Assembly (NCBI GenBank): GCA_963805625.1
Contig: CAWDVE010000010.1
Location: forward strand, 320,001 to 384,000
Direction: 5' to 3'
Source: an uncultured Candidatus Rokubacteria bacterium
Lineage (GTDB): Bacteria > Methylomirabilota > Methylomirabilia > Rokubacteriales > DASRDR01
Length of the DNA: 64,000 nucleotides
The position numbers and the translations under genes were made by a program. Positions within the stretch are counted from its first letter, which is position 1, and the number at the start of each line of letters is the position of its first letter. Of the stretch, positions 1 through 64,000 are shown piece after piece. Under the pieces are notes generated by a model, which saw nothing but the letters and a program-made list of their open reading frames with translations, ran no database searches and had not been told where the DNA came from.

Positions 1-88
1 CCATCTCTTCCGATCCTCGTGGTATGCTGACGCAGGCTGGCGGCCGCCCTGGCGGACCTCGGGATGGCTCCTCCAGCCGCACAATCCC

Positions 89-634
89 ATGGGCCTTGCA
101 AACTGGCTGACAATCGTACGAATCCTCCTCGTCCCGGTGCTCGTGATCGCTCTCGTCTACAACCGGGCGTTGCTGGCTCTCGGCACGTTCATCGTGGCGG
201 GGGTCACCGACATGATGGACGGATACATTGCCCGCACCCGCGGCACGAAGACCCGCCTCGGCGCATTCCTTGACCCCCTCGCCGACAAGCTCCTGCTGAC
301 GGCCTCGTTCATCACGCTCACGTACAAGTTTCCGAAGGTTCTGCCGTTCTGGCTGACCGCGATCGTACTGAGCCGGGACCTCCTGCTGATCCTGGTTGCC
401 GTGCTGATCATGCTCACCGGAGGCCAGCTGAACCCGACGCCGACTGCACTGGGGAAGGCGAGTACGGTGGTGCAGATGGTGACCGTGGGCCTGGCCCTCC
501 TCATCGTCGGGGGCGGCCACGACTTCTGGCTGGCGCGGAAGAGCCTCTTGATCCTGGCAGCCGTGCTCACGATCGGCTCCGGTATCCAGTACTTGGTGGT
601 CGCGCCGCGCTACGTGGACTGGGGGTCGCGCTGA
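89..634 (+). CDS. pgsA: CDP-alcohol phosphatidyltransferase (PGP synthase family)
   Basis: ANWLTIVR N-terminus and DMMDGYIAR..G..T.LGAFLDPLADK signature; hydrophobic. Confidence 0.85.
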   Translation: MGLANWLTIVRILLVPVLVIALVYNRALLALGTFIVAGVTDMMDGYIARTRGTKTRLGAFLDPLADKLLLTASFITLTYKFPKVLPFWLTAIVLSRDLLLILVAVLIMLTGGQLNPTPTALGKASTVVQMVTVGLALLIVGGGHDFWLARKSLLILAAVLTIGSGIQYLVVAPRYVDWGSR

Positions 635-1977
635 TGCCCAAGCGGGTCCCCGAGACAGGGGTCCGGGTTCTGGCGGTTGATCCGAAGGGACTGGCCTCGC
701 GGGCCGGGCTCCGGCCGGGGGACCGGCTCCTGCGGGTGAACGGCCAGGGGCTGCGCGACCTCGTCGACTTCCACGTCCACGCCGGGGAGGAAGAGCTCGC
801 GATCGACGTCGCTCGGGACGGCCGCCCGTGCTCGGTCGTGCTCGAGCGCAAGTGGGGGCGGGACCTGGGCCTCGAATGCGAGCCCCCGGCGCCCGCGGAG
901 ATCTCCACCTGCGCCAACAAGTGCGTCTTCTGCTTCATCCACCAGCTACCGAAGGGCCTGCGGAAGAGTCTCTACGTCAAGGACGACGACTATCGGCTCT
1001 CGTTCCTGCACGGCAACTACATCACGCTGACCGATCTCCCGGAGAGCGAGATCCAGCGGATCGTCGACCTTCGCCTGTCGCCCTTGTACATCTCCGTCCA
1101 TGCCACGGACCCGGTGCTGCGGCACTTCCTGCTGGGGAGTCCCAAGACCATCCGGGGGGACCTGATGGAACGGCTCCGGCGCCTGGCCGCTGCCGGGATC
1201 CGGCTGCACACGCAGATCGTGCTGTGCCCCGGTCTGAACGACGGCCCGCACCTCGAGCGCACGGTGCGCGAGCTGGGCGAGCTCCACCCGGGCGTGGCGA
1301 CCGTGGCCGTCGTACCCGTCGGTCTCACCCGGCACCGCGATGGGCTGTACCCGCTCCGGTCGATCACGCCCGCCGAGGCGGGCGCGACCCTGGACGGGAT
1401 CCACGCGTGGCAGGCCGACTTCCTGGCCCGTCACGGGACGCGGCTCGTTTTCGGGGCGGACGAGCTGTACCTCCGGGCGGGCCAGCCTATTCCGGCCGCC
1501 GCGGCGTACGAGAGCTTCTCCGTTGTCGAGGATGGGATCGGTCTCGTGCGGCGGTTCGAGGACGATCTCCGGCGCCTCGCCGGCCGGCTCGGGCGCCCCC
1601 GCTGGCGCGGAGAGCACGTGGCGACGGTGGTGACCGGCGAGCTGTTCGGACCGATCCTCGACCGGCTCCTGGAAGGAATCCGCGTGCCGGGCCTCCGGGC
1701 CGGGGTCGTCCCCGTGCCGAACGAGTTCTTCGGTCGCGCGATCACCGTGGCCGGGCTCCTGACGGGCCAGGACGTCGCCCGGGCCCTCTCCGGGCGGCCG
1801 CTTGGAGACGTGGTCCTGATCCCCCGCGTCGCCCTGACGGAGACGAAGGGCGTCTTCCTGGACGACATGGCCCCGGACGACCTCGCGCGGCACCTGGGAG
1901 TGCCGATCGTCACCGTGGAGGCCAGCGCGCGCGGTCTCGTCGACGGCCTGCTCGGCCGGCCGCCCGCGCGGGCGTGA
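634..1977 (+). CDS. PDZ + DUF512 radical-SAM-like Fe-S protein
   Basis: N-terminal PDZ-like GLRPGDRLLRVNG; CANKCVFC (CxxxCxxC); LYVKDDDYRLSFLHGNYITLT; usual neighbour of der. Confidence 0.9.
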   Translation: MPKRVPETGVRVLAVDPKGLASRAGLRPGDRLLRVNGQGLRDLVDFHVHAGEEELAIDVARDGRPCSVVLERKWGRDLGLECEPPAPAEISTCANKCVFCFIHQLPKGLRKSLYVKDDDYRLSFLHGNYITLTDLPESEIQRIVDLRLSPLYISVHATDPVLRHFLLGSPKTIRGDLMERLRRLAAAGIRLHTQIVLCPGLNDGPHLERTVRELGELHPGVATVAVVPVGLTRHRDGLYPLRSITPAEAGATLDGIHAWQADFLARHGTRLVFGADELYLRAGQPIPAAAAYESFSVVEDGIGLVRRFEDDLRRLAGRLGRPRWRGEHVATVVTGELFGPILDRLLEGIRVPGLRAGVVPVPNEFFGRAITVAGLLTGQDVARALSGRPLGDVVLIPRVALTETKGVFLDDMAPDDLARHLGVPIVTVEASARGLVDGLLGRPPARA

Positions 1978-1990
1978 CGGGGCGGCTTCG

Positions 1991-3328
1991 GTGCGGTTGC
2001 CGGTGGTCGCGATCGTGGGACGCCCGAACGTCGGGAAGTCCACCCTCTTCAACCGTCTGATCGGCAGCCGCAAGGCGATCGTTCGCGACACCCCCGGGGT
2101 GACGCGCGACCGGATCCACGGCACCTGCGAGTTCGGGGGCTGGCGGGCCACGGTGATCGACACGGGGGGCCTCGACCCCACCTCGGACGAGCCCCTCACC
2201 GCACAGGTGCGGAAGCAGGTGCTGGCGGCCATCGCCGAGGCCGACGCCCTGGTCTTCGTGGTGGACGGCCGTGAAGGAGTGACACCGCTCGACCAAGAGG
2301 TGGTGCGGCTGCTTCGGCGCGTGGCCAAGCCCGTGCTGGTGGCCGTCAACAAGGTCGACGCGAAGGGGCGCGAGGCGGCGGCGGCCGAGGTCTACGGTCT
2401 GGGGATGGAGCCGGTGTTGCTGGTCTCGGCCGAGCACGGGCGGGGCGTGGCCGAGTTGATCGAGGCGCTGGCGATGCGGCTCCCGTCGCCGCCAAGCGAT
2501 GCGGCCGAGGAGGCCGGCCCGATCCGGATCGCGGTCGTCGGCCGCCCGAACGTCGGGAAATCCTCGCTGGTGAACGCGATCGCCGGGCAGGATCGGGTAG
2601 TGGTCCACACCGAGCCCGGCACGACGCGTGACGCCGTGGATACGCTGGTGACGGTCGAGGGGCGTCCCTATGTCCTCGTCGACACCGCGGGCCTCCGCCG
2701 CAAGGGACGCACCGAGGGGGCGCTCGACAAGCTCTCCGCGGTCATGGCCCGCCGGAGCCTGGAGCGGGCGGACCTGGCTCTCGTGGTCCTCGACGCGGCA
2801 GAGGGGGTCACCACGCAGGATGCTCGGATCGCGGGGTACGCCGAGGCTGCGGGCCGCGCCGTCGTCCTCGTGGTCAACAAGTGGGACTTGGTCGGGACCG
2901 CGGACCGGGCTCCGGAGCTCGTGCGTTCCCTGCGGGAGCGGCTGCCGTTTTTGACTCACGCGCCGGTCGTCTTCACCTCCGCGCGTGCTGGCACCGGCCT
3001 CCGGGAGCTGTTCGAGACCATCGACCGCGTGGCGCTCGACTACGCCAAGGAGATCTCGACCGGCGAGTTGAACCGCGTGCTCACGGCGGCCGTCGAGCGG
3101 CGCCCGCCGGCGGGCTTCCACGGCAAGACGCTCAAGATCTTCTACGGGACGCAGACCGCCACCCGGCCGCCCACCTTCCTCCTGTTCGTCAACGATCCCG
3201 CCGCGCTCCACTTCTCCTACGAGCGCTACCTCGTGAGCGCGCTGCGGGAACGGTTCGGACTCGTCGGCTGCCCGGTCCGGCTGAGACTTCGACGGCGCCG
3301 CCCAGCGCGCGCCCAGCTCCACACGTGA
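1991..3328 (+). CDS. der: ribosome biogenesis GTPase Der (EngA)
   Basis: Two GRPNVGKS P-loops, DTGG/DTAG, NKVD/NKWD, KH-like C-terminus. Confidence 0.97.
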   Translation: MRLPVVAIVGRPNVGKSTLFNRLIGSRKAIVRDTPGVTRDRIHGTCEFGGWRATVIDTGGLDPTSDEPLTAQVRKQVLAAIAEADALVFVVDGREGVTPLDQEVVRLLRRVAKPVLVAVNKVDAKGREAAAAEVYGLGMEPVLLVSAEHGRGVAELIEALAMRLPSPPSDAAEEAGPIRIAVVGRPNVGKSSLVNAIAGQDRVVVHTEPGTTRDAVDTLVTVEGRPYVLVDTAGLRRKGRTEGALDKLSAVMARRSLERADLALVVLDAAEGVTTQDARIAGYAEAAGRAVVLVVNKWDLVGTADRAPELVRSLRERLPFLTHAPVVFTSARAGTGLRELFETIDRVALDYAKEISTGELNRVLTAAVERRPPAGFHGKTLKIFYGTQTATRPPTFLLFVNDPAALHFSYERYLVSALRERFGLVGCPVRLRLRRRRPARAQLHT

Positions 3329-4002
3329 TACGGGGCGCGGCGCTCGTCCTCGGCCTGGCCCTCGTCGGTTGCACCGCGGCGGGGCTGCCCCGAGACTCGT
3401 TGACGGCGGACGAGCACAACGACCTTGGAGTGGCGTACTTCGAGCGAAACGAACCGCGCCGGGCGCTGGGTGAGTTCGAGCGCGCGGTCGGCCTCCGGCC
3501 GGACTGGGCGCGCGCGCTGGTGAACCTGGGGGACGCGCGCCTGACGGTCGGCGACGTGGGCGGCGCGATCGAGGCCTACGGGCGCGCGGTGGCGATCACG
3601 CCTGACGAGCCCGGAGCGGCAAACAATCTCGCGTGGGCGCTCCTGCAGGATCCCGTGCGGTGGCCGGAGGCGGAGCCGATCATCGAGAAGGCTCTGGCGC
3701 GGCACCCGGAGCCGCGCGGATACTATCTCGACACGCTGGGCGCTCTTCGCTTGCGGAAGGGAGACAACCAGGGGGCGCTCGACGCGTTCCGTGCCGCGCT
3801 GGCCGACGGCGCGCTTCCGGATGGTCCCGCACGCGCGCTGGTTCTGCAGCACGCCGCCGAGGCTCTTGCACGGCTCGGCGACCTCGAGGGGGCCGCGCAT
3901 TGCCGGGTGCTCGCGGAGGTCGAGGGGGCGAAAGGAGGGTCCAGGCATGCGGCCGCCGGTGGGGGTGCCTCGCCTGTTGGTGGGCTGGGGAGCGTGTGCT
4001 AA
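3325..4002 (+). CDS. TPR-repeat lipoprotein
   Basis: GTG overlapping der stop; lipobox LVGC; TPR motifs (HNDLGVAY, NLGDA, NNLAW, LDTLG). Confidence 0.8.
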   Translation: MIRGAALVLGLALVGCTAAGLPRDSLTADEHNDLGVAYFERNEPRRALGEFERAVGLRPDWARALVNLGDARLTVGDVGGAIEAYGRAVAITPDEPGAANNLAWALLQDPVRWPEAEPIIEKALARHPEPRGYYLDTLGALRLRKGDNQGALDAFRAALADGALPDGPARALVLQHAAEALARLGDLEGAAHCRVLAEVEGAKGGSRHAAAGGGASPVGGLGSVC

Positions 4003-4044
4003 CATTGGCCAGCTAACACCCTGTCGTATTTGGGGAATTCGCGT

Positions 4045-4980
4045 ATGAGACGAGTGAGGTCAGACGTGTCGCACCGCATCCGGCGCCAGCCAAGCATCTT
4101 CAGCGTTCTCTGGTTCCGCATCGCGCTCGGTGTTGGTGTCGCTCTCGTCCTCGCGCTTCTGGTGGGGCCCGTGGTGTCGAGCTGGTTCGGAGACGATCTG
4201 CCACGAAGCCTGTTCCTTCTCGTCCCGGGGGGCGGGTCCGAGAAGACGGTTCAAGCTCGCGCGCCGGAGCCGCCCGCTGTACGGCCAAGCCTGGCGAGTC
4301 CCGGAGTGCCGTCATCCGATCCTGCGTCGGGGCCTGTCGCGACGACGACGACCGGCAAGGCGCCCAGTGCTCCGCCCGAGGGCAAGCGCGGGACGGGCGG
4401 GCGGATGACTGCTGGTGGGTCCTCGCCGGTGCCGCCGTCGACGGCGATGGCCGGCCCGGCGTCGCCTCCCCGCGAGCCGGGCCGGCCGGCTCCGCCCGAG
4501 GGTGGATCCGCGCCGTCCGGGTCGCTCGCCGCGCCGCCGGCCGTCTACTGGGTGCAGGTGGGCGCCTTTCTCGACCACAAGAACGCCGACCGGCTCGTGG
4601 AGCGGCTGCGGGGCGACGGGCTCTCGGCAGCAACCACGTCCTTCGAGCAGAGCCGGGTGCTCTACCGGGTGCTCCTCGTGGGCGGGGAGGGCGGCCGCGT
4701 GACCGACGACACCGTCGAGCGCGTTCGGGGTCTCGGGCATCCCGTCGAGATGACTGCCGATGGGCCGGCGGTGACGGGCCCCGTGCCGCTCCGGAAGGCG
4801 GTGGAGACCTCCCACACGCTCAGGCAGCAGGGAGTCACGGTTCGCCTGAAGCAAGAGGTGAGCTCGTCGACCTTCCGCGTCGTGCGCGTGGGGTCCTTCC
4901 CGACGGTTGCTGAGGCCGACGCCACGCTTGCGGCGCTGACCGCCAAGGGTGTCGAGGGTGTCGTGGTCCGGGAGCGCTGA
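4045..4980 (+). CDS. SPOR-domain cell-division protein
   Basis: N-terminal TM helix, Pro-rich linker, SPOR motifs YWVQVGAF and FRVVRVGSF. Confidence 0.85.
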   Translation: MRRVRSDVSHRIRRQPSIFSVLWFRIALGVGVALVLALLVGPVVSSWFGDDLPRSLFLLVPGGGSEKTVQARAPEPPAVRPSLASPGVPSSDPASGPVATTTTGKAPSAPPEGKRGTGGRMTAGGSSPVPPSTAMAGPASPPREPGRPAPPEGGSAPSGSLAAPPAVYWVQVGAFLDHKNADRLVERLRGDGLSAATTSFEQSRVLYRVLLVGGEGGRVTDDTVERVRGLGHPVEMTADGPAVTGPVPLRKAVETSHTLRQQGVTVRLKQEVSSSTFRVVRVGSFPTVAEADATLAALTAKGVEGVVVRER

Positions 4981-5011
4981 GTCATCGGCGAGAGCGTGGT
5001 GGCGAAGGGGG

Positions 5012-5296
5012 GTGAGTAGGTTGACGAAGAACGACCTCATCAATTCGGTTGCGGGGCACGGGCTCTCCAAGCGGCAGTCGGCGGCCGTCGTCGAGGCCGT
5101 GTTCGACAGCATGATCCGGGCCTTCGAGCAGGGGAGCGACGTCAAGATCGTCGGGTTCGGGCACTTCAAGCTGCGGAAGAAGGCATCGCGCAAGGGGCGC
5201 AACCCGCAGACCGGCAACGAGATAGAGATCACGGCCCGCCGGGTGCTGACGTTCAAGCCATCGAAGGGACTGAAGGCGCAGGTGAACCACCGGTGA
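5012..5296 (+). CDS. ihfA: integration host factor alpha subunit
   Basis: HU/IHF motif [29 protein letters not shown]; ihfA-merR-tRNA-Pro synteny. Confidence 0.88.
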
Positions 5297-5703
5297 TCGA
5301 ACCCGAGATCGACCGCGAGCGGCGAGTCGAAGTCGGGGTCGAGTCCCCGATCCCGGACAAGCTGTTCTTCCGGATCGGCGAGGTGGCGGACCTCACCGGT
5401 GTGCCGCCGTATGTGCTGCGGTACTGGGAATCGGAGTTCAAGCTCTTGCGACCGCGGAAGAACCACGCCGGCCAGCGGGTCTACCGGAAGCACGACGTGC
5501 AGATGGTCCTGCGCATCAAGAGCCTCCTCTACGAGGACCGGCTCACGCTGGAGGGGGCGAAGAAGCGTCTTCAGCAGGAAGGCAGGCAGCGCAACCAGCA
5601 GCTCGAGCTGCCGGCTCCGGATCCCCAGACGCTGGCCGCACTTCGCACGATTCGAACCCGGCTGGAGGCCATCCGGCAGACGCTGCGGCGAACTGCCCCT
5701 TGA
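5293..5703 (+). CDS. MerR-family transcriptional regulator
   Basis: [30 protein letters not shown], typical of the MerR next to ihfA. Confidence 0.92.
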
Positions 5704-5738
5704 ACCACGCTGGAGCGCGACGTACAATCCGTGCGGTT

Positions 5739-5815
<77 letters not shown>

Positions 5816-5890
5816 TTTCCCGCCAACACCCCTGGCGCGGCGACCCGCGGCGTTGCGGCCCCGGCCTCGGCCGGGGAGACCGCACGCCGC

Positions 5891-6688
5891 GTGACCAAGT
5901 CGAACCGTCCTGTCATCCTTGTTTCCAACGACGACGGCATTCACGCGCCGGGCATCGCGGCGCTAGCGGTCGCGCTCGAGACGGTCGGCGACGTCTGGGT
6001 CGTCGCGCCGGACCGGGAGCGAAGCGCCGTCGGGCACGCCCTGACGCTTCACCGGCCCCTCACCGCGGACCAGTTGGGGCCGCAGCGATTCGCGGTCAAC
6101 GGCACGCCCTCGGACTGCGTGAACCTCGCGCTGCTCGGACTCCTCCCGGTGCGGCCCCGGATCGTGGTCGCCGGCGTCAATGCAGGCTCGAACCTCGGAG
6201 ACGACGTGACGTACTCGGGCACGGTATCGGCGGCCCTGGAGGGCGCGCTCCTCGGCGTGCCGGGACTCGCGGTGTCGCTCATCCAGCCCACCGGGCCGGC
6301 CAGCTACCGTCCCGCCGCGCGGGCCGCCGCGCGTCTGACGCGGCTCCTCCTGCGTGAGCCGGCCCGCGCCGCGACCCTGCTGAACGTGAACGTCCCGCCC
6401 GGGCAGGCCCGCGGCGTCAGACTCACGCGGCTCGGCCGGCGTCTCTACAGCGAGAAGGTCGTCGAACGGCAGGACCCGAGAGGACGGCGCTACTTCTGGA
6501 TCGGCATCGGTCCGCCCGCGTGGGAGGCGGGAGAGGACACGGACTACGCCGCGGTCCACGCGGGGTACGTCTCGGTGACCCCGCTGATGCTCGACCTCAC
6601 GGACTACCCGGGGCTGCGCGGGCTGAAGGACTGGGAGGGGGAGTTCCGGCGGCGGTCACGGGGTCGGGGAACCGGGGCTGGGCGGTGA
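5891..6688 (+). CDS. surE: 5'/3'-nucleotidase SurE
   Basis: ILVSNDDG, APDRERSAVGH, NGTPSDCV, YSGTVSAA motifs. Confidence 0.96.
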   Translation: MTKSNRPVILVSNDDGIHAPGIAALAVALETVGDVWVVAPDRERSAVGHALTLHRPLTADQLGPQRFAVNGTPSDCVNLALLGLLPVRPRIVVAGVNAGSNLGDDVTYSGTVSAALEGALLGVPGLAVSLIQPTGPASYRPAARAAARLTRLLLREPARAATLLNVNVPPGQARGVRLTRLGRRLYSEKVVERQDPRGRRYFWIGIGPPAWEAGEDTDYAAVHAGYVSVTPLMLDLTDYPGLRGLKDWEGEFRRRSRGRGTGAGR

Positions 6689-7371
6689 GCGGCGGCCGGG
6701 CGGTGGGGACCGGGGCGGGCTGGCAGGAGGCGCGGGCCGGCCGCGAGCGCGAGCGCATGGTCGAGGAGCAGCTCATCCAGCGCGGGATCACGGACCCGCG
6801 CGTGCTCGACGCCATGCGGCGGATCCCGCGCCATCGGTTCGTGGAGGAGGCCCTCCGGGACCGCGCGTACGGGGATCACCCGCTGCCGATCGGCGAGAGT
6901 CAAACGATCTCCCAGCCGTACATCGTGGGAATGATGACCCAGCTCCTCGCTCTCCGGGGGACCGAGAAGGTGCTGGAGATCGGCACGGGCTCCGGGTACC
7001 AGACGGCCGTGCTGGCCGAGCTCGTGCGGCGGGTGTGCTCGGTCGAGCGCCTCATGTCCCTTGCGGTCCGAGCCCGCCGCATTCTGGAGGAGTTGGGGTA
7101 TACTAGCGCAGTCGTCAAGACGGCCGACGGCACGTACGGCTGGGCCGACGAGGCCCCGTTCGAGCGCATCATCGTGACGGCCGGGGCGCCAGCGGTACCG
7201 ACGCCACTGTTCCAGCAGCTGGCCGAGGGTGGCCGGATCGTGGTCCCCGTCGGCGGACCCCAGTCGCAGGTCCTGCACGTTGTCGAGAAGGTCGATGGCC
7301 GCATGCGGCTGTCGACGGATTGCGGCTGCACGTTCGTGAAGCTGGTCGGGAAGTACGGGTGGGAGACCTGA
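6685..7371 (+). CDS. pcm: protein-L-isoaspartate O-methyltransferase
   Basis: QTISQPY, VLEIGTGSGYQ, APFERIIVTA; follows surE. Confidence 0.95.
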   Translation: MSGGRAVGTGAGWQEARAGRERERMVEEQLIQRGITDPRVLDAMRRIPRHRFVEEALRDRAYGDHPLPIGESQTISQPYIVGMMTQLLALRGTEKVLEIGTGSGYQTAVLAELVRRVCSVERLMSLAVRARRILEELGYTSAVVKTADGTYGWADEAPFERIIVTAGAPAVPTPLFQQLAEGGRIVVPVGGPQSQVLHVVEKVDGRMRLSTDCGCTFVKLVGKYGWET

Positions 7372-7422
7372 GTCCCCAGCACGGGGGCAGCCTGGGCGTG
7401 CCGTTCCAAGCCCAGGTGGGGT

Positions 7423-7499
7423 CGGGGCGTAGCGCAGCTTGGTAGCGCGCCTGCTTCGGGAGCAGGAGGTCGCTGGTTCAAGTCCAGTCGCCCCGACCA
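7423..7499 (+). tRNA. tRNA-Pro(CGG)
   Basis: Cloverleaf, anticodon arm CCTGC-TTCGGGA-GCAGG, TTCAAGT T-loop, CCA end. Confidence 0.97.
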
Positions 7500-7599
7500 A
7501 CCCCTCCCACCCCCGCAATCGTTCGGATCCTCGTGAGAACCGTGAGCGCGGATGAGTGAGGCGGACCGCCATGCGGGCAGCCGCCGGTCAGGCGCTCGT

Positions 7600-7884
7600 A
7601 TGGGCGCCGTGGAAGTGCTGGTGGGAGGGCGCGTCCAGGGAGTGGGGTACCGCAACTTCGCCCAGCGACGCGCCCACGACTGGCGCCTCACCGGGTACGC
7701 GGTGAACCTCCCGGACGGGCGCGTCAAGATCCGAGCGGAGGGGGACCTGGAAGCGATCGAGCAGTTCGTGCGCGATCTCGGCAAGGGACCGCCTCTGGCC
7801 CGCGTGGACCGTGTCGACGTCAGCTCCGTCGCGTTCACCGGCCGCTACGGGGAGTTCGGCATCCGCTTCTCGGAGGGACGATGA
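7600..7884 (+). CDS. acyP: acylphosphatase
   Basis: GRVQGVGYR and GYAVNLPDGRV motifs; alternative start at 7552. Confidence 0.92.
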   Translation: MGAVEVLVGGRVQGVGYRNFAQRRAHDWRLTGYAVNLPDGRVKIRAEGDLEAIEQFVRDLGKGPPLARVDRVDVSSVAFTGRYGEFGIRFSEGR

Positions 7885-8684
7885 GGGAGCGCCCCGGGCG
7901 GTGGGCGGCGCTGGTCGCGGTCCCGCTGGCGCTCGGCTTGATTCTGCCCGTGGCCACGCAGGCCGCAAGCCCGCAACCCCTGCCCGCGAAGTCCCAGGGG
8001 ATAGCCGTCGAGCTTCGGGAGCACGCCCCGCCGGCCGCGACCCTCGGGCACGTCGTCAGCCCGGGCCAGACCCTGTGGGGCATCGCGCGAGAGCACGGGG
8101 TGTCTGTCGAGGCGCTGATCCGGGCGAACGGGCTCACGCCGAAGTCGAGGCTCCGCGTGGGCCAGCGGCTGAGCATCCCGCTGAGCGAGGTCCAGGAGGG
8201 TAGCCAGGAGCCCCCGTCCCTCGCCGACATCGTGCTGGAGCGGCCCCCGGCGATGCCGGCCGTGAGCTTCGCGCGGCCGGTGCCGGGGCCGATCGTGTCC
8301 CCCTTCGGCCCCAGAGGCGTCGTCTGGCATGGCGGCATCGACCTCCGGGCCGAGCGGCACGATCCCATCCAGGCCGCGGCGGCGGGCATGGTGATCACGA
8401 GCGGGTGGGAGCGAGCCTACGGGCACGTCGTGAAGATCTGGCACCCGAGCGATCTCATGACGGTCTACGCGCACAACGTCGAGAACCTGGTCAAGGTGGG
8501 CGACTGGGTCGAGCAGGGCCAGGTGATCGCGACCGTCGGCAGCACCGGGCGGGCGACCGCGCCCCATCTCCACTTCGAGATCCGCTTGAACGGCCGGAAG
8601 TACAATCCTGCCTTCTGGCTGCCCGAGTCGGAAGCGCGCGCGGTTCCGGTCAGGGATCCCAGGATTCCCACCGCTACGCCATGA
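7881..8684 (+). CDS. LysM + M23 peptidase (NlpD-like)
   Basis: Signal peptide, LysM ([13 protein letters not shown]), M23 motifs [16 protein letters not shown]; lies between pcm and the sigma factor. Confidence 0.92.
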
Positions 8685-9694
8685 CCGCCGGGCGCGAGCC
8701 GTCGCAGCGGGCGGACGAGGATCCCGAGCGCCGGCTGCGGCCGGACCCGCCGCCCGATCCGAGCGACGAGGTCGAGGCGGACGACCCGGATCTCACCGAC
8801 GACGGGTCGGTGCTCGAGCTCCCGCCGGACGAGGAGCTCGACGCGGAAGAGGCGGAGAGCCTCGGCCACCGTCCGCCGATCGAGATGTATCTGAGCGAGA
8901 TCCGCCAGATCCCGCTTCTCACGCGCGAGCAGGAGGTCGAGCTCGCCAAGCAGGTCGCCGCCGGGAGTGAGGCGGCGAAGAAGCGGATGGTGGAGTCGAA
9001 CCTCCGCCTGGTGGTGATGCTCGCCCGCCGCTATCAGAACCGCGGGCTGCCGCTGGCCGACCTCATTGCCGAGGGCAACATCGGGCTGATCCGCGCCGTC
9101 GAGAAGTTCCGCTGGGATCGTGGCACCCGGTTCTCCACCTACGCCACCTGGTGGATCCGGCAGGCCATCCAACGGGCTCTCGCCAACCAGGCACGAGTCA
9201 TCCGGCTGCCGGTGCACGTGGAGGCTCAGCTGGGAAAGTACCGGCGCACGCGCGAGCGCCTCACCCAGGAACGAGGGCGGCCGCCAGAGATGGCCGAGGT
9301 GGCCGCCGCGCTCGGGCTCACCGTCAAGGACCTCGAAGCTCTGGAGGAGGCGTCGAAGATGCCCCTCTCGCTCGAGATGACGGTAGGCGGGGAAGGGGAG
9401 GGCGTCCAGCTGAAGGACGTGGTGCCCAACCGGGACGAGACTGGGGCCGCGGTCATCGCGGGGCTGCTGCGCCGCCAGGAGAGCCTCCGCGAGTTCCTGG
9501 ACGACCTTCCGCCCAAGGAGCGGACCATCCTCGTCGACCGCTTCGGCCTCGGCGGCGAGGCGCCTATGACGCTCGAATCGATCGGGCAGCGGATGGGCGT
9601 CACGCGGGAGCGCGTGCGGCAGATCGAGGCGTCAGCCCTTCAGAAGCTCCGGCGGCGGCTCGAGGCGCGCGGCATCGAGTGGCCGGGCGCGTGA
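8681..9694 (+). CDS. sigma-70 family factor (RpoS/RpoD-like)
   Basis: [53 protein letters not shown]; rpoS-like position. Confidence 0.92.
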
Positions 9695-9835
9695 AGCGCC
9701 GCCCGCGGCAGGCGCGCTGGCCGGCGCGGTCTCCAGCCGGGCCGCCAGCTGAACCGACAGTCGCGCGTCGCCACGACGCCACCCCGGCGCGATGCTCGCG
9801 GGCAGAGTGATCCCGTCAAGCGTGGCAGGAGGGGC

Positions 9836-10858
9836 GTGACCGTGTCGAGCCTGGACATCCTGTTCCTCTCCAAGGAAGACGTCGATGCCGTCGACCTCGG
9901 TCTCGGGGAGGCGATGGATGCCATCGAGCTCGGACTCCGGGCACACGGCGAGAAGAAGGTCGTCATGCCCTCGAAGGATCACCTCGCCCTGGACCGATCG
10001 GAGCGCCACTGGAACATTCTCAAGGGGTACGTCGAGCCGATCGACGTGGCCGGGGTCAAGGTGATCGGCGACTTCGAGGGGAATTACCGCTTCGGGCTGC
10101 CGTCGGAGCTGGCGCTGATCACGCTGTATCGGTCGGACACCGGCGCGCCGTTCGCGATCCTGGACGGGACGCTCATCACCTGGATGCGCACCGGAGCGGT
10201 GACGGCGGTCGGCGCCAAGCACCTGGCGCCGGACCGGCCACGAGTGCTCGGGCACATCGGCGCCCGCGGCACCGCCTGGTACAACATCCCGATGCTCGAC
10301 CGGCTGTTCGGCTTCGAAGAGATCCGCGTCACCAGCAAGCGCCCGGAATCCCGGGAGCGCTTCGCCGCCCGGATGTCGGAGCGGCTCGGGAAGCCCGTGG
10401 CGGTCATGGCGACGGTCGAGGAGACGGTACGGGACGCCGATATCATCATCGATGCCTCGCGTCTGGTCACCCCGGAGGTCCTTGTCAAGGACGCCTGGGT
10501 CAAGCCGGGCGCCCTGATCCAGCCCTATGGGGTGGAGCAGTCCGTCGAGTCGACCCTGCCGCTGACGGTCGACAAGATGGTCGTCGACGACTGGAACCAG
10601 TGCCAGAAGTCCGAGTATGGCCAGTTCGCGGGGATGATCCGGGCCGGCGCCCTGCGTGGCGAGCACATCTACGGCGAGATCGGTGAGATCGTGGCAGGGC
10701 TCAAGTCGGGCCGAGAGTCGCCGCGAGAGCGCATCCTGTTCTGGCACAAGGGCTTCGCGATCAGCGACATCGTGCTCGGCCACCTGACCTACGAGAAGGC
10801 GCGGGCCAAGGGCATCGGCACCGTGCTGAGCTACTATCGTCGCCCCCGCGACATGTGA
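9836..10858 (+). CDS. ornithine cyclodeaminase/mu-crystallin family protein
   Basis: DGTLITWMRTGAVTAVGAKHLA, Rossmann IGARG, GFAISD C-terminal motif. Confidence 0.9.
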   Translation: MTVSSLDILFLSKEDVDAVDLGLGEAMDAIELGLRAHGEKKVVMPSKDHLALDRSERHWNILKGYVEPIDVAGVKVIGDFEGNYRFGLPSELALITLYRSDTGAPFAILDGTLITWMRTGAVTAVGAKHLAPDRPRVLGHIGARGTAWYNIPMLDRLFGFEEIRVTSKRPESRERFAARMSERLGKPVAVMATVEETVRDADIIIDASRLVTPEVLVKDAWVKPGALIQPYGVEQSVESTLPLTVDKMVVDDWNQCQKSEYGQFAGMIRAGALRGEHIYGEIGEIVAGLKSGRESPRERILFWHKGFAISDIVLGHLTYEKARAKGIGTVLSYYRRPRDM

Positions 10859-10941
10859 CGGAGCCGCGTGTCCGGCGCCATGCCGGACCCAGCGGCGAAG
10901 GGGTGCTAGAATTCAGGTCGACCGACCTCGTCCGTCCGCGT

Positions 10942-10976
10942 GCCCCCGTAGCTCAGTCGGATAGAGGGTTTCCTAA
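10942..10976 (+). pseudogene. displaced 5' half of tRNA-Arg(CCT) with 4-nt deletion (att junction)
   Basis: GCCCCCGTAGCTCAGTCGGATAGAG-GGTTTCCTAA equals 14252-14290 minus 4 nt; identity stops at the anticodon loop; TGCTAGAAT extended -10 upstream. Confidence 0.9.
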
Positions 10977-11245
10977 TACGCGGCCAGCCGCTAGGCTTTC
11001 CACGATTTCCACGACAGCATCGGGAAAACGTGGACTTGCGCCGTGTCAGAGACGGACTAGCGTGTCTCTTGCTCTTGCGCCCCCGAGTCTCACCAAAACG
11101 AGCGCGTGATGGCACATAGAATGGCATCGCGGGCTAGGGTGGCGGCTGATCCCCGCCACCGAACGCGCGGCATCCCGACCGCGCTGCCCGCGAGTGACTT
11201 CAGGACGCTCGAATGCCTTTGATTAAGCGGGCCCCCAAGTGGGCT

Positions 11246-11806
11246 TTAGGCGTTTTGCCGTCTGCGGCGCAGCAAGGTCCCCAATCCCGCTATCCCCAAT
11301 CCGACCAAGACGAGGGAAGCCGGTTCCGGAACCTGCTCCACATCGGATTGTACCGACACGCTGTATCCGAAAGCGCGCAGTTCGGCGGGCAGGTATTGGG
11401 TCACGTCCTGCAATTCTCCGGTTTCCGGAATGCGCGGTACGTCTGGGCCCAGGCCGAGCCCTGGCCCGCCTTCCGAATCGGAGATAAAGAGAAGCGAATA
11501 CACTGGGGATCCCGACGCGTGCTGCAGGTCAAGCACGTCGCTATCTTCACCCGTGCCGGGCTCGGTGAGTGCGACCAGAAAGCTTTCGGGCGGAATGGCT
11601 GTGCTGGCTGGCCCAGCCAAGCCCGAGGCGAGAATCAATTCCAACCCCCCTCCCGTTTCCGCTGTAGTTTCATCGAAAATAACGACGTCATTGAGGAGTA
11701 TGACCATCCGATCCGATGTCCCTGCGGGCAATGGAGTAGCTGATGCGAGTGTTGTCAGGCTGCCCCAAACCGAACATACGAGCACGGCGCTCATCACGGA
11801 CTTCAT
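11246..11806 (-). CDS. PEP-CTERM protein
   Basis: GGGAGG RBS, signal peptide, C-terminal VPEPASLVLVGLGIAGLGTLLRRRR. Confidence 0.9.
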   Translation of the reverse strand: MKSVMSAVLVCSVWGSLTTLASATPLPAGTSDRMVILLNDVVIFDETTAETGGGLELILASGLAGPASTAIPPESFLVALTEPGTGEDSDVLDLQHASGSPVYSLLFISDSEGGPGLGLGPDVPRIPETGELQDVTQYLPAELRAFGYSVSVQSDVEQVPEPASLVLVGLGIAGLGTLLRRRRQNA

Positions 11807-11899
11807 GATGTCGTCCTCCCTCTGTCGCTTCCCACGGAGTTTCGCCTCAACCCGGCGAGGACGCGGGCTCCAACGTCGAGTCCCTCCCCCGGCACGATG

Positions 11900-12045
11900 A
11901 TCGATGCCAACAATGTGACCCGCTGCGCGACGAAGCGCCAAGCGAGCCCAACGATCCCGGCGGCGAGGAGCAGGAGCGTAGCGGGTTCCGGGACGGCCTG
12001 GGGCTCTCCGTAGAAGAAGTCATCCATCACGACGAGATCGACCGG
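11900..12045 (-). pseudogene. C-terminal remnant of a PEP-CTERM protein
   Basis: DLVVMDDFFYGEPQAVPEPATLLLLAAGIVGLAWR with no signal peptide or body. Confidence 0.75.
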
Positions 12046-12262
12046 GAGACAGTCATGAGAGGGACAACCTCCCAACTCGCATCCTTCACGCTCGCTCTTG
12101 GCCTCCTGATCCTGCCTTGCTCGGCTGAGGCGCTACAAGTGTTCACCGACACCCGGATTCCTAGCGAGCGACATCCAGGACACCATCAGTCGCTCGGGCT
12201 TACGTCCGGCGCATCCTACGCCCTCGAGACCCACGCCCCGAAACCCGTAGTCATCGGGGAGG

Positions 12263-12279
12263 AGCACTTGTCGTGCCAA
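12263..12279 (-). promoter_or_regulatory. sigma54 (-24/-12) promoter
   Basis: TTGGCACG-ACAA-GTGCT facing the PEP-CTERM genes. Confidence 0.6.
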
Positions 12280-12536
12280 TGAACCTAGGTGTCGAAAGAT
12301 CATTAGATTCCGCAGCTTCGGTCGAGGAGCCGTCGAGAGCTTTGAAGACGGACTGCACACCCCAGTGTGCACCCCGGCCGCTCTCCGGTCGGGTAGGACC
12401 CCGAGATCCCTTTCGATTCGGAGAGATGCCAGTGCTGCACAGTAGGCAGTGCAGGGTGCACTGTGGACTGTGCAGGTTGCGGGGCCGAAGACTCTCGTCA
12501 CGGTGTTCCATGAATGTGCGGTAGGAAAAAAAGTAG

Positions 12537-13844
12537 GGCTCTTCCGGCTTTCGTGTGGGTGACGAAGTCTCCGGGCTATGCTCTGCCCTGCCGAGGGGAG
12601 GGGCGGAGCGATGCGCGACACGGAGCTGTACCGAGCGATCTTGGGGCTGACGCCGCCCTGGACGGTGGGGGGCGTCGAGCTGAACATGCCGGAGGGGCAG
12701 GTGGTCGTCCGGGTGGAGGCCGGGCCGGGCCCGTTTGTCTGCCCGGAGTGCGGGAGTGCGGCGGAGCGCTACGACAGTCGGCCACGGCGGTGGCGGCACC
12801 TCGACACCTGTCAGTTGACGACGTGGATCGAAGCGGACGTGCCCCGGATCGACTGCGCGACCCATGGGGTGAAGCAGATCCGGGTGCCATGGGCGGAGCC
12901 GGGGTCGCAGTTCACGGTGTTGTTCGAACGGCTGGCGATTGATCTGCTGTGGGAGTGCTCGGTGACGGGGGCGAAGCGGGTGCTGCGCATCAGCTGGGAC
13001 GAAGCGTGGGGCATCAAGACCCGCGCCGTGCGGCGGGGGCTGGCTCGGCGCCAGGCCGAGGTCGTGCCCCATCTGGGCGTGGACGAGAAGGCCATCGCCA
13101 AGCGGCACCGGTATCTTACGGTGGTCGCCGATCTCGAGCGCAACCGGGTGCTCTATCTGGCCGACGACCGCAAGCAGGAGAGTCTGGACGGCTTCTGGGC
13201 CACCCTCACGGCCGCGCAAGTGGCGGGGATCGAGGCCATGGCGATGGACATGTGGGAGCCCTACGTCCAGTCCACGCGGGCGCACCTGCCGGACGCGGAC
13301 CGGAAGATCGTCTTCGACAAGTTTCATGTGGTCAAGCATCTCCACGACGCCGTCGACCAGGTGCGGCGGGGCGAGCATCGGGCGTTGAAGCGGACGGGTG
13401 ACGACCGTCTCACCGGGTCCAAGTACCTCTGGCTGATGCGGCCCAAGGACATGACGCCGGACCAGCAGACGGCGTTCCGGCTGTTGCAGCGGCAGGATCT
13501 CAAGGTGGCGCGGGCATGGCTGCTCAAGGAGCGCTTCGCCGCCTTCTGGGACTACACCTACCCCGGGGCCGCCGAGACGTTCACCGCCCGCTGGTACTGG
13601 CGCGCCACGCACAGTCGGCTCAAGCCCATGGCGGGCGTGGCCAAGCTAATCAAACGTCATCTCCCGAACCTGCTCACGTACCTCACGCACAAGATCACCA
13701 ATGCAGGCCTGGAAGCCGTCAACTCCGTCATCCAAGGCGTCAAGAAGACCGCCCGTGGGTTCCGCAACCCGGAGCACTTCAAGATCGCCATCTACTTCCG
13801 GTGCGGTGGGCTCGACCTCTACCCACACGAAAGCCGGTAGAGCC
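12537..13844 (+). mobile_element. ISL3-family insertion sequence, complete
   Basis: 24-bp IRs GGCTCT(T/A)CCGGCTTTCGTGTGGGT with 1 mismatch; 8-bp TSD AAAAGTAG at 12529-12536 and 13845-13852. Confidence 0.95.
12611..13840 (+). CDS. ISL3 transposase
   Basis: CPEC zinc finger, RRWRHLD, GVDEK, MDMW, FDKFHV, TNAGLEAVN. Confidence 0.95.
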   Translation: MRDTELYRAILGLTPPWTVGGVELNMPEGQVVVRVEAGPGPFVCPECGSAAERYDSRPRRWRHLDTCQLTTWIEADVPRIDCATHGVKQIRVPWAEPGSQFTVLFERLAIDLLWECSVTGAKRVLRISWDEAWGIKTRAVRRGLARRQAEVVPHLGVDEKAIAKRHRYLTVVADLERNRVLYLADDRKQESLDGFWATLTAAQVAGIEAMAMDMWEPYVQSTRAHLPDADRKIVFDKFHVVKHLHDAVDQVRRGEHRALKRTGDDRLTGSKYLWLMRPKDMTPDQQTAFRLLQRQDLKVARAWLLKERFAAFWDYTYPGAAETFTARWYWRATHSRLKPMAGVAKLIKRHLPNLLTYLTHKITNAGLEAVNSVIQGVKKTARGFRNPEHFKIAIYFRCGGLDLYPHESR

Positions 13845-13949
13845 AAAAGTAGTTACGGTAGTCGATGGCGACAATCCGTCGCCGACTGTAAAGACGACAA
13901 ATACCAGGAGGCGCTGGATGGCCACTTGACCTCCTCGACAGGCAGCATC

Positions 13950-14150
13950 GCCCAGATCTGGCTGCACTGAACGAACTTCGGAATGGCATTGCATTCATTC
14001 CACAGAACCGAAGGCGCAAACCTGATTGGAAGGGTCATAGCGTCTTCACAGAGGACGGCCCTGGTCAGTTTCTGGATGACATGGAGAAGCTGTCGGATGT
14101 CTTCGTCGAACGATTCTGGGGAGGCTCTCCGGAAGACACGGGCGAAAGGC
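13950..14150 (+). pseudogene. possible HEPN-like protein fragment
   Basis: Reads DLAALNELRNGIAFIPQNRRRKPDWKG (RNxxA with the His missing); no start codon. Confidence 0.3.
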
Positions 14151-14214
14151 CTGATGTCATCGCGCCAGAAGGCGGTGTCGATGGCACACAGAATGGCACG
14201 AAGCGGTCCGTCGG

Positions 14215-14243
14215 TTGACAGGCGTCGCGTAACCTATGACAAT
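14215..14243 (+). promoter_or_regulatory. sigma70 promoter of the intact tRNA-Arg
   Basis: TTGACA-N17-GACAAT ending 9 nt before the tRNA. Confidence 0.75.
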
Positions 14244-14251
14244 CATTGCGC

Positions 14252-14328
14252 GCCCCCGTAGCTCAGTCGGATAGAGCAAGGGTTTCCTAAACCCTGGGCC
14301 GGGTGTTCGATTCACCCCGGGGGCACCA
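14252..14328 (+). tRNA. tRNA-Arg(CCT)
   Basis: GCCCCCG/CGGGGGC acceptor stem, AGGGT-TTCCTAA-ACCCT anticodon arm, TTCGATT T-loop, CCA end. Confidence 0.96.
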
Positions 14329-15498
14329 ATATTCTCGCATAGTTGTCGAACGCTCGCCGAAACGGTCGCCACCGCAGTGTCACTCACGGTGTCACTGCAA
14401 GCAGTGGGGGGTGCCTCCTGGTCGCGAGTAGTTGGGGCGGGACTGCCTACCAGACGCTCGACGCCTTCCCGGAGCCTCCCCGGGCTGAGGTGGGCGTAGC
14501 GCATGCCCATCGCGAGCGTTTTCCAGCCTCCCAGCTCCTTGATGGTCAGGAGGTCCACGCCTGCCATCGCCAGTCGTGAGGCGAAGGTGTGGCGCAGGCA
14601 ATGCCAGGAGAAACCGTCGAGCATCTCCGCGTCCCCCTGCCGGCCCGCCTCGGCAAGCGCGTGACACGCCTTGGCGACCGCGCGGGGGAACCACCGATCC
14701 GCCTTCTGGGGCGGGTCCATATTGTCCGCGCCCCGGAATACGTGCTCGTTCCCCTCGGGAAGGCGCCGGGTGGCCATGTCCATGAGAATCTCGCGGACGC
14801 GACGGTTCATCGGCACGTGCCGAGTGCCACCATGCTTGCTTCGAGGAATCGTGAGAGTGCCCGTCATGAAGTCACAGTCGCGCCAGCGGAGCCCCATCTG
14901 CTCAGACCAGCGGAGCCCTGTGTGAATGGAAACCTCGACCATCTCCCGACGCCGGGCATCCGGCACAGCGTCAAGGAGAGATCGCTCGGCCTCCGCGGAA
15001 GGAAGGTACTTGAGGCGGCCATTATTCTCCCGAGGGAAGCGCGTGCCGACAACGGGGTTACTCGTCGCTTTGCCGTTCCGAATCGCCACGTTGAAGCAGC
15101 ATCGGAGTGCGGCTAGGTAGCGAACTACGGTAGCCGGCTCGTATCTTAGCTTGGACTCATGGCGGCCCGGCGTGCGCTGTGGGTCACGACGTTCCATCAG
15201 CGCCAGCTTGCCCTGCTCCACGTCCTGGCGAGTAATGGAAGCCACGGGACGGTCGCCCCATCGATCCTTCCAGTAGAGGATGCGGACGCAGTCATTGTGC
15301 GGCGGCCGGTTGTGCGCCTTCTGGTATCCCACGTACTCCTGAACGACTTCTGAGAAAAGGACAATGCGTTGCCGCTTCGTGGCGGTTGGGCAGAATTGCT
15401 CCGTTCGAGCAAGGGTCCGGCGCTTCTCCACCTCCTGCTGCGCCACGGACTTGGCGCCGACCAGCTCTCGGTGCTTGTGCCCGAGGGAGCAGTACCAA

Positions 15499-16220
15499 TG
15501 CGCATACCGGCGAAGCTGAACACCCAGATCGGCCCATCGTGAACGCGCCGGTCGGGGATCGTGATCGGAGCGGAGCGACGCTGGCCGGCCGATCAGCTGT
15601 CGAGCTTGCCCTCCTTTCTCCGTGAGGGACCTTTTAGCACGAGTCGGTGCGCGTTGTGCAGGAGCCGATCGCAGATGGCGTCAGCCAGCGTGGGCTCCCC
15701 GATGTGATCGTGCCACTGGGCCGGGGGGAGCTGGCTCGTGACGATCGTGGAGCGGCTGCCATAGCGATCTTCCAGAATCTCGAGCAGGTCGCGGCGTTCC
15801 TGGTCCTGTGGCGGGGCCAGGCCCCAGTCGTCGACGAGAAGGACGTCCATGCGCGCGAGCTTGCCGAGGAGCCGGCCGTAGGTCCCGTCGGCGCGCGCCA
15901 CGCGGAGATCATCGAACAGGCGGGAGGCCCGGCGGTAGTAGGCGCGATAGCCGCGGCGGCAGGCCTGGTGGGCGAGGGCGCAGGCGATGAAACTCTTGCC
16001 GGTGCCGGTGGCGCCGGTGACGAGGACCTGCTGGTGCTCGGCGATCCAGCGGCAGGTGGCGAGCTGGCGGATCACGGCCTTGTCGAGCTCCCGGCGGGCG
16101 GGATAGTCGATGGCCTCGATAGAGGCCTGCGGCAGCTTGAGCTTGGCTTCCTGGAGGGCGCGGGTCAGGCGCTTGTTCTCCCGCGCCAGCCACTCGGCGT
16201 CGACCAGCAGCCCGAGACGC
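15499..16220 (-). mobile_element. istB: IS21-family remnant (one end plus 5'-truncated istB)
   Basis: TGCGCATACCGGCGAAGCTGAACA terminus; IstB GATGTGKS, LLVDDWG, ADAICDRLLHNA (15593-~16220); istA absent. Confidence 0.85.
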
Positions 16221-16469
16221 TGGCTCCGTTGGAGTACGGCAGTGTCGCGTGAGTGGGACGCCGCCGCGTGTCCGAGGCACCAATGCAGCTAGGTCAGCGG
16301 CCCCCGCCCGCCGGAATCACCTACGCTGAGGCGATCACCCCGGCCGATTGAAACGTCCTACAATTAATAAGTTAGCACGGGTTCCCCCGATTGTCAACCG
16401 GCGTTCTACCAGGCTCCGGGTGCCCCTACGCAGCCCCCGCGCGTCCGGGGTGTCGTGAATCAACAGGCG

Positions 16470-16660
16470 ACGTGACATTGGACGGCGGACGGAGCCTGTA
16501 GGCGCCCCGCCGAGCAGTGAACCGGGCTCGAACGCCCGTGGAGCCCGTCTGGCGCCCGGTGTCGGCCTTGGGGTAGACGGGGCGGCCGGCGGCGTCGAGC
16601 CAGACCGGGGGGACCATGCCGCCGACCCAAGAAGGCGACGCCCCGCGCGGGGCAGGGCGT
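16470..16660 (+). mobile_element. probable IS110-family non-coding end remnant (no transposase)
   Basis: GACGGAGCC..CGCCC..AGCAGTG..GGGCTCGAACGCCCG..GCGGCCGG pattern recalled from IS110 leaders; followed by GGGGGA RBS and ATG 16616 with a truncated ORF. Confidence 0.4.
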
Positions 16661-16685
16661 CGTGGTCGTCTCGGGATCGAGCGGG

Positions 16686-17324
16686 TCAGTCGCGACGCCG
16701 CCAGCCGAGGCCCAGCCCCAGCAGTCCGAGGCCGAGCAGCGTGAGCGTACCGGGTTCGGGGACACCCTGAGCGTCGGAGAAGTCGACCTGCTTCACTTCC
16801 TTGAAGCCCGACTCGAGGAAGATCTGCACTTCCTTGATGGTCTCATCAAGGGACACGATGCCGATCCGCGTAAAATCCGCGTTCGCGTTCTGCCCAAAGA
16901 AGGTGAAGATCTGCGGAGGATTCCCCTGGTTGTCCGTCACCGTGACCGTGATCGGGTTCGATTGGGTGACATCCTCATTGGGTTGGCCGCGGAACGAAAA
17001 GTCCCCGAACTGGTTCGGATTCTCCGGTGTGAACGTCAGGGTCGTGAGCACGTCGTCGTTGTTGTCTGGCTTGATGTTGGCGTACCCGTTGCCCGTCTGG
17101 ACGCCCACGTCAGCTGTGACGTCGACCTCGAGGTTGTTGAGCGCGGCCGTGCACGCTTGATTCGCGCTGACGACGCCACAGAAGCTCGTCGAGCCGTTCG
17201 TCGGCTTGTCGATGAAGAATTTGTCCCCGCCCGGATCCGGATCGACGATGAAGGTGGCCTGGGCCGGGCTGGCCAGCAGGGCGGCCAGGACGACGACTGA
17301 CGCCGCGACTAGGGTACGGATCAT
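16686..17324 (-). CDS. PEP-CTERM protein
   Basis: Signal peptide ending SPAQA; C-terminal VPEPGTLTLLGLGLLGLGLGWRRRD. Confidence 0.92.
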   Translation of the reverse strand: MIRTLVAASVVVLAALLASPAQATFIVDPDPGGDKFFIDKPTNGSTSFCGVVSANQACTAALNNLEVDVTADVGVQTGNGYANIKPDNNDDVLTTLTFTPENPNQFGDFSFRGQPNEDVTQSNPITVTVTDNQGNPPQIFTFFGQNANADFTRIGIVSLDETIKEVQIFLESGFKEVKQVDFSDAQGVPEPGTLTLLGLGLLGLGLGWRRRD

Positions 17325-17388
17325 TGAAGCCCTCCGTTTGTTCGGCGGATTCATGCGCGTCTGAATAGCTAGCACAAAAGTGAAAGAG

Positions 17389-17405
17389 AGCAGATTTCGC
17401 GCCAA
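17389..17405 (-). promoter_or_regulatory. sigma54 promoter
   Basis: TTGGCGCG-AAAT-CTGCT 65 nt upstream of the PEP-CTERM start. Confidence 0.7.
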
Positions 17406-17531
17406 TCTAGTTACGCTCCCAAAATCGGGGAGTTAGCCCCGCGTGATCTCCAGAGTGTAAAGTAAGTTGGCAGTCGGCAATTTTGCCCTTCTGTAAGTAC
17501 CGAAGAACATGAGCTTCTCGACAAGCCACGG

Positions 17532-17548
17532 TGTCGACATTCTTTACA
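17532..17548. promoter_or_regulatory. TGT-N11-ACA enhancer-binding-protein site
   Basis: TGTCGACATTCTTTACA about 127 bp upstream of the sigma54 site; similar site at 23116. Confidence 0.6.
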
Positions 17549-17779
17549 TGTTCGCACTTGGGGTCCCCCGACCGCTGGACGTGCGAGCCCCTCTCTTGAT
17601 CGACGGCCGCTGCAAGGAGCTTAACGACCCCGATGGTAGTCTCAGCGCGACACTGGAGACGCAAGGCACGATCCTACGCGGCAAGCTCTGGAAGGCGCGA
17701 TGACGAGGTTGGAACCCAACAAGCCGCGCGTTGAAGTCGGCTCCCACACAACCCACGGATGGGACCCAACGTCGGCCGG

Positions 17780-17828
17780 GGGACCCTCTCACTCGAATTT
17801 GAACGGGTGTGTACGCGCACTCGTGCCC
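17780..17828 (+). repeat. 49-bp direct repeat, copy 1
   Basis: GGGACCCTCTCACTCGAATTTGAACGGGTGTGTACGCGCACTCGTGCCC; 2 mismatches to 18974-19022. Confidence 0.9.
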
Positions 17829-18073
17829 AGCCGGGTCCCCCTCCCGGCCCACGCTGGTCTCCGATTGGGAAAGGAGGCCCCATATGAGGCATCGCCCGGC
17901 TGACAGTCCCGGCCACCCTCGACCTGGCCCTGCTTGCCGCGCCGCTCGCCATCGGGCTCAACAGGCGGCGGATAGACTATGCAAGTTCCTTCATCTTGAC
18001 AGCGCTGGCGACCAGACGTAGTGTCGGCCCGCTTCCTCGAACGTCCGGCCCTCGCCGGTAAGGAGAGAGGGAT

Positions 18074-18727
18074 ATGCTCAACGACCTGTTCCCGGGACAA
18101 CGCTTCACTACCCGAGGCGGGCGTGGCAACCGGCACGGGCGTCTGTGCGTAATTGCAGCGGTTCTAGCGCTCGTCTGGGGGGTCAGCGCGCCCGCCGCGA
18201 CAGCCGCGATCATCGAGCACGTCTTCACGGGTGACATCCTCGTAAACGACGGATTGCCAGGCGTGTCGGTCGGGGACCCTTTCACTGCCACCTTGACCTA
18301 CGATGACTCGCAGTCCCCCTTTTTCGTCTCGCCAGTGGAGGCGGACTACGCGGAATTCACCTTCGAAGTCACCGTTGGTGCTTTCATTTTCTCTCAGCCC
18401 CAACCGCCCATCGTGGCTCTGGTGGTCTTCAACTTTCCCGGAGTGGACAGGTTCGAAACAGGCCCGGGCTCGGGGCCAGTCTTTCGGTTGGTTGATGATT
18501 CTGGAAGCGCCCTCAGTTCCACTGCCCTCCCAACTACTTTGGACATCGCAGACTACTCCTCTGGGCCCAATTTCCTCATAGTCCCCCCCTTTCTTACAGG
18601 CGAGATTACGTCAATCTCGTCGAGGGTCGTGGGCCAACCTGTAGCGGAACCAGCTACCCTCGTTCTTCTCGCCCCCGGTCTCGCCGGACTCGGCGCGCTG
18701 CGCTGGAGGAGACAGCGCCGACAGTAG
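18074..18727 (+). CDS. PEP-CTERM protein (VAEP variant)
   Basis: Signal peptide; C-terminal VAEPATLVLLAPGLAGLGALRWRRQRR; TTGACA-N17-TAGTGT at 17996-18024. Confidence 0.88.
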   Translation: MLNDLFPGQRFTTRGGRGNRHGRLCVIAAVLALVWGVSAPAATAAIIEHVFTGDILVNDGLPGVSVGDPFTATLTYDDSQSPFFVSPVEADYAEFTFEVTVGAFIFSQPQPPIVALVVFNFPGVDRFETGPGSGPVFRLVDDSGSALSSTALPTTLDIADYSSGPNFLIVPPFLTGEITSISSRVVGQPVAEPATLVLLAPGLAGLGALRWRRQRRQ

Positions 18728-18818
18728 AGTCGCCGGAGCCTTGCGGAGCTTTCCACGGGCGTCGAGTATCCCTCGGCGCCCGTAGTGTTATCACGACGCC
18801 CCGCCGCTAGGGGTGTAG

Positions 18819-18901
18819 GTCATCACATGAAAATCGCCAAGGCCCTCGGCCTGACGATTCCGCCGTCGGTGCTGGCTCGGGCGGATCAGGTCATAGAGTG
18901 A
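18819..18901 (+). pseudogene. 3' remnant of ABC substrate-binding protein
   Basis: [24 protein letters not shown]-stop. Confidence 0.75.
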
Positions 18902-18973
18902 GCGGCAGGTTCTCAAAACCCGGGAGTTGCGCCCTTTTCCACCAGATTCGGGACACCACCACGGCCGAGCCGC

Positions 18974-19022
18974 GGGACCCTCACACGCGAATTTGAACGG
19001 GTGTGTACGCGCACTCGTGCCC
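18974..19022 (+). repeat. 49-bp direct repeat, copy 2
   Basis: Matches 17780-17828. Confidence 0.9.
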
Positions 19023-19260
19023 TGCTGTGCCCCCGCCATCGCGAGCCGCGGGTGCCCTACCCATGGGTCCCCCTTCGTGGGGGAGGGGGGGGTGCCGGAG
19101 CGGGCTAGTTGCGGGCTAGTTGCGAGTCGCGCCGGGTCGCATCCGGTTCCGTTCGGGGGCAGTGGCGCGCGCCGTTGTGTGCGGTGCAAGTGCCGGCACA
19201 AGTGTCCCCCGTGTACACTGACGACGACCAGCGCCCCTGAGTGCGCCACCCTTGGTGGGT

Positions 19261-19305
19261 CTACGAATCCGAAGGTCGCAGGTTCGAATCCTGCTGGGCG
19301 TACCA
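19261..19305 (+). pseudogene. 3' half of tRNA-Arg(ACG) (att remnant)
   Basis: CTACGAA anticodon loop through GGTTCGAATCC to ACCA; no 5' half; followed by a hairpin at 19308-19337 and a T-run. Confidence 0.85.
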
Positions 19306-19490
19306 AGAAATCGGAGGAGTTACAGCTCCTCGGATTTTTGGGTTTGGCTAAAAGCAAGCACCAGGTAAGCGGTCAGCACCTCCAGTGCACAGGGGAGCTA
19401 GGGTTCCGTCCCGGCGGTCTCGCACGTCGGGCGCGGAGCCGGGCCAGCGGTTTCCCAAGTTATCGGAAGTCGTCCTGATGCTGCCCGTCC

Positions 19491-20150
19491 CTAATCGTCC
19501 GAGGATCGCGTCGGACGCCACCACCAAGAACGGAACGAGCCCAGCGCAGCCAGCCCTGTGCCTAACAGGAGGAAGGTGGAGGGCTCTGGGACTCGGGTCC
19601 ACTTCGCGAACGTTCCGTTGAGGTCCTCGCTTGAGTCGTAGGTGGTGTCTGGAGGTACGCCTGACACGGGGAAGCAACATTCGCCTCTTAGTAGGGCTTC
19701 ATCCTGTGGAATGCTCGGAGTAGTGTTTAGAGCTTGAGCCACTAGGACGAAACCATTCTCGATATCGTAAGGCGTAGTGACCCAACAATTAAACTCAAAA
19801 AAACAGCCAAACGTTAACGCTGGGTCGCTGTCGAAATTCCCTGAACCAGGATCATCAACGAGGACTTGATCAAGCAAGGCTTGTGACGCTGCGAGGGCGT
19901 CGCTGGCTGAAGTGAACGGGAAATGCGCCTGGTCGCATGCGCCGAACACCGCCGCACACGTCCCTTCGGCGAACTCAACATCGTAGCGAATGCCTTGCAC
20001 GGACACTCCGGTGGCACCCCTCAAGATCCCGTTCCCGTCCACGACCAAGACGGGCGCACCCTGCGCGGGTATAGGGACCCCAAAGAAAACGACGACGAGG
20101 GCCACGACCAACGGAGGCATGAAACCCATAATGCGTCCCCCTTTCATCAT
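19491..20150 (-). CDS. PEP-CTERM protein
   Basis: Signal peptide ending PAQG; C-terminal VPEPSTFLLLGTGLAALG; locally lower GC; start could be 20129. Confidence 0.88.
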   Translation of the reverse strand: MMKGGRIMGFMPPLVVALVVVFFGVPIPAQGAPVLVVDGNGILRGATGVSVQGIRYDVEFAEGTCAAVFGACDQAHFPFTSASDALAASQALLDQVLVDDPGSGNFDSDPALTFGCFFEFNCWVTTPYDIENGFVLVAQALNTTPSIPQDEALLRGECCFPVSGVPPDTTYDSSEDLNGTFAKWTRVPEPSTFLLLGTGLAALGSFRSWWWRPTRSSDD

Positions 20151-20771
20151 GTTTGGCCATCGTAGTTGGATGCCACGCGGATAGCAGACAGGTTATTCCG
20201 CACGTAAAAACTAGGAAGACTCCAGCGGACCATGAGCGTCGCCTCCCAGACTGGAACAGCGGTGAGCCGAACCTAGCGCAGATCGCGTAAGGCGTCAATG
20301 AAACGGCAGCATCACGGAAACGGCAGTGCCAAACTTGCAATTCCTTGCAGGTTGGCCGCCCAGGAGGGCGGTAGAGTGAATATCCCTTGCCGGGGTTCCG
20401 AGGCGTCATCATCGCAGCCCGACGAGGCAGCCAACCGCGCCTGCTGCGGTCCTGCTCGGCGAGGGGTCGCCACGATTCGCGCCAGAGAGAGCGAGTTGGC
20501 GAGTGGAGCGATGAGGGAAGGGGCCGCACACCGCCCTCCGCGCCGGCGAAAAGCGCACCGCCTACGCGCCGCTGTGGCCCCCAGGATCGCGTTTGAGAGT
20601 AGGACCGCTGGTGTCAGTCCCGGTGTCAGTGACCCATCGTCACAGGGTCGTCTCGGTCGCGCTCCCTTCTAGTTGGCGGCGAGCGAATCGCCGCTCTGGA
20701 CATGGCGATTCGTATTACCGCGTACGACGGAGCGATATGGCGTCAGACGGGCAGGGAAGGGCTTGGGCGGA

Positions 20772-20816
20772 TTCCTAAACCCTGGGCCGGGTGTTCGATT
20801 CACCCCGGGGGCACCA
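20772..20816 (+). repeat. tRNA-Arg(CCT) 3'-half duplicate (att junction of elements 2 and 3)
   Basis: Identical to 14284-14328. Confidence 0.95.
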
Positions 20817-20903
20817 ATTTTTACAAGGGGTTGCGGAGCACCATTTCGACGGTTGACCGGCGAGTGTCGCTACAAGTGTCGCTTATCGAGGAGGCGCCGG
20901 CGG

Positions 20904-21770
20904 ATGGAGCGCACGTTCTCTGAGCGCATGGGCTACGGCTCACCCCGCACGATCCAGACCGACGGGATGGATGATCCGCTCCGGTCTTCGCTGTGGAACG
21001 TGATCGCGGGCCTTGTCGATAGCCCCTTCGGCCCCTTCGGGGGCAATGGGAAGTGGTTCGAGGTAGCGCGGCTGATCGCTCGTGAGGTCCTGCGTGTTCC
21101 AATCGACGGCGTGCCTGGGTGGACCGGGGGTGGCGAGTGGCAGGCTCGTGGATGGCTACTCGAGAAGTATCTCTTGCTTGAGTGGTACATGGTGTACGAC
21201 ATCCTTGAAGTCATCGCCCGTAGTGTGCCTGCCCCGAGCCCCACGCAGTTTGAGAAGTCCGCGAACAGCGCACTGGTGCGGGAACTTTCGGCCTTTCGAT
21301 TCGTTGGTGGCCGCCTGACGCGCCTGACAGGCGCCGTCGAGGTCAAGGCCATCGAGGAGGCTAGCCAGGCGGCCACCGGTGCCGGCCTGGATGGTGTCCG
21401 CGAACACCTCGACGAGGCACTCCGTCAACTCGGGCGGCGCCCGGAGCCCGATTATCGGAACGCGATCAAGGAGGCGATCAGCGCGGTCGAGTCCGCCGTC
21501 AGCGCGATGGCGAGCCTCAGGAAGCCTGATCTCGACGAGGCAATCGGGGTACTTCAGGGGAAGGGCCTGATCCACGGCGCGATGGCCGCCGCCTTCACGA
21601 AGCTGTACGGGTACACCAGCGATGCGGGCGGCATCCGGCACGCGCTGCTTGAGGAGGGCGCACCGGTCGGTTTCGACGAGGCGAAGTTCATGGTGGTCGC
21701 GTGTTCGGCCTTCTGCCACTTGCTCATCGCGAAAGCAGACGCCGCCGGACTGCTCAAGAAGCGGAGCTAG
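20904..21770 (+). CDS. AbiJ-NTD4/HEPN-like putative defence protein
   Basis: GAGGAGG RBS; FSERMGY..IQTDGMDDPLRSSLWN N-terminus; C-terminal PDYRNAIKEAISAVES..KLYGYTSDAGGIRHA. Confidence 0.75.
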   Translation: MERTFSERMGYGSPRTIQTDGMDDPLRSSLWNVIAGLVDSPFGPFGGNGKWFEVARLIAREVLRVPIDGVPGWTGGGEWQARGWLLEKYLLLEWYMVYDILEVIARSVPAPSPTQFEKSANSALVRELSAFRFVGGRLTRLTGAVEVKAIEEASQAATGAGLDGVREHLDEALRQLGRRPEPDYRNAIKEAISAVESAVSAMASLRKPDLDEAIGVLQGKGLIHGAMAAAFTKLYGYTSDAGGIRHALLEEGAPVGFDEAKFMVVACSAFCHLLIAKADAAGLLKKRS

Positions 21771-21776
21771 ACTGCC

Positions 21777-22958
21777 TTAGCGCAGGTCCTGCGCTCTACG
21801 CTGGGCCGTTCCCTCCCGCGCCGCGATCCGCGCCGCCGCCGCCCGCAGGTCTTCGGGCGCCACGATGTGGTAGCGGTCGAACACCGAGCGCGTCTCGTGG
21901 CCGGTGATCGTCATGGCCACCTTCTCCGGGGTTCCGTCGTTCACCAGGTTGCGGACCGCCGTCCGCCGGAAGTCGTGGCGCAGCATCCCCGGGCACCCGG
22001 CCCGTTTGCAGGCGGTCCGCCAGGCCCGGCGGAAGTCCCGCACGCGGTCGCCGGCCACGTAACGGCGCTGGCCAGTCTTCGGGTTGAGCGGACCATCGGT
22101 CGCGTGCGCGAACACCCACGGGACGATGCGCCCGAGCGTTCGCTCCAGCGCCCGCACGCGGGTCAGGTGCTCGGCGACGGCGGTCGCCAGGGTCGGGGTC
22201 AGGTACACGACGCGCCTGTCGTCGTTTTTGGTCGTGCCGGGGTCGAGGCGCACGGTGCCGGCCTCCAGGTCGACGTGGCGGCGCGCCAGCGTCAGGACCT
22301 CGTCGCGCACGCGCCAGCCGTAGGTGTAGGCGAGGTCCACCGCGAGCTGGAGGTCCGGGCGGAGGCGCCGGCGCACGGCCGCGAACCGGTCGGCCTCGAA
22401 AAACCCGGCGCGCGGCGCGGCTTCCTTGAGGAGCGTGATCGGCGGCGGGTGCAGCACCTTCCGCCGGCGCGCGGCCAACCGGAGCATCGTGCCCAGCAGG
22501 GACAGCTCGCGGTTGATGGTCCCGTTCGCGAGCGGGCGGCCCCGGCGGCTCACGGTCGCCTGTCGCGCCGCGACGTAGCGCGTGATCGCGGCCTCGTCGA
22601 GATCGACCGCGCGCCAGCCGGTGAAGAAGGCGGTGAGGGGCCGGAGCCGCTTCGCGACATCCGCCGCCGCGCGCTTCCCGGTCGTCTGGTAGTGGAGTGT
22701 CAGATCGGTGGCTAAGTCATCGTACCGGATCTTGTCGATGCGCGGAGGGAGCGGGCGCCCCTCGGCAGCGTGGCCGAGGCGCGTCTGGAGAAACGTCGCG
22801 GCCTCGCTCTTGCGCGTGGTGCCGGTGCTCTCCCATCGCCGGCGGCCGTTAACGACGTACTGCACCCACCAGACGGCGCCGCGCTGGTAGAGGTGGCCGG
22901 TCCCGCGTCGCGCGCGCGGGCGCTGCGGGGGTAGGGAGGGGGATACGGTGCTCATCAT
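21777..22958 (-). CDS. tyrosine integrase (intact)
   Basis: Arm-binding N-terminus GHLYQRGAVWWVQY; GWR, TKN, HDFRR, TGH, DRY. Confidence 0.93.
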   Translation of the reverse strand: MMSTVSPSLPPQRPRARRGTGHLYQRGAVWWVQYVVNGRRRWESTGTTRKSEAATFLQTRLGHAAEGRPLPPRIDKIRYDDLATDLTLHYQTTGKRAAADVAKRLRPLTAFFTGWRAVDLDEAAITRYVAARQATVSRRGRPLANGTINRELSLLGTMLRLAARRRKVLHPPPITLLKEAAPRAGFFEADRFAAVRRRLRPDLQLAVDLAYTYGWRVRDEVLTLARRHVDLEAGTVRLDPGTTKNDDRRVVYLTPTLATAVAEHLTRVRALERTLGRIVPWVFAHATDGPLNPKTGQRRYVAGDRVRDFRRAWRTACKRAGCPGMLRHDFRRTAVRNLVNDGTPEKVAMTITGHETRSVFDRYHIVAPEDLRAAAARIAAREGTAQRRAQDLR

Positions 22959-23115
22959 GCGGTCCTCCTATTGGTTGCCTTGCGGGCGTCGAGGGCGGCG
23001 ATCATGGCGTCTCCTTGTCACGAGACGTTGGGGCATAGGTTGCGGCGGTTATAGTGCGACCGCACGACTCGAGTGAGGACTCTCGCCGAGGGCTTGCATG
23101 CTTCGCCTCTTCCAG

Positions 23116-23132
23116 TGTCGTAAACCTTTACA
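23116..23132. promoter_or_regulatory. TGT-N11-ACA enhancer site upstream of PEP-CTERM gene
   Basis: TGTCGTAAACCTTTACA; 15/20 identical with 17531-17550 including flanks. Confidence 0.6.
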
Positions 23133-23259
23133 TGACCCGGACTCGATGGTTTGGCACTCTAACAAACACAGCCACTTGCGGGCCAGTACAGGATATGCAT
23201 ACCGCCTCTGCACGTGTCTCGCTCCCTGCTCCTAAACCCTTAGCCCGGAGGACCCGACA

Positions 23260-24021
23260 ATGCGGCTACGCTCCGCAGCAGTGTGTCGCCTCGCAGTGCT
23301 TCTCTTGGTAGCGAGCGCGAGCGCCCTGCCTGGCCAGGCGGTCGCCGGGACGGTGTTTGGCCTCGACGACTTCAACGGCGGGCTTCTCCCCAACTGGTCC
23401 TCCGGGAGTTTTGCGCTGGGTGTCGATACGACGCCGAGCGGGGAGAACTTCTTGGGGATCGCCGGCGACAGCAGCAACTTTGGTCTCAGCAGCGGCTCGG
23501 TCACCCTTACGGTCCCGACAGCCGACCCCCATACCTCGGTAACGCTCACGTTCCGGGAGTACGTGATCCGGAGCATGGACGGGGACGAGCCATTCAGCGT
23601 TAGCGCCGACGGCACCGACCTGATCAATCCAGACGCGACGTTCAGCAACCTGGGATCGAGTAGCTGCACTGACAACACGACTGCCGGATGTACCAACATC
23701 AAGGCCATTAACGCGCCTGCGGGGACGGTGGGTCCGACTGTCGGGGCCCTCCTGTTCCCCCCCCTCAACAGCGGCGCGGTTGGCGACACGTTTTACGACC
23801 TGACGTTGACGTTTCCACATACCGCGGCAAACCTCTCGATCATATTCTCGTATAATGGCCAGCAGGGCCTCTTCGACGAGAGCTGGGGCCTCGACAGGGT
23901 AACGGTTGCGACCAACTCCAACCCGACCACGTCGGTGCCGGAACCGGCGACCCTCACTCTGCTGGGCACCGGCCTGATTGCCACTGCGGCCCTGACCAAG
24001 CGCCGAGCACGCCGCCGCTAA
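23260..24021 (+). CDS. PEP-CTERM protein
   Basis: GGAGGA RBS, signal peptide, C-terminal VPEPATLTLLGTGLIATAALTKRRARRR. Confidence 0.92.
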   Translation: MRLRSAAVCRLAVLLLVASASALPGQAVAGTVFGLDDFNGGLLPNWSSGSFALGVDTTPSGENFLGIAGDSSNFGLSSGSVTLTVPTADPHTSVTLTFREYVIRSMDGDEPFSVSADGTDLINPDATFSNLGSSSCTDNTTAGCTNIKAINAPAGTVGPTVGALLFPPLNSGAVGDTFYDLTLTFPHTAANLSIIFSYNGQQGLFDESWGLDRVTVATNSNPTTSVPEPATLTLLGTGLIATAALTKRRARRR

Positions 24022-24304
24022 CGGCAGCGTTTCTGACCCGGCTCCTTCGAGGCCTGGGATGGCCTGCGAGTCGCGCCGCCGGCGCTGTCCGCCGCGCCGG
24101 CGTCGCTGTCCGCATACGCCCCAGACCTCCTGATCCTTTTCGCTCCGACGCACTTCGCGCCGTCGCAGCTCTGCAAACGACGCCGTCCTAAAACCCAGCG
24201 CCTACACCTGATAGGCCGAATCATCCTCCACCGCTCCTGCCTCCACAGGCTCGGAGTGATGGGCCAGCCTCCGGCGGTGGTCGCCGCGCGGGGCCGTCTC
24301 TTGT

Positions 24305-25033
24305 CTATTCCGAGGCTAGCCCGGAAATACGGTTCCAGGTGCGCAAGGTCGTCACGATGGACGCCTGCTCCACCGCCTCGGCGGCGACGTAGCGCGCCCA
24401 CGCCGTCGGCTCGATCTCCGCCCGGATGGCCGCCTCGACGCGCGTCCGCAGCGCGTTCGGGTCCATGGCGTCCAACTCCCAGCCCCGGTCGCCGTAGTGC
24501 TCGACGAACCGGCATAGCGCGGGTCGTCCTCTTTGTCCGACGCCGGGAAGCTCACCCGCGGGCCGAGGGTCCGCGTGTCCTCGACGGTCAGCGCGAGCCG
24601 CCGGAAGATGATGCCCCCGAGCGCGAGATAGCTGTCCGCCACGTCGTCCGACCACGCCCGCGACTCGGCCCGCGTGACGGCATACCGCCCCCGCATCGCG
24701 TGAAAGGCCAGGCGCCGGGGCAGATCCTGCTGGCTCATGCCCATCCCGCTCGGATCGTAGTCGCCGAGGTAGCAGATTACGAGCGGCCGCTCAGGCGACG
24801 CCAACTGCGCAAGCTCGTAGACGCGCGTCGTGCTGCCATAGCCCCCGACCGGGAGGAAATCGACCTCGTAGGTGTCGAGCACCGGGGCCAGCGTCCCGCG
24901 CACCGTGCCCTTCTCTGCGACGATGATGAGGTCCCGCGCCTGCCCGGCCCACTTGTTCCGGCGATAGGACGCCTGAACGGCTCGCGCGAAGGCCGCGGGG
25001 TCGTCCCAGGTGGCGACCCGTTCGATAGCGCGC
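24305..25033 (-). pseudogene. Toprim-domain (TopoVI-A/JetD C-terminal-like) protein, truncated and frameshifted
   Basis: IIVAEKGTV, GGYGS, YLGDYDPSG, WELDAMDP motifs; 5' end cut by an IS. Confidence 0.7.
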
Positions 25034-26283
25034 TGTCCCTTCCATTTAGTCGATCCAGGTACCTTGGGACCGGCTGCGGCCCGTGGTCATGGGCCTCTGA
25101 TACGACGGACACGCAGCGTGGACCTCCTTGGCTTCGCGCGGAGTCACCGAGGGTGGGTTCCAGTGCACCGAGGCGCACGCACCGACCGGCGCCGTCGATG
25201 TAGGCGGAACGGCCCGCAGACAGGAGCTTACGCCGCTCGCCGACCGTAGCGATGATGGAGGCCGCCGACCATCGGCGTCTCGACGATGCGGCCTTCGTCG
25301 AGTCGCTCCACCGGTCTTGGCTCCGGGGCGTCCTTCTCCAGGGAGAGGTGGGTGCGGGCCCCGTGGTAGTAGATGAGGTACGCGCTGAGCAGGCGGCGCA
25401 GGTGGGTTTTGTTCAGCACCACAACGTGGTCGAGGCACTCGCGGCGGAGGGTGCCGATGAGCCGTTCCACGTAGGGATTCTGCCAAGGGGATCGAGGCGC
25501 CGTCTTGACTTCATGGATCCCCATGGTCTGGACGCGGCTCGAGAACGCGCCCCCGTACACCGCATCGCGATCGCGCAGGAGGTAGCGCGGCGCAGTCTCC
25601 CAGGGGAAGACCTCCACGAGTTGCTGCGCCGTCCACTGGGCCGTGGGGGCGTCGGTGACGTTGATGTGAAGGACGCGCCGCCGCTCGTGCGCCAGGACCA
25701 CGAAGACGAACAGGACCTTGAACATCACGGTGGGGACGACGAAGAAGTCGACGGAGACGAGGGTCTGAAGGTGGTTCTCGAGAAAGGTTCGCCAGGTCTG
25801 CGATGGCGGCTTCCGATGGCGGACGACGTACTTGGACACTGTTGCCTGGGAAATCTCGATGCCCAGCTTCTGGAGCTCTCCGTGAATCCGCGGCGCGCCC
25901 CAGATGGGATTCGCCGTGGACATCCGTCGGATGAGCGCTCGAACCTCCAGGGCGACGGCTGGGCGGCCTGGTCCGTTCCGGCGGCTCTTCCAGGTCCAGA
26001 CGAGCTTGAAGCCGGTCCGCTGCCACCGGATCACCGTCGCGGGTTGGACGACGGAGATGGCATCCATCCAGCCGCTCCACATACGGGACAGCAGGACCCA
26101 CAACAGGCGGTCGGCCGTCCGCAGGCGTGGGCGCCGCGCGGTGCGCTGGAGGACGGCCAGTTGGTGCCGTAACGCGAGGTTCTCGAACACCAAGGAGCGC
26201 TGGGTCCTGACACCACGGAGGAGACCGATGAGGATGAGGGTGGTTCAACGTTGACGAGGCGGATGGAGTAAATAGAAGGCACA
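25034..26283 (-). mobile_element. IS481-like rve-transposase element
   Basis: Imperfect 23-bp IRs (TGTCCCTTCCATTTAGTCGATCC vs TGTGCCTTCTATTTACTCCATCC, 19/23); no TSD; both neighbours truncated. Confidence 0.7.
25228..26193 (-). CDS. integrase-core (rve/DDE) transposase
   Basis: WGAPRIHGEL, SVDFF, LLRDRD, SPWQNPYVERLIGTLRRECLDH. Confidence 0.9.
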   Translation of the reverse strand: MVFENLALRHQLAVLQRTARRPRLRTADRLLWVLLSRMWSGWMDAISVVQPATVIRWQRTGFKLVWTWKSRRNGPGRPAVALEVRALIRRMSTANPIWGAPRIHGELQKLGIEISQATVSKYVVRHRKPPSQTWRTFLENHLQTLVSVDFFVVPTVMFKVLFVFVVLAHERRRVLHINVTDAPTAQWTAQQLVEVFPWETAPRYLLRDRDAVYGGAFSSRVQTMGIHEVKTAPRSPWQNPYVERLIGTLRRECLDHVVVLNKTHLRRLLSAYLIYYHGARTHLSLEKDAPEPRPVERLDEGRIVETPMVGGLHHRYGRRAA

Positions 26284-26354
26284 GGCTCGAAGCGGTCGGC
26301 GGCACGTCGTTCCGCCCGGCCGGAGCGCAGGGCAAGACGACCGCGGCGTTCGAG

Positions 26355-26735
26355 GTGACCCGGTCCGACGCCGAGTGGCGCCAGCGCCTCACGCCGCAAC
26401 AGTTCCACGTGCTCCGGCAGCACGGCACCGAGCGGCCGGGAAGCAGCCCCCTCGACAAGGAGTACGGGAAGGGGACCTACCACTGCGCGGGCTGCGACCT
26501 CCCGCTCTTCTCGTCGGAGATGAAGTTTGACAGCGGCACCGGCTGGCCGAGCTTTTGGGCGCCCATCGACAACGCCGTCGGGACGGCGTCGGATCGGAGT
26601 CTCTTCATGGTCCGGACGGAGGTCCACTGCCGGCGGTGTGGCGGGCACCTCGGGCACGTGTTCGAGGACGGGCCCAGGCCGACCGGACTCCGCTATTGCA
26701 TGAATGGCGTCGCGCTGGCGTTCAGGAGGGCCTGA
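26355..26735 (+). CDS. msrB: peptide-methionine (R)-S-oxide reductase (N-terminus possibly lost)
   Basis: GTERP, CxxC, KFDSGTGWPSF, GHLGHVFEDGP..RYCMNG. Confidence 0.9.
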   Translation: MTRSDAEWRQRLTPQQFHVLRQHGTERPGSSPLDKEYGKGTYHCAGCDLPLFSSEMKFDSGTGWPSFWAPIDNAVGTASDRSLFMVRTEVHCRRCGGHLGHVFEDGPRPTGLRYCMNGVALAFRRA

Positions 26736-27253
26736 TCCATGCGATCCGTGGTGTGAGAAAGCTGCACCGCCCGTGGTTGGCGAAGCGGTCGCGCGCCCGG
26801 CGACCGTGGGACGAGGGACACGTTGCCGGTCCGCCGGGACCCCGAACCCCGGCCGACGTCGGGGGAGTTCACGGGCCGGATCGTGGAATGGGACGCCGTG
26901 ACCCAGCGCGGCCGTATCCGGGCCGGCGCCTGGCTGTATCACTTCGCCCTGCCCTACTGGAGTGGCGAGCTCCCCGTCCCGCTCGGGGTCGAGGTCACCT
27001 TCCAGGCGACCGCTGCCGGCGAGGCGCGGGATCTGAGATGGCCGACCGCGGCGCCAGCCGTAGTCGGTGGTTTTGACGAGCCGGGCGAGATTGCGACTTT
27101 GGACGCTCCTCGCCCAACCTGTCCATCTCCTTGCACCAACAGGTGAAGTGATACCAGTGACTCTGCCAATCCAGCAGGATGGGTCCCGGCTCATCGGTGA
27201 GGCTTTTCGAGCAGGCGTGGCAGCCTCGTCCGATCATGGTGCGCCCGGGGCCG

Positions 27254-27514
27254 CTACTCGGGGGGACTTACGACCGTTTGCACTGTGCGGTCCTGTCGAC
27301 GGTGCTGTCTAGACTGAGCCGCGATTGTCGCAATGACGAAGACAGCGGCGACGGTGATGAGCACCCCCGCGCTTACCCAACCGAGTAAGAGATAGGTGAC
27401 GAGGGCCAAGACGACAACCCATGACGTCAACACGGCGACAAACACGCGGTCGTCCGGCAAGCAGTGATGGAAGGCATCCGAGGCATCCATCCACCATTTC
27501 ATGACGAGTGCCAT
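27254..27514 (-). CDS. small membrane protein
   Basis: Two hydrophobic helices. Confidence 0.45.
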   Translation of the reverse strand: MALVMKWWMDASDAFHHCLPDDRVFVAVLTSWVVVLALVTYLLLGWVSAGVLITVAAVFVIATIAAQSRQHRRQDRTVQTVVSPPE

Positions 27515-27822
27515 GCGCAGCTAGGATGCGCGAGTCATGCCAAGGGTCCACGTGTACGGATTCGGCACAAATGGCGTCCTTACGAGGGCGTGGCGGCTGC
27601 ACGGAGCTTCAAGCAGGACCAAAATTGTCATCGGGACCCCGTACCAGGGCAGCAAACTGGGTCATGAACACTCTGATTGATGGCGTCTATTGGATTGACC
27701 GCTGAGCGCCTCGCCAACTCGGTGGTGGAGGAGTGAGTGCCGGGCTGGGCGGCGACCATCCCCACGTCAGCGGGTTATCGTCGCCAGTCGCGGCCCGCTC
27801 GTCCTGGACAGGGTTTCCCCGC

Positions 27823-27850
27823 CGGATTTTGCCCGCGCGGGCAAAATCCG
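27823..27850. repeat. 28-bp perfect palindrome
   Basis: CGGATTTTGCCCGC|GCGGGCAAAATCCG. Confidence 0.9.
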
Positions 27851-27865
27851 TCTAGGGACCGCTGT

Positions 27866-28096
27866 TCAGCCCCGTGGGGGACGAAGTGTGCCAGGCCGGA
27901 ATAGATCCCCGGGTTCACACCTGAGCCGTCGGCAGAGCTTTGAGAGAGTCTGGAGCGTGACGTTCTGCCCGGCGTTCTCGATCCGCGTGAGCGTGGGGCG
28001 GCTGATCCCGAGCCGACGGGCCAGCTCGTCCTGGCTCCACCCCGCCTCCTCGCGGAGGCGCCGGAGGGACTCCCCCAGCAGCCGCCCAAGATCCAC
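27866..28096 (-). CDS. XRE-family HTH regulator
   Basis: LRRLREEAGWSQDELARRLGISRPTLTRIENA. Confidence 0.88.
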   Translation of the reverse strand: MDLGRLLGESLRRLREEAGWSQDELARRLGISRPTLTRIENAGQNVTLQTLSKLCRRLRCEPGDLFRPGTLRPPRG

Positions 28097-28172
28097 GCGA
28101 GAGACTCTTGCCTACAGTGCGGTGCACATGTGAACATCCTGCCGACCATCCGCGAGGTGGGAGGGATGACGG

Positions 28173-28604
28173 GTGACCACGGAAACCCGGCTGCGCTGGC
28201 ATCATGGTCTGGTCCACGGGCTGATTGTCGGCCTGGTCGCTGGCATGCTGGGAGCTCAGTGGTGGGCAAGACGCCACGCCTCCCCTTCGCCCCAACCCGG
28301 TTGGATTCTTGCGATTCCGCCGTCTGGATTGAATCCTGCATTCGCCCCCCTGTCCATCTGGCATCGGGACCGGGCATTCGATTCCGCAGAGTCGTGCGAG
28401 GCACACCGCCAGCGGTTCCGGGCAGAGTCCATCCAATCTCTGGGCGAGGCCCTCCGGGGCGGGGACCTGGGCCCCGAGGCCGTGATCGAGGCAGTGGCGA
28501 AGGGTCTCGGGGATGAGAGTGCTGTCCTGGTTCGGCGTGCGCATGATGCCTGGGCTTCGCGGTGCGTGTCCACTGCGGAGTTCGAGACAAGATGGGAGAA
28601 GTAG
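28173..28604 (+). CDS. hypothetical membrane-anchored protein
   Basis: N-terminal TM helix; AFDSAESCE...RCVS cysteine pair. Confidence 0.5.
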   Translation: MTTETRLRWHHGLVHGLIVGLVAGMLGAQWWARRHASPSPQPGWILAIPPSGLNPAFAPLSIWHRDRAFDSAESCEAHRQRFRAESIQSLGEALRGGDLGPEAVIEAVAKGLGDESAVLVRRAHDAWASRCVSTAEFETRWEK

Positions 28605-28608
28605 AGCA

Positions 28609-28824
28609 ATGGACCCGTCTCGGCTCTGGTACGCGGGGGCCGGCTTTGTTCTGGGGTTCCTGCTAGCGTGGCTGGTGGGTGGCACCGGCCTCTATCGCAC
28701 GCACACCGCACGCATCGGTCCTGCAGAGGTCCTCTATCGCGTCAATCGGATCACAGGCGCGGTCTCTCTGTGCGTGGGAGCCCACGGCTGCCGCTCTGTC
28801 CCCGAGCTTCCCGCGGACCGCTAG
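28609..28824 (+). CDS. small hypothetical membrane protein
   Basis: TM helix, then YRVNRITGAVSLC. Confidence 0.5.
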   Translation: MDPSRLWYAGAGFVLGFLLAWLVGGTGLYRTHTARIGPAEVLYRVNRITGAVSLCVGAHGCRSVPELPADR

Positions 28825-29040
28825 GGCGACCGAAGCCTTGGGATGGCGATACCCGCCAGATGATGCCGCCAGCGCCGTGGGTCAGCATCAAATGGGAGGG
28901 ATGACGATGGCATTGAGTCGGTGGGCACGAGACGCCAAGGAAATGTGGGAGGCGCGATGGCGAAACCCGGCGGACCACGTCGTGGGTTGCGGCCGGTCCC
29001 GCCCGGTCGTCGCCCGCGACCGATCGGTACCCCAGTGCCA

Positions 29041-29066
29041 GAAAGTTGCCCGCGCGGGCAAGTTTC
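29041..29066. repeat. palindrome sharing the 16-bp core TTGCCCGCGCGGGCAA with 27823-27850
   Basis: GAAAGTTGCCCGCGCGGGCAAGTTTC directly upstream of the serine recombinase. Confidence 0.85.
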
Positions 29067-29079
29067 GGCCTCGGCGGCA

Positions 29080-29725
29080 TTGACTGCCGTGGCCCCGGCG
29101 GGTCACCGGAACGGGCACACCCAGCCCGTCCGCGTCACCCGGCCGCTTCGGGTCGGAGTCTACGCGCGCGTCTCGACCGCCGACCAGATCCCCGAGAACC
29201 AGCTCGCCGTGCTGCGGGCGTTCGCGGAGGCCCGTGGCTGGACCGCCACCGAGCACACCGACCACGGTGTCAGCGGGGCCCGGACGAGCCGCCCGGCCCT
29301 CGATGCGCTGCTCGCCGCCGCTCGGGCTCGGCGTCTTAGACGTGGTCCTGACTACGAAGCTCGACCGGCTGGCCCGCTCCACGCGTCACCTGGTTGACTT
29401 GGCGGCCGAGCTCGAGGCCCTCGGGGTTGACCTGGTCGTCACCGATCAGGCGATCGACACGACCACGCCGGCAGGCCGCCTGATGTTCAACGTGCTATCC
29501 GCCATTGCCGAGTTCGAACGGGACTTGATCCGCGAGCGGGTGGTCGCTGGGATCCGCCGAGCCCGGGCGCAGGGTCGGCACGTCGGTCGCCCGCGGAAGT
29601 ACCGAGTCGATGCGACGGCGGTGCAGGCCCTCCTGGCCGCCGGGACGTCGCTCCGCGGGGTTGCCCGGCGCCTCGGGGTCCACCCGAGCGCCGTTCGTCG
29701 GGCCCTCGCGCGGGCGGTCGGCTAG
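29080..29725 (+). pseudogene. small serine recombinase (resolvase/invertase) with frameshift near 29335
   Basis: YARVST, SG..RP, KLDRLARS, AEFER, GRP and HTH split across two frames. Confidence 0.85.
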
Positions 29726-29840
29726 CTTGGGGTTTCTGCCAGTCCGTCGAGGAGCGGGCGGTTCGGCGGAATTCTGAACCGCTCCCGCGTCACCGCGTGT
29801 CGAACCGATTGGGCATCACATGCAGGAGGGCGCTCGCCGT

Positions 29841-30311
29841 TCAGCGGGCGAGGCTCTCAAAGAAGCGACGGACGGCACTGGCGCCCTCGTTGACGGCGCG
29901 GGCGGTCTCCGCCACGACGCCGGGTGGCCCCGAGCCCGAACCGCGGGGCGTGAGGCGGACCCGGACCTCGGCCGTCCGGCCGGCACCGACCTGAACTCGG
30001 CGCGTGTCGGGCGCGTAGCGCGGGTGCGTGACGCGCATGCGGTACGTGCCTTCGCGGAGGCGCGTCCGAACCTGGCCGCTCTCCCCCGGCGCCAGGGTTT
30101 CGAGGAGCGCATCGTCGCCACCGAGGATCTCTACGCTGGGCCCAGTCACCGGCCGATCGGTGCGGGCGTCATGAACGATGGCCACCAGTTCTCCAGTCCC
30201 CGGGGCCCGGCTGAAGTACTGCACGCCCGTATAGACGCCACCGACAACCGAGAAGAGGCCCGCCACAAGGCCGATCACGGACTGCGTACCGGACAATGTC
30301 GGCTTGCGCAT
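29841..30311 (-). CDS. membrane-anchored carboxypeptidase-regulatory/PEGA-like domain protein
   Basis: TM helix; DARTDRPVTG..GTYRMRVTHPRY..EVRVRL. Confidence 0.6.
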   Translation of the reverse strand: MRKPTLSGTQSVIGLVAGLFSVVGGVYTGVQYFSRAPGTGELVAIVHDARTDRPVTGPSVEILGGDDALLETLAPGESGQVRTRLREGTYRMRVTHPRYAPDTRRVQVGAGRTAEVRVRLTPRGSGSGPPGVVAETARAVNEGASAVRRFFESLAR

Positions 30312-31004
30312 GCGTTCCTCGTCGAGAGGCCGGGCTGCGCCGGGCAGGCCGGTCCTGTCTGCGGTCAAGCAATGAGGGTGCCACCCGGAGCGGCCCTCGA
30401 GAAGCAGACTCCCGACGCGACGTCGAACCGCTGGTACTGTCAAGTGAAACGGGCAGCGGCCACCCGATACGCGGTGGAAACACGGCCTGGGAGCTCGGCG
30501 GTCAGCTGACCCCAGATTGTCAGTCAGCGCCAGAAGTCCGTCGCATCGTCGCCACCGCGGGTGATCCTGCCCGTGCCGAGGCGAACCGCCCGAGGGCAGG
30601 ACTGTCCGCACGTAGGTGTGCTCGGAGTTGGGCCGCCCGAAGCACCCTTGGGATCACCGGCGCGTTTCCCGGCAGAGGCCCGTCCAGCGCGGCTTCAGGA
30701 GCCTGGGAGGCCCGGCGAGCGCCTGCCCGACTTCCTCCTATGGTCCCGGCGCTCCGAAGAAGCTTCCAGACGCCGAAGTGCTCCTCAACCGAGGTGTCGC
30801 AAATCCCTGGCGCGGGGGGGTCGCCAACCCCGCGCCACATCGACTCCCGAGCGAGTGTTCCGGGGCCGGTGCAAAGAAGTTCCTTTGCGACAGTCATAGC
30901 ATCGCATGCTAGAGTCGCCGCGACGGTAGCCCTCGCCCGGACTCGGCGCACCCTCCGTGTCGCGTCTTCTAAGGATCGGCAGGGGGAAGGGGGCCTTGCT
31001 GAGC

Positions 31005-33681
31005 GTGACCCTAGAAGACCTCCAGCCCGACGCCACCGTCCGCGGCATCCTGCCGGACGCCGTGGTAACGGTCGTCACCGTCCAGTGGCACGGGTCGGAC
31101 GCCCTGACGCTCGTCTACCGGGGACCCCACGGCCGCGTCGCCGACGAGATCCTCTATCGCCACGACGAGCCGCGCCTGGAGATCGCCAAGACCGGCCGAC
31201 CGTGGAGCTTCGACGGTGACGGCGCACTCTTCCGCCTCGTGTCGGAGGCGCACCGGATCCGCCTCGCGCACCTCTTCGACCCCGTGCTGGCGGTGCATAC
31301 CTCGCTCGTGGACCCACTGCCGCACCAGATCACGGCCGTCTATGAGGCCATGCTGCCGCGCCAGCCGCTCCGCTTCCTGCTCGCTGACGACCCGGGCGCG
31401 GGCAAGACGATCATGGCGGGCCTGTTCATCAAGGAGCTGATCGCCCGCGGCGATCTCCGGCGCTGCCTCGTGGTCTGCCCCGGCAGCCTTGCCGAGCAGT
31501 GGCAGAACGAGCTCCATCGCCGCTTCCACCTGCCGTTCGAGATCCTGACCAACGACAAGCTCGAGGCCGCGCGCACCGGGAACTGGTTCCTGGAGAACGA
31601 CCTCGCCATCGCCCGGCTCGACAAGCTCTCCCGCAACGAAGACGTGCCGCAGAAGCTGGCCGCCCCGGACTGCCGCTACGACCTCGTGGTCTGCGACGAG
31701 GCGCACAAGCTGTCGGCCACCTTCTTCGGCGGTCAGGTCAAGTACACCAAACGCTACCGGCTCGGGCAGCTCCTCTCCGGGCTCACGCGGCACTTCCTGC
31801 TGATGACGGCGACACCCCACAACGGCAAGGAAGAAGACTTCCAGCTCTTCCTCGCGTTGCTCGACGGGGACCGCGTCGCCGCCGCGAGCGACTCGAGAGG
31901 CGCCTCCGCGAACTGGAGCTCTTGCAGCGCGGCACCGCGGCGTCGCCGGTGGCGCCGGCCCCGACACTGGGCGGCCCCGAGCTGGACGCCGACGACGTCG
32001 AGGACCTCGAGGACGCGCCGGAGCGCGAGGTCGAGGCCGCCGAAGAGGAGATCCTCGATCAGGCCACGGCGGCGGCGACGCTCGCGGAGCTCAAGATCGA
32101 GATCGCCACGCTTCAGCACCTCGAAGGGCTGGCCGCCGAGGTTCGCCGAAGCGGCCAGGACACCAAGTGGCGCGAGCTCGCGCACCTGCTCGGCGAGATC
32201 TTCACCCCGGGCGGCCTGGGCGGGCAGATCGGTGAGGCCACGGTGCCCTACGGCGCGGGACCGATCCCCAGGCCCGCTCCCTCGCCGTGGCAGAAGCTCG
32301 TCGTCTTCACCGAGCACAAAGACACCCTGGCCTACCTCGAGCGCCAGATCGGATCGCTCCTCGGCCGCCCGGACGCGCTCGTCGTGATCCACGGCAGCAT
32401 TGGCCGTGAGGATCGGCGCAAGGCGCAGGAGACCTTCCTGCATGACCCGGAGGTCCGGGTGCTCGTCGCCACCGACGCCGCCGGCGAGGGGATCAACCTC
32501 CAGCGGGCGCACCTCATGGTGAACTACGACCTGCCGTGGAACCCGAACCGCCTCGAGCAGCGATTCGGCCGCATCCACCGTATCGGCCAGACCGAGGTCT
32601 GCCACCTGTGGAACCTTGTCGCCGAGGAAACCCGGGAGGGTGACGTCTACCGGCGGCTCCTGGAGAAGCTCGAGGAGGCGCGCCAGGCGCTCGGCGGGCA
32701 GGTGTTCGACGTCCTCGGCAAGCTCCAGTTCGAGGGCAAGCCACTGCGCGAGCTCCTGATCGAGGCCATCCGCTACGGCGACCAGCCCGAGGTGCGGGCG
32801 CGCCTCACGCGTGCCATCGAGCATGGCGTGGACCGCCCACACCTGGTGACCCTGATCGAGGAGCGCGCGCTGGCCCACGGACGCGATGGACTCGAGCCGC
32901 GTGGCCCGCGTGCGCGAGGAGATGGAGCGCGCCGAGGCGCGGCGCCTCCAGCCGCACTACATCGAGTCGTTCTTCCTCGAGGCCTTCAAGCGCCTGGGGG
33001 AAGCGCCCGCCAGCGCGAGCCGCGCCGCTACGAGGTCAGCCATGTCCCGGCGCCGGTGCGCAGCCGTGACCGCCAGATCGGGGCGGGCGACCCGGTGCTC
33101 GCGGCTACGAGCGCATCGCCTTCGAGAAGGAGCTAATCGCCCCACCGGGTCAGCCGCTCGCCGCCTTCGTCTGCCCCGGCCACCCGCTCCTGGATGCCGT
33201 GCTCGACCTCACGCTCGAGCGGCACCGCGACCTCCTGAAGCGCGGGACGGTACTCGTGGACACGCGCGACCCTGGCACGAGCCCGCGCATGCTGTTCACG
33301 ATCGAGCACGCCATCCAGGACGCGAGCGTGCTCCCCTCCGGCGACCGACGCGCCATCTCGCGGCGGCTCCTCTACGTCGAGATGGACGCCGCGGGGAAGG
33401 CCCGCCACCCCCACTATGCCCCCTACCTCGACTACCGGCCGCTCGAGGATGGCGAGCCTTCCGTAGCCGACGTCCTAGCCCGTCCCGAGTGCGCCTGGAT
33501 CACCCGCGACCTGGAGCGGATGGCCCTCGGCCACGCCATCCAGACGGTGGTCCCCGAGCACATGGCCGAGGTGAAGGGTCGGCGGCTCCAGTGGATCGGG
33601 AAGACCCGGGTGGCCGTCAAGGACCGCTTGACCAAGGAGATCGCATCCTGGTCCTCGCGAGACGCGGCCAGGACGACCTAG
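31005..33681 (+). pseudogene. SNF2-family helicase of defence-associated type, with deletion and frameshifts
   Basis: PLPHQ, LLADDPGAGKT, DEAH, MTATPH, ATDAAGEGINLQ, WNPNRLEQRFGRIHRIGQ over several frames; C-terminus missing. Confidence 0.85.
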
Positions 33682-33846
33682 CCGCGCTCTTCGCTGTAGT
33701 CACGGCTGTAGTCAATGGCCGCGTCAAAGGGCCACTATTCGGCTTCTACCTGGCCACCATTCGGCCGCCGCATGAGGCCAGAATATCCCAACAATCGCGT
33801 GGCCTAAGCCACCATGGCGCCGCGTGTTCGCGCGCATAAACCAAAT

Positions 33847-33892
33847 TTTCCTAAACCCTGGGCCGGGTGTTCGATTCACCCCGGGGGCACCA
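33847..33892 (+). repeat. tRNA-Arg(CCT) 3'-half duplicate (att junction)
   Basis: Identical to 14283-14328. Confidence 0.95.
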
Positions 33893-33989
33893 TTTTTCCG
33901 ATACTTAGCGACGGTCCCGCCGAGGACCCCGCATGCCGGCGCCACTTCTGGTGCCACTTGCTCCAGGTCCCACCCTAGGCGCGCGTGGT

Positions 33990-34240
33990 TCGGCCCTCTC
34001 AGGCCTTGAGCAATGCGTCCTTGCCGTCGCCGCGGGCGATACCTTCGACCAAGCGGGCCTTCCGGCCTTCAATTAGTTAGTCACAGCTCCCGCTCTATCG
34101 TCGTTCGCTGGTCGAGTTGGCGCTCATGCCCCGCACGAAGTCGAGCCAGTGCCTCATCCGCGGCGGCTTCAAGCGCTCGTGCATCCAGGACGTTGCAGAT
34201 GGACTGCACAAGCGCCTCGTCGAGCGCGTCCTGGGGTATC
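33990..34240 (-). pseudogene. possible large serine recombinase C-terminal coiled-coil fragment
   Basis: IPQDALDEALVQSICNVLD..IEREL*LIEGRKARLVEGIARG with internal stops. Confidence 0.4.
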
Positions 34241-34451
34241 TGAAAGGCGTTGTTGCAGATGGTCGTACCACCGCTCGGCGGCGGTCCGCACGGCGCCGCT
34301 CCACGGACGCCGCACGGTCGGGACGACGCCGATCGCCGATCCGGCGATCCCAGATGAGCTCCACGTCGCGGCGGAACCGGGAGGCTACCGTCCCCTGGAC
34401 GAGCTGGGAGGTCCGGCCGGCGGCGCGGCTCACGACAACGAGGATCGCCAT
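34095..34451 (-). CDS. small DRR/ERR-repeat hypothetical protein (3' end uncertain)
   Basis: VELIWDRRIGDRR..VERRRADRR motif. Confidence 0.45.
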   Translation of the reverse strand: MAILVVVSRAAGRTSQLVQGTVASRFRRDVELIWDRRIGDRRRPDRAASVERRRADRRRAVVRPSATTPFRYPRTRSTRRLCSPSATSWMHERLKPPRMRHWLDFVRGMSANSTSERR

Positions 34452-34661
34452 CGTATCGACCCCGACCCTAACAGAGAGCCGACCCCTGGCGGCAGACGGG
34501 CTCCTACGCCGCTGAAGTCGCTGTGACTGTGGGGAGCCCAGACCGTTTTCGCGCCGCCTCGCAGCTCAGCGTGCAGCGATTTTGACTCCCGCCGGATCCA
34601 GCCGGACAATCGGAATGGTCAGCGCAGTGGATCAGCCGAATCCACCGAGCCGGAGGTTCCT

Positions 34662-35168
34662 ATGGCCGACATCGAGGGAGAGCGACCCCGCGCGACCGTG
34701 GGCAGCGACGCGGGCGACGTGACGGCGCAAGAGGTGACGATCCGGCAGGGCGGGGCCCGCTCCATCGCCGCCCGGGAGGTGACCATTCGGCAGGGCGGGG
34801 CCGGCCGAGTCGACGCGCAGAAGGTCGAGGTCACGCAGGGCGGCGTGGTCCTGGCCTCGACGAAGGAGCTGGAGGTCACCGCCGGCGGGATCGTGGCCGC
34901 GATCGCCGATACCGCCACCCTGGAGCAGAGCTGGGCCCAGGTGGTGGTCGGCCGGGAGTCGGTGACCCTGGACCAGGCGGCCGGTGGCCTCGTCGCATCG
35001 AAGACCGTCCACGCCCGCGACAGCGCCATCGGCCTCGTCCTCGCGCGCGACTTTCAGGGTGAGGGGGTCCGTGTGCTCATGGGCCCGCGGGCCGCGCTCG
35101 CCTTTGGCGCTGGCCTGGGCCTCGCCCTCGCGCTTGTCGCCGTCGCGCGCCGCCCGCGCCGGGACTGA
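34662..35168 (+). CDS. hypothetical repeat (beta-solenoid-like) protein with C-terminal TM anchor
   Basis: GGAGG RBS; about 15-aa repeats AxEVTIRQGGA; TM helix plus RRPRR tail. Confidence 0.7.
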   Translation: MADIEGERPRATVGSDAGDVTAQEVTIRQGGARSIAAREVTIRQGGAGRVDAQKVEVTQGGVVLASTKELEVTAGGIVAAIADTATLEQSWAQVVVGRESVTLDQAAGGLVASKTVHARDSAIGLVLARDFQGEGVRVLMGPRAALAFGAGLGLALALVAVARRPRRD

Positions 35169-35681
35169 CCCCCGCGGTTTCGATGGGTGTCCCACGCCCA
35201 GCCGAGGCTCGCCGTCAAGGAGACGCAGGCCAACGGTGGGTGCAGCGGCTGGGCCTCGCGGTCGGCGCGCTATGCGCACTGGCGCTGCTGGGTGCGGGAC
35301 CGTGAAGCACCGTCTGGCCGAAAGAGCTCGCCCGGCTCGGCGCGAAGCGCCCGGCAGAGCTGCGCCAGCGTCCGGAGGGTCAACGCAGGGGTTTCCGGTG
35401 CCCGGCGGAGTACCGGGCGACCTTAGAACTCGTGCTCCCATCTGTCTAGCGAACTGGGGAGCAGATCACGACGTCAGGCGGTCGCCTGGGCGACAGGCGG
35501 CCGCCGGCGGGCCTGCGTTCCGCGAGGCTGCCAGCCCTAAACGCCCGTCGTGAGACCAGGGGCAGTCAGGGCGCGTTTCGGCCGATCGCGCTCGGCACCG
35601 GATTGTCGGCGCGATCCGCCAGGCCCTTCCCGAGGTCTGCCCCCACCGACGATCCCGCGCGCGCGACGTATCATCACATGC

Positions 35682-36314
35682 ATGGGCGCGGCCATCCGTC
35701 TCGAGCGCGAGATGCCCGTCGCCGGCCAGGCCGGCTGCGCTACCGTGATCGGGATCGTCCTCGCCGTCGCTGGAATCGCGATCGTCCTCGCCATGCGGAG
35801 CCAGGGGTCCCGCGGCGGGGAAAACGAATGGGTCGTGTACGCCGTCGGCGGCGGCTTCGGGCTGATCGGGCTGCTGACGGCGGTGCTCGGGATCAAGATG
35901 TTCCTGATGATGCGACTACCCGAGACGATCGTGGAGGTCGACCGGATGCCCGTTCACGTCGACGAGCCGTTCCAGCTGACGGTTCGCCAGCCGGGCCCGA
36001 TCCGACTCTCGTCGCTCCGCGTGAACCTGGTGTGCGAGCAAACGACGACGCGCCAGGTGCGGCGGGCGGGAGGGACGAGAACGGACCGGGATCAACGGCT
36101 CATCCACCAGGCCAACGTCCTGGACCTGAGAGACGCCGCCGCCGGCCGGGGCAAGGAGGTCGTCGGGCACGCCACGGTCACCGTGCCGGCCGACGTGCAG
36201 CTCGCTGACATCGAGGGGCACACGGTGGTCGTCTGGCGCCTCGAGGTTTGGGGACGCGTGCGCGGATGGGCCAACTTCGGGCACCCATTTGTCATTCAGG
36301 TCCTGGACAGCTGA
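35682..36314 (+). CDS. hypothetical membrane protein
   Basis: Two TM helices followed by a beta-rich domain. Confidence 0.6.
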   Translation: MGAAIRLEREMPVAGQAGCATVIGIVLAVAGIAIVLAMRSQGSRGGENEWVVYAVGGGFGLIGLLTAVLGIKMFLMMRLPETIVEVDRMPVHVDEPFQLTVRQPGPIRLSSLRVNLVCEQTTTRQVRRAGGTRTDRDQRLIHQANVLDLRDAAAGRGKEVVGHATVTVPADVQLADIEGHTVVVWRLEVWGRVRGWANFGHPFVIQVLDS

Positions 36315-36489
36315 CGCACTTCGCCTCGATCGTGCGGAGCGCAATGCTCAAGGGCAGCGGCCTGGCAGCCCGCGCTGCCCGGCTCGCAGCGCGACGAGCT
36401 CGGCCTGGGTCCGCCGGGTCGGACCGTCGCGGAGATCAGCTCAACTGCTTGCGGAACCGCCAGACGCTGGGAGCGAGGCGAGCACCACC

Positions 36490-37186
36490 GTGAAGATCGA
36501 CAGGGCGAGCAGAGCGGGGCGAGTGGCTTCGCGCTCGCTCTCACCCCGAGCGCGTATGGCACGGCCCTCTACACCGCCTCCATTGAGGCAGACATCGGCT
36601 TCTCCGGTCAGTTCGGCGACGTCGAACTGCTTAATTTTCAGTTCGCCCTTGTCACCGCCCCCAGCGACTTTACTCCCAATCCCGGGGCGTTTGCGTCTTC
36701 GGCGGCTAGCGTCGATCTTTCCGCTCTCACCGTGTCCGCAGGGGCTTTCGGCAACACCGATGGGCCGCCGTCGGAGGCGACATCGTTCGCCTCGAGCACG
36801 ATTGCGTTCGACGTGCACAATCCCACCGAGGAGGAGATCTCGGTGGGCTCACGCTGGCACAATCGCATGCCTTCCTGGGCGCTGTGGATGATCCGGCGTC
36901 GGAGGTTGCCGGCATCTTGATGACCCTCTTGTTCACGGTCGGCGGCCAGGCGCCCTTCCAGACCACCATCAATCAGGAGACGCCGCCGAACTTTGACACC
37001 TTCTTCCCTTCCTCGTTCTCCTCCCCCACCTTTCAGATCGGCCCGGACGGAACGGTGCCCGTCAGTTTGCAAGTGACCGCCTTCGGCCTTGTCCAGGCCG
37101 TTCCTGAACCCGCTTCGCTCGTGCTGATTAGCGCCGGCGTCGCTGGGCTCGTAGCGCTCCGCTGGAGACCACAGCTCCGCCCGTAG
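36490..37186 (+). pseudogene. PEP-CTERM protein, frameshifted
   Basis: Signal-like ALALTPSAYG, body split over frames, C-terminal VPEPASLVLISAGVAGLVALRWR. Confidence 0.8.
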
Positions 37187-37619
37187 TCACCCGAGCCTCG
37201 CGGGGTTCTTCGGTTGTTCCGGAGGCCAGAGCGGTGTCGGTTCCACTGGGACCCGTCTAGGGACCGTTCCGACCCTACCGGACCCGGTCCCGAGCGCCAG
37301 CCGGTCTCCTACGCCGCTGAAGTCGCGCTGTGCGCCGTGCCGGGGCCCTTCTGGCGGACGGCCTCTCACTCTCGGTAGAAGGGAACCCGCCTCGCCTGGC
37401 TCGCAGTGCGGATCGCCCGGTCGGCCGCGTGAACGCACAGCTGGCCCGTGCGTCCGCGCGGTCGCCGGGCCTGGGCTACTGGCTCGGGAAGACCCCGAGT
37501 GGCGACACGTCGAAGGGAACGTAGCCGGAGGCGATCTCCACCGGGCTCTCGTCGTCCTCCGAAGGCGCCATGGCCTTGGCGAACCCGCCTCCGCCGGGGC
37601 CGGGCGTGAAGAGGAACCT

Positions 37620-38504
37620 TTGAAGTTTATCGAGCACCGGATTGCGGACCGGCGCGTCGTGCGGCTGATCCAGAAGTGGCTGAACGCTGGCGTGCTGGAG
37701 GACGGGGCGTGGACGAGGAGTGAAACGGGCACGCCCCAGGGGGGCAGCATTTCGCCACTCCTGGCCAACGTGTACCTGCACTACGCGTTCGACCTCTGGG
37801 CTCAGCGGTGGCGGAAGACGCAGGCCCACGGCGACATGATCGTCGTGCGGTACGCGGACGACTTCATCGTGGGGTTTCAGCACCAGGCGGAGGCCGAGCG
37901 GTTCCTGGCCGAGCTGCGCGAGCGATTCACGAAGTTCGGCCTGGAGCTGCATCCCGAGAAGACCCGACTGCTGGAGTTCGGCCCGTCTGCGGCCGAGCGC
38001 CGGCGGCGGGCCGGCAAGGGAAAGCCGGAGACGTTCGACTTCCTCGGCTTCACGCACATCTGCGGGAAGAAGCGGAGTGGACGGTTCACGGTGGTGAGGC
38101 AGACGATCCGGAAGAGGGTGCAGGCAAAGCTGCGCGAGGTGAAAGCCGAGCTCCGGCGACGCCTGCACGACCCGATCCCAGTGGTGGGTGCATGGCTGCG
38201 TCAGGTTGTGAGTGGGCACATCCGCTACTACGGGGTGCCCATGAACAGCCCGGCGATAGGCATGTTTCGGTTCCGGGTCGGCTGGCTCTGGCACCGCGCG
38301 CTGGCGCGGCGCAGTCACACAGGGCATGTCTCCTGGGAGCGGATGCGCCGGCTCGTCGAGCGGTGGCTGCCCCCCGCGCGCATTTGTCACCCCTATCCCC
38401 TGAGGCGACTTGGCGTTGTCACCTGAGGCAAGAGCCGGATGCGGTAATGCCGCTCGTCCGGATCCGTGGAGGGGGTTACGAGCAATCGTCATCTCTACTC
38501 CGAC
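37620..38504 (+). mobile_element. group II intron 3' fragment (RT/maturase C-half 37620-38426 plus domains V-VI)
   Basis: GTPQGG, RYADD, FDFLGFTH; DV GAGCCGGATGCGGTAATGCCGCTCGTCCGGATC at 38432-38464; DVI ending CTACTCCGAC. Confidence 0.92.
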
Positions 38505-39296
38505 TTTCTCGGTCTTCACCGGGCGAGGATAACGAGGAGCACGAGCGGTGACTACCGCGCTCCGGCCCCGAGCGCCAGATGGACCCTTACAGCTGTCTGC
38601 CGTTGTTGCATGTAGGTATTTCCTACATGCTGTCGCCTTCCTACCAGGGCCCACCCACCTTACCTGGACCCGACCCATCGATCCGGCTGACCTCGGTCCG
38701 TTTCCCCTGGCATTGCCTATGCCCCTAAACATGCCCGAGGGGGTGGGAAATGTGGACACGACTTATGACACCGAACGAGCGACGAGGACGCGGCCGCCCG
38801 AGCCGCCTGACAGCCTGACCCCGCTGTCCGAATTGACCCAGCCCATCGATCCCGACGCGGCGGACCGACGGCGCTATATGACGACGGATGAGGCGCGAAT
38901 ACCCGCTTCTCCGCATCTTCGGTCAGTGCGGGGTGGAGCACACGCCCGACCGATACCGAGACCGGCGCGGAGTTTCCGACATGCCAGAACTAGACGGCTG
39001 ACAGGGTTCCTGACGGCTCCGCGGCATTATGGGACCCGTCGGGCAGGGCGGCGAGTCGACGCCGGGGCGACACGCGGGAGGCCCGACCCGTTTAAGCCCC
39101 GGCTAAACCCGCTCAGCGGGAGGGTGTAGAAGCGGCCCGAGACGGCCCCGCCGGGGAAGCGCGTCTCCCGCCCCGCCGGGATGCCGAAGCGTTCGAGCTT
39201 CCGCCACGTCACCGGTGAGGCGGACCAGACGGACACCGACCCGTCCGCCCCGGTCCCACCGGATGACGGTCTCCTGCTCGGCGCGGGTCGGATGGT

Positions 39297-39512
39297 ATGA
39301 ACCTGCGCATGGAGCGCGAAGCGGTCACCGAAGCGGACATCGCCCGCGTCCGGCAGATCGTTCTCGACGATCTGCGGAAGGCCGAATGCACCCTCGCGGA
39401 CGCGTCGGCGGCGGTGCCGGACCCCGAACGCGCGGCGCATCTACGCGTACGCGCGGTCCGTGCGGCGATCACCAAGCTGGAAACGGCCGTCGTGCTGCCG
39501 CCGGAGCCCTGA
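39297..39512 (+). CDS. small hypothetical protein
   Basis: Helical ORF with host-like codon usage. Confidence 0.4.
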   Translation: MNLRMEREAVTEADIARVRQIVLDDLRKAECTLADASAAVPDPERAAHLRVRAVRAAITKLETAVVLPPEP

Positions 39513-39689
39513 GCAGCCGGCTCATCCGAACCGCTCCGCGCTGCCCCGGATCTCACGCGAGCCAGTATCTCCCGGACGCCCTGCCGCCCTGCCGCCCGAC
39601 GGGTTCGACGGGGTCCGCGACGGATTCTAGACTTCGGGCCCTCGACACACGCTCGGGGTACCCGATGATGACAGCCTCCCATCCTGGGA

Positions 39690-40180
39690 CGCTCCGTGCC
39701 AGTCGCCCCCGGGTCACCAGACCGCGCAGCAGGAATGCCATCACCATCGGGACGGCGGCCGCGACGAGGCCGGCGGCGTTCAGGATCCCCCAATCCGGCT
39801 CGCGCCAAGATGGTCATGCTGCGCGCACCGAAAGCGGGTATGCTCGCTCGCTGTTCGTCATGATGAGACCCACGATGAAATCTGACCATGCGGAGATGAA
39901 GACGAACGCCCCGGCTGCGAAGCAAGCATTCCAGGATAGTGGCATCACGATGCGCATGAAGACGGCAAACGGAGTGGCACCGTCCATCCTGGCGGCCTCT
40001 TCTAGATCGCGGAGGAATCCGCGAAAGCACCCCTCGAGTATCCAGATGGCGAAGGGGAGGAGCAATCCGGAGTGGACCAGAACGAGCCCCAGGAGGTGGT
40101 CGATAAGACCGGCCGACAGCAGGATGAGATCGATCGGGATGAGCAATGAGATGAGAGGAAGCATGCGCGAGGCGAGTAAC
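39690..40180 (-). pseudogene. carbohydrate ABC permease fragment
   Basis: EAA loop LEEAARMDGAT..F..IVMPL; FISAWSDF. Confidence 0.75.
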
Positions 40181-40610
40181 ATTCATCTCCATGATCCGGG
40201 CGAGCTGGGGGCGTTCCAGATCGAGCTGATCGCCGAGCGTACCAAGGCGCTCGGCCTCCAGGGGCGGGTCGCGATCAGCCATGCCTTCTGTCTCGGGATG
40301 CTCGACGGTGATCGCTTCGCGACACTGGTCACGTGCCCGGTGGACAATCACATCGCGATCATGACCCATGCGCCTGGGGCTCGCGCCTTCCCACCGATTC
40401 GCCCGCTCCGTGCGGCGGGCGTCACGCTGTTCTCTGGATCGGACGGCGTCCGCGATGCGTGGACTCCGTACGGCAACGCCGACATGCTAGAGGGGGCCAT
40501 GCTGCTCGGCTATCGGAGCGCCTTCCGGCGAGACGAGGAGATTCTGCTGGCCCTGGAGATGGTGACCGCGGGTGGGGCCGCGGTCATGCGCCGATCTCCG
40601 GCGGGCAGAT
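40181..40610 (+). pseudogene. amidohydrolase (cytosine deaminase-like) fragment
   Basis: IHLHD, VAISHAFCLG, GSDGVRDAWTPYGNADML. Confidence 0.75.
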
Positions 40611-40746
40611 GCTGGCCGGCCTCATCCCCGGCCGGACGCTCGACGCCCGCGGAGACGGTCTCCCGTCGAGGAGGCGCGGGAACCCGGCGGCCTCGTCCGT
40701 CGTTTCACCGGACAGGATACCCGGTGTTCCGGTGACCCCTTTGTTT

Positions 40747-42123
40747 CGCTCTCACCGGAATGTGTAGACGAGCCGGTGTTCATGCGGCCTTGCGACGACG
40801 GGTGACGGTGCCGCGCTGGACCTTGAGCAGCAGGTACTCGTGATCCCGGTAGCCCCGGCCCCGCCGCAGCATGGCGCGGAGGTTGCCGTTGATCGCCTCG
40901 ACGATGCCGAAGGGAACCTTCTCGTGGCAGTAGTTCAGGAGGCCCTCGAGGTGGCGGGTGAGCAGGCGGCCGAGCTTCTGGAACGCCGGCAGCCGCTGCC
41001 ACCGCAGGGCGCGGAGCCAAGTGCTCAGGAAACGGCGGGCGGCGCCCTCGTAGGTGTACGTCCAGAGCTGCGCGAGTTGCTCCTTGAGCAGATAGGCCTT
41101 GGCCAAGCGACGGTTGAGGGCGAAGAGCTCGCGGAGACTCTGGCGGTCGTCGCGGTCGAGGTGCGTCCAGCTTCGCAAGAGGAGCCAGCGCTTGCCGCGC
41201 ACCAGCCCCCGCGCCGCCCGACCCTGCCGGAAGAACTCGGCCCGCCGGGTCTCGTCTACGGCCTCGCTGGCGTGACGGAGGACGTGGAACTTGTCGTAGA
41301 CCAGTCAGGCGTGGGGCAGGTGCGTCTGGAGGCTTCGCCGGAAGGGCTCCCACATGTCCACGCACACGGCCCGGATGGCCCGGCGGCGGCGGAGCGGCAG
41401 GGCCTCGGCGAAGAACCGGTCCAGCGTCTCGCGCTTGCGCTCCCGGCCCACCCAGATCGGCTCCCCCGACTCCAGGTCACTGACCACGGTGAGGAACTGG
41501 ACGTCCCGGCCCACAAAGAACTCGTCCACCCCCAGGTAGTGCAGCGGGGTCCGGGGTCGGCCAGCGGCCCACCGCCGCAGCACGCGCTTGTCCAGCCGAC
41601 GGACCGTCTCCGGCGGCAGCCCCCAGCGGGCCGCCACGCGGCTCACGGGAGCCTGCTCACACTCCTGCGCCACCGCCGCCTCAACCCGGGCCGTGTAGCG
41701 CGCCTTGCCAGCCAGCCACGGGATCCGCTCGGTTCGCACCCCACAGCGGCGACAGCGAACGCGGTGGACGTCGACCACCAGCCACACCTGCCACGTCCCC
41801 CACGGCAGGTCCCGCACTCGCCGCTCCCGCCAGCTGTGGACGTCCCGACGCGGGACCCCGCAGCCCCCGCAGCGGTAGGCCGGCGCGCCCCCAGGCTGCC
41901 GCACCCAGAGCGTCAACCTCCCGACCTCGTCGTCGGCCTCCCAGGTGGTCACCTCGTACCCCGGCAGGCGCAGGATGCGTGCTACGATCTCTTCGGGCAT
42001 CGGCTCCCTCCCGTCCGTGATGGCCAGTCACGTCAGGAGGTGTACCACTTCCCGAGCCGATGCCCTGTCTCATCTCAGCCCCCGCATTCAGTCAGGGGTC
42101 CGTACACATTCCGGTGAAGAGCG
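40747..42123 (-). mobile_element. ISL3-family IS; transposase (40780-42000) has an in-frame stop at 41305
   Basis: IRs CGCTCT(T)CACCGGAATGTGTA; 8-bp TSD CTTTGTTT; GVDE, VDMW, YDKFHV motifs. Confidence 0.92.
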
Positions 42124-42158
42124 CTTTGTTTCAGTGGCCCCTTGAAGGAGGCGAAGCG

Positions 42159-42755
42159 ATGAACAAGTTCGTCAGGGTTCTCGCGGCGGCAGCCACTATG
42201 CTCCCCCTCACAGTCCCTGCGACGGGCACCGCGCAAGACGACGGACACCACCGGACCAGCCTCTCGGGGTTCGAGGAAGTGATCCCGCCGAACCTCGGCC
42301 TCGGCGCCATATTCAGCACCGGGAGCGGCCAGCTCAAGCTCAAGATCGACAAGCAGAAGCGCGAGATCGACTACGAGCTGACCTACAGCTTCCCGGACGC
42401 CGCACTCACGCCGCTCGTCGGCGCTCAATTCGTCAACCAGGCTCACCTCCACTTCGGCCAGAAGCACACCACCGGCGGCATCAACGTGTGGCTCTGCCAG
42501 TCGGCGGACAATGGGGCCCCGGCAGCCGTCTCGGCAAGCACCCCGACGTGCCCAAGCCCCTCGGGAACGGTGACCGGAACCATTCGGCCGGCGCAGGTCC
42601 TCACGCTTACCGGCCAGGGGTTCCCGGCCGGCGAGGACGGCTTCGACGCCCTTCTCGAAGCGATACGGAGCAATGCCATCTATGGGAACGTCCATACCGA
42701 CCGATTCCCCTCGGGTGAGATTCGCGGTCAGGTGGACAATCGCCAGGACGACTAG
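42159..42755 (+). CDS. secreted CHRD-domain protein
   Basis: AGGAGG RBS, signal peptide, LSGFEEV, AHLH, YGNVHTDRFPSGEIRGQ. Confidence 0.9.
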   Translation: MNKFVRVLAAAATMLPLTVPATGTAQDDGHHRTSLSGFEEVIPPNLGLGAIFSTGSGQLKLKIDKQKREIDYELTYSFPDAALTPLVGAQFVNQAHLHFGQKHTTGGINVWLCQSADNGAPAAVSASTPTCPSPSGTVTGTIRPAQVLTLTGQGFPAGEDGFDALLEAIRSNAIYGNVHTDRFPSGEIRGQVDNRQDD

Positions 42756-42799
42756 CCACGCCGGCATGAGTTGGGGGGCGGGGGCCCCCCAACTCGATC

Positions 42800-43320
42800 A
42801 ACCGCTCCAGCAGCAAGACCAGGGATGCGTCCGTTCGCGCTGGAGCAGCAGGCGCAACCGGCGATCGGCGTGGGCTTCCTTGGAGGAGATCGCCATGTGA
42901 AAGGCATAGATGAGGAAGCGCTGCTCGAGCGCGCCGTTCTGACGCATGGCGGAGGTGTGGTAGTTGGACATGCCCTCGGACACGAACATCGCCGCTAGCC
43001 CCTCGGGCGCCAGTGAGGCGAGCGCGGTCTGGTCGGAGCCCCTGTAGGAGAGGCCGATGGTGCCGACCTTCCCGTCACAGTAGGACAGCGCTGCGAGCCA
43101 GTCAAGCGCGTCCTTGCCGTCCGGCCTTGGCGAAGGCGTACCACTCACCCTCGGAGTCGTAGCGCCCGCGCACATCCTGCATCGCCACCACGTAGCCGCG
43201 GCGAGCGAAGTACTTCGCCATGGCGGTGAGGTCATCGCGGACCTTGCCGTAGGGGGTGCGCTCCATCAGGACGGGGAAGGGACCGGACAGCGCCTGGCCG
43301 TCCAACGCCGGGCGGTACCA
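42800..43320 (-). pseudogene. CocE/NonD hydrolase fragment
   Basis: ERTPYGK, GYVVAMQDVRGRYDSEG, GKVGTIGLSY, split by a frameshift. Confidence 0.8.
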
Positions 43321-43803
43321 TGCGCTCATGGCCGAGGAAGACGACGGCGTTCTTGACGCCACCCGCCGGCGACACGACGAGCGCTCGGACTGGCGGGGCT
43401 CGGTACCGCAGACGGCGTGGTCGGACGCAGGGTGCAACCACGTCACGAGGGGACGTCCCTGGCCAACCTCACCACACCCACGACATCTCCGGAGGGCTGG
43501 CGATCCCCCACAATTTTCCAGCTCGACCAGCGGCATTGCACCTTCGTGCCTCGCGTGCTGATCGTGCCGCCGGGTTCGACGGTGGAGGTCCTGAGTTGAG
43601 GTAACGATACGTGCCCGGCACCGATCTCGGCTCGACCGCGCAACTGGATCACGGGCGGTTCACGCCGACCGAGTGGGCCTCGCCCGTGGGGTAGGGTACT
43701 CTTGTCCTGGTCGGGGCGTCGGTCGCGGCCGCGATTGAGCTCGGCCTCGGTCTCATGACGATGCCCTGGCTGATGGGCGATGGGTGAAGAACGGAGGCGT
43801 GCC

Positions 43804-44241
43804 ATGAGGGACTCGCGTGCCATCTTCGTCATAGTGCTCGGGCTCGTGCTGGCTGGAGTGGCCCTCCCGTTGGGAAGCCAGATCCCCGAAGGGCGCAAGG
43901 TCCCGGTTGCGGGAGGGGGGAGCTACACCGATGTGAGCGCCGGAGGCCTGGCGCGAATGCTGGAGAAGAAGGATTTCCCGCTGGTCAACGTCCACATCCC
44001 GTACGAGGGCGAGATCGCGGGGACGGATCTCTTCATCCCATTCGATCAGGTCGAGGGCAAGGTGGCCCAGTTGCCACCCGACAGGAGTGCGAAGCTGGTT
44101 CTCTACTGCCGTAGCGGGAGCATGAGCACGACGGCGGCCCGTGCCCTGGTCAGGCTGGGCTACACGAACGTGTGGAACCTGGACGGGGGCATGATCGCGT
44201 GGGAGCAGACGGGCCATCCGTTGCTACAGAAGAGGCGGTGA
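43804..44241 (+). CDS. rhodanese-like domain protein
   Basis: Signal peptide; LYCRSGSMS; NLDGGMIAW. Confidence 0.9.
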   Translation: MRDSRAIFVIVLGLVLAGVALPLGSQIPEGRKVPVAGGGSYTDVSAGGLARMLEKKDFPLVNVHIPYEGEIAGTDLFIPFDQVEGKVAQLPPDRSAKLVLYCRSGSMSTTAARALVRLGYTNVWNLDGGMIAWEQTGHPLLQKRR

Positions 44242-44339
44242 GAGGGGGTGCTCCGGACGCGCCGCCGGCGTCGCGAGGCGCCACGCGGGCACCTTGTCCG
44301 ACGCGACCCGCGTGCAATGGCCCCGACGGCGGTGGCTCC

Positions 44340-44560
44340 TCGGACCCGGGGTCCCGATGGTGGCCGTGTTCGATGCGGCCTTTCACGCGAGCATTTCTGA
44401 TTGCGCCTCGAGCTATGCGATCCCCCGCAAGCTCGCGGAACGGCACGAGATCCGCCGCTTCGGCTTCCACGGCATCTCCTATCAGTCCTCGCTCGCTCGA
44501 TACTGCGAGATGACCCAGACGTCCTCCTCGAGAAGGAGGTGGTCGACCGGGCCGCGCTGG
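44340..44560 (+). pseudogene. acetate kinase internal fragment
   Basis: VAVFDAAFH..YAIP..IRRFGFHGISY. Confidence 0.75.
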
Positions 44561-44726
44561 ACCACTTACTGGGACGCCTCTCGGCGTGAGGCACGAAGAC
44601 GCGCGAATGCGAGTACGAGTCGCCGCGCCGGGGGTCCGGACGGACCTCCTGGCTCCGGTCAGGAGGGTGGCCGGTGCGGCGAGCGCTCGAGGTGACGAAG
44701 ACGCGTGAAGCAGGATCGGGGAGCGC

Positions 44727-45439
44727 GTGAACAACAAGCTGCGCAGGGCTCTCGGCCTCGGCCTCGCCACCTTTCTGCTCGCAGTCGCGGCCTGGCGCGT
44801 GGCGCTGGGTGCACCGGCCTGGCTGGCTCCGCTTCGGTTCTACACCGACCACGCATTTCTCCACGAGCGGCTCCGGGTGCTTGGATGGCTGGCTCCGGCG
44901 GCCTTCATCCTGATCCAGGCGGGGCAAGTGATCATCTCGCCGATCCCCGGAGAGGCGACGGGATTCCTGGGCGGCTACTCGGTCTGCCCCTCGGGTTCGT
45001 CTACTCGATGATCGGTCTGACCCTGGGGACGATGGCGGCGTTCGGGGTCGGGCGCTGGCTCGGCGCCTCCCTCATGGCACGCTACGTGCCAGCGCAGATC
45101 ATCGAGCGGTTCGGATTCCTCCTCGAGGCCGAAGGCGCCGTCCTGACCTTCGTCCTCTACCTGATCCCGGGGTGTCCGAAGGACATCGTCTCCTACCTTT
45201 TCGGCATGAGCCCCATGCCGGGTTGGATCTTCCTGGTGGTGTCGACCCTGGGGAGGGCCCCCGGCACCTGGATCCTGTCAGCAGAGGGCGCGCGCACTGC
45301 GACGGGCCAATACGTTCAACTCGCCTTGCTGACGGCACTGACCGCCGCGATCGCCATTCCGCTCTACTACTACCGGCACGCGATCCTAAACTGGCTCCAC
45401 CGCTCGGGGCCGCACGGGAAGCGCAAGTCGTCGCTCTGA
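44727..45439 (+). pseudogene. TVP38/VTT-domain membrane protein, frameshifted
   Basis: QVIISPIPGE, then LIPGCPKDIVSYLFG in another frame. Confidence 0.75.
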
Positions 45440-45529
45440 GGGCTGACGGAGGACCACCCTATGCGCGGAGGGCGGCGGGACGACGGCGACCTGTGCGGTG
45501 CCGACGATCGCACGGAACTGACGGTGGCC

Positions 45530-45860
45530 CGAAGGGTCGAAAGCCACCTTCGGCAGCTGCCGCGATGAGCGCAGCCACCGCGCTGGGCTGCGACTCGTAG
45601 ATCGCGTGACTGCCCCGCGCCTCGACGACGGTTGCTCCGGCGCGCTTCGCCATGAGGCCTTGGGCCGCGGAGGGGATCATTCGGTCCTCGGTCGCCACCA
45701 GGTACCAGCTCGGCTTGGTCTTCCACGCGGGGGTGCTGATCGTGCCGCCGAGCGCTTCCACACCCCGGGGGACCTGCGAGTCGGCCAGGAACGCCGCGCG
45801 GTCCGCGTCCACGTCCGCCGCGAAGGACGCGTGGAACTTCGTCTTGTCGAGGGGAACTCG
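45530..45860 (-). pseudogene. alpha/beta hydrolase C-terminal fragment
   Basis: PAWKTKPSWYLVATEDRMIP..GSHA. Confidence 0.75.
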
Positions 45861-46086
45861 GCCGGTGGCGGATTGAGGTCGCGGTGAACGGGATCGTGGA
45901 AGGAGACCGGACGTTCGAAGTTGTTGAATGGGGCGGGACGGCCAGAGCCCGACCCTAGTGAAGCAGAACGCCTCGCCGTGTGCGAACACCGCCGGGGGCC
46001 CGGTCCAGCAACCCCGAATCGTGGAAGCGTCTCGAGCCCGGAGACCTCGCGCCGCGGATGGCGGCGCTGGAGCCGTGAGCCGCCCC

Positions 46087-46230
46087 TTAGATGGGGTTGG
46101 TGGGGTTGTCTACCTCCACAAGGGTCGGGCCGCCGGCGTACAAGATTTCCTGCTCCAGGTCCACCGCGGTCAGGACGCGTTCGATGTGAGGCGGCTCGTA
46201 GGATGGGGCGATCGGAGGGGTCTCAGCCAA
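46087..46230 (-). CDS. 47-aa putative RiPP precursor B
   Basis: AAGGAGG RBS plus TTG; MAETPPIAPSYEPPHIERVLTAVDLEQEILYAGGPTLVEVDNPTNPI; paralog of the neighbouring ORF. Confidence 0.7.
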   Translation of the reverse strand: MAETPPIAPSYEPPHIERVLTAVDLEQEILYAGGPTLVEVDNPTNPI

Positions 46231-46297
46231 GAGGGTGATCCTCCTTGGGAGCGGTCGGTACGGGAGCAGGTATCACGGCGGCGCTCGAGCTGTGAGG

Positions 46298-46432
46298 CTA
46301 GCCGAATGTGTCGACGGAGATTCCTGCATCTGCTGTTGTCCCCGCGAACAAGACTTCGCGCTCGATATCGTCGGGGGTGAGGACCTGCTCGATGCGGGGC
46401 GGCTCGTAGGGTGGGGCGCTGGTCTCGGCCAT
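46298..46432 (-). CDS. 44-aa putative RiPP precursor A
   Basis: GGAGG RBS plus ATG; MAETSAPPYEPPRIEQVLTPDDIEREVLFAGTTADAGISVDTFG. Confidence 0.72.
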   Translation of the reverse strand: MAETSAPPYEPPRIEQVLTPDDIEREVLFAGTTADAGISVDTFG

Positions 46433-46515
46433 GCGGCGGTCCTCCGGGCGTGGGGTAACCACGGGGGCAGGCTATCACAGCGTCGCGGTTTAGGCGACGA
46501 AGGGAGGGAAGATTG

Positions 46516-46671
46516 ATGGGCACCACCGCGGAGAAGCCGTCCCGTCGGTCTCATGAGCGCGGGCAGGGAACGCTCTACCGGCGTGGCCAGACTTGGTGGG
46601 TGCAGTACTTTGTCCATGGGCGCCGGGTGCGTGAGAGCAGCTCCCGACACTGCGGTCGCGTTATTGAATGA
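46516..46671 (+). pseudogene. tyrosine integrase N-terminal fragment
   Basis: RGQGTLYRRGQTWWVQYFVHGRRVRES, homologous to the N-terminus of the 21777-22958 integrase. Confidence 0.75.
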
Positions 46672-46820
46672 CCTCGTCCGTCCGCACCAGCACCGCCGGC
46701 GGGATGGTGAGGCCGAGGGCCTTGGCGGTATTGAGGTTGATGACGAGCCCGAACTTCGTCCGCTGCTCGATGGGGAGGTCGGCCGGCTTGGCGCCCTTCA
46801 GAATCCGGTCGAAATAGATG
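46661..46820 (-). pseudogene. 3' remnant of ABC substrate-binding protein
   Basis: [38 protein letters not shown]. Confidence 0.8.
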
Positions 46821-47469
46821 GCCAGGAATGGGGACGGGCTGGTCGCCCGATCTTGGGCTCCAATCGTCACGACAGATCCGCCAACACACCCGAGAGTGAG
46901 CACGGCGGCCGCCATATGTGTCAACCGTCGGATCATAAGCACCTCTCAGTGACCCTCTCAGTGACGCTTCGAGGAACCGCCGCACCGCGACGGCCGGGGG
47001 CTCGAGGGGACGCCCCACCGCCGCCCCCCTCTCCGGTCACCCCTCCACCACCGAGTTGGTGTATTCGATCCAGCCGTCAACCCGCCGCAGCCAGAGGCGC
47101 ACCGGGTGCGGGGCGGCCGATCTCTGGGGCCTATCTCGGGCTCGTTAGTTGCGTCATGCCAGAGTGTCCAGTCCTCTCGTTCACGGACTGGCGTGCACCT
47201 GCCTAATGAAGGTCGGATCACTCATGGCATCCCGCACGATCTTGGACAGCACCCGGGCGCTGAACGCCATGGACACAGTCGGGACGCGAAGGCCGGCCCG
47301 CGGCGACGCTGGGGCTTCCCGCAAAGAGGGGAGTACCGGCAACGTCAGTGATCCCTCCCCGCTCCACTCGCGGCCAGATAGACCGCAGACGACCCCAACC
47401 AGGAGCACCTCGTCATCGAAGCGTGCCTGGTGGAGCCGCTGCGCTATCTCGTGCGCGACGAACGAGAAG

Positions 47470-47700
47470 TTAGGCGGCGCCTCCGAGCTTCTCGAGGTAC
47501 TTCGCGAGCTTCGGGACCTCGACGTAGTCGTCTTGGCGCCCCGGGATGGTCAAGCGGTAGCCGCGTTCGCCATCGCGCTTCCACGCCGTGATCACACCGG
47601 ACTGGTACGCTGCGATCAGCGCCGTGCGATCGGCCGTCGAGACCTCGATGGGTGCCGGAGCTACCGGGACCACGCTCTTCGTTGACTTGCGCTTCGTCAT
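47470..47700 (-). CDS. small hypothetical protein
   Basis: GGGAGA RBS; 76 aa; host-like codon usage. Confidence 0.55.
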   Translation of the reverse strand: MTKRKSTKSVVPVAPAPIEVSTADRTALIAAYQSGVITAWKRDGERGYRLTIPGRQDDYVEVPKLAKYLEKLGGAA

Positions 47701-48218
47701 GTGTTCTCCCTCGCCAGGAGCCTGGCCACCCCGAAGCAGCAAGCCACGCATCCCATCGGGGATGTGCCATCCGCCGGAGTGGCTGCAGTCGGGGTCGCCG
47801 GGCCAGCTCGACAAGTCGATCGCGGGAGGAGCCGCGTAACCGGGGTGGAGGCGGCTACGTATGCTGCGCTCAAGCCGCCGTGGGCGTGAACTGCGCAACC
47901 ATCTCGGGGCGGCCGCGGACCTCATCCGGGGACACCTCGCTGATGCTCTTAGTATACGCCATATTCGGGTCGCGGGATGGATCGCGCTGGCCTTCGTCCC
48001 GAGCGTGCCGGCGGCTCCACGAAGAATGCGAACCTGCTCCGTGGGACGACACTTTGCACGGTGAGCTGCGAGATTATGGCTGGCGCGCCCGTCAGGCGAA
48101 GCAGGGACGCCTGTCGCTCCGCTGACGTTGTGGCTGACCTTCTGAAGGCCAGATCGGGATCCATTCGGCTGCGTCGCCGTTCGATGAGCGTCCGGGGCCG
48201 CAGCGTGAGGCCCTCGAG

Positions 48219-48590
48219 TCACGGCACGCGAAGACCCGGGTTCGGGTCGGGGTTCTCCGTTCCTAGGGGTTCGAGCATCGGCGCGGGTTGACCGGGCGTC
48301 CACGTCGTCCAGCGCCCTCGGGCATCGACGCAGTCGACGAAGTTCTGCTCGATCACACTCGCCTCGGGACCCTGTGCGGAGGCCCGCACGCGCCCGAAAC
48401 GATCAACGTCGTACTGGCTGATGGTCGGCAGCGCCTCACTGCACGCCTGGGCCTTGGTGCGGAGCCCGTCCAGGCGGTCGGAAGGCGCGGACTCCATGGA
48501 CGCACAGCCCGTGAGGAGGCTGGCCACGCCGAGCAAGATCGCGCGACACAGAGGGAGCCGCTGGTTTACTGCTGAGCCGCACCACGTCAT
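48219..48590 (-). CDS. putative lipoprotein
   Basis: Lipobox LTGC. Confidence 0.6.
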   Translation of the reverse strand: MTWCGSAVNQRLPLCRAILLGVASLLTGCASMESAPSDRLDGLRTKAQACSEALPTISQYDVDRFGRVRASAQGPEASVIEQNFVDCVDARGRWTTWTPGQPAPMLEPLGTENPDPNPGLRVP

Positions 48591-48895
48591 GGGGAGTCCT
48601 CCCGAGTATCGGGTCTCAGATCATCAGCGTCGCATGCTTTTGAGGCGGACGTCCACCTCCAGGTCGTCGTTGGCGCCATCGGCGACACTCGGTGCGGGCA
48701 CACCTCGGCGCGCACGTCGCGGCACGCGTCAGCGATGGTCCCACTCGTCCCGCGCCGACACTACCAAGGACCGGCTTTTGGCGCCAGACGGCGGAGACTC
48801 GAGCCGCGTCTCACGCCACGGTCCGCTCCCCGGGGCGCGAGGTGCGGTGTGACGGTGTGCTGGCAGGACCGGTGGGTTCCGGTAGTCTAGTACGC

Positions 48896-49504
48896 GTGAC
48901 GTCTGACGCCGCCGGGCTCCTGGCCCATTGCGGCTATGGCGCCCTCTTCGTGGCCGTGGTCCTCGGGAACGTCGGCTTTCCCGTTCCCGAGGAGACGATC
49001 CTGGCCCTGGGCGGCTACCTGGCTCAACGAGGGGAGCTGCGCCTGGGCCGCTTCTGGCGATCGGCGTCGTCAGTGCGGTTACCGGAGACACCATCGGGTA
49101 CTGGCTCGGACGGCGCTACGGCCGGACGGCGGTCGAGCGCCACGGTGACTGGCTGTTCGTCACCCCGGCGCGGCTCGCGAAGGTGTCACATTTCGTCAGC
49201 CGCTACGGCGTGTGGGCCGTGTTCGGCGCGCGGTTCGTGGCCGGTCTGCACTTCCTGGACGGTCCGCTCGCCGGGGCCACTGGGCTTCGTCCGCCGGCCT
49301 TTGCATTGCAAACGTCCTGGGGCACTCCTTTTCGTGCCTTATGCCGTTGGCATGGGGTATGCGCTCGGTTACGGCTTTGGCGACGACCTCGAGCGGCTCA
49401 TCGGCCGGGCCGAGCGCAAGCACATCATCGTTGCCGCCGCGCTCATCGCGGCGCTCGCCGGGGTGAGCGCGCGGATCGTCCGCTCCCGCCGTGCCGTTCG
49501 CTGA
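48896..49504 (+). pseudogene. DedA-family membrane protein, frameshifted
   Basis: GFPVPEETILALGG, GDTIGYWLGRRYG, FGARFVAGL over two frames. Confidence 0.8.
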
Positions 49505-49654
49505 CCGCACGCTGCCGACGGCGAGAGTCTCGAGCTCGTCCGGGCGCAGGTGCCGATGCCCGCGCGCTGAGTGCGGCCGCCCGGATTCGGCGGCGGCCGC
49601 CGTGGGTGCCCGGCGAGTCGGCTGGAATCACCGCCGGAGGAGCCGCGAGGGTGA

Positions 49655-50605
49655 CTAGCGGTGGGCGGGCACCATTTCCGGTGACGCGTCGCGGACGCGG
49701 ACGCGGGTGATCCAGTCGGCGTAGCGGGTCGATCGGCCGCGCACGGTATCGAAGAACGTGGTCCGGAGGTGGGTGGTGATCGGGCCCATCTGTCCCTTGC
49801 CCACGGAGCGTCCGTCGATGGCTTCGATCCACGCGACCTGGACGCCGGTGCCGCAGAAGAACGCCTCGTCCGCGACGTACAGCTCGGTCCGATCGATCTC
49901 GCGCTCTTCGGTCCGGATCCCCGCGTCGGTCGCCATCCGGAGCATCGAGCGGCGCGTGATCCCTTCCAGGATGTCGCCGGTGATGGGCGGCGTGATTAGC
50001 GTGTCGTTCCGGACGATGAAGAGGTTGCAGCCGCTACCCTCGGCGACCTTACCCGCGGTGTTAAGCATGATCGCCTCGTCGGCACCCTTCTCCTCCGCCT
50101 CGTCCTTCGCGAACGCCGAGTTGACGTAGGCGCCGATGAGCTTCCCCCGGCTCGGGATCGCGTTGTCGGGAATCCGGAACCACGAGGAGACGATCGCACG
50201 CTGGCCCCGATCGAGCTTCAGGTAGTCTCCAATCGGGAGCATGTAGATCGCCAGCTCGTCACCCAGGCCGCGGAGCCGCGGCGTCAGCTGAAGGGCCGGC
50301 TTGTAGACGAAGGGCCGGATGTAGGCGTCGCCCTTCGGCGCGTTCCGCTCGACCAGGGAGACGATCGTCATTGCGAGCGAGTCGCGGTCGAAGGGCAGCT
50401 CGGCACGGAGGAGCCGGCTCGAGTTCAGGAGCCGCTCCGCGTGGTCGCGAAGGCGGAAGATGTTGATCCCTCCGTCGCCGTCGTCGAGGTAGCCGCGGAT
50501 ACCGGCAAAAGCGCCGGTCCCGTACTGGACGGTGTGAGTGCCGATGCTGATCCTAGCGTCGGCGAACGGCACGATGCGACCCTGGAAGAACGCGTACTCC
50601 ATCAT
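49655..50605 (-). CDS. ilvE: branched-chain amino acid aminotransferase
   Basis: Class IV PLP motifs: YIRP, K..GAYVNS, EGSGCNLF, LEGITR, EAFFCGT. Confidence 0.92.
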   Translation of the reverse strand: MMEYAFFQGRIVPFADARISIGTHTVQYGTGAFAGIRGYLDDGDGGINIFRLRDHAERLLNSSRLLRAELPFDRDSLAMTIVSLVERNAPKGDAYIRPFVYKPALQLTPRLRGLGDELAIYMLPIGDYLKLDRGQRAIVSSWFRIPDNAIPSRGKLIGAYVNSAFAKDEAEEKGADEAIMLNTAGKVAEGSGCNLFIVRNDTLITPPITGDILEGITRRSMLRMATDAGIRTEEREIDRTELYVADEAFFCGTGVQVAWIEAIDGRSVGKGQMGPITTHLRTTFFDTVRGRSTRYADWITRVRVRDASPEMVPAHR

Positions 50606-50814
50606 CGGCAAGTCCACGCGGCACCTCCTGCTCGAGGGTGGGCGGATTATGGCACGGCCCCAAATCCGGCCCAATAGCCACCGGGCGGATTGGCCTCACC
50701 TTTCACATGACGCCGCCGGCCCCTTGACCCCACCCCTCGTGGCGACTACGGTCCTGCCAGCTGACAGTCTCGCGCCCGTGGCCCGGGCGGTGTGAGGAGT
50801 CGGGAGGGTGAGGG

Positions 50815-51546
50815 ATGCAGGGTCCGGAGACTGAGACGGGCGCCGGCGAGCCGGACGACGGACCCGGCGCCCGCCGGGGGACACGCGAGCCTGGGCTGGC
50901 GAAGGTCCCCGCCAGCCCGCGGGCGGGGCCGGGTGGCCTCGGTCTTCTGACGATGTGGCTCGGATGGATCCGGAACCAGCCTCTCCTGGCTGCCGCGTTC
51001 CTGGGCTTCTGTCTGGTCGCGGTCGGCGGGTTGGTCCTGACCCTCCCGCGCGGCACGCTGTCCGTTGGTCACACGAGTCGGAGCCCGCGGGTTGCGTCGC
51101 CGAACGCGCCGGTGGCGGAGACCCCCATCGCGCCTCGCGAAGCTCCGATCTCACGGGCTCCGAATCCCCGCGCTGCCGAGGCCCCGAGCGCCGCGCCCGA
51201 GCCCGAACCTGGCCCCTGGGTCCACGAGGCGCCATCGGCACCGTCGCCGCGCGGCTTGGCCCTCGTCTATCGCTACCGGACGCTGCCGCCGGGTGGCGAG
51301 TCCCGGTACCAGTGGATCGTCCAGGTCCGCGGCGCCCGGCCGGTGCTGGACGGGGTCGAGGTGGTGACCTGGCGGATGGAACCTGCCGCGGCGAACGACG
51401 GCGACCTTATCTCCCGAGATCGCGCGGCCGACGGGTTTCCGCTATTCGGAGACGGGCCCGGCGGCTGGTTTGGCGTGTCGGCGAAGATTCGCTATCGGGA
51501 CGGCGTGGAGGAGACGCTCTCCCGCCGCATCGAGATGCCCGACTGA
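50815..51546 (+). CDS. membrane-anchored protein with C-terminal pYEATS-like domain
   Basis: TM helix, Pro-rich linker, WIVQVRG..LDGVEVVTW..DRAADGFPL..GWFGVSAKI. Confidence 0.5.
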   Translation: MQGPETETGAGEPDDGPGARRGTREPGLAKVPASPRAGPGGLGLLTMWLGWIRNQPLLAAAFLGFCLVAVGGLVLTLPRGTLSVGHTSRSPRVASPNAPVAETPIAPREAPISRAPNPRAAEAPSAAPEPEPGPWVHEAPSAPSPRGLALVYRYRTLPPGGESRYQWIVQVRGARPVLDGVEVVTWRMEPAAANDGDLISRDRAADGFPLFGDGPGGWFGVSAKIRYRDGVEETLSRRIEMPD

Positions 51547-51616
51547 TCCGCCTCGTCGGGTAGCTCCCCCCGGGAAACGCGCGCCGAGACGCGGGCGCTC
51601 CGTTGCCCGGTCGTGA

Positions 51617-52879
51617 TCAGTGGGCCCGGTGCACGGGCCGACGCCGCTGTGGTCCCAGCACGAGGCCGGCCACTGCGGCGGAGCCGATGAGGACCACCGC
51701 GACGGCGGCGGCTCCCGTGCCGAATCCGCGCCACCCGGTCAGCCAGCCCACGATGGCCGGCGCCGCGACCATGCCGAGATCCGTGATGAAGCGGTAGATA
51801 GCCACTGCCCGGCTCCCGAAGCGACCGTGCAGGTGCTCGGCCAGGAGCGAGGCGGGGATCATCCAGACGGTCATCCCCACGATGACGAGAGTGCAGGCGA
51901 GGGTGTAGCCCGAGAGCCCCCCTGTGAGAGGCAGGAGGACCACCCCGGTCACGAGGACAGCGAGCCCAGGGAGCAGCACGCGAAGCCGCCCGAAGGTGTC
52001 GGCCGCCCAGCCCACGGGGATTAGCAGGATCGCCTCGACCACGTACCCGATCGCGAGCGCCCAGCCGATTGCAGCCGCATCGAGCCCGAGCGTCTGGCTC
52101 CCGTAGAGCGGCGCGAGGGTCACGATCGCCCCCGCCCAGCCGAACGCAAGGCCGAAGGCCACGAGGTAGATTGCGAAGAGCGAGCGAGGGACCGGAGGAG
52201 GCACCGACCCAGGCGCTGCGGCGGCCTCGACGGTCTCGGTCCGGACCCGGAACACGGTCGTGATGGTCGGGAAGACGCGCCAGGCCGCGGCCAGCCAGCC
52301 GGCGCCAACGGCGACGGCTGCCGCGCCGAATCCCCAGCGCCAGCCGGCGTGGACCGAGACCGTTCCGGCCAGATAGCCACTGACGGCGTTGGCGCTGATC
52401 AGGGCGCCCTCGTACATGTTGCCCCGGCGCGTCCGCTGGTTCGAGGGTCCCGCCTGCATGAGGTAGACGATGCCCACCAGCGCCGTCGACCCGTAGCCGA
52501 GCCCGACGAGTGCCCGGGCGAGCGCCATCGTGGCCAGGGAGGCCGCCGTGGCGGCGACCAGCGTTCCTATCAGGACGAGCGCCATGCCCGCGTGCATCAT
52601 CGCGGTCGGGCCGACTCGCTCGACGAGCATCCCGGCTGGCAGCGCTAGGAGCGACCGCGGCAGGCTGAAGGCGGTGCCGAGGAGTCCCGCGGCGGCGAGA
52701 CTCAGGTTGAGGGCTCCCACCACCTCGGGAAGGAGGGGCGGGAAGACGCCCTGGCCGAAGTTCAGTAGGAAGGATACGAAGAGGAACCAGCGGAGCGCGG
52801 CGGGCTCACCAGCGAATCGAGGGATCGGGCTCCTCCTGCCGCGACCGGGCGGCGACAGAGCCGCGCTCCGGGAGTGCAC
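51617..52879 (-). CDS. MFS transporter
   Basis: About 12 TM helices; motif A GMLVERVG and GWAADTFGR. Confidence 0.9.
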   Translation of the reverse strand: MHSRSAALSPPGRGRRSPIPRFAGEPAALRWFLFVSFLLNFGQGVFPPLLPEVVGALNLSLAAAGLLGTAFSLPRSLLALPAGMLVERVGPTAMMHAGMALVLIGTLVAATAASLATMALARALVGLGYGSTALVGIVYLMQAGPSNQRTRRGNMYEGALISANAVSGYLAGTVSVHAGWRWGFGAAAVAVGAGWLAAAWRVFPTITTVFRVRTETVEAAAAPGSVPPPVPRSLFAIYLVAFGLAFGWAGAIVTLAPLYGSQTLGLDAAAIGWALAIGYVVEAILLIPVGWAADTFGRLRVLLPGLAVLVTGVVLLPLTGGLSGYTLACTLVIVGMTVWMIPASLLAEHLHGRFGSRAVAIYRFITDLGMVAAPAIVGWLTGWRGFGTGAAAVAVVLIGSAAVAGLVLGPQRRRPVHRAH

Positions 52880-52979
52880 GCCCCGACCGGCGGACGGGGC
52901 GAGGCCTGGTCGAACATAGCACGGTCAGGGCGCGCTCCCGACACCGGCCGCCGGAGCTCCGGGGCAGGGCGCTCCGCCC

Positions 52980-53957
52980 TCAGGACGCGAGGAAGTCCTG
53001 GAAGTACTCCTCGACCGTGACCCGCCGGCTGGTCAGGCCCAGCCGGAACGCCTCGCCCGCGAACATCTCGATCTGCGCCCGGTTTCGCTCGAGTCCGTAT
53101 GGGTGGAAGTCCTCGCCCATGACGGCCGCCGTGCTCTCGAGCTCCGCCTCCAGCCACGGCGTGGCGTAGGGAAAGCCCTTCTGCGCGGCGGTGAAGGCGT
53201 CGTTCGCCGCGATGAATGCCGCGGTGAGACTCGGGGCGATCCACCGGTTGGCCTCCCACGCCTCGCGCCGGAGGACGATCAGGTGCTGCGGAGGGAACGC
53301 GCCCGTCTTGCGAAAGTACTCCTGCTCGAGGCCGCGGAAATCCGGAAAGAGGCGGGCGATGGGGCCGGTTTCCGGATGATAGGCCTGGGGCCGGGGCGGG
53401 CTGTAGATCGCCTCCAGCTCGCCGGCGACCAGCATGTCGGCGAGCGACCGACCCGGCGGCGGGGCCTTCACGCCGGGGGGCAGCGTCAGATCCATCGGTG
53501 CCGACCAGGGTGTATCGATGTCGCCGATCCACCATTGGATCGCCGCCGGGTCCAGGCCCAGGAAGCGCAGGAAGTGGCGGTACCAGATGGATCCGCTCGC
53601 GGTGTAGCTGTACATGCCGATGCGCCGGCCGGCGAGGTCCTCGGGCCGCCGGATCGGACCGTTCCGGCGGACGTAGAGGTCCCGTGCCGTGAAGTTACGC
53701 AGCGGAAAGATGGGCAGGCCGACGTAGCGGCGATCGCCCTTGTCCATGCGGTAGAGGTACTGGGCCATCGACCACTCGCCGCCCTGCACCTCCGGGTCCT
53801 GCACGGCGCGCCGCAGCATTTCGGCGCGCGCCGGCCACGATCCCCGGCTGCCCAGGATCATGGTGAGCGCGATGCCCTCCGGTGCCACCTCGCCAGTGGC
53901 AAGCGGAAGGACGCGGGCGTAGTCTGCGCACGTCAGGGAGACTCGAACGTCGGCCAT
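52980..53957 (-). CDS. 4,5-dihydroxyphthalate decarboxylase-like / type 2 periplasmic-binding-fold protein
   Basis: LTCADYAR..LATGEV, LPIFPLRNF, GEDFHPYGLERNR. Confidence 0.8.
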   Translation of the reverse strand: MADVRVSLTCADYARVLPLATGEVAPEGIALTMILGSRGSWPARAEMLRRAVQDPEVQGGEWSMAQYLYRMDKGDRRYVGLPIFPLRNFTARDLYVRRNGPIRRPEDLAGRRIGMYSYTASGSIWYRHFLRFLGLDPAAIQWWIGDIDTPWSAPMDLTLPPGVKAPPPGRSLADMLVAGELEAIYSPPRPQAYHPETGPIARLFPDFRGLEQEYFRKTGAFPPQHLIVLRREAWEANRWIAPSLTAAFIAANDAFTAAQKGFPYATPWLEAELESTAAVMGEDFHPYGLERNRAQIEMFAGEAFRLGLTSRRVTVEEYFQDFLAS

Positions 53958-54150
53958 CGTCAGCTCCTGGATTGCGCCGCGCCGAGCCTGTCTCGGCGGC
54001 GGCGCAGTGCGAGAGGCATAAGCTGGATCGCGTTGGTCCCGGCCGGAATAGAGCACCACTCGCGAAGCGCCGTCAAGTGCCGGGGCGGGGTTGGCCCAGG
54101 GGCCCCCGCGGCGGGTCGGAGAATAGCTCGAGGGGGGCTCCGAGCGGACG

Positions 54151-56043
<1,893 letters not shown>

Positions 56044-56108
56044 GCCGCCTCCAGGCGAGGGGAGCCGGGATCCGAGCCGGCCAGTCGGGCCGGCTCGGTG
56101 TTTCCTCT

Positions 56109-56591
56109 TCAGCGCGCTAGGTCGCCGACGATCAGCACCGGGCGTCCCGCGTGGGCCGCCACCGCGGTCGAGACCGAGCCGAGCAGCACGGTCCCGAGCC
56201 GGCCTCGACCGTGGGTGCCCACGACCACCAGGTCGTAGCCGCCCGCGCGGGCAGCCTCCACGATGGTCTCGGCCGGCTGGCCCGCCAGCCATTCCACCTC
56301 CGGCTCCGGACCGCCGGCGTTGAGCGCGACGCCCCGAGCCTTGTCCAGGGTGCGCTGTGCCTCGCCGAGCGCCTCCCCGAGGGCGCGCGAGTAGTTGGGC
56401 TCGCCGAGGGTGTCGGAAGGGGCGTGATACGCCGTCATGAGCGTGAGCTGTCCCGAGAGCGCGGCGGCGAGACGCGCGGCGACACGCACCGCGTCGAAGG
56501 CATGGTCGCTGCCGTCGACGGCCACGAGGATCCGTCTGAAGAGCGCTCGAGTCGTCTCGCCGGAACGATCGACGGGGCCTGGAGTCTCCAC
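56109..56591 (-). CDS. universal stress protein
   Basis: RILVAVDGS; DLVVVGTHGRG..LLGSVS. Confidence 0.92.
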   Translation of the reverse strand: METPGPVDRSGETTRALFRRILVAVDGSDHAFDAVRVAARLAAALSGQLTLMTAYHAPSDTLGEPNYSRALGEALGEAQRTLDKARGVALNAGGPEPEVEWLAGQPAETIVEAARAGGYDLVVVGTHGRGRLGTVLLGSVSTAVAAHAGRPVLIVGDLAR

Positions 56592-57025
56592 GATTTCCCT
56601 CCCCTCCCGCCGTCCTGTGGGCGGGTCACGGAATCTGAGCGTGCGGGTCCGGGCGCTCAGGAGCGAGACCCCGGCCGCCCGTGGCACCTCGGGAGTTACC
56701 CGTCGGGTCGGCCGCGCAGCGCAGGCTGGGACCCGGTCGGAGCGTGTCTCCCTCCATTGTGCTAGTCCCGGGGCGCGCGCGCACGCGGAGGGTCGGCCGG
56801 TGCCCGGAGCCGGGGCGGGTGCGACTTGGGGTCCGCAGTGCCGATGCATTAGGGTGACCTAAGTACCTGGCATGAACGCGACGGGGCCTGCCACGAGTCG
56901 AGGTGACCCTGGAGTCCCAGACCCGCGGACTCTTTCAGCGCGCCGCCGGGGTGGGTCCTGCCCGCGCGATGACGAACGAGCGCCTGGGACATGCGCACCG
57001 GCGCGTTCTCGGGCGAGAGCTTCGC

Positions 57026-57238
57026 TCACCAGCTGCTCTGAATCCGGATTCGCACTGTCTTCCCCTTGACAGGTGGTGGGTCTGCACCTACCATCGGCCC
57101 AGCAGGGCACAGGGAATAGTAAGGGCACGCCGGCTTCGCAGTCTTGCACCTCGGGCAATGCGCTCTGCATCGAGATCGGGGATCCACGGGACGCGAGATC
57201 TCCTCGAGCGGATCGTCGTCGATGAGGAGTACCCACAT
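57026..57238 (-). CDS. small Cys-rich hypothetical protein
   Basis: MWVLLIDDDP..CRAHCPRC..CPYYSLC; divergent from the bactofilin gene. Confidence 0.35.
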   Translation of the reverse strand: MWVLLIDDDPLEEISRPVDPRSRCRAHCPRCKTAKPACPYYSLCPAGPMVGADPPPVKGKTVRIRIQSSW

Positions 57239-57364
57239 CGACTGGATCGAGGCCCAGCGCCACAAGATCGCGGAGGTCGGCTATCAGCAATAGCAGATCT
57301 AGGCTGGACGCCGCCGGACGTGATGCCGAGTTTATCCTGGACGACCCGGAGGCGGGCTGTTTCC

Positions 57365-57393
57365 TTGACACTCCCACACGTCATCTGTAGAGT
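57365..57393 (+). promoter_or_regulatory. sigma70 promoter of the bactofilin operon
   Basis: TTGACA-N17-TAGAGT. Confidence 0.6.
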
Positions 57394-57428
57394 GACAGTG
57401 TCTCTATACGCGCACGCGGGAGGCGTTC

Positions 57429-57869
57429 GTGCTCAGGGGTCTACGAAGATTCTTCGGGTTCGACTCCGGTGAGGAGGACGAGCTCGAGCCAACCCTGACG
57501 CTCTCATCCGGCCCGCAGTCAGGTGCATTCAGGGTCGGAGAGAAGCTCTCCATCAAGGGAGAGATCGTCGGGGAAGGTGACCTTGAGCTCGCGGGGCGCT
57601 TTGAAGGGATTGTCAACGTGAATGGGCGTGTCATCGTGGGGGAGCGGGCCGAGGTAGATGCGGACATCAGTGCGTCCAACATCGTCGTCGCGGGCAAGGT
57701 TCGCGGCAACCTCAACGCGACCGGGCGGGTGGAGATTCTTCCGCAAGGGATCCTGACCGGGAACCTCAAGAGCGGGAGCTTCGCGGCGGCCGATGGCGCG
57801 CTCGTCAAGGGAGAGATTGTCGTGGATCGAGGCAGAGGACGGATCGAGGTCGCGGGAGGTCAGCCATGA
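57429..57869 (+). CDS. bactofilin (polymer-forming cytoskeletal protein)
   Basis: IKGEI..GDLELAGRFEG..VIVGERAEVDADI..GKVRGNL beta-helix pattern. Confidence 0.88.
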   Translation: MLRGLRRFFGFDSGEEDELEPTLTLSSGPQSGAFRVGEKLSIKGEIVGEGDLELAGRFEGIVNVNGRVIVGERAEVDADISASNIVVAGKVRGNLNATGRVEILPQGILTGNLKSGSFAAADGALVKGEIVVDRGRGRIEVAGGQP

Positions 57870-58645
57870 GGGTCGCGCTGGCGGTGTCGGTGGCGCTCCT
57901 GGCATGGGCTCCGGCTTGGGCCGGCGAGCTAATCTTCACGAACGGTAACCGGATGGTCGGGGAGCTCTCGAACGAAGCGCTCTTGGTGTCGACGGGCTCC
58001 GGGCTGGTGGAGATCGTCCCCGATGATGTGGTCATGCTCTCGCGGGAGGAGATCCGCTTGCGGGACGGGCGTGTGATCCGAGGGACGCTGGTCGGCGGCC
58101 AGGTCAAGGCCCGGACGTCCCTGGGCGAGATCGCCGTGAAGGTGGATGAGCTCCAGGCGTACCGGACGACGGGTGAGCGCGGTACCGGAGCTTCCCCGAC
58201 GGCCGCGTCTCAACCGGCGCCATCGTCTGGCACGCCGGCCGCTTCCACCTCGTCCTCGGCGACCCCGGGCCGGAGCGATACGGGTATCGTGGGCGGTCTG
58301 CCGACGGTGGGGGCGTACCAGGATCCGCAGAGCCATCGTCAGGACAACGGAGCATCCGCGACCGGCGCCCAGACGGCGGCCTTGCCGCCCGAGTCCCAGT
58401 CGATGTCCGGGGGGCGGATGTACGAGGTGGTCGGCGAGAGCATGCTATACCGGGACGCGCTCTTCAGCTCGTCACGCGTCGGCCGCGTGGTGACCGGGCA
58501 GCAAGTTAGGTATGTCGATTCGATCGACCGCCGTCTGCGGATTCTCAACCTCCTGGTGTTCGACGGCGGCCACTGGGTGAAGGTCCGTCTGCCAGACGGG
58601 ATCGAGGGCTGGGTTCCGGCCGACACCGTGCGCCAGGTGCGGTGA
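57866..58645 (+). CDS. secreted protein with C-terminal SH3-like domain
   Basis: Signal peptide AWA; WVKVRLPDGIEGWV. Confidence 0.7.
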   Translation: MRVALAVSVALLAWAPAWAGELIFTNGNRMVGELSNEALLVSTGSGLVEIVPDDVVMLSREEIRLRDGRVIRGTLVGGQVKARTSLGEIAVKVDELQAYRTTGERGTGASPTAASQPAPSSGTPAASTSSSATPGRSDTGIVGGLPTVGAYQDPQSHRQDNGASATGAQTAALPPESQSMSGGRMYEVVGESMLYRDALFSSSRVGRVVTGQQVRYVDSIDRRLRILNLLVFDGGHWVKVRLPDGIEGWVPADTVRQVR

Positions 58646-59286
58646 GCGGAATCCGAGCCTGGCTCGCGGCGCTCCCCGCGGGGATTCGCTGGACCCTTCT
58701 CGCCGTCGGCGGCCTGTTCGTCCTTGCCCTAGTCGCGGGCGGGGTCTGGAGCTGGGTCGGGCACCAAAAGGAAGCCGCCCAGCGCGCCCTCGGCCCGGCC
58801 CTCGCGACGGCTCAGCGAGCCGTGGGGTCAAGCCAGCCCGCAGACCTCGAAGCGGCGGCGGCGGCCCTCCGGCAGTTCCTCACGAGCCATTCCAGCGACC
58901 AGGCTAGCCACCAGGCCTGGTACTTTCTGGGACAGGTCGAGTTCCGGCGGAGCCAGTGGGACGCTGCGATAGCGGCCTTCGCGGAAGCATCCCGCCGGGA
59001 TCGCGGCAGCATCGGGGCGCTGAGCCGCCTCGGACAGGGCTACGCGTACGAGGCCAAGGGAGACGCGGCCCGCGCCCTCGACGTGTACCAGCAGGCCCTG
59101 GGCGGGCTGAGCCCAAAGGACTTCCTGTACGGAGACTTCCTGCTCGCCAAGGCGCGCGCCCAGGAGCTCGCCAAGGATGCGACCGGCGCTGTCGCCACCT
59201 ACAAGCAGTACTTGAAGGACCTTCCTTCGGCTGACCGGGTCCAGGACGTTCGCATTCGTCTGGCGCTCCTTGGTAGCGCCGGCTGA
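58642..59286 (+). CDS. membrane-anchored TPR protein (YfgM-like)
   Basis: TM helix followed by TPR repeats. Confidence 0.8.
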   Translation: MSGIRAWLAALPAGIRWTLLAVGGLFVLALVAGGVWSWVGHQKEAAQRALGPALATAQRAVGSSQPADLEAAAAALRQFLTSHSSDQASHQAWYFLGQVEFRRSQWDAAIAAFAEASRRDRGSIGALSRLGQGYAYEAKGDAARALDVYQQALGGLSPKDFLYGDFLLAKARAQELAKDATGAVATYKQYLKDLPSADRVQDVRIRLALLGSAG

Positions 59287-59513
59287 GACCCTTCCTGACC
59301 GAAAGCGAGCCGGGCCGTTCGGCCGGGTGACGCGTTGGGCCGGTCGAGTTCCGGGAGATCCAGGCGGGGTGGGCCCGCTGTAGTGGCGGGCATTCGGCTA
59401 GACGACAGAATCCCTCTTATCGGACATTACCGAAGGGGCCGCAGGCGCCAGGTCAGGCACCCCTGGTCGGCCTGGAGAGGTAGCAGTAGAACGGTCAATC
59501 GGACTGTGGCGGG

Positions 59514-60347
59514 TCAGCCCGGAATCTGAGCCTCTTCTGGCAGGGTCTCCCGGGCAGGCTTCCAGTCCGGCAGGCGCCATCCCAGGGCCCGAACCAGAGC
59601 GCCGACCTCGTCGGAGAAGGTGCGGCGCACCTCGTCATTGTCACGCCGCTTGAGTCCGAGCTCCTGGTAGAGGCGATTCTTGGAGCTACCGGGACGCCCG
59701 AAGATGTTCATGGTGCGGACGTACCACTTCTGGAACGTCCGTTCGGCGTCGTCCCGGGTGGCGCCGTCCTCGGCGAGCCGCTTGATCCAGAGCTCGCCGT
59801 GGCGGATGTGCATCCGCTCCTCCTTGAAGATCCCCTCCACGCCGCGCCGCCAGGGACCGTAGGACGAGTGCCGCACGTCCTCGAGCTGGTGCCCTGCCCC
59901 GCGGTCCATGCAGAAGTTGAACATCACGAAGTCCGCCCAGGTGTCGATTGGATAGTAGAAGATGTTGACGCGCTTGTCCGAGGCGACGCGGGCCGTCCCG
60001 ATGTCGGCCTCCGAGTCGTCGAGTCGGCGCGCGAAGCTCTGGTCGTGGGTTCCCACGTGGGTGCCGACGTCCACGCCGAGCTCTTCGAGGAGATCGTACA
60101 TCACCTTGGCGTGGCGAGTCTCATCCTTCACGATCTGGGCGACGACGAGCTTCTCCTCGACGCCTGGCGCCTTCATGATCCAGGGCACGTAGCCGTAGGC
60201 GCCGGCGAGCTCGGAGTCGGCCTGCATGGTCATGAGGTGAACCAGGTTGTCGCGGTAGGTCGCGCTCATCTCGTCGTGCGCTTCGATGCGCTCGCCTCGC
60301 GCGATCCGGGCGAGCAGGCGCTCGTGGCGTGCGCGTTCGTCGGTCAT
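59514..60347 (-). CDS. PaaA/PaaC-family diiron protein (phenylacetyl-CoA epoxidase-like)
   Basis: QADSELAG, KDETRH, SSYGPW, KEERMH (two ExxH motifs). Confidence 0.85.
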   Translation of the reverse strand: MTDERARHERLLARIARGERIEAHDEMSATYRDNLVHLMTMQADSELAGAYGYVPWIMKAPGVEEKLVVAQIVKDETRHAKVMYDLLEELGVDVGTHVGTHDQSFARRLDDSEADIGTARVASDKRVNIFYYPIDTWADFVMFNFCMDRGAGHQLEDVRHSSYGPWRRGVEGIFKEERMHIRHGELWIKRLAEDGATRDDAERTFQKWYVRTMNIFGRPGSSKNRLYQELGLKRRDNDEVRRTFSDEVGALVRALGWRLPDWKPARETLPEEAQIPG

Positions 60348-60757
60348 GGCTCCCTCCCTCGACGGCCGTCGGCCGGTCCTGGAAGGCGCCGGCGCTCGGG
60401 CACAGGGTAGCACTGCTCCACGGGGGTCTGCCGCGCGAAGCCCAGTGCCTCGCGCTGAATGATCAGGTGATGGCGCACGCGGGCCGCCTCGTCTCGCAGA
60501 CGGTTACGGTTCCGGATCGCGATCTCGAAGCGCACCAGGTCCGCCTCCGCGGGGTCCCTCCCCGTCTCTGCCATCTCGTCCAGGCGACGGTCCAGCGCGG
60601 CCAGCTGATCGAGAATCCGCTGGAGCCGCTCTCCCGTTCGGCCCAAGGCCTCCGCCTGGGCCTGCCTGATGTCGCGCTCGGTGCTCCCCAGTCGCTCGGC
60701 GCGGGTCCGGTTGCGGTCGCCGGCGGCGCGGGCGACGTCGTCTCGCCTCAGCTCCAC
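60344..60757 (-). CDS. hypothetical coiled-coil protein
   Basis: AEALGRTGERL..LIIQREALGF..VEQCYPVP; translationally coupled. Confidence 0.7.
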   Translation of the reverse strand: MELRRDDVARAAGDRNRTRAERLGSTERDIRQAQAEALGRTGERLQRILDQLAALDRRLDEMAETGRDPAEADLVRFEIAIRNRNRLRDEAARVRHHLIIQREALGFARQTPVEQCYPVPERRRLPGPADGRRGREP

Positions 60758-61962
60758 GTCGGTTCTCCCCTGACACGCCGATACGCGGCCACCAGCCGCT
60801 CTGCCAGCGCCGTCGACCCGAACAGAGAGGCGGCTTCCCGGCCGCCGACCCCGAGCTTCGTCCGCAGGTGGTCGTCGGCCAGGATCTGATCGACGGCCCC
60901 CGCGAGGGCGACGGCGTCTTCGGGCACGAGGAGACCCGACACGCCATCGGTCACGATCTCCTCGATGCCGCTCGCCCGGACTGCCACGACCGGGAGCCCG
61001 CAGGCCATCGCCTCGAGGACGGCCAGTCCCTGCGTCTCGCTGGTCGACGCGAAGACGAAGGCGTCCGCCGCGTGATAGTACGCGGGCAGGCCGGCGGGCG
61101 GCGAGCCGCCCCGGAGCTCGACCCGACTCCCCAGACCCGTCTCTGCCGCTGCACGGCGCAGTGCGGCCGCCTGCGTTCCCCTTCCCACGAGGAGCAGTCG
61201 GATCCGCGAGGCCTTGACCCGCGCCACCGCGTCCAGGAGGAACTCGAGGTTCTTCTCGCGGTCCAGGCGGCCCACGTAGAGGAGCACGCGGTCGTCGTTA
61301 TCGAGCCCAAGGGCCCGACGGGCGGAGGCGCGATCGCCGGGCCGGAGGCGGTCGAGATCCACTCCCGTCGGCAGCACCTCGATCGGTCGTCGCACGCCCA
61401 GCGTCCGGAGACGCCGCGCGACGAAGTCGGACGGGGCGATGACCAGATCCGCGGTGCCGGCGAACCTCGCGCTCCACCGGATGGCTCGTCGCGCGACCAT
61501 CTCGTGTGGCAGCGGCACGTAGTGGGTGTACCGCTCGTAGAGCGTGTGGTACGTGAAGACGAAGGGCCGGCCGGCCGCCCGGGCCAGGCGCCGGGCCGAG
61601 ACGCCCAGGAGGAACGGGTGGTGAGCGTGAAACACATCGAGGTCGAGAGCGCGCAGGCGGCGCGTGAGCGCCGGGCCGAGCGGCATCGGGAGCGCGAAGT
61701 CGGGGTACGTGGGCGCCGGCACGGCCGGCACGCGGATGACGCCGCGCTCGCCCTCCGCCGCCCCTGCCATCCGGGGAGCGACGATCACCACCTCGTGACC
61801 GAGCGCCTCGAGGTCCTGGCGGATCGTCTCGACGGCCGTGGGCACGCCGCCGAGCATCGGGAAGTAGTTGTTCGTGAAAAGGCCGACTCGGAGGCGTACG
61901 GCCGCAGAGCCGGTTACATCTTGTTTCTGCCGAAATCCTCCGGCTTCAGGTTCTCGAGCCAC
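60748..61962 (-). CDS. glycosyltransferase family 4 (start uncertain)
   Basis: FTNNYFPMLGGV, HAHHPF, YVGRLDREKN, ETQGLAVLEAMACG. Confidence 0.9.
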   Translation of the reverse strand: MAREPEAGGFRQKQDVTGSAAVRLRVGLFTNNYFPMLGGVPTAVETIRQDLEALGHEVVIVAPRMAGAAEGERGVIRVPAVPAPTYPDFALPMPLGPALTRRLRALDLDVFHAHHPFLLGVSARRLARAAGRPFVFTYHTLYERYTHYVPLPHEMVARRAIRWSARFAGTADLVIAPSDFVARRLRTLGVRRPIEVLPTGVDLDRLRPGDRASARRALGLDNDDRVLLYVGRLDREKNLEFLLDAVARVKASRIRLLLVGRGTQAAALRRAAAETGLGSRVELRGGSPPAGLPAYYHAADAFVFASTSETQGLAVLEAMACGLPVVAVRASGIEEIVTDGVSGLLVPEDAVALAGAVDQILADDHLRTKLGVGGREAASLFGSTALAERLVAAYRRVRGEPTWS

Positions 61963-62402
61963 TCTTTCAGCTTCTCCTGATCGTCGGCTTCCTTCGGCGC
62001 GGTCTCAACGGTCTTGGCGCGGCGCACAACGTCGTCGTCGACGAAGATCGGAGCGCCGGCGCGGAGAGCGAGCGCGATGGCATCGGAGGGTCGCGAATCG
62101 ACCGTGACCTCTTCCTCGCCCATCCGCAGGTGGATCAGCGCGAAGAACGTGTTCTCGCGGAGATCGTTCACGACGATCTTCTCGACCTTCGCGTCGACCG
62201 CCTCCAGGACGTTCTTGATGAGGTCATGGGTCATCGGCCGCGGGGTCGCGATCTTCTCGAGCTCGAGAGCGATCGCGTTGGCCTCGAAGATGCCAACCCA
62301 GATGGGGAGCGAGCGCTTCTCCTCCTCGTCACGGAGGATGATGATGGGCATGTTGGATACGGGATCCAGGGCGAGCCCCCGGACCTTCATCTCGACCCAC
62401 AT
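61914..62402 (-). CDS. bifunctional nuclease (DUF151)
   Basis: LPIWVGIFEANAI, PRPMTHDL, DSRPSDAIALA. Confidence 0.93.
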   Translation of the reverse strand: MWVEMKVRGLALDPVSNMPIIILRDEEEKRSLPIWVGIFEANAIALELEKIATPRPMTHDLIKNVLEAVDAKVEKIVVNDLRENTFFALIHLRMGEEEVTVDSRPSDAIALALRAGAPIFVDDDVVRRAKTVETAPKEADDQEKLKEWLENLKPEDFGRNKM

Positions 62403-62571
62403 CGAAGCGGCCTCCCTGCGGTGCGTCGGGATTCGGGTTTCACGGTAGCATCGGCCTCCGGGGTTGTCAAACGAGCTGCCGTATCCACGGTACGCGAAGA
62501 CGGCACGTGCCCGACGAGCGCGCTCGCCAGGCACGTGCGCGACCGGTGTTGGCGCTCTTCGCCCCCTCTGC

Positions 62572-64000
62572 TCAGGGCCGCGCTGGAGCCTTCGCCGCCG
62601 CCGGCCTGGGCCGTTTGCCGTTCCCATTCCACACGAGGGGCGGCTTGACCTCGAAGCGGCCGTCGAGCCGCCGGCGCCGCTCCTTCCACCCGTCCTGGTA
62701 CTCGAGCTCTTCCTCGGGGAGCGTGGCCGGCTGGCGCACGCCGTGCGCGTTGCGGAACTGCACCGCAAGCTCGGACGCTCGCGTGCGGACCCAGTCCCAC
62801 GGCGTGCCAAGGGCGAACTGGTCGGAGATCGCGCCGATGCGACCCGAGTTGATGTTGATGGAGAGCGTCACGCACGAGAGGATCGGCCCCGACCAGTACG
62901 AGGTCTGCCAGTTGAGCGGCACCGGCAGGATGTGGAGGTTGTGGCTTCCGCGGCAGTCGCCCGCCACCATGGGGCACGTCGCCCACGGCGACGACAGCTC
63001 ACCCGGGGCCGGCCAGTCGCCCTGGGCGAAGGCCAGCATCACCGGGTCGTCCTTGCCGCCGTACGTGAAACCCTTCTTCGACTTGATGTTGTGGAGCCGC
63101 TCGGCCGAGACGATATAGCCGAGCTGGGACGCCTGATCCTGCTCGTCGCGGCTCCAGATCCGTGCCACCACGAAGCGCGAGGAGCGAGTCAGTCCCTCGA
63201 TGTCGAAGAGATCCTCGGGCGCGCGGAGCGTGATCACCCGCTCCTGGAGGCCCTTGGCCAGCTCTTCCATCTTCCCGTCGAGCGCTTTCTGGTCGCGCGG
63301 GTGCGCCCCAGCCTCCACCGCCTGGGCCTTGGTGTCGAGGTCGACGATCTCGAAGAGGTATCCGCGCTTCATCTTGGATGAGGCGATGACGAGACCGCTG
63401 TTGAATCGAGGGTTTAGATATGCACCGGTGGCGAAGTAATTGAACGCCATGGGCTCGGTCTTGTCTGCGAACGACACGACCACGGTCTGCGACGGGTTCT
63501 CCGGGCGGATCGGCAGCGGCAGGACGACGCTCGCCGGCCCGGCGCCGCGGAGGTTGCCGGTGAAGGCGTCGGCGATGAGGTCCTGCCCCGGTCCATAGAG
63601 GCCGAGTTCGGAGGCCTTGGCGGCGCCTTCGTTGAGGGCGTCCCACATCAGCTCGTCGATGACATCGTTCGGCACCTTCTCGGTGGTGACGCCCGTCACC
63701 GCGACGTCGTCGCCCGTGTGGGTCACGATGAGCGAGGTGAACATCGGCTCGCCCTGGTAGGAGTTGTTGTCCAGGACGAACTTGGTGATGACGCCCTTGA
63801 CCTCGTCGGCGGCGACCACGTGGCCGCCCACGCCGCCGACGTCGGCCTTGGTTGCCTTGACGAAGCGCTGCACCAGTTCCGGCTTCCTGGCGAAGACGTG
63901 GGAGCGGTAGGAGAAGATGTTGGGCATGTTGGTGGTGATGATCTTCTCGGTGGTGCTCGGCGGGTACTCCGCGGCGTTGTCCTTGGACTGGTGGTAGTCC
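62572..64000 (-). CDS. class V fructose-1,6-bisphosphate aldolase/phosphatase, N-terminally extended, partial at window edge
   Basis: KADVGGVGGH, GDD, LGLYGPGQDLIADAFTGNLRGAGP, ADKTEP, YGGKDDP, RGSH; frame open to 64000. Confidence 0.85.
   Translation of the reverse strand, partial: DYHQSKDNAAEYPPSTTEKIITTNMPNIFSYRSHVFARKPELVQRFVKATKADVGGVGGHVVAADEVKGVITKFVLDNNSYQGEPMFTSLIVTHTGDDVAVTGVTTEKVPNDVIDELMWDALNEGAAKASELGLYGPGQDLIADAFTGNLRGAGPASVVLPLPIRPENPSQTVVVSFADKTEPMAFNYFATGAYLNPRFNSGLVIASSKMKRGYLFEIVDLDTKAQAVEAGAHPRDQKALDGKMEELAKGLQERVITLRAPEDLFDIEGLTRSSRFVVARIWSRDEQDQASQLGYIVSAERLHNIKSKKGFTYGGKDDPVMLAFAQGDWPAPGELSSPWATCPMVAGDCRGSHNLHILPVPLNWQTSYWSGPILSCVTLSININSGRIGAISDQFALGTPWDWVRTRASELAVQFRNAHGVRQPATLPEEELEYQDGWKERRRRLDGRFEVKPPLVWNGNGKRPRPAAAKAPARP

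Follow-up and report, generated by a model that had tools for sequence, protein, structure and literature searches.

A 64,000-nucleotide stretch (the window) of the genome of an uncultured Candidatus Rokubacteria bacterium carries seven genes or gene remnants for PEP-CTERM proteins around a single tRNA-Arg(CCT) gene. This raises the question of how so many predicted surface proteins came to lie at one integration site and whether they mark one family of mobile elements. The locus is probably a two-sided stack of three units, remnants of satellite-like elements that each likely imported between one and three PEP-CTERM genes as a cargo that recurs in several element lineages. The different PEP-CTERM genes in each unit, together with others at the same spot in some relatives, suggest that mobile elements likely reshuffle the predicted surface-anchored proteins of the cell's outer coat.

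Architecture of the tRNA-Arg(CCT) array

The integration target, called by both ARAGORN and Rfam, is the tRNA-Arg(CCT) gene at 14252-14328 (+), whose anticodon-loop heptamer (14284-14290), the crossover point, is common to all four copies or halves of this tRNA. A displaced 5' half with a 4-nt deletion (10942-10976, +) forms the left end of unit A and marks the original position of the tRNA beside a core OCD gene, where relatives have the whole tRNA. In G013, the closest relative having the locus, the tRNA directly follows the OCD gene and none of the three units is present. Two 3' halves, both 100% matches on the plus strand, delimit the other units, the first (20772-20816) being the right end of unit B and the left end of unit C and the second (33847-33892) the right end of unit C. 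Island DNA extends past this last att copy to about 46.9 kb, with sequence shared with G013 resuming at 46908. A public contig of run X1 joins position 20771 to 14284, the end of unit B to its start, with no mismatches. Unit B also contains the 3' half of a tRNA-Arg(ACG) (19261-19305, +; 98% match over 45 nt) whose flanks differ from those of the native gene; judged by its sequence, it is the att site of a different, foreign element caught within the unit. A second tRNA-Arg called by ARAGORN at 19082 was rejected, lacking Rfam support.

Tyrosine integrases would recombine at the anticodon loop in two ways. One class of element would restore the 3' half of the tRNA and so stack rightward (units B and C); the other would restore the 5' half together with its own promoter and stack leftward (unit A). 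The promoter-like sequence that appears to have come in with the restored tRNA (14210-14251, +) is 85% like the end of a 5'-type, integrase-bearing element in the relative G008.

The tyrosine integrase of unit B, Int1 (14157-15498, -; PF00589, E 2e-25), has an N terminus truncated by an IS21 and a frame that continues through the tRNA; its identity to an intact integrase that G003 carries at this tRNA is 60-66%. The IS21 end, with an istB remnant (15499-16221, -), has an identical counterpart on contig C23 and is followed by a partial copy (16531-16566, -) of a dispersed repeat of about 70 nt, of which nhmmer found 25 genome copies, in mobile regions. Unit C contains an intact tyrosine integrase, Int2 (21777-22958, -; PF00589), as well as an AbiJ-NTD4 protein (20904-21770, +; PF18863, E 1e-21) that is likely anti-phage cargo. 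In G015, a satellite-like element at this tRNA has an integrase that shares 70% identity with Int2. The rest of unit C (24352-33680) comprises a topoisomerase-like remnant, an rve-type IS, MsrB, a split resolvase and a broken SNF2 helicase. Int1 and Int2 are unrelated and belong to different groups, and unit A, which has no integrase of its own, integrates from the opposite side. The first-pass annotation had described the neighbors of the PEP-CTERM genes as mostly broken. This holds for seven of them (Int1 at its 5' end, istB, the topoisomerase-like gene, the resolvase, the helicase, a reverse transcriptase and a second ISL3) and fails for Int2, AbiJ, the rve-type IS and one ISL3 insertion with an intact transposase (12537-13844, +; PF01610, E 1e-72; ends set from public contigs).

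No replication or packaging genes remain in the window units, and a satellite origin therefore rests on their relatives. Intact sister elements encode an integrase, a repressor-like HTH protein, an excisionase and a primase/helicase, with a match to a terminase large subunit or a virion protein in single cases and no capsid gene identified in the elements; by gene content they look like phage satellites. The window units are likely the decayed remains of such small elements, their backbones having been stripped by later IS insertions and deletions.

PEP-CTERM genes of the window

The window holds 7 of the 22 PF07589 matches of the genome (at 11261, 11935, 16692, 18647, 19530, 23932 and 37097); a custom profile search added a 23rd gene outside the window. 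As first described from the sequence, five genes are intact, each being a whole open reading frame that starts with ATG and has both a hydrophobic N-terminal stretch and a tail, and the five whole bodies and two pieces of PEP7 are mutually dissimilar (best E 0.19). Likewise borne out was the placement of at least one PEP-CTERM gene in every att-bounded unit (two in A, three in B and one in C) and none in the flanking core genome; the remaining one lies in unbounded island DNA.

Unit A contains PEP1 (11246-11806, -; 186 aa; PF07589 28 bits, TIGR02595 29 bits), with homologues at 70-76% identity but none found in 250 other genomes of the phylum, and PEP2, a C-terminal remnant (11935-12060, -; PF07589 31.5 bits). 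An adjacent short open reading frame (12055-12282, +), without a match in Pfam or NCBIfam, has a signal-peptide-like start in its translation and may be what is left of the 5' end of another secreted gene. In unit B lie PEP3 (16686-17324, -; 212 aa), PEP4 (18074-18727, +; 217 aa) and PEP5 (19491-20150, -; 219 aa; PF07589 match). PEP4 has the variant motif AEP in place of PEP, and its hmmscan score of 18 bits is below the Pfam cut-off of 20.7; it is flanked by a 66-nt direct repeat (17775-17840, first copy +, and 18969-19034), both copies of which are confined genome-wide to these flanks. PEP6 of unit C (23260-24021, +; 253 aa; PF07589 match) has hypervariable sites, and the frameshifted PEP7 (36490-37186, +) lies beyond the last att copy. 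None of the six window proteins scanned reached the cut-off of floc PepA or of any named NCBIfam subfamily. PEP3 has a predicted beta-sandwich body with weak matches to CBM-like folds, and the jelly-roll model of PEP6 resembles cleaved-adhesin domains as well as CBMs, with E 1e-6 at best. The modeled bodies would be carbohydrate-binding or adhesin-like beta-sandwiches that likely alter what the cell surface binds.

The proposed combination of a variable body with a sorting tail is supported by bodies that occur on different tails. Eight genes of G008 with several unrelated bodies, PEP3- and PEP6-type bodies among them, share one tail-plus-terminator stretch at 83-95% DNA identity, which is a different cassette from those of the window, and the PEP3 family is also found with VPDSG tails. 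The conserved PEP codons may be the point at which bodies switch to other tail-plus-terminator cassettes. Between PEP6 and its G008 copy, all 30 of 30 changed codons are nonsynonymous and none is purely synonymous.

Predicted regulatory sites precede several of these genes. A sigma-54-like site upstream of PEP2/PEP1 (12263-12278, -) agrees with seven of eight positions of the consensus; PEP3 is preceded by a predicted sigma-54 site (17389-17404, -) and two predicted PrsR-type boxes (17456-17472 and 17532-17548, -; motif in PMC1569441), and PEP6 by one such box (23116-23132, +). The exosortase, first noted as absent from the window, is encoded elsewhere in the host genome, as is PrsK; PrsR is present in two copies, each of them split in the assembly. 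The PEP-CTERM products are predicted to be exported and anchored by this host exosortase. Of 15 genomes in the genus, four yielded an exosortase; these have 21, 27, 10 and 2 PEP-CTERM matches, and the 11 in which it was not found have 0-2 matches each.

PEP-CTERM genes and tRNA islands across genomes

An even density of PEP-CTERM genes across the genome is ruled out: 11 of 23 lie inside att-bounded units that make up 5.7% of it (p=1e-8), as the first-pass annotation had anticipated. The regions up to 10 kb from an Rfam tRNA amount to 8.3% of the genome and contain 5 of the 12 independent loci that lie beyond the window (p=0.002). Five of the seven units that have an integrase of their own are PEP-CTERM positive, compared with 1 of the 26 that have none (p=5e-4); unit A was scored among the latter because the scripted match there came from the Int1 frame, which extends through the tRNA. 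An integrase is found no more than 5 kb away for 11/23 PEP-CTERM genes and for 2/19 rve-type IS (p=0.017). A position 0.3-2.5 kb upstream of the integrase recurs in unit C, in the tRNA-Met, tRNA-Leu(TAA) and C13 elements and in G008 C97, and the otherwise whole satellite-like elements L084 and L086 of this genome have a PEP-CTERM gene, or what remains of one, no more than about 2 kb upstream of theirs. Only 6 of 33 att units are positive in all, and the large tRNA-Lys, tRNA-Gly and tRNA-Asp arrays of the genome contain no PEP-CTERM gene. Genes and gene fragments for ABC-transporter binding proteins are also crowded into the same islands.

Besides G013, which has none of the units, comparison of the locus across relatives revealed different PEP-CTERM genes at the same tRNA-Arg(CCT) on three contigs of G008 and in G089, a member of another family. 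In G008, a tRNA or att fragment is found no more than 10 kb from 12/22 PEP-CTERM loci and from 1/20 control windows centered on sigma-54 activators (p=6e-4). The link is weak elsewhere (1/9 loci in G004, 0/2 in G009, 2/12 in G028, where 3 would count with a doubtful tRNA call, and 5/20 fetched loci in four family-f2 genomes), and none of the PEP-CTERM matches of G004, G003, G009 and G028 had a listed integrase 5 kb away or less. A PEP3 homologue (72-78% identical) occupies a tRNA-Thr(CGT) att-bounded unit of G008, and a PEP6 homologue in G063 belongs to a static PEP-rich cluster without integrase or tRNA.

Origin of the PEP-CTERM cargo

It is unlikely that tRNA islands act only as a passive sink in which dispensable foreign genes land and linger, most PEP-CTERM genes being neutral and decaying after these short, self-contained genes arrived post-integration through IS activity or illegitimate recombination. 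Such a sink would fit the broken state of 8/23 PEP-CTERM genes (core frameshift rate, 1/94) and of both PrsR copies, the location of PEP7 outside every att unit, the crowding of transporter genes noted above and an island bias that IS elements share once att fragments are counted (11/19 rve-type IS and 16/23 PEP-CTERM genes; p=0.52, no difference). However, PEP-CTERM genes are nearer to integrases and tRNAs than IS are, prefer units that retain an integrase and lie within the otherwise whole elements L084 and L086, and most of their body-pair comparisons give a dN/dS of 0.09-0.7 and one gives a value far above 1, where neutral decay predicts about 1.

The earlier proposal of a single family defined by its PEP-CTERM cargo, with a fixed slot beside the integrase and a lasting surface repertoire at this tRNA, is now decidedly improbable. 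It draws on the positive state of all three units here versus 3/30 elsewhere (p=0.004), on the recurring upstream slot and on the PEP-positive tRNA in G008 and G089. Against it stand two dissimilar integrases and two integration directions, Int1- and Int2-like elements without a PEP-CTERM gene at this tRNA in G003 and G015, the homologues of PEP3 and PEP6 in elements at other sites and an absence of PEP-CTERM genes from all 41 metagenomic loci of Int2 relatives, many on short contigs. There is very little likelihood that the array is an assembly mosaic of strains or contaminant DNA stitched through repeated att cores, with no cell holding all seven genes. Genome contamination of 6.3% and the repeated 47-nt att core would allow it, but the array is part of a contig of 2.2 Mb and is flanked on either side by syntenic core genes, a public X1 contig crosses the boundary of the core and unit A (10841-11770) without mismatches, pieces of units A, B and C are present at 99-100% identity in the same public runs, and a mosaic would still require the PEP-CTERM cargo of this site to vary among strains.

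Two unrelated integrases, the few positive units, the negative Int2 relatives, the broken genes and the weak links elsewhere thus point to recurring cargo with turnover: in exosortase-bearing Rokubacteria, PEP-CTERM is a recurring cargo and not the hallmark of one family. A PEP-CTERM gene measures about 0.7 kb, in many cases has a promoter to itself and is independent of the rest of the element, and would therefore be picked up frequently. Since backbones would then be stripped and many PEP-CTERM genes decay, the accreting repertoire first envisaged is better read as one that turns over rather than only growing, a reading based on the broken genes and the split PrsR copies.

Comparison with known systems

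The tycheposons of Prochlorococcus are small tyrosine-integrase elements stacked at tRNA genes with partial tRNAs between them, for which replication modules, plug-in cargo and PICI-like members are described and whose decayed remnants build up islands (10.1101/2020.12.28.424599). The window shares the stacked units, partial tRNAs, plug-in cargo and decayed remnants. It differs in phylum, in the use of one tRNA from both sides and in a cargo that depends on a host sorting machine, tycheposon cargo being described as serving nutrient uptake or phage interference and not as exosortase substrates.

The PEP-CTERM/EpsH system was characterized by a signal peptide, unrelated bodies, a PEP-TM-basic tail, single-gene operons, a TTTACA-ending enhancer box with a sigma-54 site, an exosortase in a polysaccharide cluster and PrsK (Haft et al. 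2006, PMC1569441), features that recur in this genome. That source reports the enhancer box from Proteobacteria only and four PEP-CTERM genes on a Desulfovibrio plasmid; its main text does not mention tRNA, island, integrase or transposon, whereas the PEP-CTERM genes of the window lie around a tRNA gene. A floc role of PEP-CTERM proteins in Zoogloea is cited in PMC9012009.

Like the tDNA islands described for the Islander database (PMC4383910), the array has a restored tRNA, a displaced end fragment, an anticodon-loop crossover and tandem units. Islands with 5' fragments account for 159 of 3919 there and tandems of at least three units for four (PMC4383910); unlike those islands, 5'- and 3'-fragment kinds meet here at one tRNA, and unit A would not pass the Islander integrase filter.

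The integrase, HTH protein, excisionase and primase/helicase of the sister elements resemble those of phage-inducible chromosomal islands and satellites. The window units have lost these genes. In myxobacteria, the SitA loci of tandem Mx-alpha elements encode toxin-immunity pairs whose sorting part is N-terminal. Although neither a toxin domain nor an immunity gene is evident in the window, both systems would have mobile elements that each bring their own allele of a modular protein, delivered to the surface by a sorting part that stays constant.

Architecture of the tRNA-Arg(CCT) locus

The genome that carries the window (C10:320001-384000; 7.27 Mb in 28 contigs, 99.9% complete, 6.3% contamination) contains at this locus a whole tRNA-Arg(CCT) gene (14252-14328), the target of integration, together with a displaced 5' half upstream of it (10942-10976) and displaced 3' halves downstream of it, starting at 20772 and 33847. 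The anticodon-loop heptamer is common to the tRNA and all of its displaced halves, and the order and orientation of the whole gene and its end fragments are those of a tDNA island. The resulting att-bounded units, designated A, B, and C, have G+C contents of 63%, 64%, and 68%, respectively, compared with 69 to 70% in core DNA. An ARAGORN prediction of a tRNA-Arg(gcg) at 19082 was rejected as a tRNA.

All seven of the PEP-CTERM genes or remnants (PEP1 to PEP7) listed in the first-pass annotation are present, and the five that are whole are mutually unrelated; PEP2 is a C-terminal remnant, and PEP7 is frameshifted. The PF07589 cut-off was passed by all seven in a profile search of the genome and by six in hmmscan, where PEP4, an AEP variant, scored 18 bits and fell below it; five of the six proteins tested matched TIGR02595. 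Each of the five whole genes encodes an N-terminal hydrophobic stretch, modeled as a helix in both of the structures predicted, which is a predicted signal peptide.

Tyrosine integrases are distributed unevenly among the units. Unit A (3.3 kb) contains PEP1, the PEP2 remnant, and one ISL3 element, and no integrase or integrase remnant was found in it; its right end provides a new promoter-like sequence with 85% likeness to the terminus of a left-stacking, integrase-bearing element from the related genome G008. Unit B (6.4 kb) comprises, in order, the integrase Int1, whose N terminus has been cut by an IS21, then PEP3, PEP4, the 3' half of a foreign tRNA-Arg(ACG), and PEP5, and because these components sit together the unit is probably composite. 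Unit C (13 kb) contains AbiJ, the intact integrase Int2, PEP6, and debris. Past the last att site, in variable DNA that ends near 46.9 kb, is PEP7.

Several repeats accompany the units. A dispersed repeat of about 70 nt, present in 25 copies in the genome and also in relatives, is enriched near tRNA islands, lies within 2 kb of 5 of the 23 PEP-CTERM genes of the genome, and is possibly a cis site of the elements; its copies in the window are at 16531-16566, 34456-34528, 37264-37332, 38552-38593, and 48753-48791. Rfam recognized only three tRNAs in the window; at gathering score, neither an attC nor a group II intron RNA was matched. The candidate reading of this repeat as an attC site was dropped for want of support. 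A 66-nt direct repeat that is unique to the locus flanks PEP4 (17775-17840, with the second copy in 18969-19140). The second copy is followed, within the same interval, by a G-rich stretch, which we take to resemble phage packaging sites.

Other cargo was also observed. Fragments of the 3' end of PF04392-type ABC-transporter binding-protein genes (18815-18899 and 46661-46915) recur in islands and beside PEP-CTERM genes at three other loci (L086, L092, and L179), making them a second recurring cargo. A group II intron reverse-transcriptase remnant (37620-38505) lies between two copies of the dispersed repeat, and two short open reading frame pieces with a 78-nt repeat (45928-46460) have relatives in other islands on contig C10 (C10:524155 and C10:237470) and belong to a small peptide family.

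The same tRNA in related genomes

Matches to tRNA-Arg(CCT) were fetched from 12 related genomes, with several of the loci cut by contig ends. The core genes on the left side of the locus are conserved across these relatives, whereas the content that comes after them is different in each, and the window's own genes were absent from this tRNA in all 12. In G013, whose core proteins are mostly more than 90% identical to those of the window genome, the tRNA directly follows the core OCD gene, with none of units A, B, and C. Because the cargo at this tRNA differs among relatives, the comparison produced no case of the same genes standing there without att duplications, the arrangement that would speak against delivery by integration.

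The proposal in the first-pass annotation of a family of small integrative elements, read as a single family with a fixed PEP-CTERM slot, fared less well, as related integrases do not predict cargo: G003 carries an Int1-like element (60%) and G015 an Int2-like element (70%) at this same tRNA, both without a PEP-CTERM gene. G008 has the locus on three contigs, and on each of them a different PEP-CTERM gene lies close to a 5'-type att (at 0.8, 5, and 17 kb); G089, from another family, contains two more PEP-CTERM genes beside a 5'-type att, one within the unit and one just outside it. The tRNA-Leu(CAA) gene is a second such site: in three genomes, different PEP-CTERM genes adjoin the tRNA or its att (the window genome, at C21:319176-320278; G001, locus L056; and G008, locus L023).

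Genome-wide association with tRNAs, integrases, and att units

Beyond the locus, PEP-CTERM genes are enriched near tRNAs, integrases, and att sites in the window genome and near tRNAs and att sites in G008, in keeping with the earlier suggestion that they are element cargo. In the window genome, 12 of 23 have an Rfam tRNA within 10 kb (a zone covering 8.3% of the DNA; the distance test used Rfam tRNAs, tmRNA, and tRNA-Sec), and 11 of 23 have a tyrosine integrase within 5 kb (2.9% of the DNA). With the window left out and neighbors merged, 5 of 12 loci still had a tRNA within 10 kb (p=0.002), whereas a dispersed control, the sigma-54 activators, showed no tRNA bias (4/38). Eleven PEP-CTERM genes were inside 6 of the 33 att-bounded units, and positive units made up five of the seven that bear an integrase but only one of the other 26. 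A comparison that points the other way is provided by rve-type insertion sequences, which had a tRNA or att fragment within 10 kb equally often (11/19, versus 16/23 for PEP-CTERM genes) but which adjoined tRNAs (3/19) or integrases (2/19) less often than PEP-CTERM genes did.

In G008, 12 of 22 PEP-CTERM loci were linked to a tRNA or att (11 of 22 without one borderline locus), compared with 1 of 20 control windows. The link was weak elsewhere: 1 of 9 loci in G004, 1 of 2 in G003, none of 2 in G009, the single locus in G001, and 2 of 12 in G028. Five of the 20 loci fetched from four f2 genomes were linked (all loci of G103, G104, and G089 and three of G084 were taken, and none of G050). Detection of att sites was built on the tRNAs of the window genome and the fetched loci and is therefore less sensitive in distant genomes; the custom profile misses some PF07589 matches in relatives, and counts there therefore rest on PF07589 positions. 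Outside the Rokubacteria, a tRNA was present within 10 kb of the PEP3 homolog at 7 of 26 loci, several being kin, and one locus had an integrase. PEP-CTERM matches were present in 67 of 124 genomes of the order. The link between PEP-CTERM genes and tRNA islands is real and lineage-patchy.

Whole elements and mobility

Elements that are still whole indicate what the carriers contain. Three of them, L084 (at tRNA-Leu(TAA)), L086, and L016 (in G015), encode an integrase, an HTH repressor, and a primase/helicase; L084 and L086 have excisionase matches, L084 has a virion-protein match, and the satellite-like L016 encodes a terminase large subunit and a ribosomal protein S21-like match (L016:11015-11293). 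A PEP-CTERM remnant or frameshifted gene lies upstream of the integrase, at about 0.8 kb in L084 and about 2 kb in L086; the L086 gene also has a near-identical, intact counterpart on C10, within another segment of the same backbone. The window open reading frames scanned yielded no primase or replicative helicase. Metagenomic relatives of Int2 are mostly tRNA linked, with no PEP-CTERM gene at any of 41 such loci, many of them shorter than 5 kb, and the viral contigs searched contained no relative of Int2 or PEP3.

An 849-nt contig from the public run X1 joins 20503-20771 to 14284-14863 without a mismatch at a depth of 4, which is the form expected of an excised circle or a tandem copy of unit B. 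The 47-nt core shared by the two ends could also have been bridged by assembly, and we therefore treat the junction only as a lead; if the excision of unit B is real, it would depend on an integrase supplied in trans, for instance Int2. The run showed no cover just to the right of the att at 20772, which does not imply absence there.

Very long att arrays also occur in the window genome, with at least 12 tRNA-Lys(CTT) 3' halves on C7 and C2 and with four tRNA-Gly(CCC) 3' halves and four tRNA-Asp(GTC) 5' halves in arrays at C10:1711242-1792736 and C16:7879-78048. No match to a tyrosine integrase was found inside the units of these arrays, which may have been moved in trans or by another recombinase.

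Exchange and selection of PEP-CTERM bodies

PEP-CTERM proteins consist of a variable body and a C-terminal sorting tail, and bodies occur on different tails. PEP6 and a frameshifted G008 gene share 91% DNA identity, and their likeness ends just after the PEP codons; near the G008 gene, at a distance of about 10 kb, is the integrase of a satellite-like element that does not sit at a tRNA. A stretch consisting of tail plus terminator (83 to 95%) is common to eight G008 genes with several unrelated bodies, PEP3 and PEP6 types included (loci L022, L026, L027, L029, L030, L031, L035, and L040). Together, these sequence comparisons point to exchange of bodies at the PEP codons. The PEP3 family comprises 91 proteins, with both PEP and VPDSG tails, and its G008 member is inside a tRNA-Thr(CGT) att unit. 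The host is likely Candidatus Rokubacteria, the name attached both to the nearest titled record containing a PEP3 homolog (72%) and to P0114, a named PEP6 homolog.

Over 221 aligned codons, 30 differ between PEP6 and its G008 counterpart and none of these is a purely synonymous change (pN 0.075, pS 0.005, p=2e-4), this being one among about 20 pairs compared. The sites of change coincide with the positions variable among 16 further close homologs (1.35 versus 0.46 bits, p=5e-11), and they are slightly richer in loops (15/25, p=0.09). Each copy compared with the G063 homolog gave a dN/dS of 0.09 to 0.13; values for other divergent body pairs were 0.09 to 0.7 (0.44 to 0.5 for PEP3), with 0.10 for the core OCD gene. 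The pattern points to strong diversifying selection in one body at least. Because the PEP6 changes are not adenine specific, a diversity-generating retroelement was rejected as their source.

Structure models of PEP3 and PEP6 were confident (mean pLDDT 85 and 88). The PEP6 model matches gingipain cleaved-adhesin domains and carbohydrate-binding modules (CBMs; E 1e-6 to 1e-4). PEP3 matched CBM-type sandwiches only weakly (best Z 8.9, rmsd 4.0, 132 aligned) and had no Foldseek match at E<=0.001. For neither protein does likeness of fold show the ligand.

Sorting, regulation, and turnover

Of the host machinery expected outside the window, the exosortase and PrsK were located and an intact PrsR was not. 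One exosortase exceeded its cut-off (C13:668152-668913; TIGR02602, 125.8 bits against 105.55), with neighbors that, read by eye, form a polysaccharide-type cluster. PrsK is encoded at C19:698060-700072 (406 bits, cut-off 300), and an RpoN-like protein is encoded in the genome; no protein passed the TIGR02915 cut-off for PrsR, and next to each of the two PrsK genes the PrsR copy is broken into two frames. Exosortases were found in 4 of 15 genomes of the genus, including the three richest in PEP-CTERM genes, although these genomes are kin, not independent, and several are incomplete.

Sigma-54 sites were scored against what we take to be the consensus. PEP3 is preceded by a PrsR-type box and a sigma-54 site, PEP6 by a box only, PEP1/2 by a sigma-54 site only, and PEP5 and PEP7 by neither. 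Of the eight strict PrsR-type boxes in the genome (motif from PMC1569441), four stand upstream of PEP-CTERM genes, and the window holds two of these four; strict boxes were in no G008 locus scanned, unlike in G004. Given the split in each PrsR copy, these promoters may have become orphaned. Elements can carry the regulators as well, since L083, an 8.3-kb att-bounded element at tRNA-Met (C17:469941-478312), contains broken PrsK and PrsR along with a PEP-CTERM gene that has an enhancer-like box and a sigma-54 site. At C16:531111-531389, a PEP-CTERM gene is reduced to signal peptide and tail with its enhancer boxes and sigma-54 site kept, resembling an "empty" cassette.

By our own reading of open frames, 8 of the 23 PEP-CTERM genes are remnants or frameshifted, compared with 1 of 94 core orthologs split. 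Because of this breakage and the scarcity of the genes in integrase-less units, the accreting repertoire envisaged in the first-pass annotation is less favored; the evidence suggests instead that PEP-CTERM genes arrive with elements and are later lost. Duplicated tRNA-Val and tRNA-Arg/Ser regions on different contigs (C13:14293-15300 and C25:500-1636; C15 and C21:395236-395581) are consistent with strain mixing in the assembly.

Implications and relation to known systems

PEP-CTERM proteins are abundant in bacteria of soil, sediment, and sludge, differ widely between close relatives, and are mostly without known function; the host phylum is itself abundant and uncultured. The papers found describe no route by which genomes gain and renew dozens of unrelated PEP-CTERM genes. 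The locus points to one, with small tRNA-integrating elements as carriers and recombination at the PEP codons changing tails. A broader and distinctly speculative reading, which we think improbable as a whole, is that Rokubacteria maintain, across their populations, a shared library of adhesin-like surface domains circulating on tRNA-integrating phage satellites. Bodies would be swapped at PEP codons onto tail-and-terminator cassettes typical of the host, a single host exosortase would display them, and antagonistic selection from phages or grazers would diversify them. If true, satellites would retype the surface of each host entered, a mobile counterpart of antigenic variation on a protein-sorting tag.

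Titles and abstract openings on PEP-CTERM with mobile elements, islands, prophages, or selection, in a search lacking most subscription papers, did not mention PEP-CTERM genes as cargo of tRNA islands, and no paper found there treated PEP-CTERM together with Rokubacteria. A preprint on Dehalococcoides IME1 elements notes that a putative virion module includes a conserved gene with a PEP-CTERM domain. Judged by PMC1569441, the window genes are ordinary PEP-CTERM members, and the six window proteins compared with the flocculation protein PepA (NF033554, cut-off 80 bits) all scored below it, at 18 to 38 bits. The locus fits the class of Islander tDNA islands (PMC4383910) in a rare two-sided form. 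L084 (13 kb) and L016 (12.8 kb) appear to fit the set of features of PICI-type phage satellites (integrase, repressor, excisionase, and primase in 10 to 15 kb bounded by att), whereas the decayed window units do not, and we do not claim PICI membership. Tycheposons, as described in bioRxiv 10.1101/2020.12.28.424599, have an integration and a replication module; no replication genes were found among the window open reading frames scanned, but the sister elements L084, L086, and L016 have them. The window architecture works like tycheposon accretion, although we do not claim membership.

Follow-up and report, generated by a model that had tools for sequence, protein, structure and literature searches.

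An integrase-less tRNA island relic in a Rokubacteria genome very likely supplies the 5' half of tRNA-Arg(CCT) and probably its promoter

A 3.3 kb segment of the window, the 64 000-nucleotide stretch analysed here from an uncultured Candidatus Rokubacteria bacterium, is very likely the relic of a tyrosine-integrase island that has lost its integrase and that recombined in reverse orientation at the 7 bp anticodon loop of tRNA-Arg(CCT). The element (element A) gives the present gene its 5' half and probably its promoter; what was the native promoter and 5' half persists as a decaying stub. The stub stands in the native place and the intact gene behind non-native DNA, the junctions lie at TTCCTAA, the arm sites and a TTR motif have a mirrored geometry, and relatives carry integrase-bearing elements of like layout. 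Islands of this 5'-replacing (reverse-orientation) layout form an already known class. Zhao & Williams, in 2002 (J Bacteriol 184:859), reportedly described an element of 'reversed target orientation'. That element is cited in PMC6563490; the Islander report counts 159 of 3919 islands with 5' tDNA fragments and 148 with damage (PMC4383910), and a Sinorhizobium survey counts nine of 88 (PMC11476347).

The gene of the ornithine cyclodeaminase (OCD)/mu-crystallin family that precedes the locus has orthologues, 90–97% identical, in the same place before the tRNA locus of relatives. In two empty-site relatives (G013 and G014) the intact tRNA lies 85–87 bp past this gene, directly behind a near-identical TGCTAGAAT leader; two others (G009 and G012) are likewise empty, with the intact tRNA after the OCD gene and the same leader at a longer spacing. 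A fragment at a position that is empty in these four relatives, with the intact tRNA downstream on the same strand, is the arrangement that marks a 5'-fragment tDNA island. The end of the stub coincides exactly with the overlap TTCCTAA (10970–10976). It lacks four nucleotides of the intact gene, GATAGAG[CAAG]GGT, which removes the 3' strand of the D-stem, and the spacing of repeats D1 and D10 (3310 versus 3314) matches this deletion. The first-pass annotation had described a 5' half with a 4 nt loss at the native place and an anticodon-loop crossover, and had proposed the empty locus of relatives as a check; the relatives agree on the first point, and all four junctions of the locus lie at the 7 bp loop, a defined crossover. 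No terminator was found behind the stub in a terminator scan, and positions 10935–11135 fold no better than shuffles (z = −1.4).

Table 1. Features of the tRNA-Arg(CCT) locus (window positions).
Feature	Position	Strand	Remarks
Core gene, OCD/mu-crystallin family	9836..10858	+	Pfam PF02423, E 1.5e-53; left landmark of native tRNA locus
Native extended -10-type motif TGCTAGAAT	10904..10912	+	Now upstream of stub; same leader before intact tRNA in G013, G014
Displaced native 5' half of tRNA-Arg(CCT) (stub), attL-like left junction of element A	10942..10976	+	
Far arm-site pair of element A, ATGGCAC-type direct repeat	11108..11126	+	133 bp from overlap; putative role, from position mirroring B and C
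PEP-CTERM protein gene, cargo	11246..11941	-	Pfam PF07589, E 2.3e-6; true start probably inside open frame
Second short PEP-CTERM-bearing frame (fragment)	11803..12075	-	Pfam PF07589, E 1.7e-7
ISL3 insertion sequence, later insertion	12537..13844	+	24-bp inverted ends; 8-bp target duplication AAAAGTAG (12529-12536, 13845-13852)
Near arm-site pair of element A	14180..14199	+	85 bp from right overlap
Predicted element-borne sigma-70-like promoter TTGACA-N17-GACAAT	14215..14243	+	Spacer contains mirrored TTR of putative IHF-type site
Intact tRNA-Arg(CCT), sole copy	14252..14328	+	Overlap 14284-14290
Tyrosine integrase of element B (3'-type, 14329-20771), pointing at tRNA	14329..15446	-	Pfam PF00589, E 1.3e-25
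3' half of tRNA-Arg(CCT) from TTCCTAA, B/C junction	20772..20816	+	
Tyrosine integrase of element C (3'-type, 20817-33846)	21777..22958	-	
3' half of tRNA-Arg(CCT), right end of element C	33847..33892	+	Starts at same TTCCTAA
Arm-site pair of fourth element remnant D	33939..33959	+	

We give almost no credence to an assembly artefact, in which the stub or its deletion would be a mis-join or a consensus error. The assembly is 6.3% contaminated and none of the contigs compared spans the whole of element A, but a contig of run X1, which may be the source sample, spans 10841–11770 with no differences and reaches about 800 bp beyond the junction, and a contig of run X5, from another study, covers 10792–10993 with one difference and no gap, running only 27 letters past the deletion. 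These gap-free contigs from two studies, both with the deletion, contradict the artefact that the first-pass annotation had named as a possible refutation, and many relatives share the layout.

Element A measures 3.3 kb, 1.3 kb of which is the ISL3 insertion sequence; an IS-free allele is present in run X2. A 95-codon frame (13931–14218) has no Pfam match and is left unnamed, no phage genes were seen, and a comparison of the cargo with 20 family genomes yielded, besides the promoter, a single weak match of 28 nt. No integrase remnant was found when 37 integrases were compared with 10977–14251 by tblastn (best E = 0.086). A strict, active Islander island has its integrase inside it; element A has none and is therefore a relic rather than an active member of that set. 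Its clade is suggested only by the likeness of arms and promoter, its own integrase being gone; a search of G000 for a cognate integrase gave nothing above 36% identity to the main 5'-type clade. No joint that skips element A, as excision would leave, was seen among the joints listed from contigs of eight runs, and contigs drop rare variants.

The 19-mer that the first-pass annotation had noticed inside both ends (11108 and 14180; repeat D5) was equalled in none of 300 Markov resamples drawn from the element without its IS, and a genome-wide look for its pattern turned up no further copy. The two copies resemble integrase arm-site pairs, and their distances from TTCCTAA (near/far, 85/133 bp) compare with 87/143 bp for element B, 85/134 bp for C and 85 bp for D, with those of A on the opposite side. 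By position and repeat, element A thus has arm-type direct repeats on both arms, at which integrase binding is putative; an arm repeat in G140 has a ATGGCACA core identical to that of element A. Of 22 3'-type arms, 21 have a TTR 49–53 nt from the overlap, as do, on the other strand, eight of nine 5' arms that are TTGAC-type or from G019; at that distance it is found in none of 29 native leaders. Against the island reading, the TTR mirror is present in just seven of the 24 5'-type arms overall, and 14 of the 24 have a TTR at 39–41 nt.

These offsets also bear on another account, that a whole tRNA gene was duplicated or moved together with a new promoter, with no site-specific event, and that a chance deletion then took the 3' half from the left copy. 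The missing integrase and the small cargo, unmatched as it is in the family genomes, would suit it. The stub, however, stops precisely at the overlap that B and C use, 21 genomes have between them 25 halves of this kind that break off at this loop or no more than about two bases from it, and the arm pairs sit at mirrored offsets; we regard duplication as already largely refuted and very improbable.

The intact tRNA is indeed found 3.3 kb downstream behind TTGACA-N17-GACAAT, as first annotated, and a check for a second tRNA-Arg(CCT) showed it to be the only CCT gene in a 99.9%-complete assembly; its 5' half would come from element A and its 3' half from element B. A sigma-70 scan of 10800–14500 gave this promoter as its single match (shuffle mean 0.4, s.d. 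0.6), alone only modestly above chance, and the case for a promoter leans on conservation in relatives: the same placement of TTGAC is seen at seven loci and in G002:C12, which matches the element A promoter at 90% over 39 nt. This promoter is not ancestral, since G013 and G014 have the native TGCTAGAAT leader, which upholds that part of the claim of an element-borne promoter against the refuting condition named with it; that it drives the restored tRNA is probable, judging from consensus and conservation. On the other side, a -10 at GACAAT would leave the tRNA a leader of a mere few nucleotides. In RNA runs, less than 0.1 of the words were present.

Among 183 Rokubacteria-like genomes, 21 have 5' halves of this tRNA and 19–22 have 3' halves, an unusually high share of the 5' layout, found at this tRNA in these soil bacteria. 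Matches cut by contig ends (G017, G069, G105, G130 and G144), tRNA-Arg(TCT) paralogues (G004:C21 and G013:C13) and a 26 nt match (G037:C223) were dropped before the 5' halves were counted; G002, with a truncated stub, and G003, with none, were spotted by eye and stand outside the 21. Both ends and a long integrase frame aimed at the tRNA's 5' end are present in G008, G039, G134, G140 and G148. (In G008, which is 7% contaminated, the locus is present three times.) The integrases have changed orientation at least three times. A single origin of the 5'-type integrases was rejected (AU p = 3e-10; ten of the 37 rows are fragments under half filled). At least 23 of 100 intact tRNA-Arg(CCT) genes examined stand behind element-type DNA. 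The first-pass annotation had called this the rarer opposite geometry: it is 5'-replacing and rarer in general, but it had already been described and is not rare at this site. A search of the available literature found no paper on Rokubacteria genomic islands with tRNA and integrase.

Three ordinary 3'-type elements are stacked downstream of the intact tRNA; the first-pass annotation overlooked them, their two 3' halves, the lack of an integrase in element A and its ISL3 copy. The integrase of element C is 65% identical to the 5'-type integrase of G019. Synteny with G013 is regained only near 46908, past remnant D, and a search of 33900–47500 for a decayed native 3' half did no better than shuffled queries. 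An ARAGORN call of tRNA-Arg(GCG) at 19082 (score 100.5) was rejected as false.

It had also been proposed that precise excision would regenerate a damaged tRNA and so lock the island in. The first part holds in that the 73 nt product of excision in silico cannot form a D-stem, although ARAGORN still calls it (111.7 versus 123.3). A selective reading keeps the island's origin as given above, but in it the damaged stub is what retains the island, since excision would cost the cell a tRNA that it needs; relics then accumulate and the element promoter turns permanent. AGG, at 5.4% of Arg codons, is three times as frequent as AGA (7840 versus 2629 in 2548 long ORFs), and in G003 the stub has vanished while a near-identical promoter is kept. 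Among 12 two-ended 5' elements, the native half is damaged, truncated or lost in all seven without a long integrase frame versus one of the five with one (Fisher p = 0.01; the genomes are kin). Such selection would also predict this pattern, but age accounts for it as well. The 5' halves are damaged in 11 of 25 cases with no two lesions alike, that of element A being unique to its genome, and no small deletion recurs at one position among them, as stereotyped integrase-linked att damage would; displaced 3' halves are damaged as often (four of the ten on which that rate rests). Lesions that differ between genomes and are as common in 3' halves are what decay would give. Escherichia coli can do without the CCU tRNA, since AGG is read by the UCU tRNA as well (PMC4652775); tRNA-Arg(TCT) is present in the source genome and can probably read AGG here. 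With no integrase, there is moreover little excision to select against. A special locking mechanism was thus not borne out, and we think selective lock-in unlikely. What immobilizes the island today is mainly its lack of an integrase; the 4 nt deletion probably arose through ordinary decay, and it would make any precise excision costlier in fitness.

Element A resembles the Islander 5'-fragment islands in its upstream 5' fragment in the orientation of the intact tRNA, its anticodon-loop (A-site) crossover and its tandem array (PMC4383910). Unlike them it lacks an integrase, so that the Islander filter would reject it alone; its damage lies in the D-arm of the 5' half and theirs is a stereotyped deletion near the discriminator (PMC4383910), and at tRNA-Arg(CCT) the 5' and 3' forms occur about equally often. 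The tRNA-Cys array of Anabaena variabilis has the same order (38 bp 5' half, element, complete single-copy tRNA, element, 45 bp 3' half) and also an anticodon-loop site, with a 5'-side element that has only a truncated integrase and is thought incapable of excision (bioRxiv 10.64898/2025.12.09.693284). Here the phylum and tRNA are different, the 5' half itself carries a deletion and two more 3'-side elements are stacked. Like grounded prophages and att-damaged islands (PMC6379469), element A is immobilized by recombinase loss and an att-site change; unlike the prophages it has no phage genes that we could see, and beyond the att site its excision product would be impaired. In tRNA-dependent lysogeny, too, host tRNA function relies on element DNA, element promoter included, but there a whole phage tRNA complements in trans and no tRNA is rebuilt at the junction (PMC10865867), whereas here the tRNA is rebuilt at the right junction, across the overlap, and no other CCT gene exists.

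As for mechanism, the anticodon stem may present inverted core sites, so that an attachment site could face either way; a swap of whichever tRNA half separates core from arm would then suffice, with a promoter squeezed in between the arm pair and the tRNA. After integration the stub would be free of selection and the integrase and most cargo would be lost. Across the loop from element A stand the two ordinary 3'-type islands, B and C, and the third remnant. More tentatively, and with the odds against it, the locus may be a ratchet of promoter turnover in this bacterial order, in which integrases that flip orientation at the symmetric anticodon stem keep replacing the promoter and 5' half of the tRNA, decay of the native half penalizes excision, and the element erodes to less than 1 kb as its attachment-site promoter becomes permanent.

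Taken alone, the case instructively illustrates a minority layout that was already described, and the added value lies in the comparison across genomes: a single tRNA target serves both orientations about equally, by integrases up to 65% identical on opposite sides, and the attachment-site architecture mirrors to within a few bases. The natural integrase pair makes the question of the orientation flip directly testable. Island finders that require an integrase or a 3' fragment overlook such relics, through which a housekeeping RNA gene can become dependent on mobile-element DNA for its promoter.

The tRNA-Arg(CCT) locus is split by element A, a segment of 3314 bp from overlap to overlap (the 7-nt anticodon loop) that lies between a 5′ half, the stub, and the intact gene. 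The stub, its loss of 4 nt, the intact tRNA downstream, the TTGACA-N17-GACAAT preceding it and the paired 19-mer reported in the first-pass annotation are all present in the sequence; the promoter motif is a single match (0.4 expected) and the 19-mer repeat (11108/14180) was equalled in 0 of 300 resamples. The stub is not an assembly artefact: a contig from sequencing run X1, which may be the source sample, is identical to the window over 10841–11770 (0 differences), and a contig from X5, a separate study, carries the 4-nt deletion without a gap, with only 27 letters past it. The best relatives of the OCD gene (90–97%) are titled mostly Candidatus Rokubacteria or Methylomirabilota. Two genomes of the order, G013 and G014, have an intact tRNA 85–87 bp past this gene behind a leader near-identical to the native leader of the window (10 of 83 positions differ in G013), and in G009 and G012 an intact tRNA follows the same motif at a longer spacing. 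These relatives carry an intact tRNA behind a native-type leader, which identifies the stub as the native half and the putative promoter at 14215 as non-ancestral. The assembly was also searched for a second tRNA-Arg(CCT), and none was found. The 5′-replacing geometry had been read correctly and the locus is real, but its kind is already known.

Features of the tRNA-Arg(CCT) locus and of the adjoining islands B and C
Feature	Position	Remark
OCD/mu-crystallin gene	9836–10858	Precedes the tRNA locus
Motif TGCTAGAAT	10904–10912	After the OCD/mu-crystallin gene
tRNA 5′ half (stub)	10942–10976	Ends at last base of anticodon loop TTCCTAA; 4 nt missing
Intact tRNA-Arg(CCT)	14252–14328	Sole copy in assembly
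IstB (IS21 helper) fragment	15593–16252	Immediately upstream of the element B integrase
ARAGORN tRNA call	19082–19155	Adjoins the tRNA-Arg(ACG) half; looks false (score 100.5)
tRNA-Arg(ACG) 3′ half, 45 nt	19261–19305	Interior of element B; 98% identical, no such gene nearby
AbiJ_NTD4-domain gene	20673–21770	Element C, between junction and integrase; candidate anti-phage defence

Element A carries a PEP-CTERM gene and fragment, an unnamed 95-codon frame and an ISL3 element flanked by an 8-bp target duplication; an integrase was sought in it and none was found. An IS-free allele is present in run X2, and without the IS the element has a G+C content of 60% (70% upstream). The 3′ halves at 20772 and 33847, which start from the same TTCCTAA, delimit two islands of the ordinary 3′ type, B and C, each with one tyrosine integrase directed toward the tRNA end. 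A fourth remnant, D, is recognized by its arm pair at 33939, and from near 46908 the window is again syntenic with G013; a search of 33900–47500 found no native 3′ half. We infer that the working tRNA is assembled from element DNA on both sides, A giving the 5′ half and B the 3′ half. PEP-CTERM-type cargo recurs across A, B and C (11246–24021), confirmed by Pfam at 11246, 11803 and 16686 and recognized by eye as tails at 18074, 19491 and 23260. The tRNA-Arg(ACG) half in B is a captured att end. An X1 contig (window 14284–14863) joins the right arm of B to its left arm through the 3′ half, as would be expected of an excised circle, and in an X12 contig (14248–14328) the tRNA runs straight into sequence past 33892, without B and C; each join runs through a 45-bp repeat where depth is low, and could be a chimera.

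The attachment sites of A mirror those of its neighbours. Measured from the overlap, direct-repeat pairs are at 87/143 bp in B, at 85/134 bp in C and at 85 bp in D, the near pair being on the tRNA-half side; in A the distances are 85 and 133 bp and the sides are exchanged, and the minus-strand repeat of A, GTGCCA, resembles GTGTCA of B and GTGCCA of D. From the established lambda-type attP structure we take these pairs to be putative arm-type sites. A TTR motif 49–53 nt from the overlap occurs in 21 of 22 3′-type arms and, read backwards, in eight of nine 5′ arms of the TTGAC type or from G019 (51 nt in A), against 0 of 29 native leaders; counting all 5′-type arms, it is at this distance in only 7 of 24 and at 39–41 nt in 14 of 24. 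Several copies match the IHF consensus. In A the motif sits within the promoter spacer. The TTGAC placement of A recurs at seven loci and in G002:C12, which matches its promoter region at 90% over 39 nt, and a second element type bears an extended −10 resembling the native one.

Positions, junctions, mirror geometry and integrase-bearing relatives are the observed base for a proposed mechanism. The inverted anticodon stem would have provided the core sites of a tyrosine integrase, and the 7-nt loop its overlap; one arm of attP would have borne a promoter and the tRNA 5′ half, so that the native promoter and the native half would remain after integration as a stub. Later the integrase and the cargo would have been lost, an IS inserted and the stub decayed. 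A tree of 25 integrases adjoining this tRNA and 12 others from G000, the window's own genome, requires at least three changes of orientation and rejects a single origin of the 5′-type integrases (AU p 3e-10; 10 rows are fragments). The 3′-type integrase of C is 65% identical to the 5′-type one of G019. By arm and promoter likeness, the lost integrase of A most likely belonged to a 5′-only subclade with those of G008, G055, G134, G140 and G148; a search of G000 for this clade gave no match above 36%.

The first-pass annotation further proposed that precise excision would yield a damaged tRNA, locking the island in. Crossover in silico within TTCCTAA gives a 73-nt gene with intact acceptor, T and anticodon stems and no proper D-stem; this predicted product is likely to be non-functional, but ARAGORN still calls it (111.7 versus 123.3), and the claim of damage stands in part. 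Two observations fit lock-in. AGG makes up 5.4% of Arg codons and is three times as frequent as AGA; and of 12 elements for which both ends are visible, all seven without a long integrase frame have a damaged, truncated or lost native half, versus one of five with such a frame (p 0.01), a pattern that age and kinship predict equally. Against lock-in, damage is seen in 11 of the 25 5′ halves and in 4 of the 10 3′ halves (tallied by hand, disregarding end-gap artefacts and one last-base change, and undercounted for both alike because badly decayed halves escape BLAST), and the lesions all differ. The genome also has tRNA-Arg(TCT), and PMC4652775 states that E. coli can dispense with the CCU tRNA. 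An element without an integrase is in any case grounded (PMC6379469). Lock-in is thus only partly upheld.

Element A is a relic member of the 5′-fragment tDNA islands (Islander) and works like them; the element of Zhao & Williams 2002, as cited in PMC6563490, is of the same class, and the Anabaena tRNA-Cys locus has the same five-part order. It differs from strict Islander islands in its missing integrase, from stereotyped-damage islands in that the locus has no shared lesion, and it does not fit tRNA-dependent lysogeny. A search of open-access literature with Rokubacteria terms gave no paper, which does not imply absence from print. The single locus is known in kind.

Across the order, 5′ halves of tRNA-Arg(CCT) occur in 21 of 183 genomes (25 sites) and 3′ halves clearly in 19 (22 with doubtful cases), both lower bounds from two search queries in incomplete and related genomes, to which we attach no significance. 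An integrase tail, arm pair or TTGAC-type leader precedes at least 23 of 100 intact genes. Islander lists 159 5′-fragment islands of 3919 (PMC4383910) and a Sinorhizobium survey 9 of 88 (PMC11476347). Minimal 5′ relics of 0.8–1.0 kb are L044 (G003:C8:1547766–1548813), which retains an A-like promoter and a single cargo gene but no stub, and L032 (G015:C60:14996–15864), with an integrase tail and a small gene pair resembling, by eye, a toxin–antitoxin module.

In G000 further 5′ halves occur at tRNA-Asp(GTC) (six) and tRNA-Leu(TAA) (one); the remaining targeted tRNAs show 3′ halves. The tRNA-Asp(GTC) halves (C16:7879–78048, C16:579668–579709, C22:52785–52826), four of six stacked upstream of the intact gene, have a TTGAC promoter in five or six cases and are all followed by a conserved hairpin and T run, terminator-like for an orphaned promoter; an HMM search near the C16 stack and C22 copy matched no integrase. 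The 13-kb 5′-type island at tRNA-Leu(TAA) (C10:522427–535510) has a GGGCACA arm pair at either end, and its integrase (523092–524085), of the element-C clade, is directed at the tRNA 5′ end. Displaced 3′ halves are very many genome-wide (∼15 of tRNA-Lys(CTT), >10 of tRNA-Glu(CTC)), some on contigs other than that of the intact gene. Most worth specialist attention is the locus-wide picture: both orientations about equally used, recent flips and possible permanent promoter capture.
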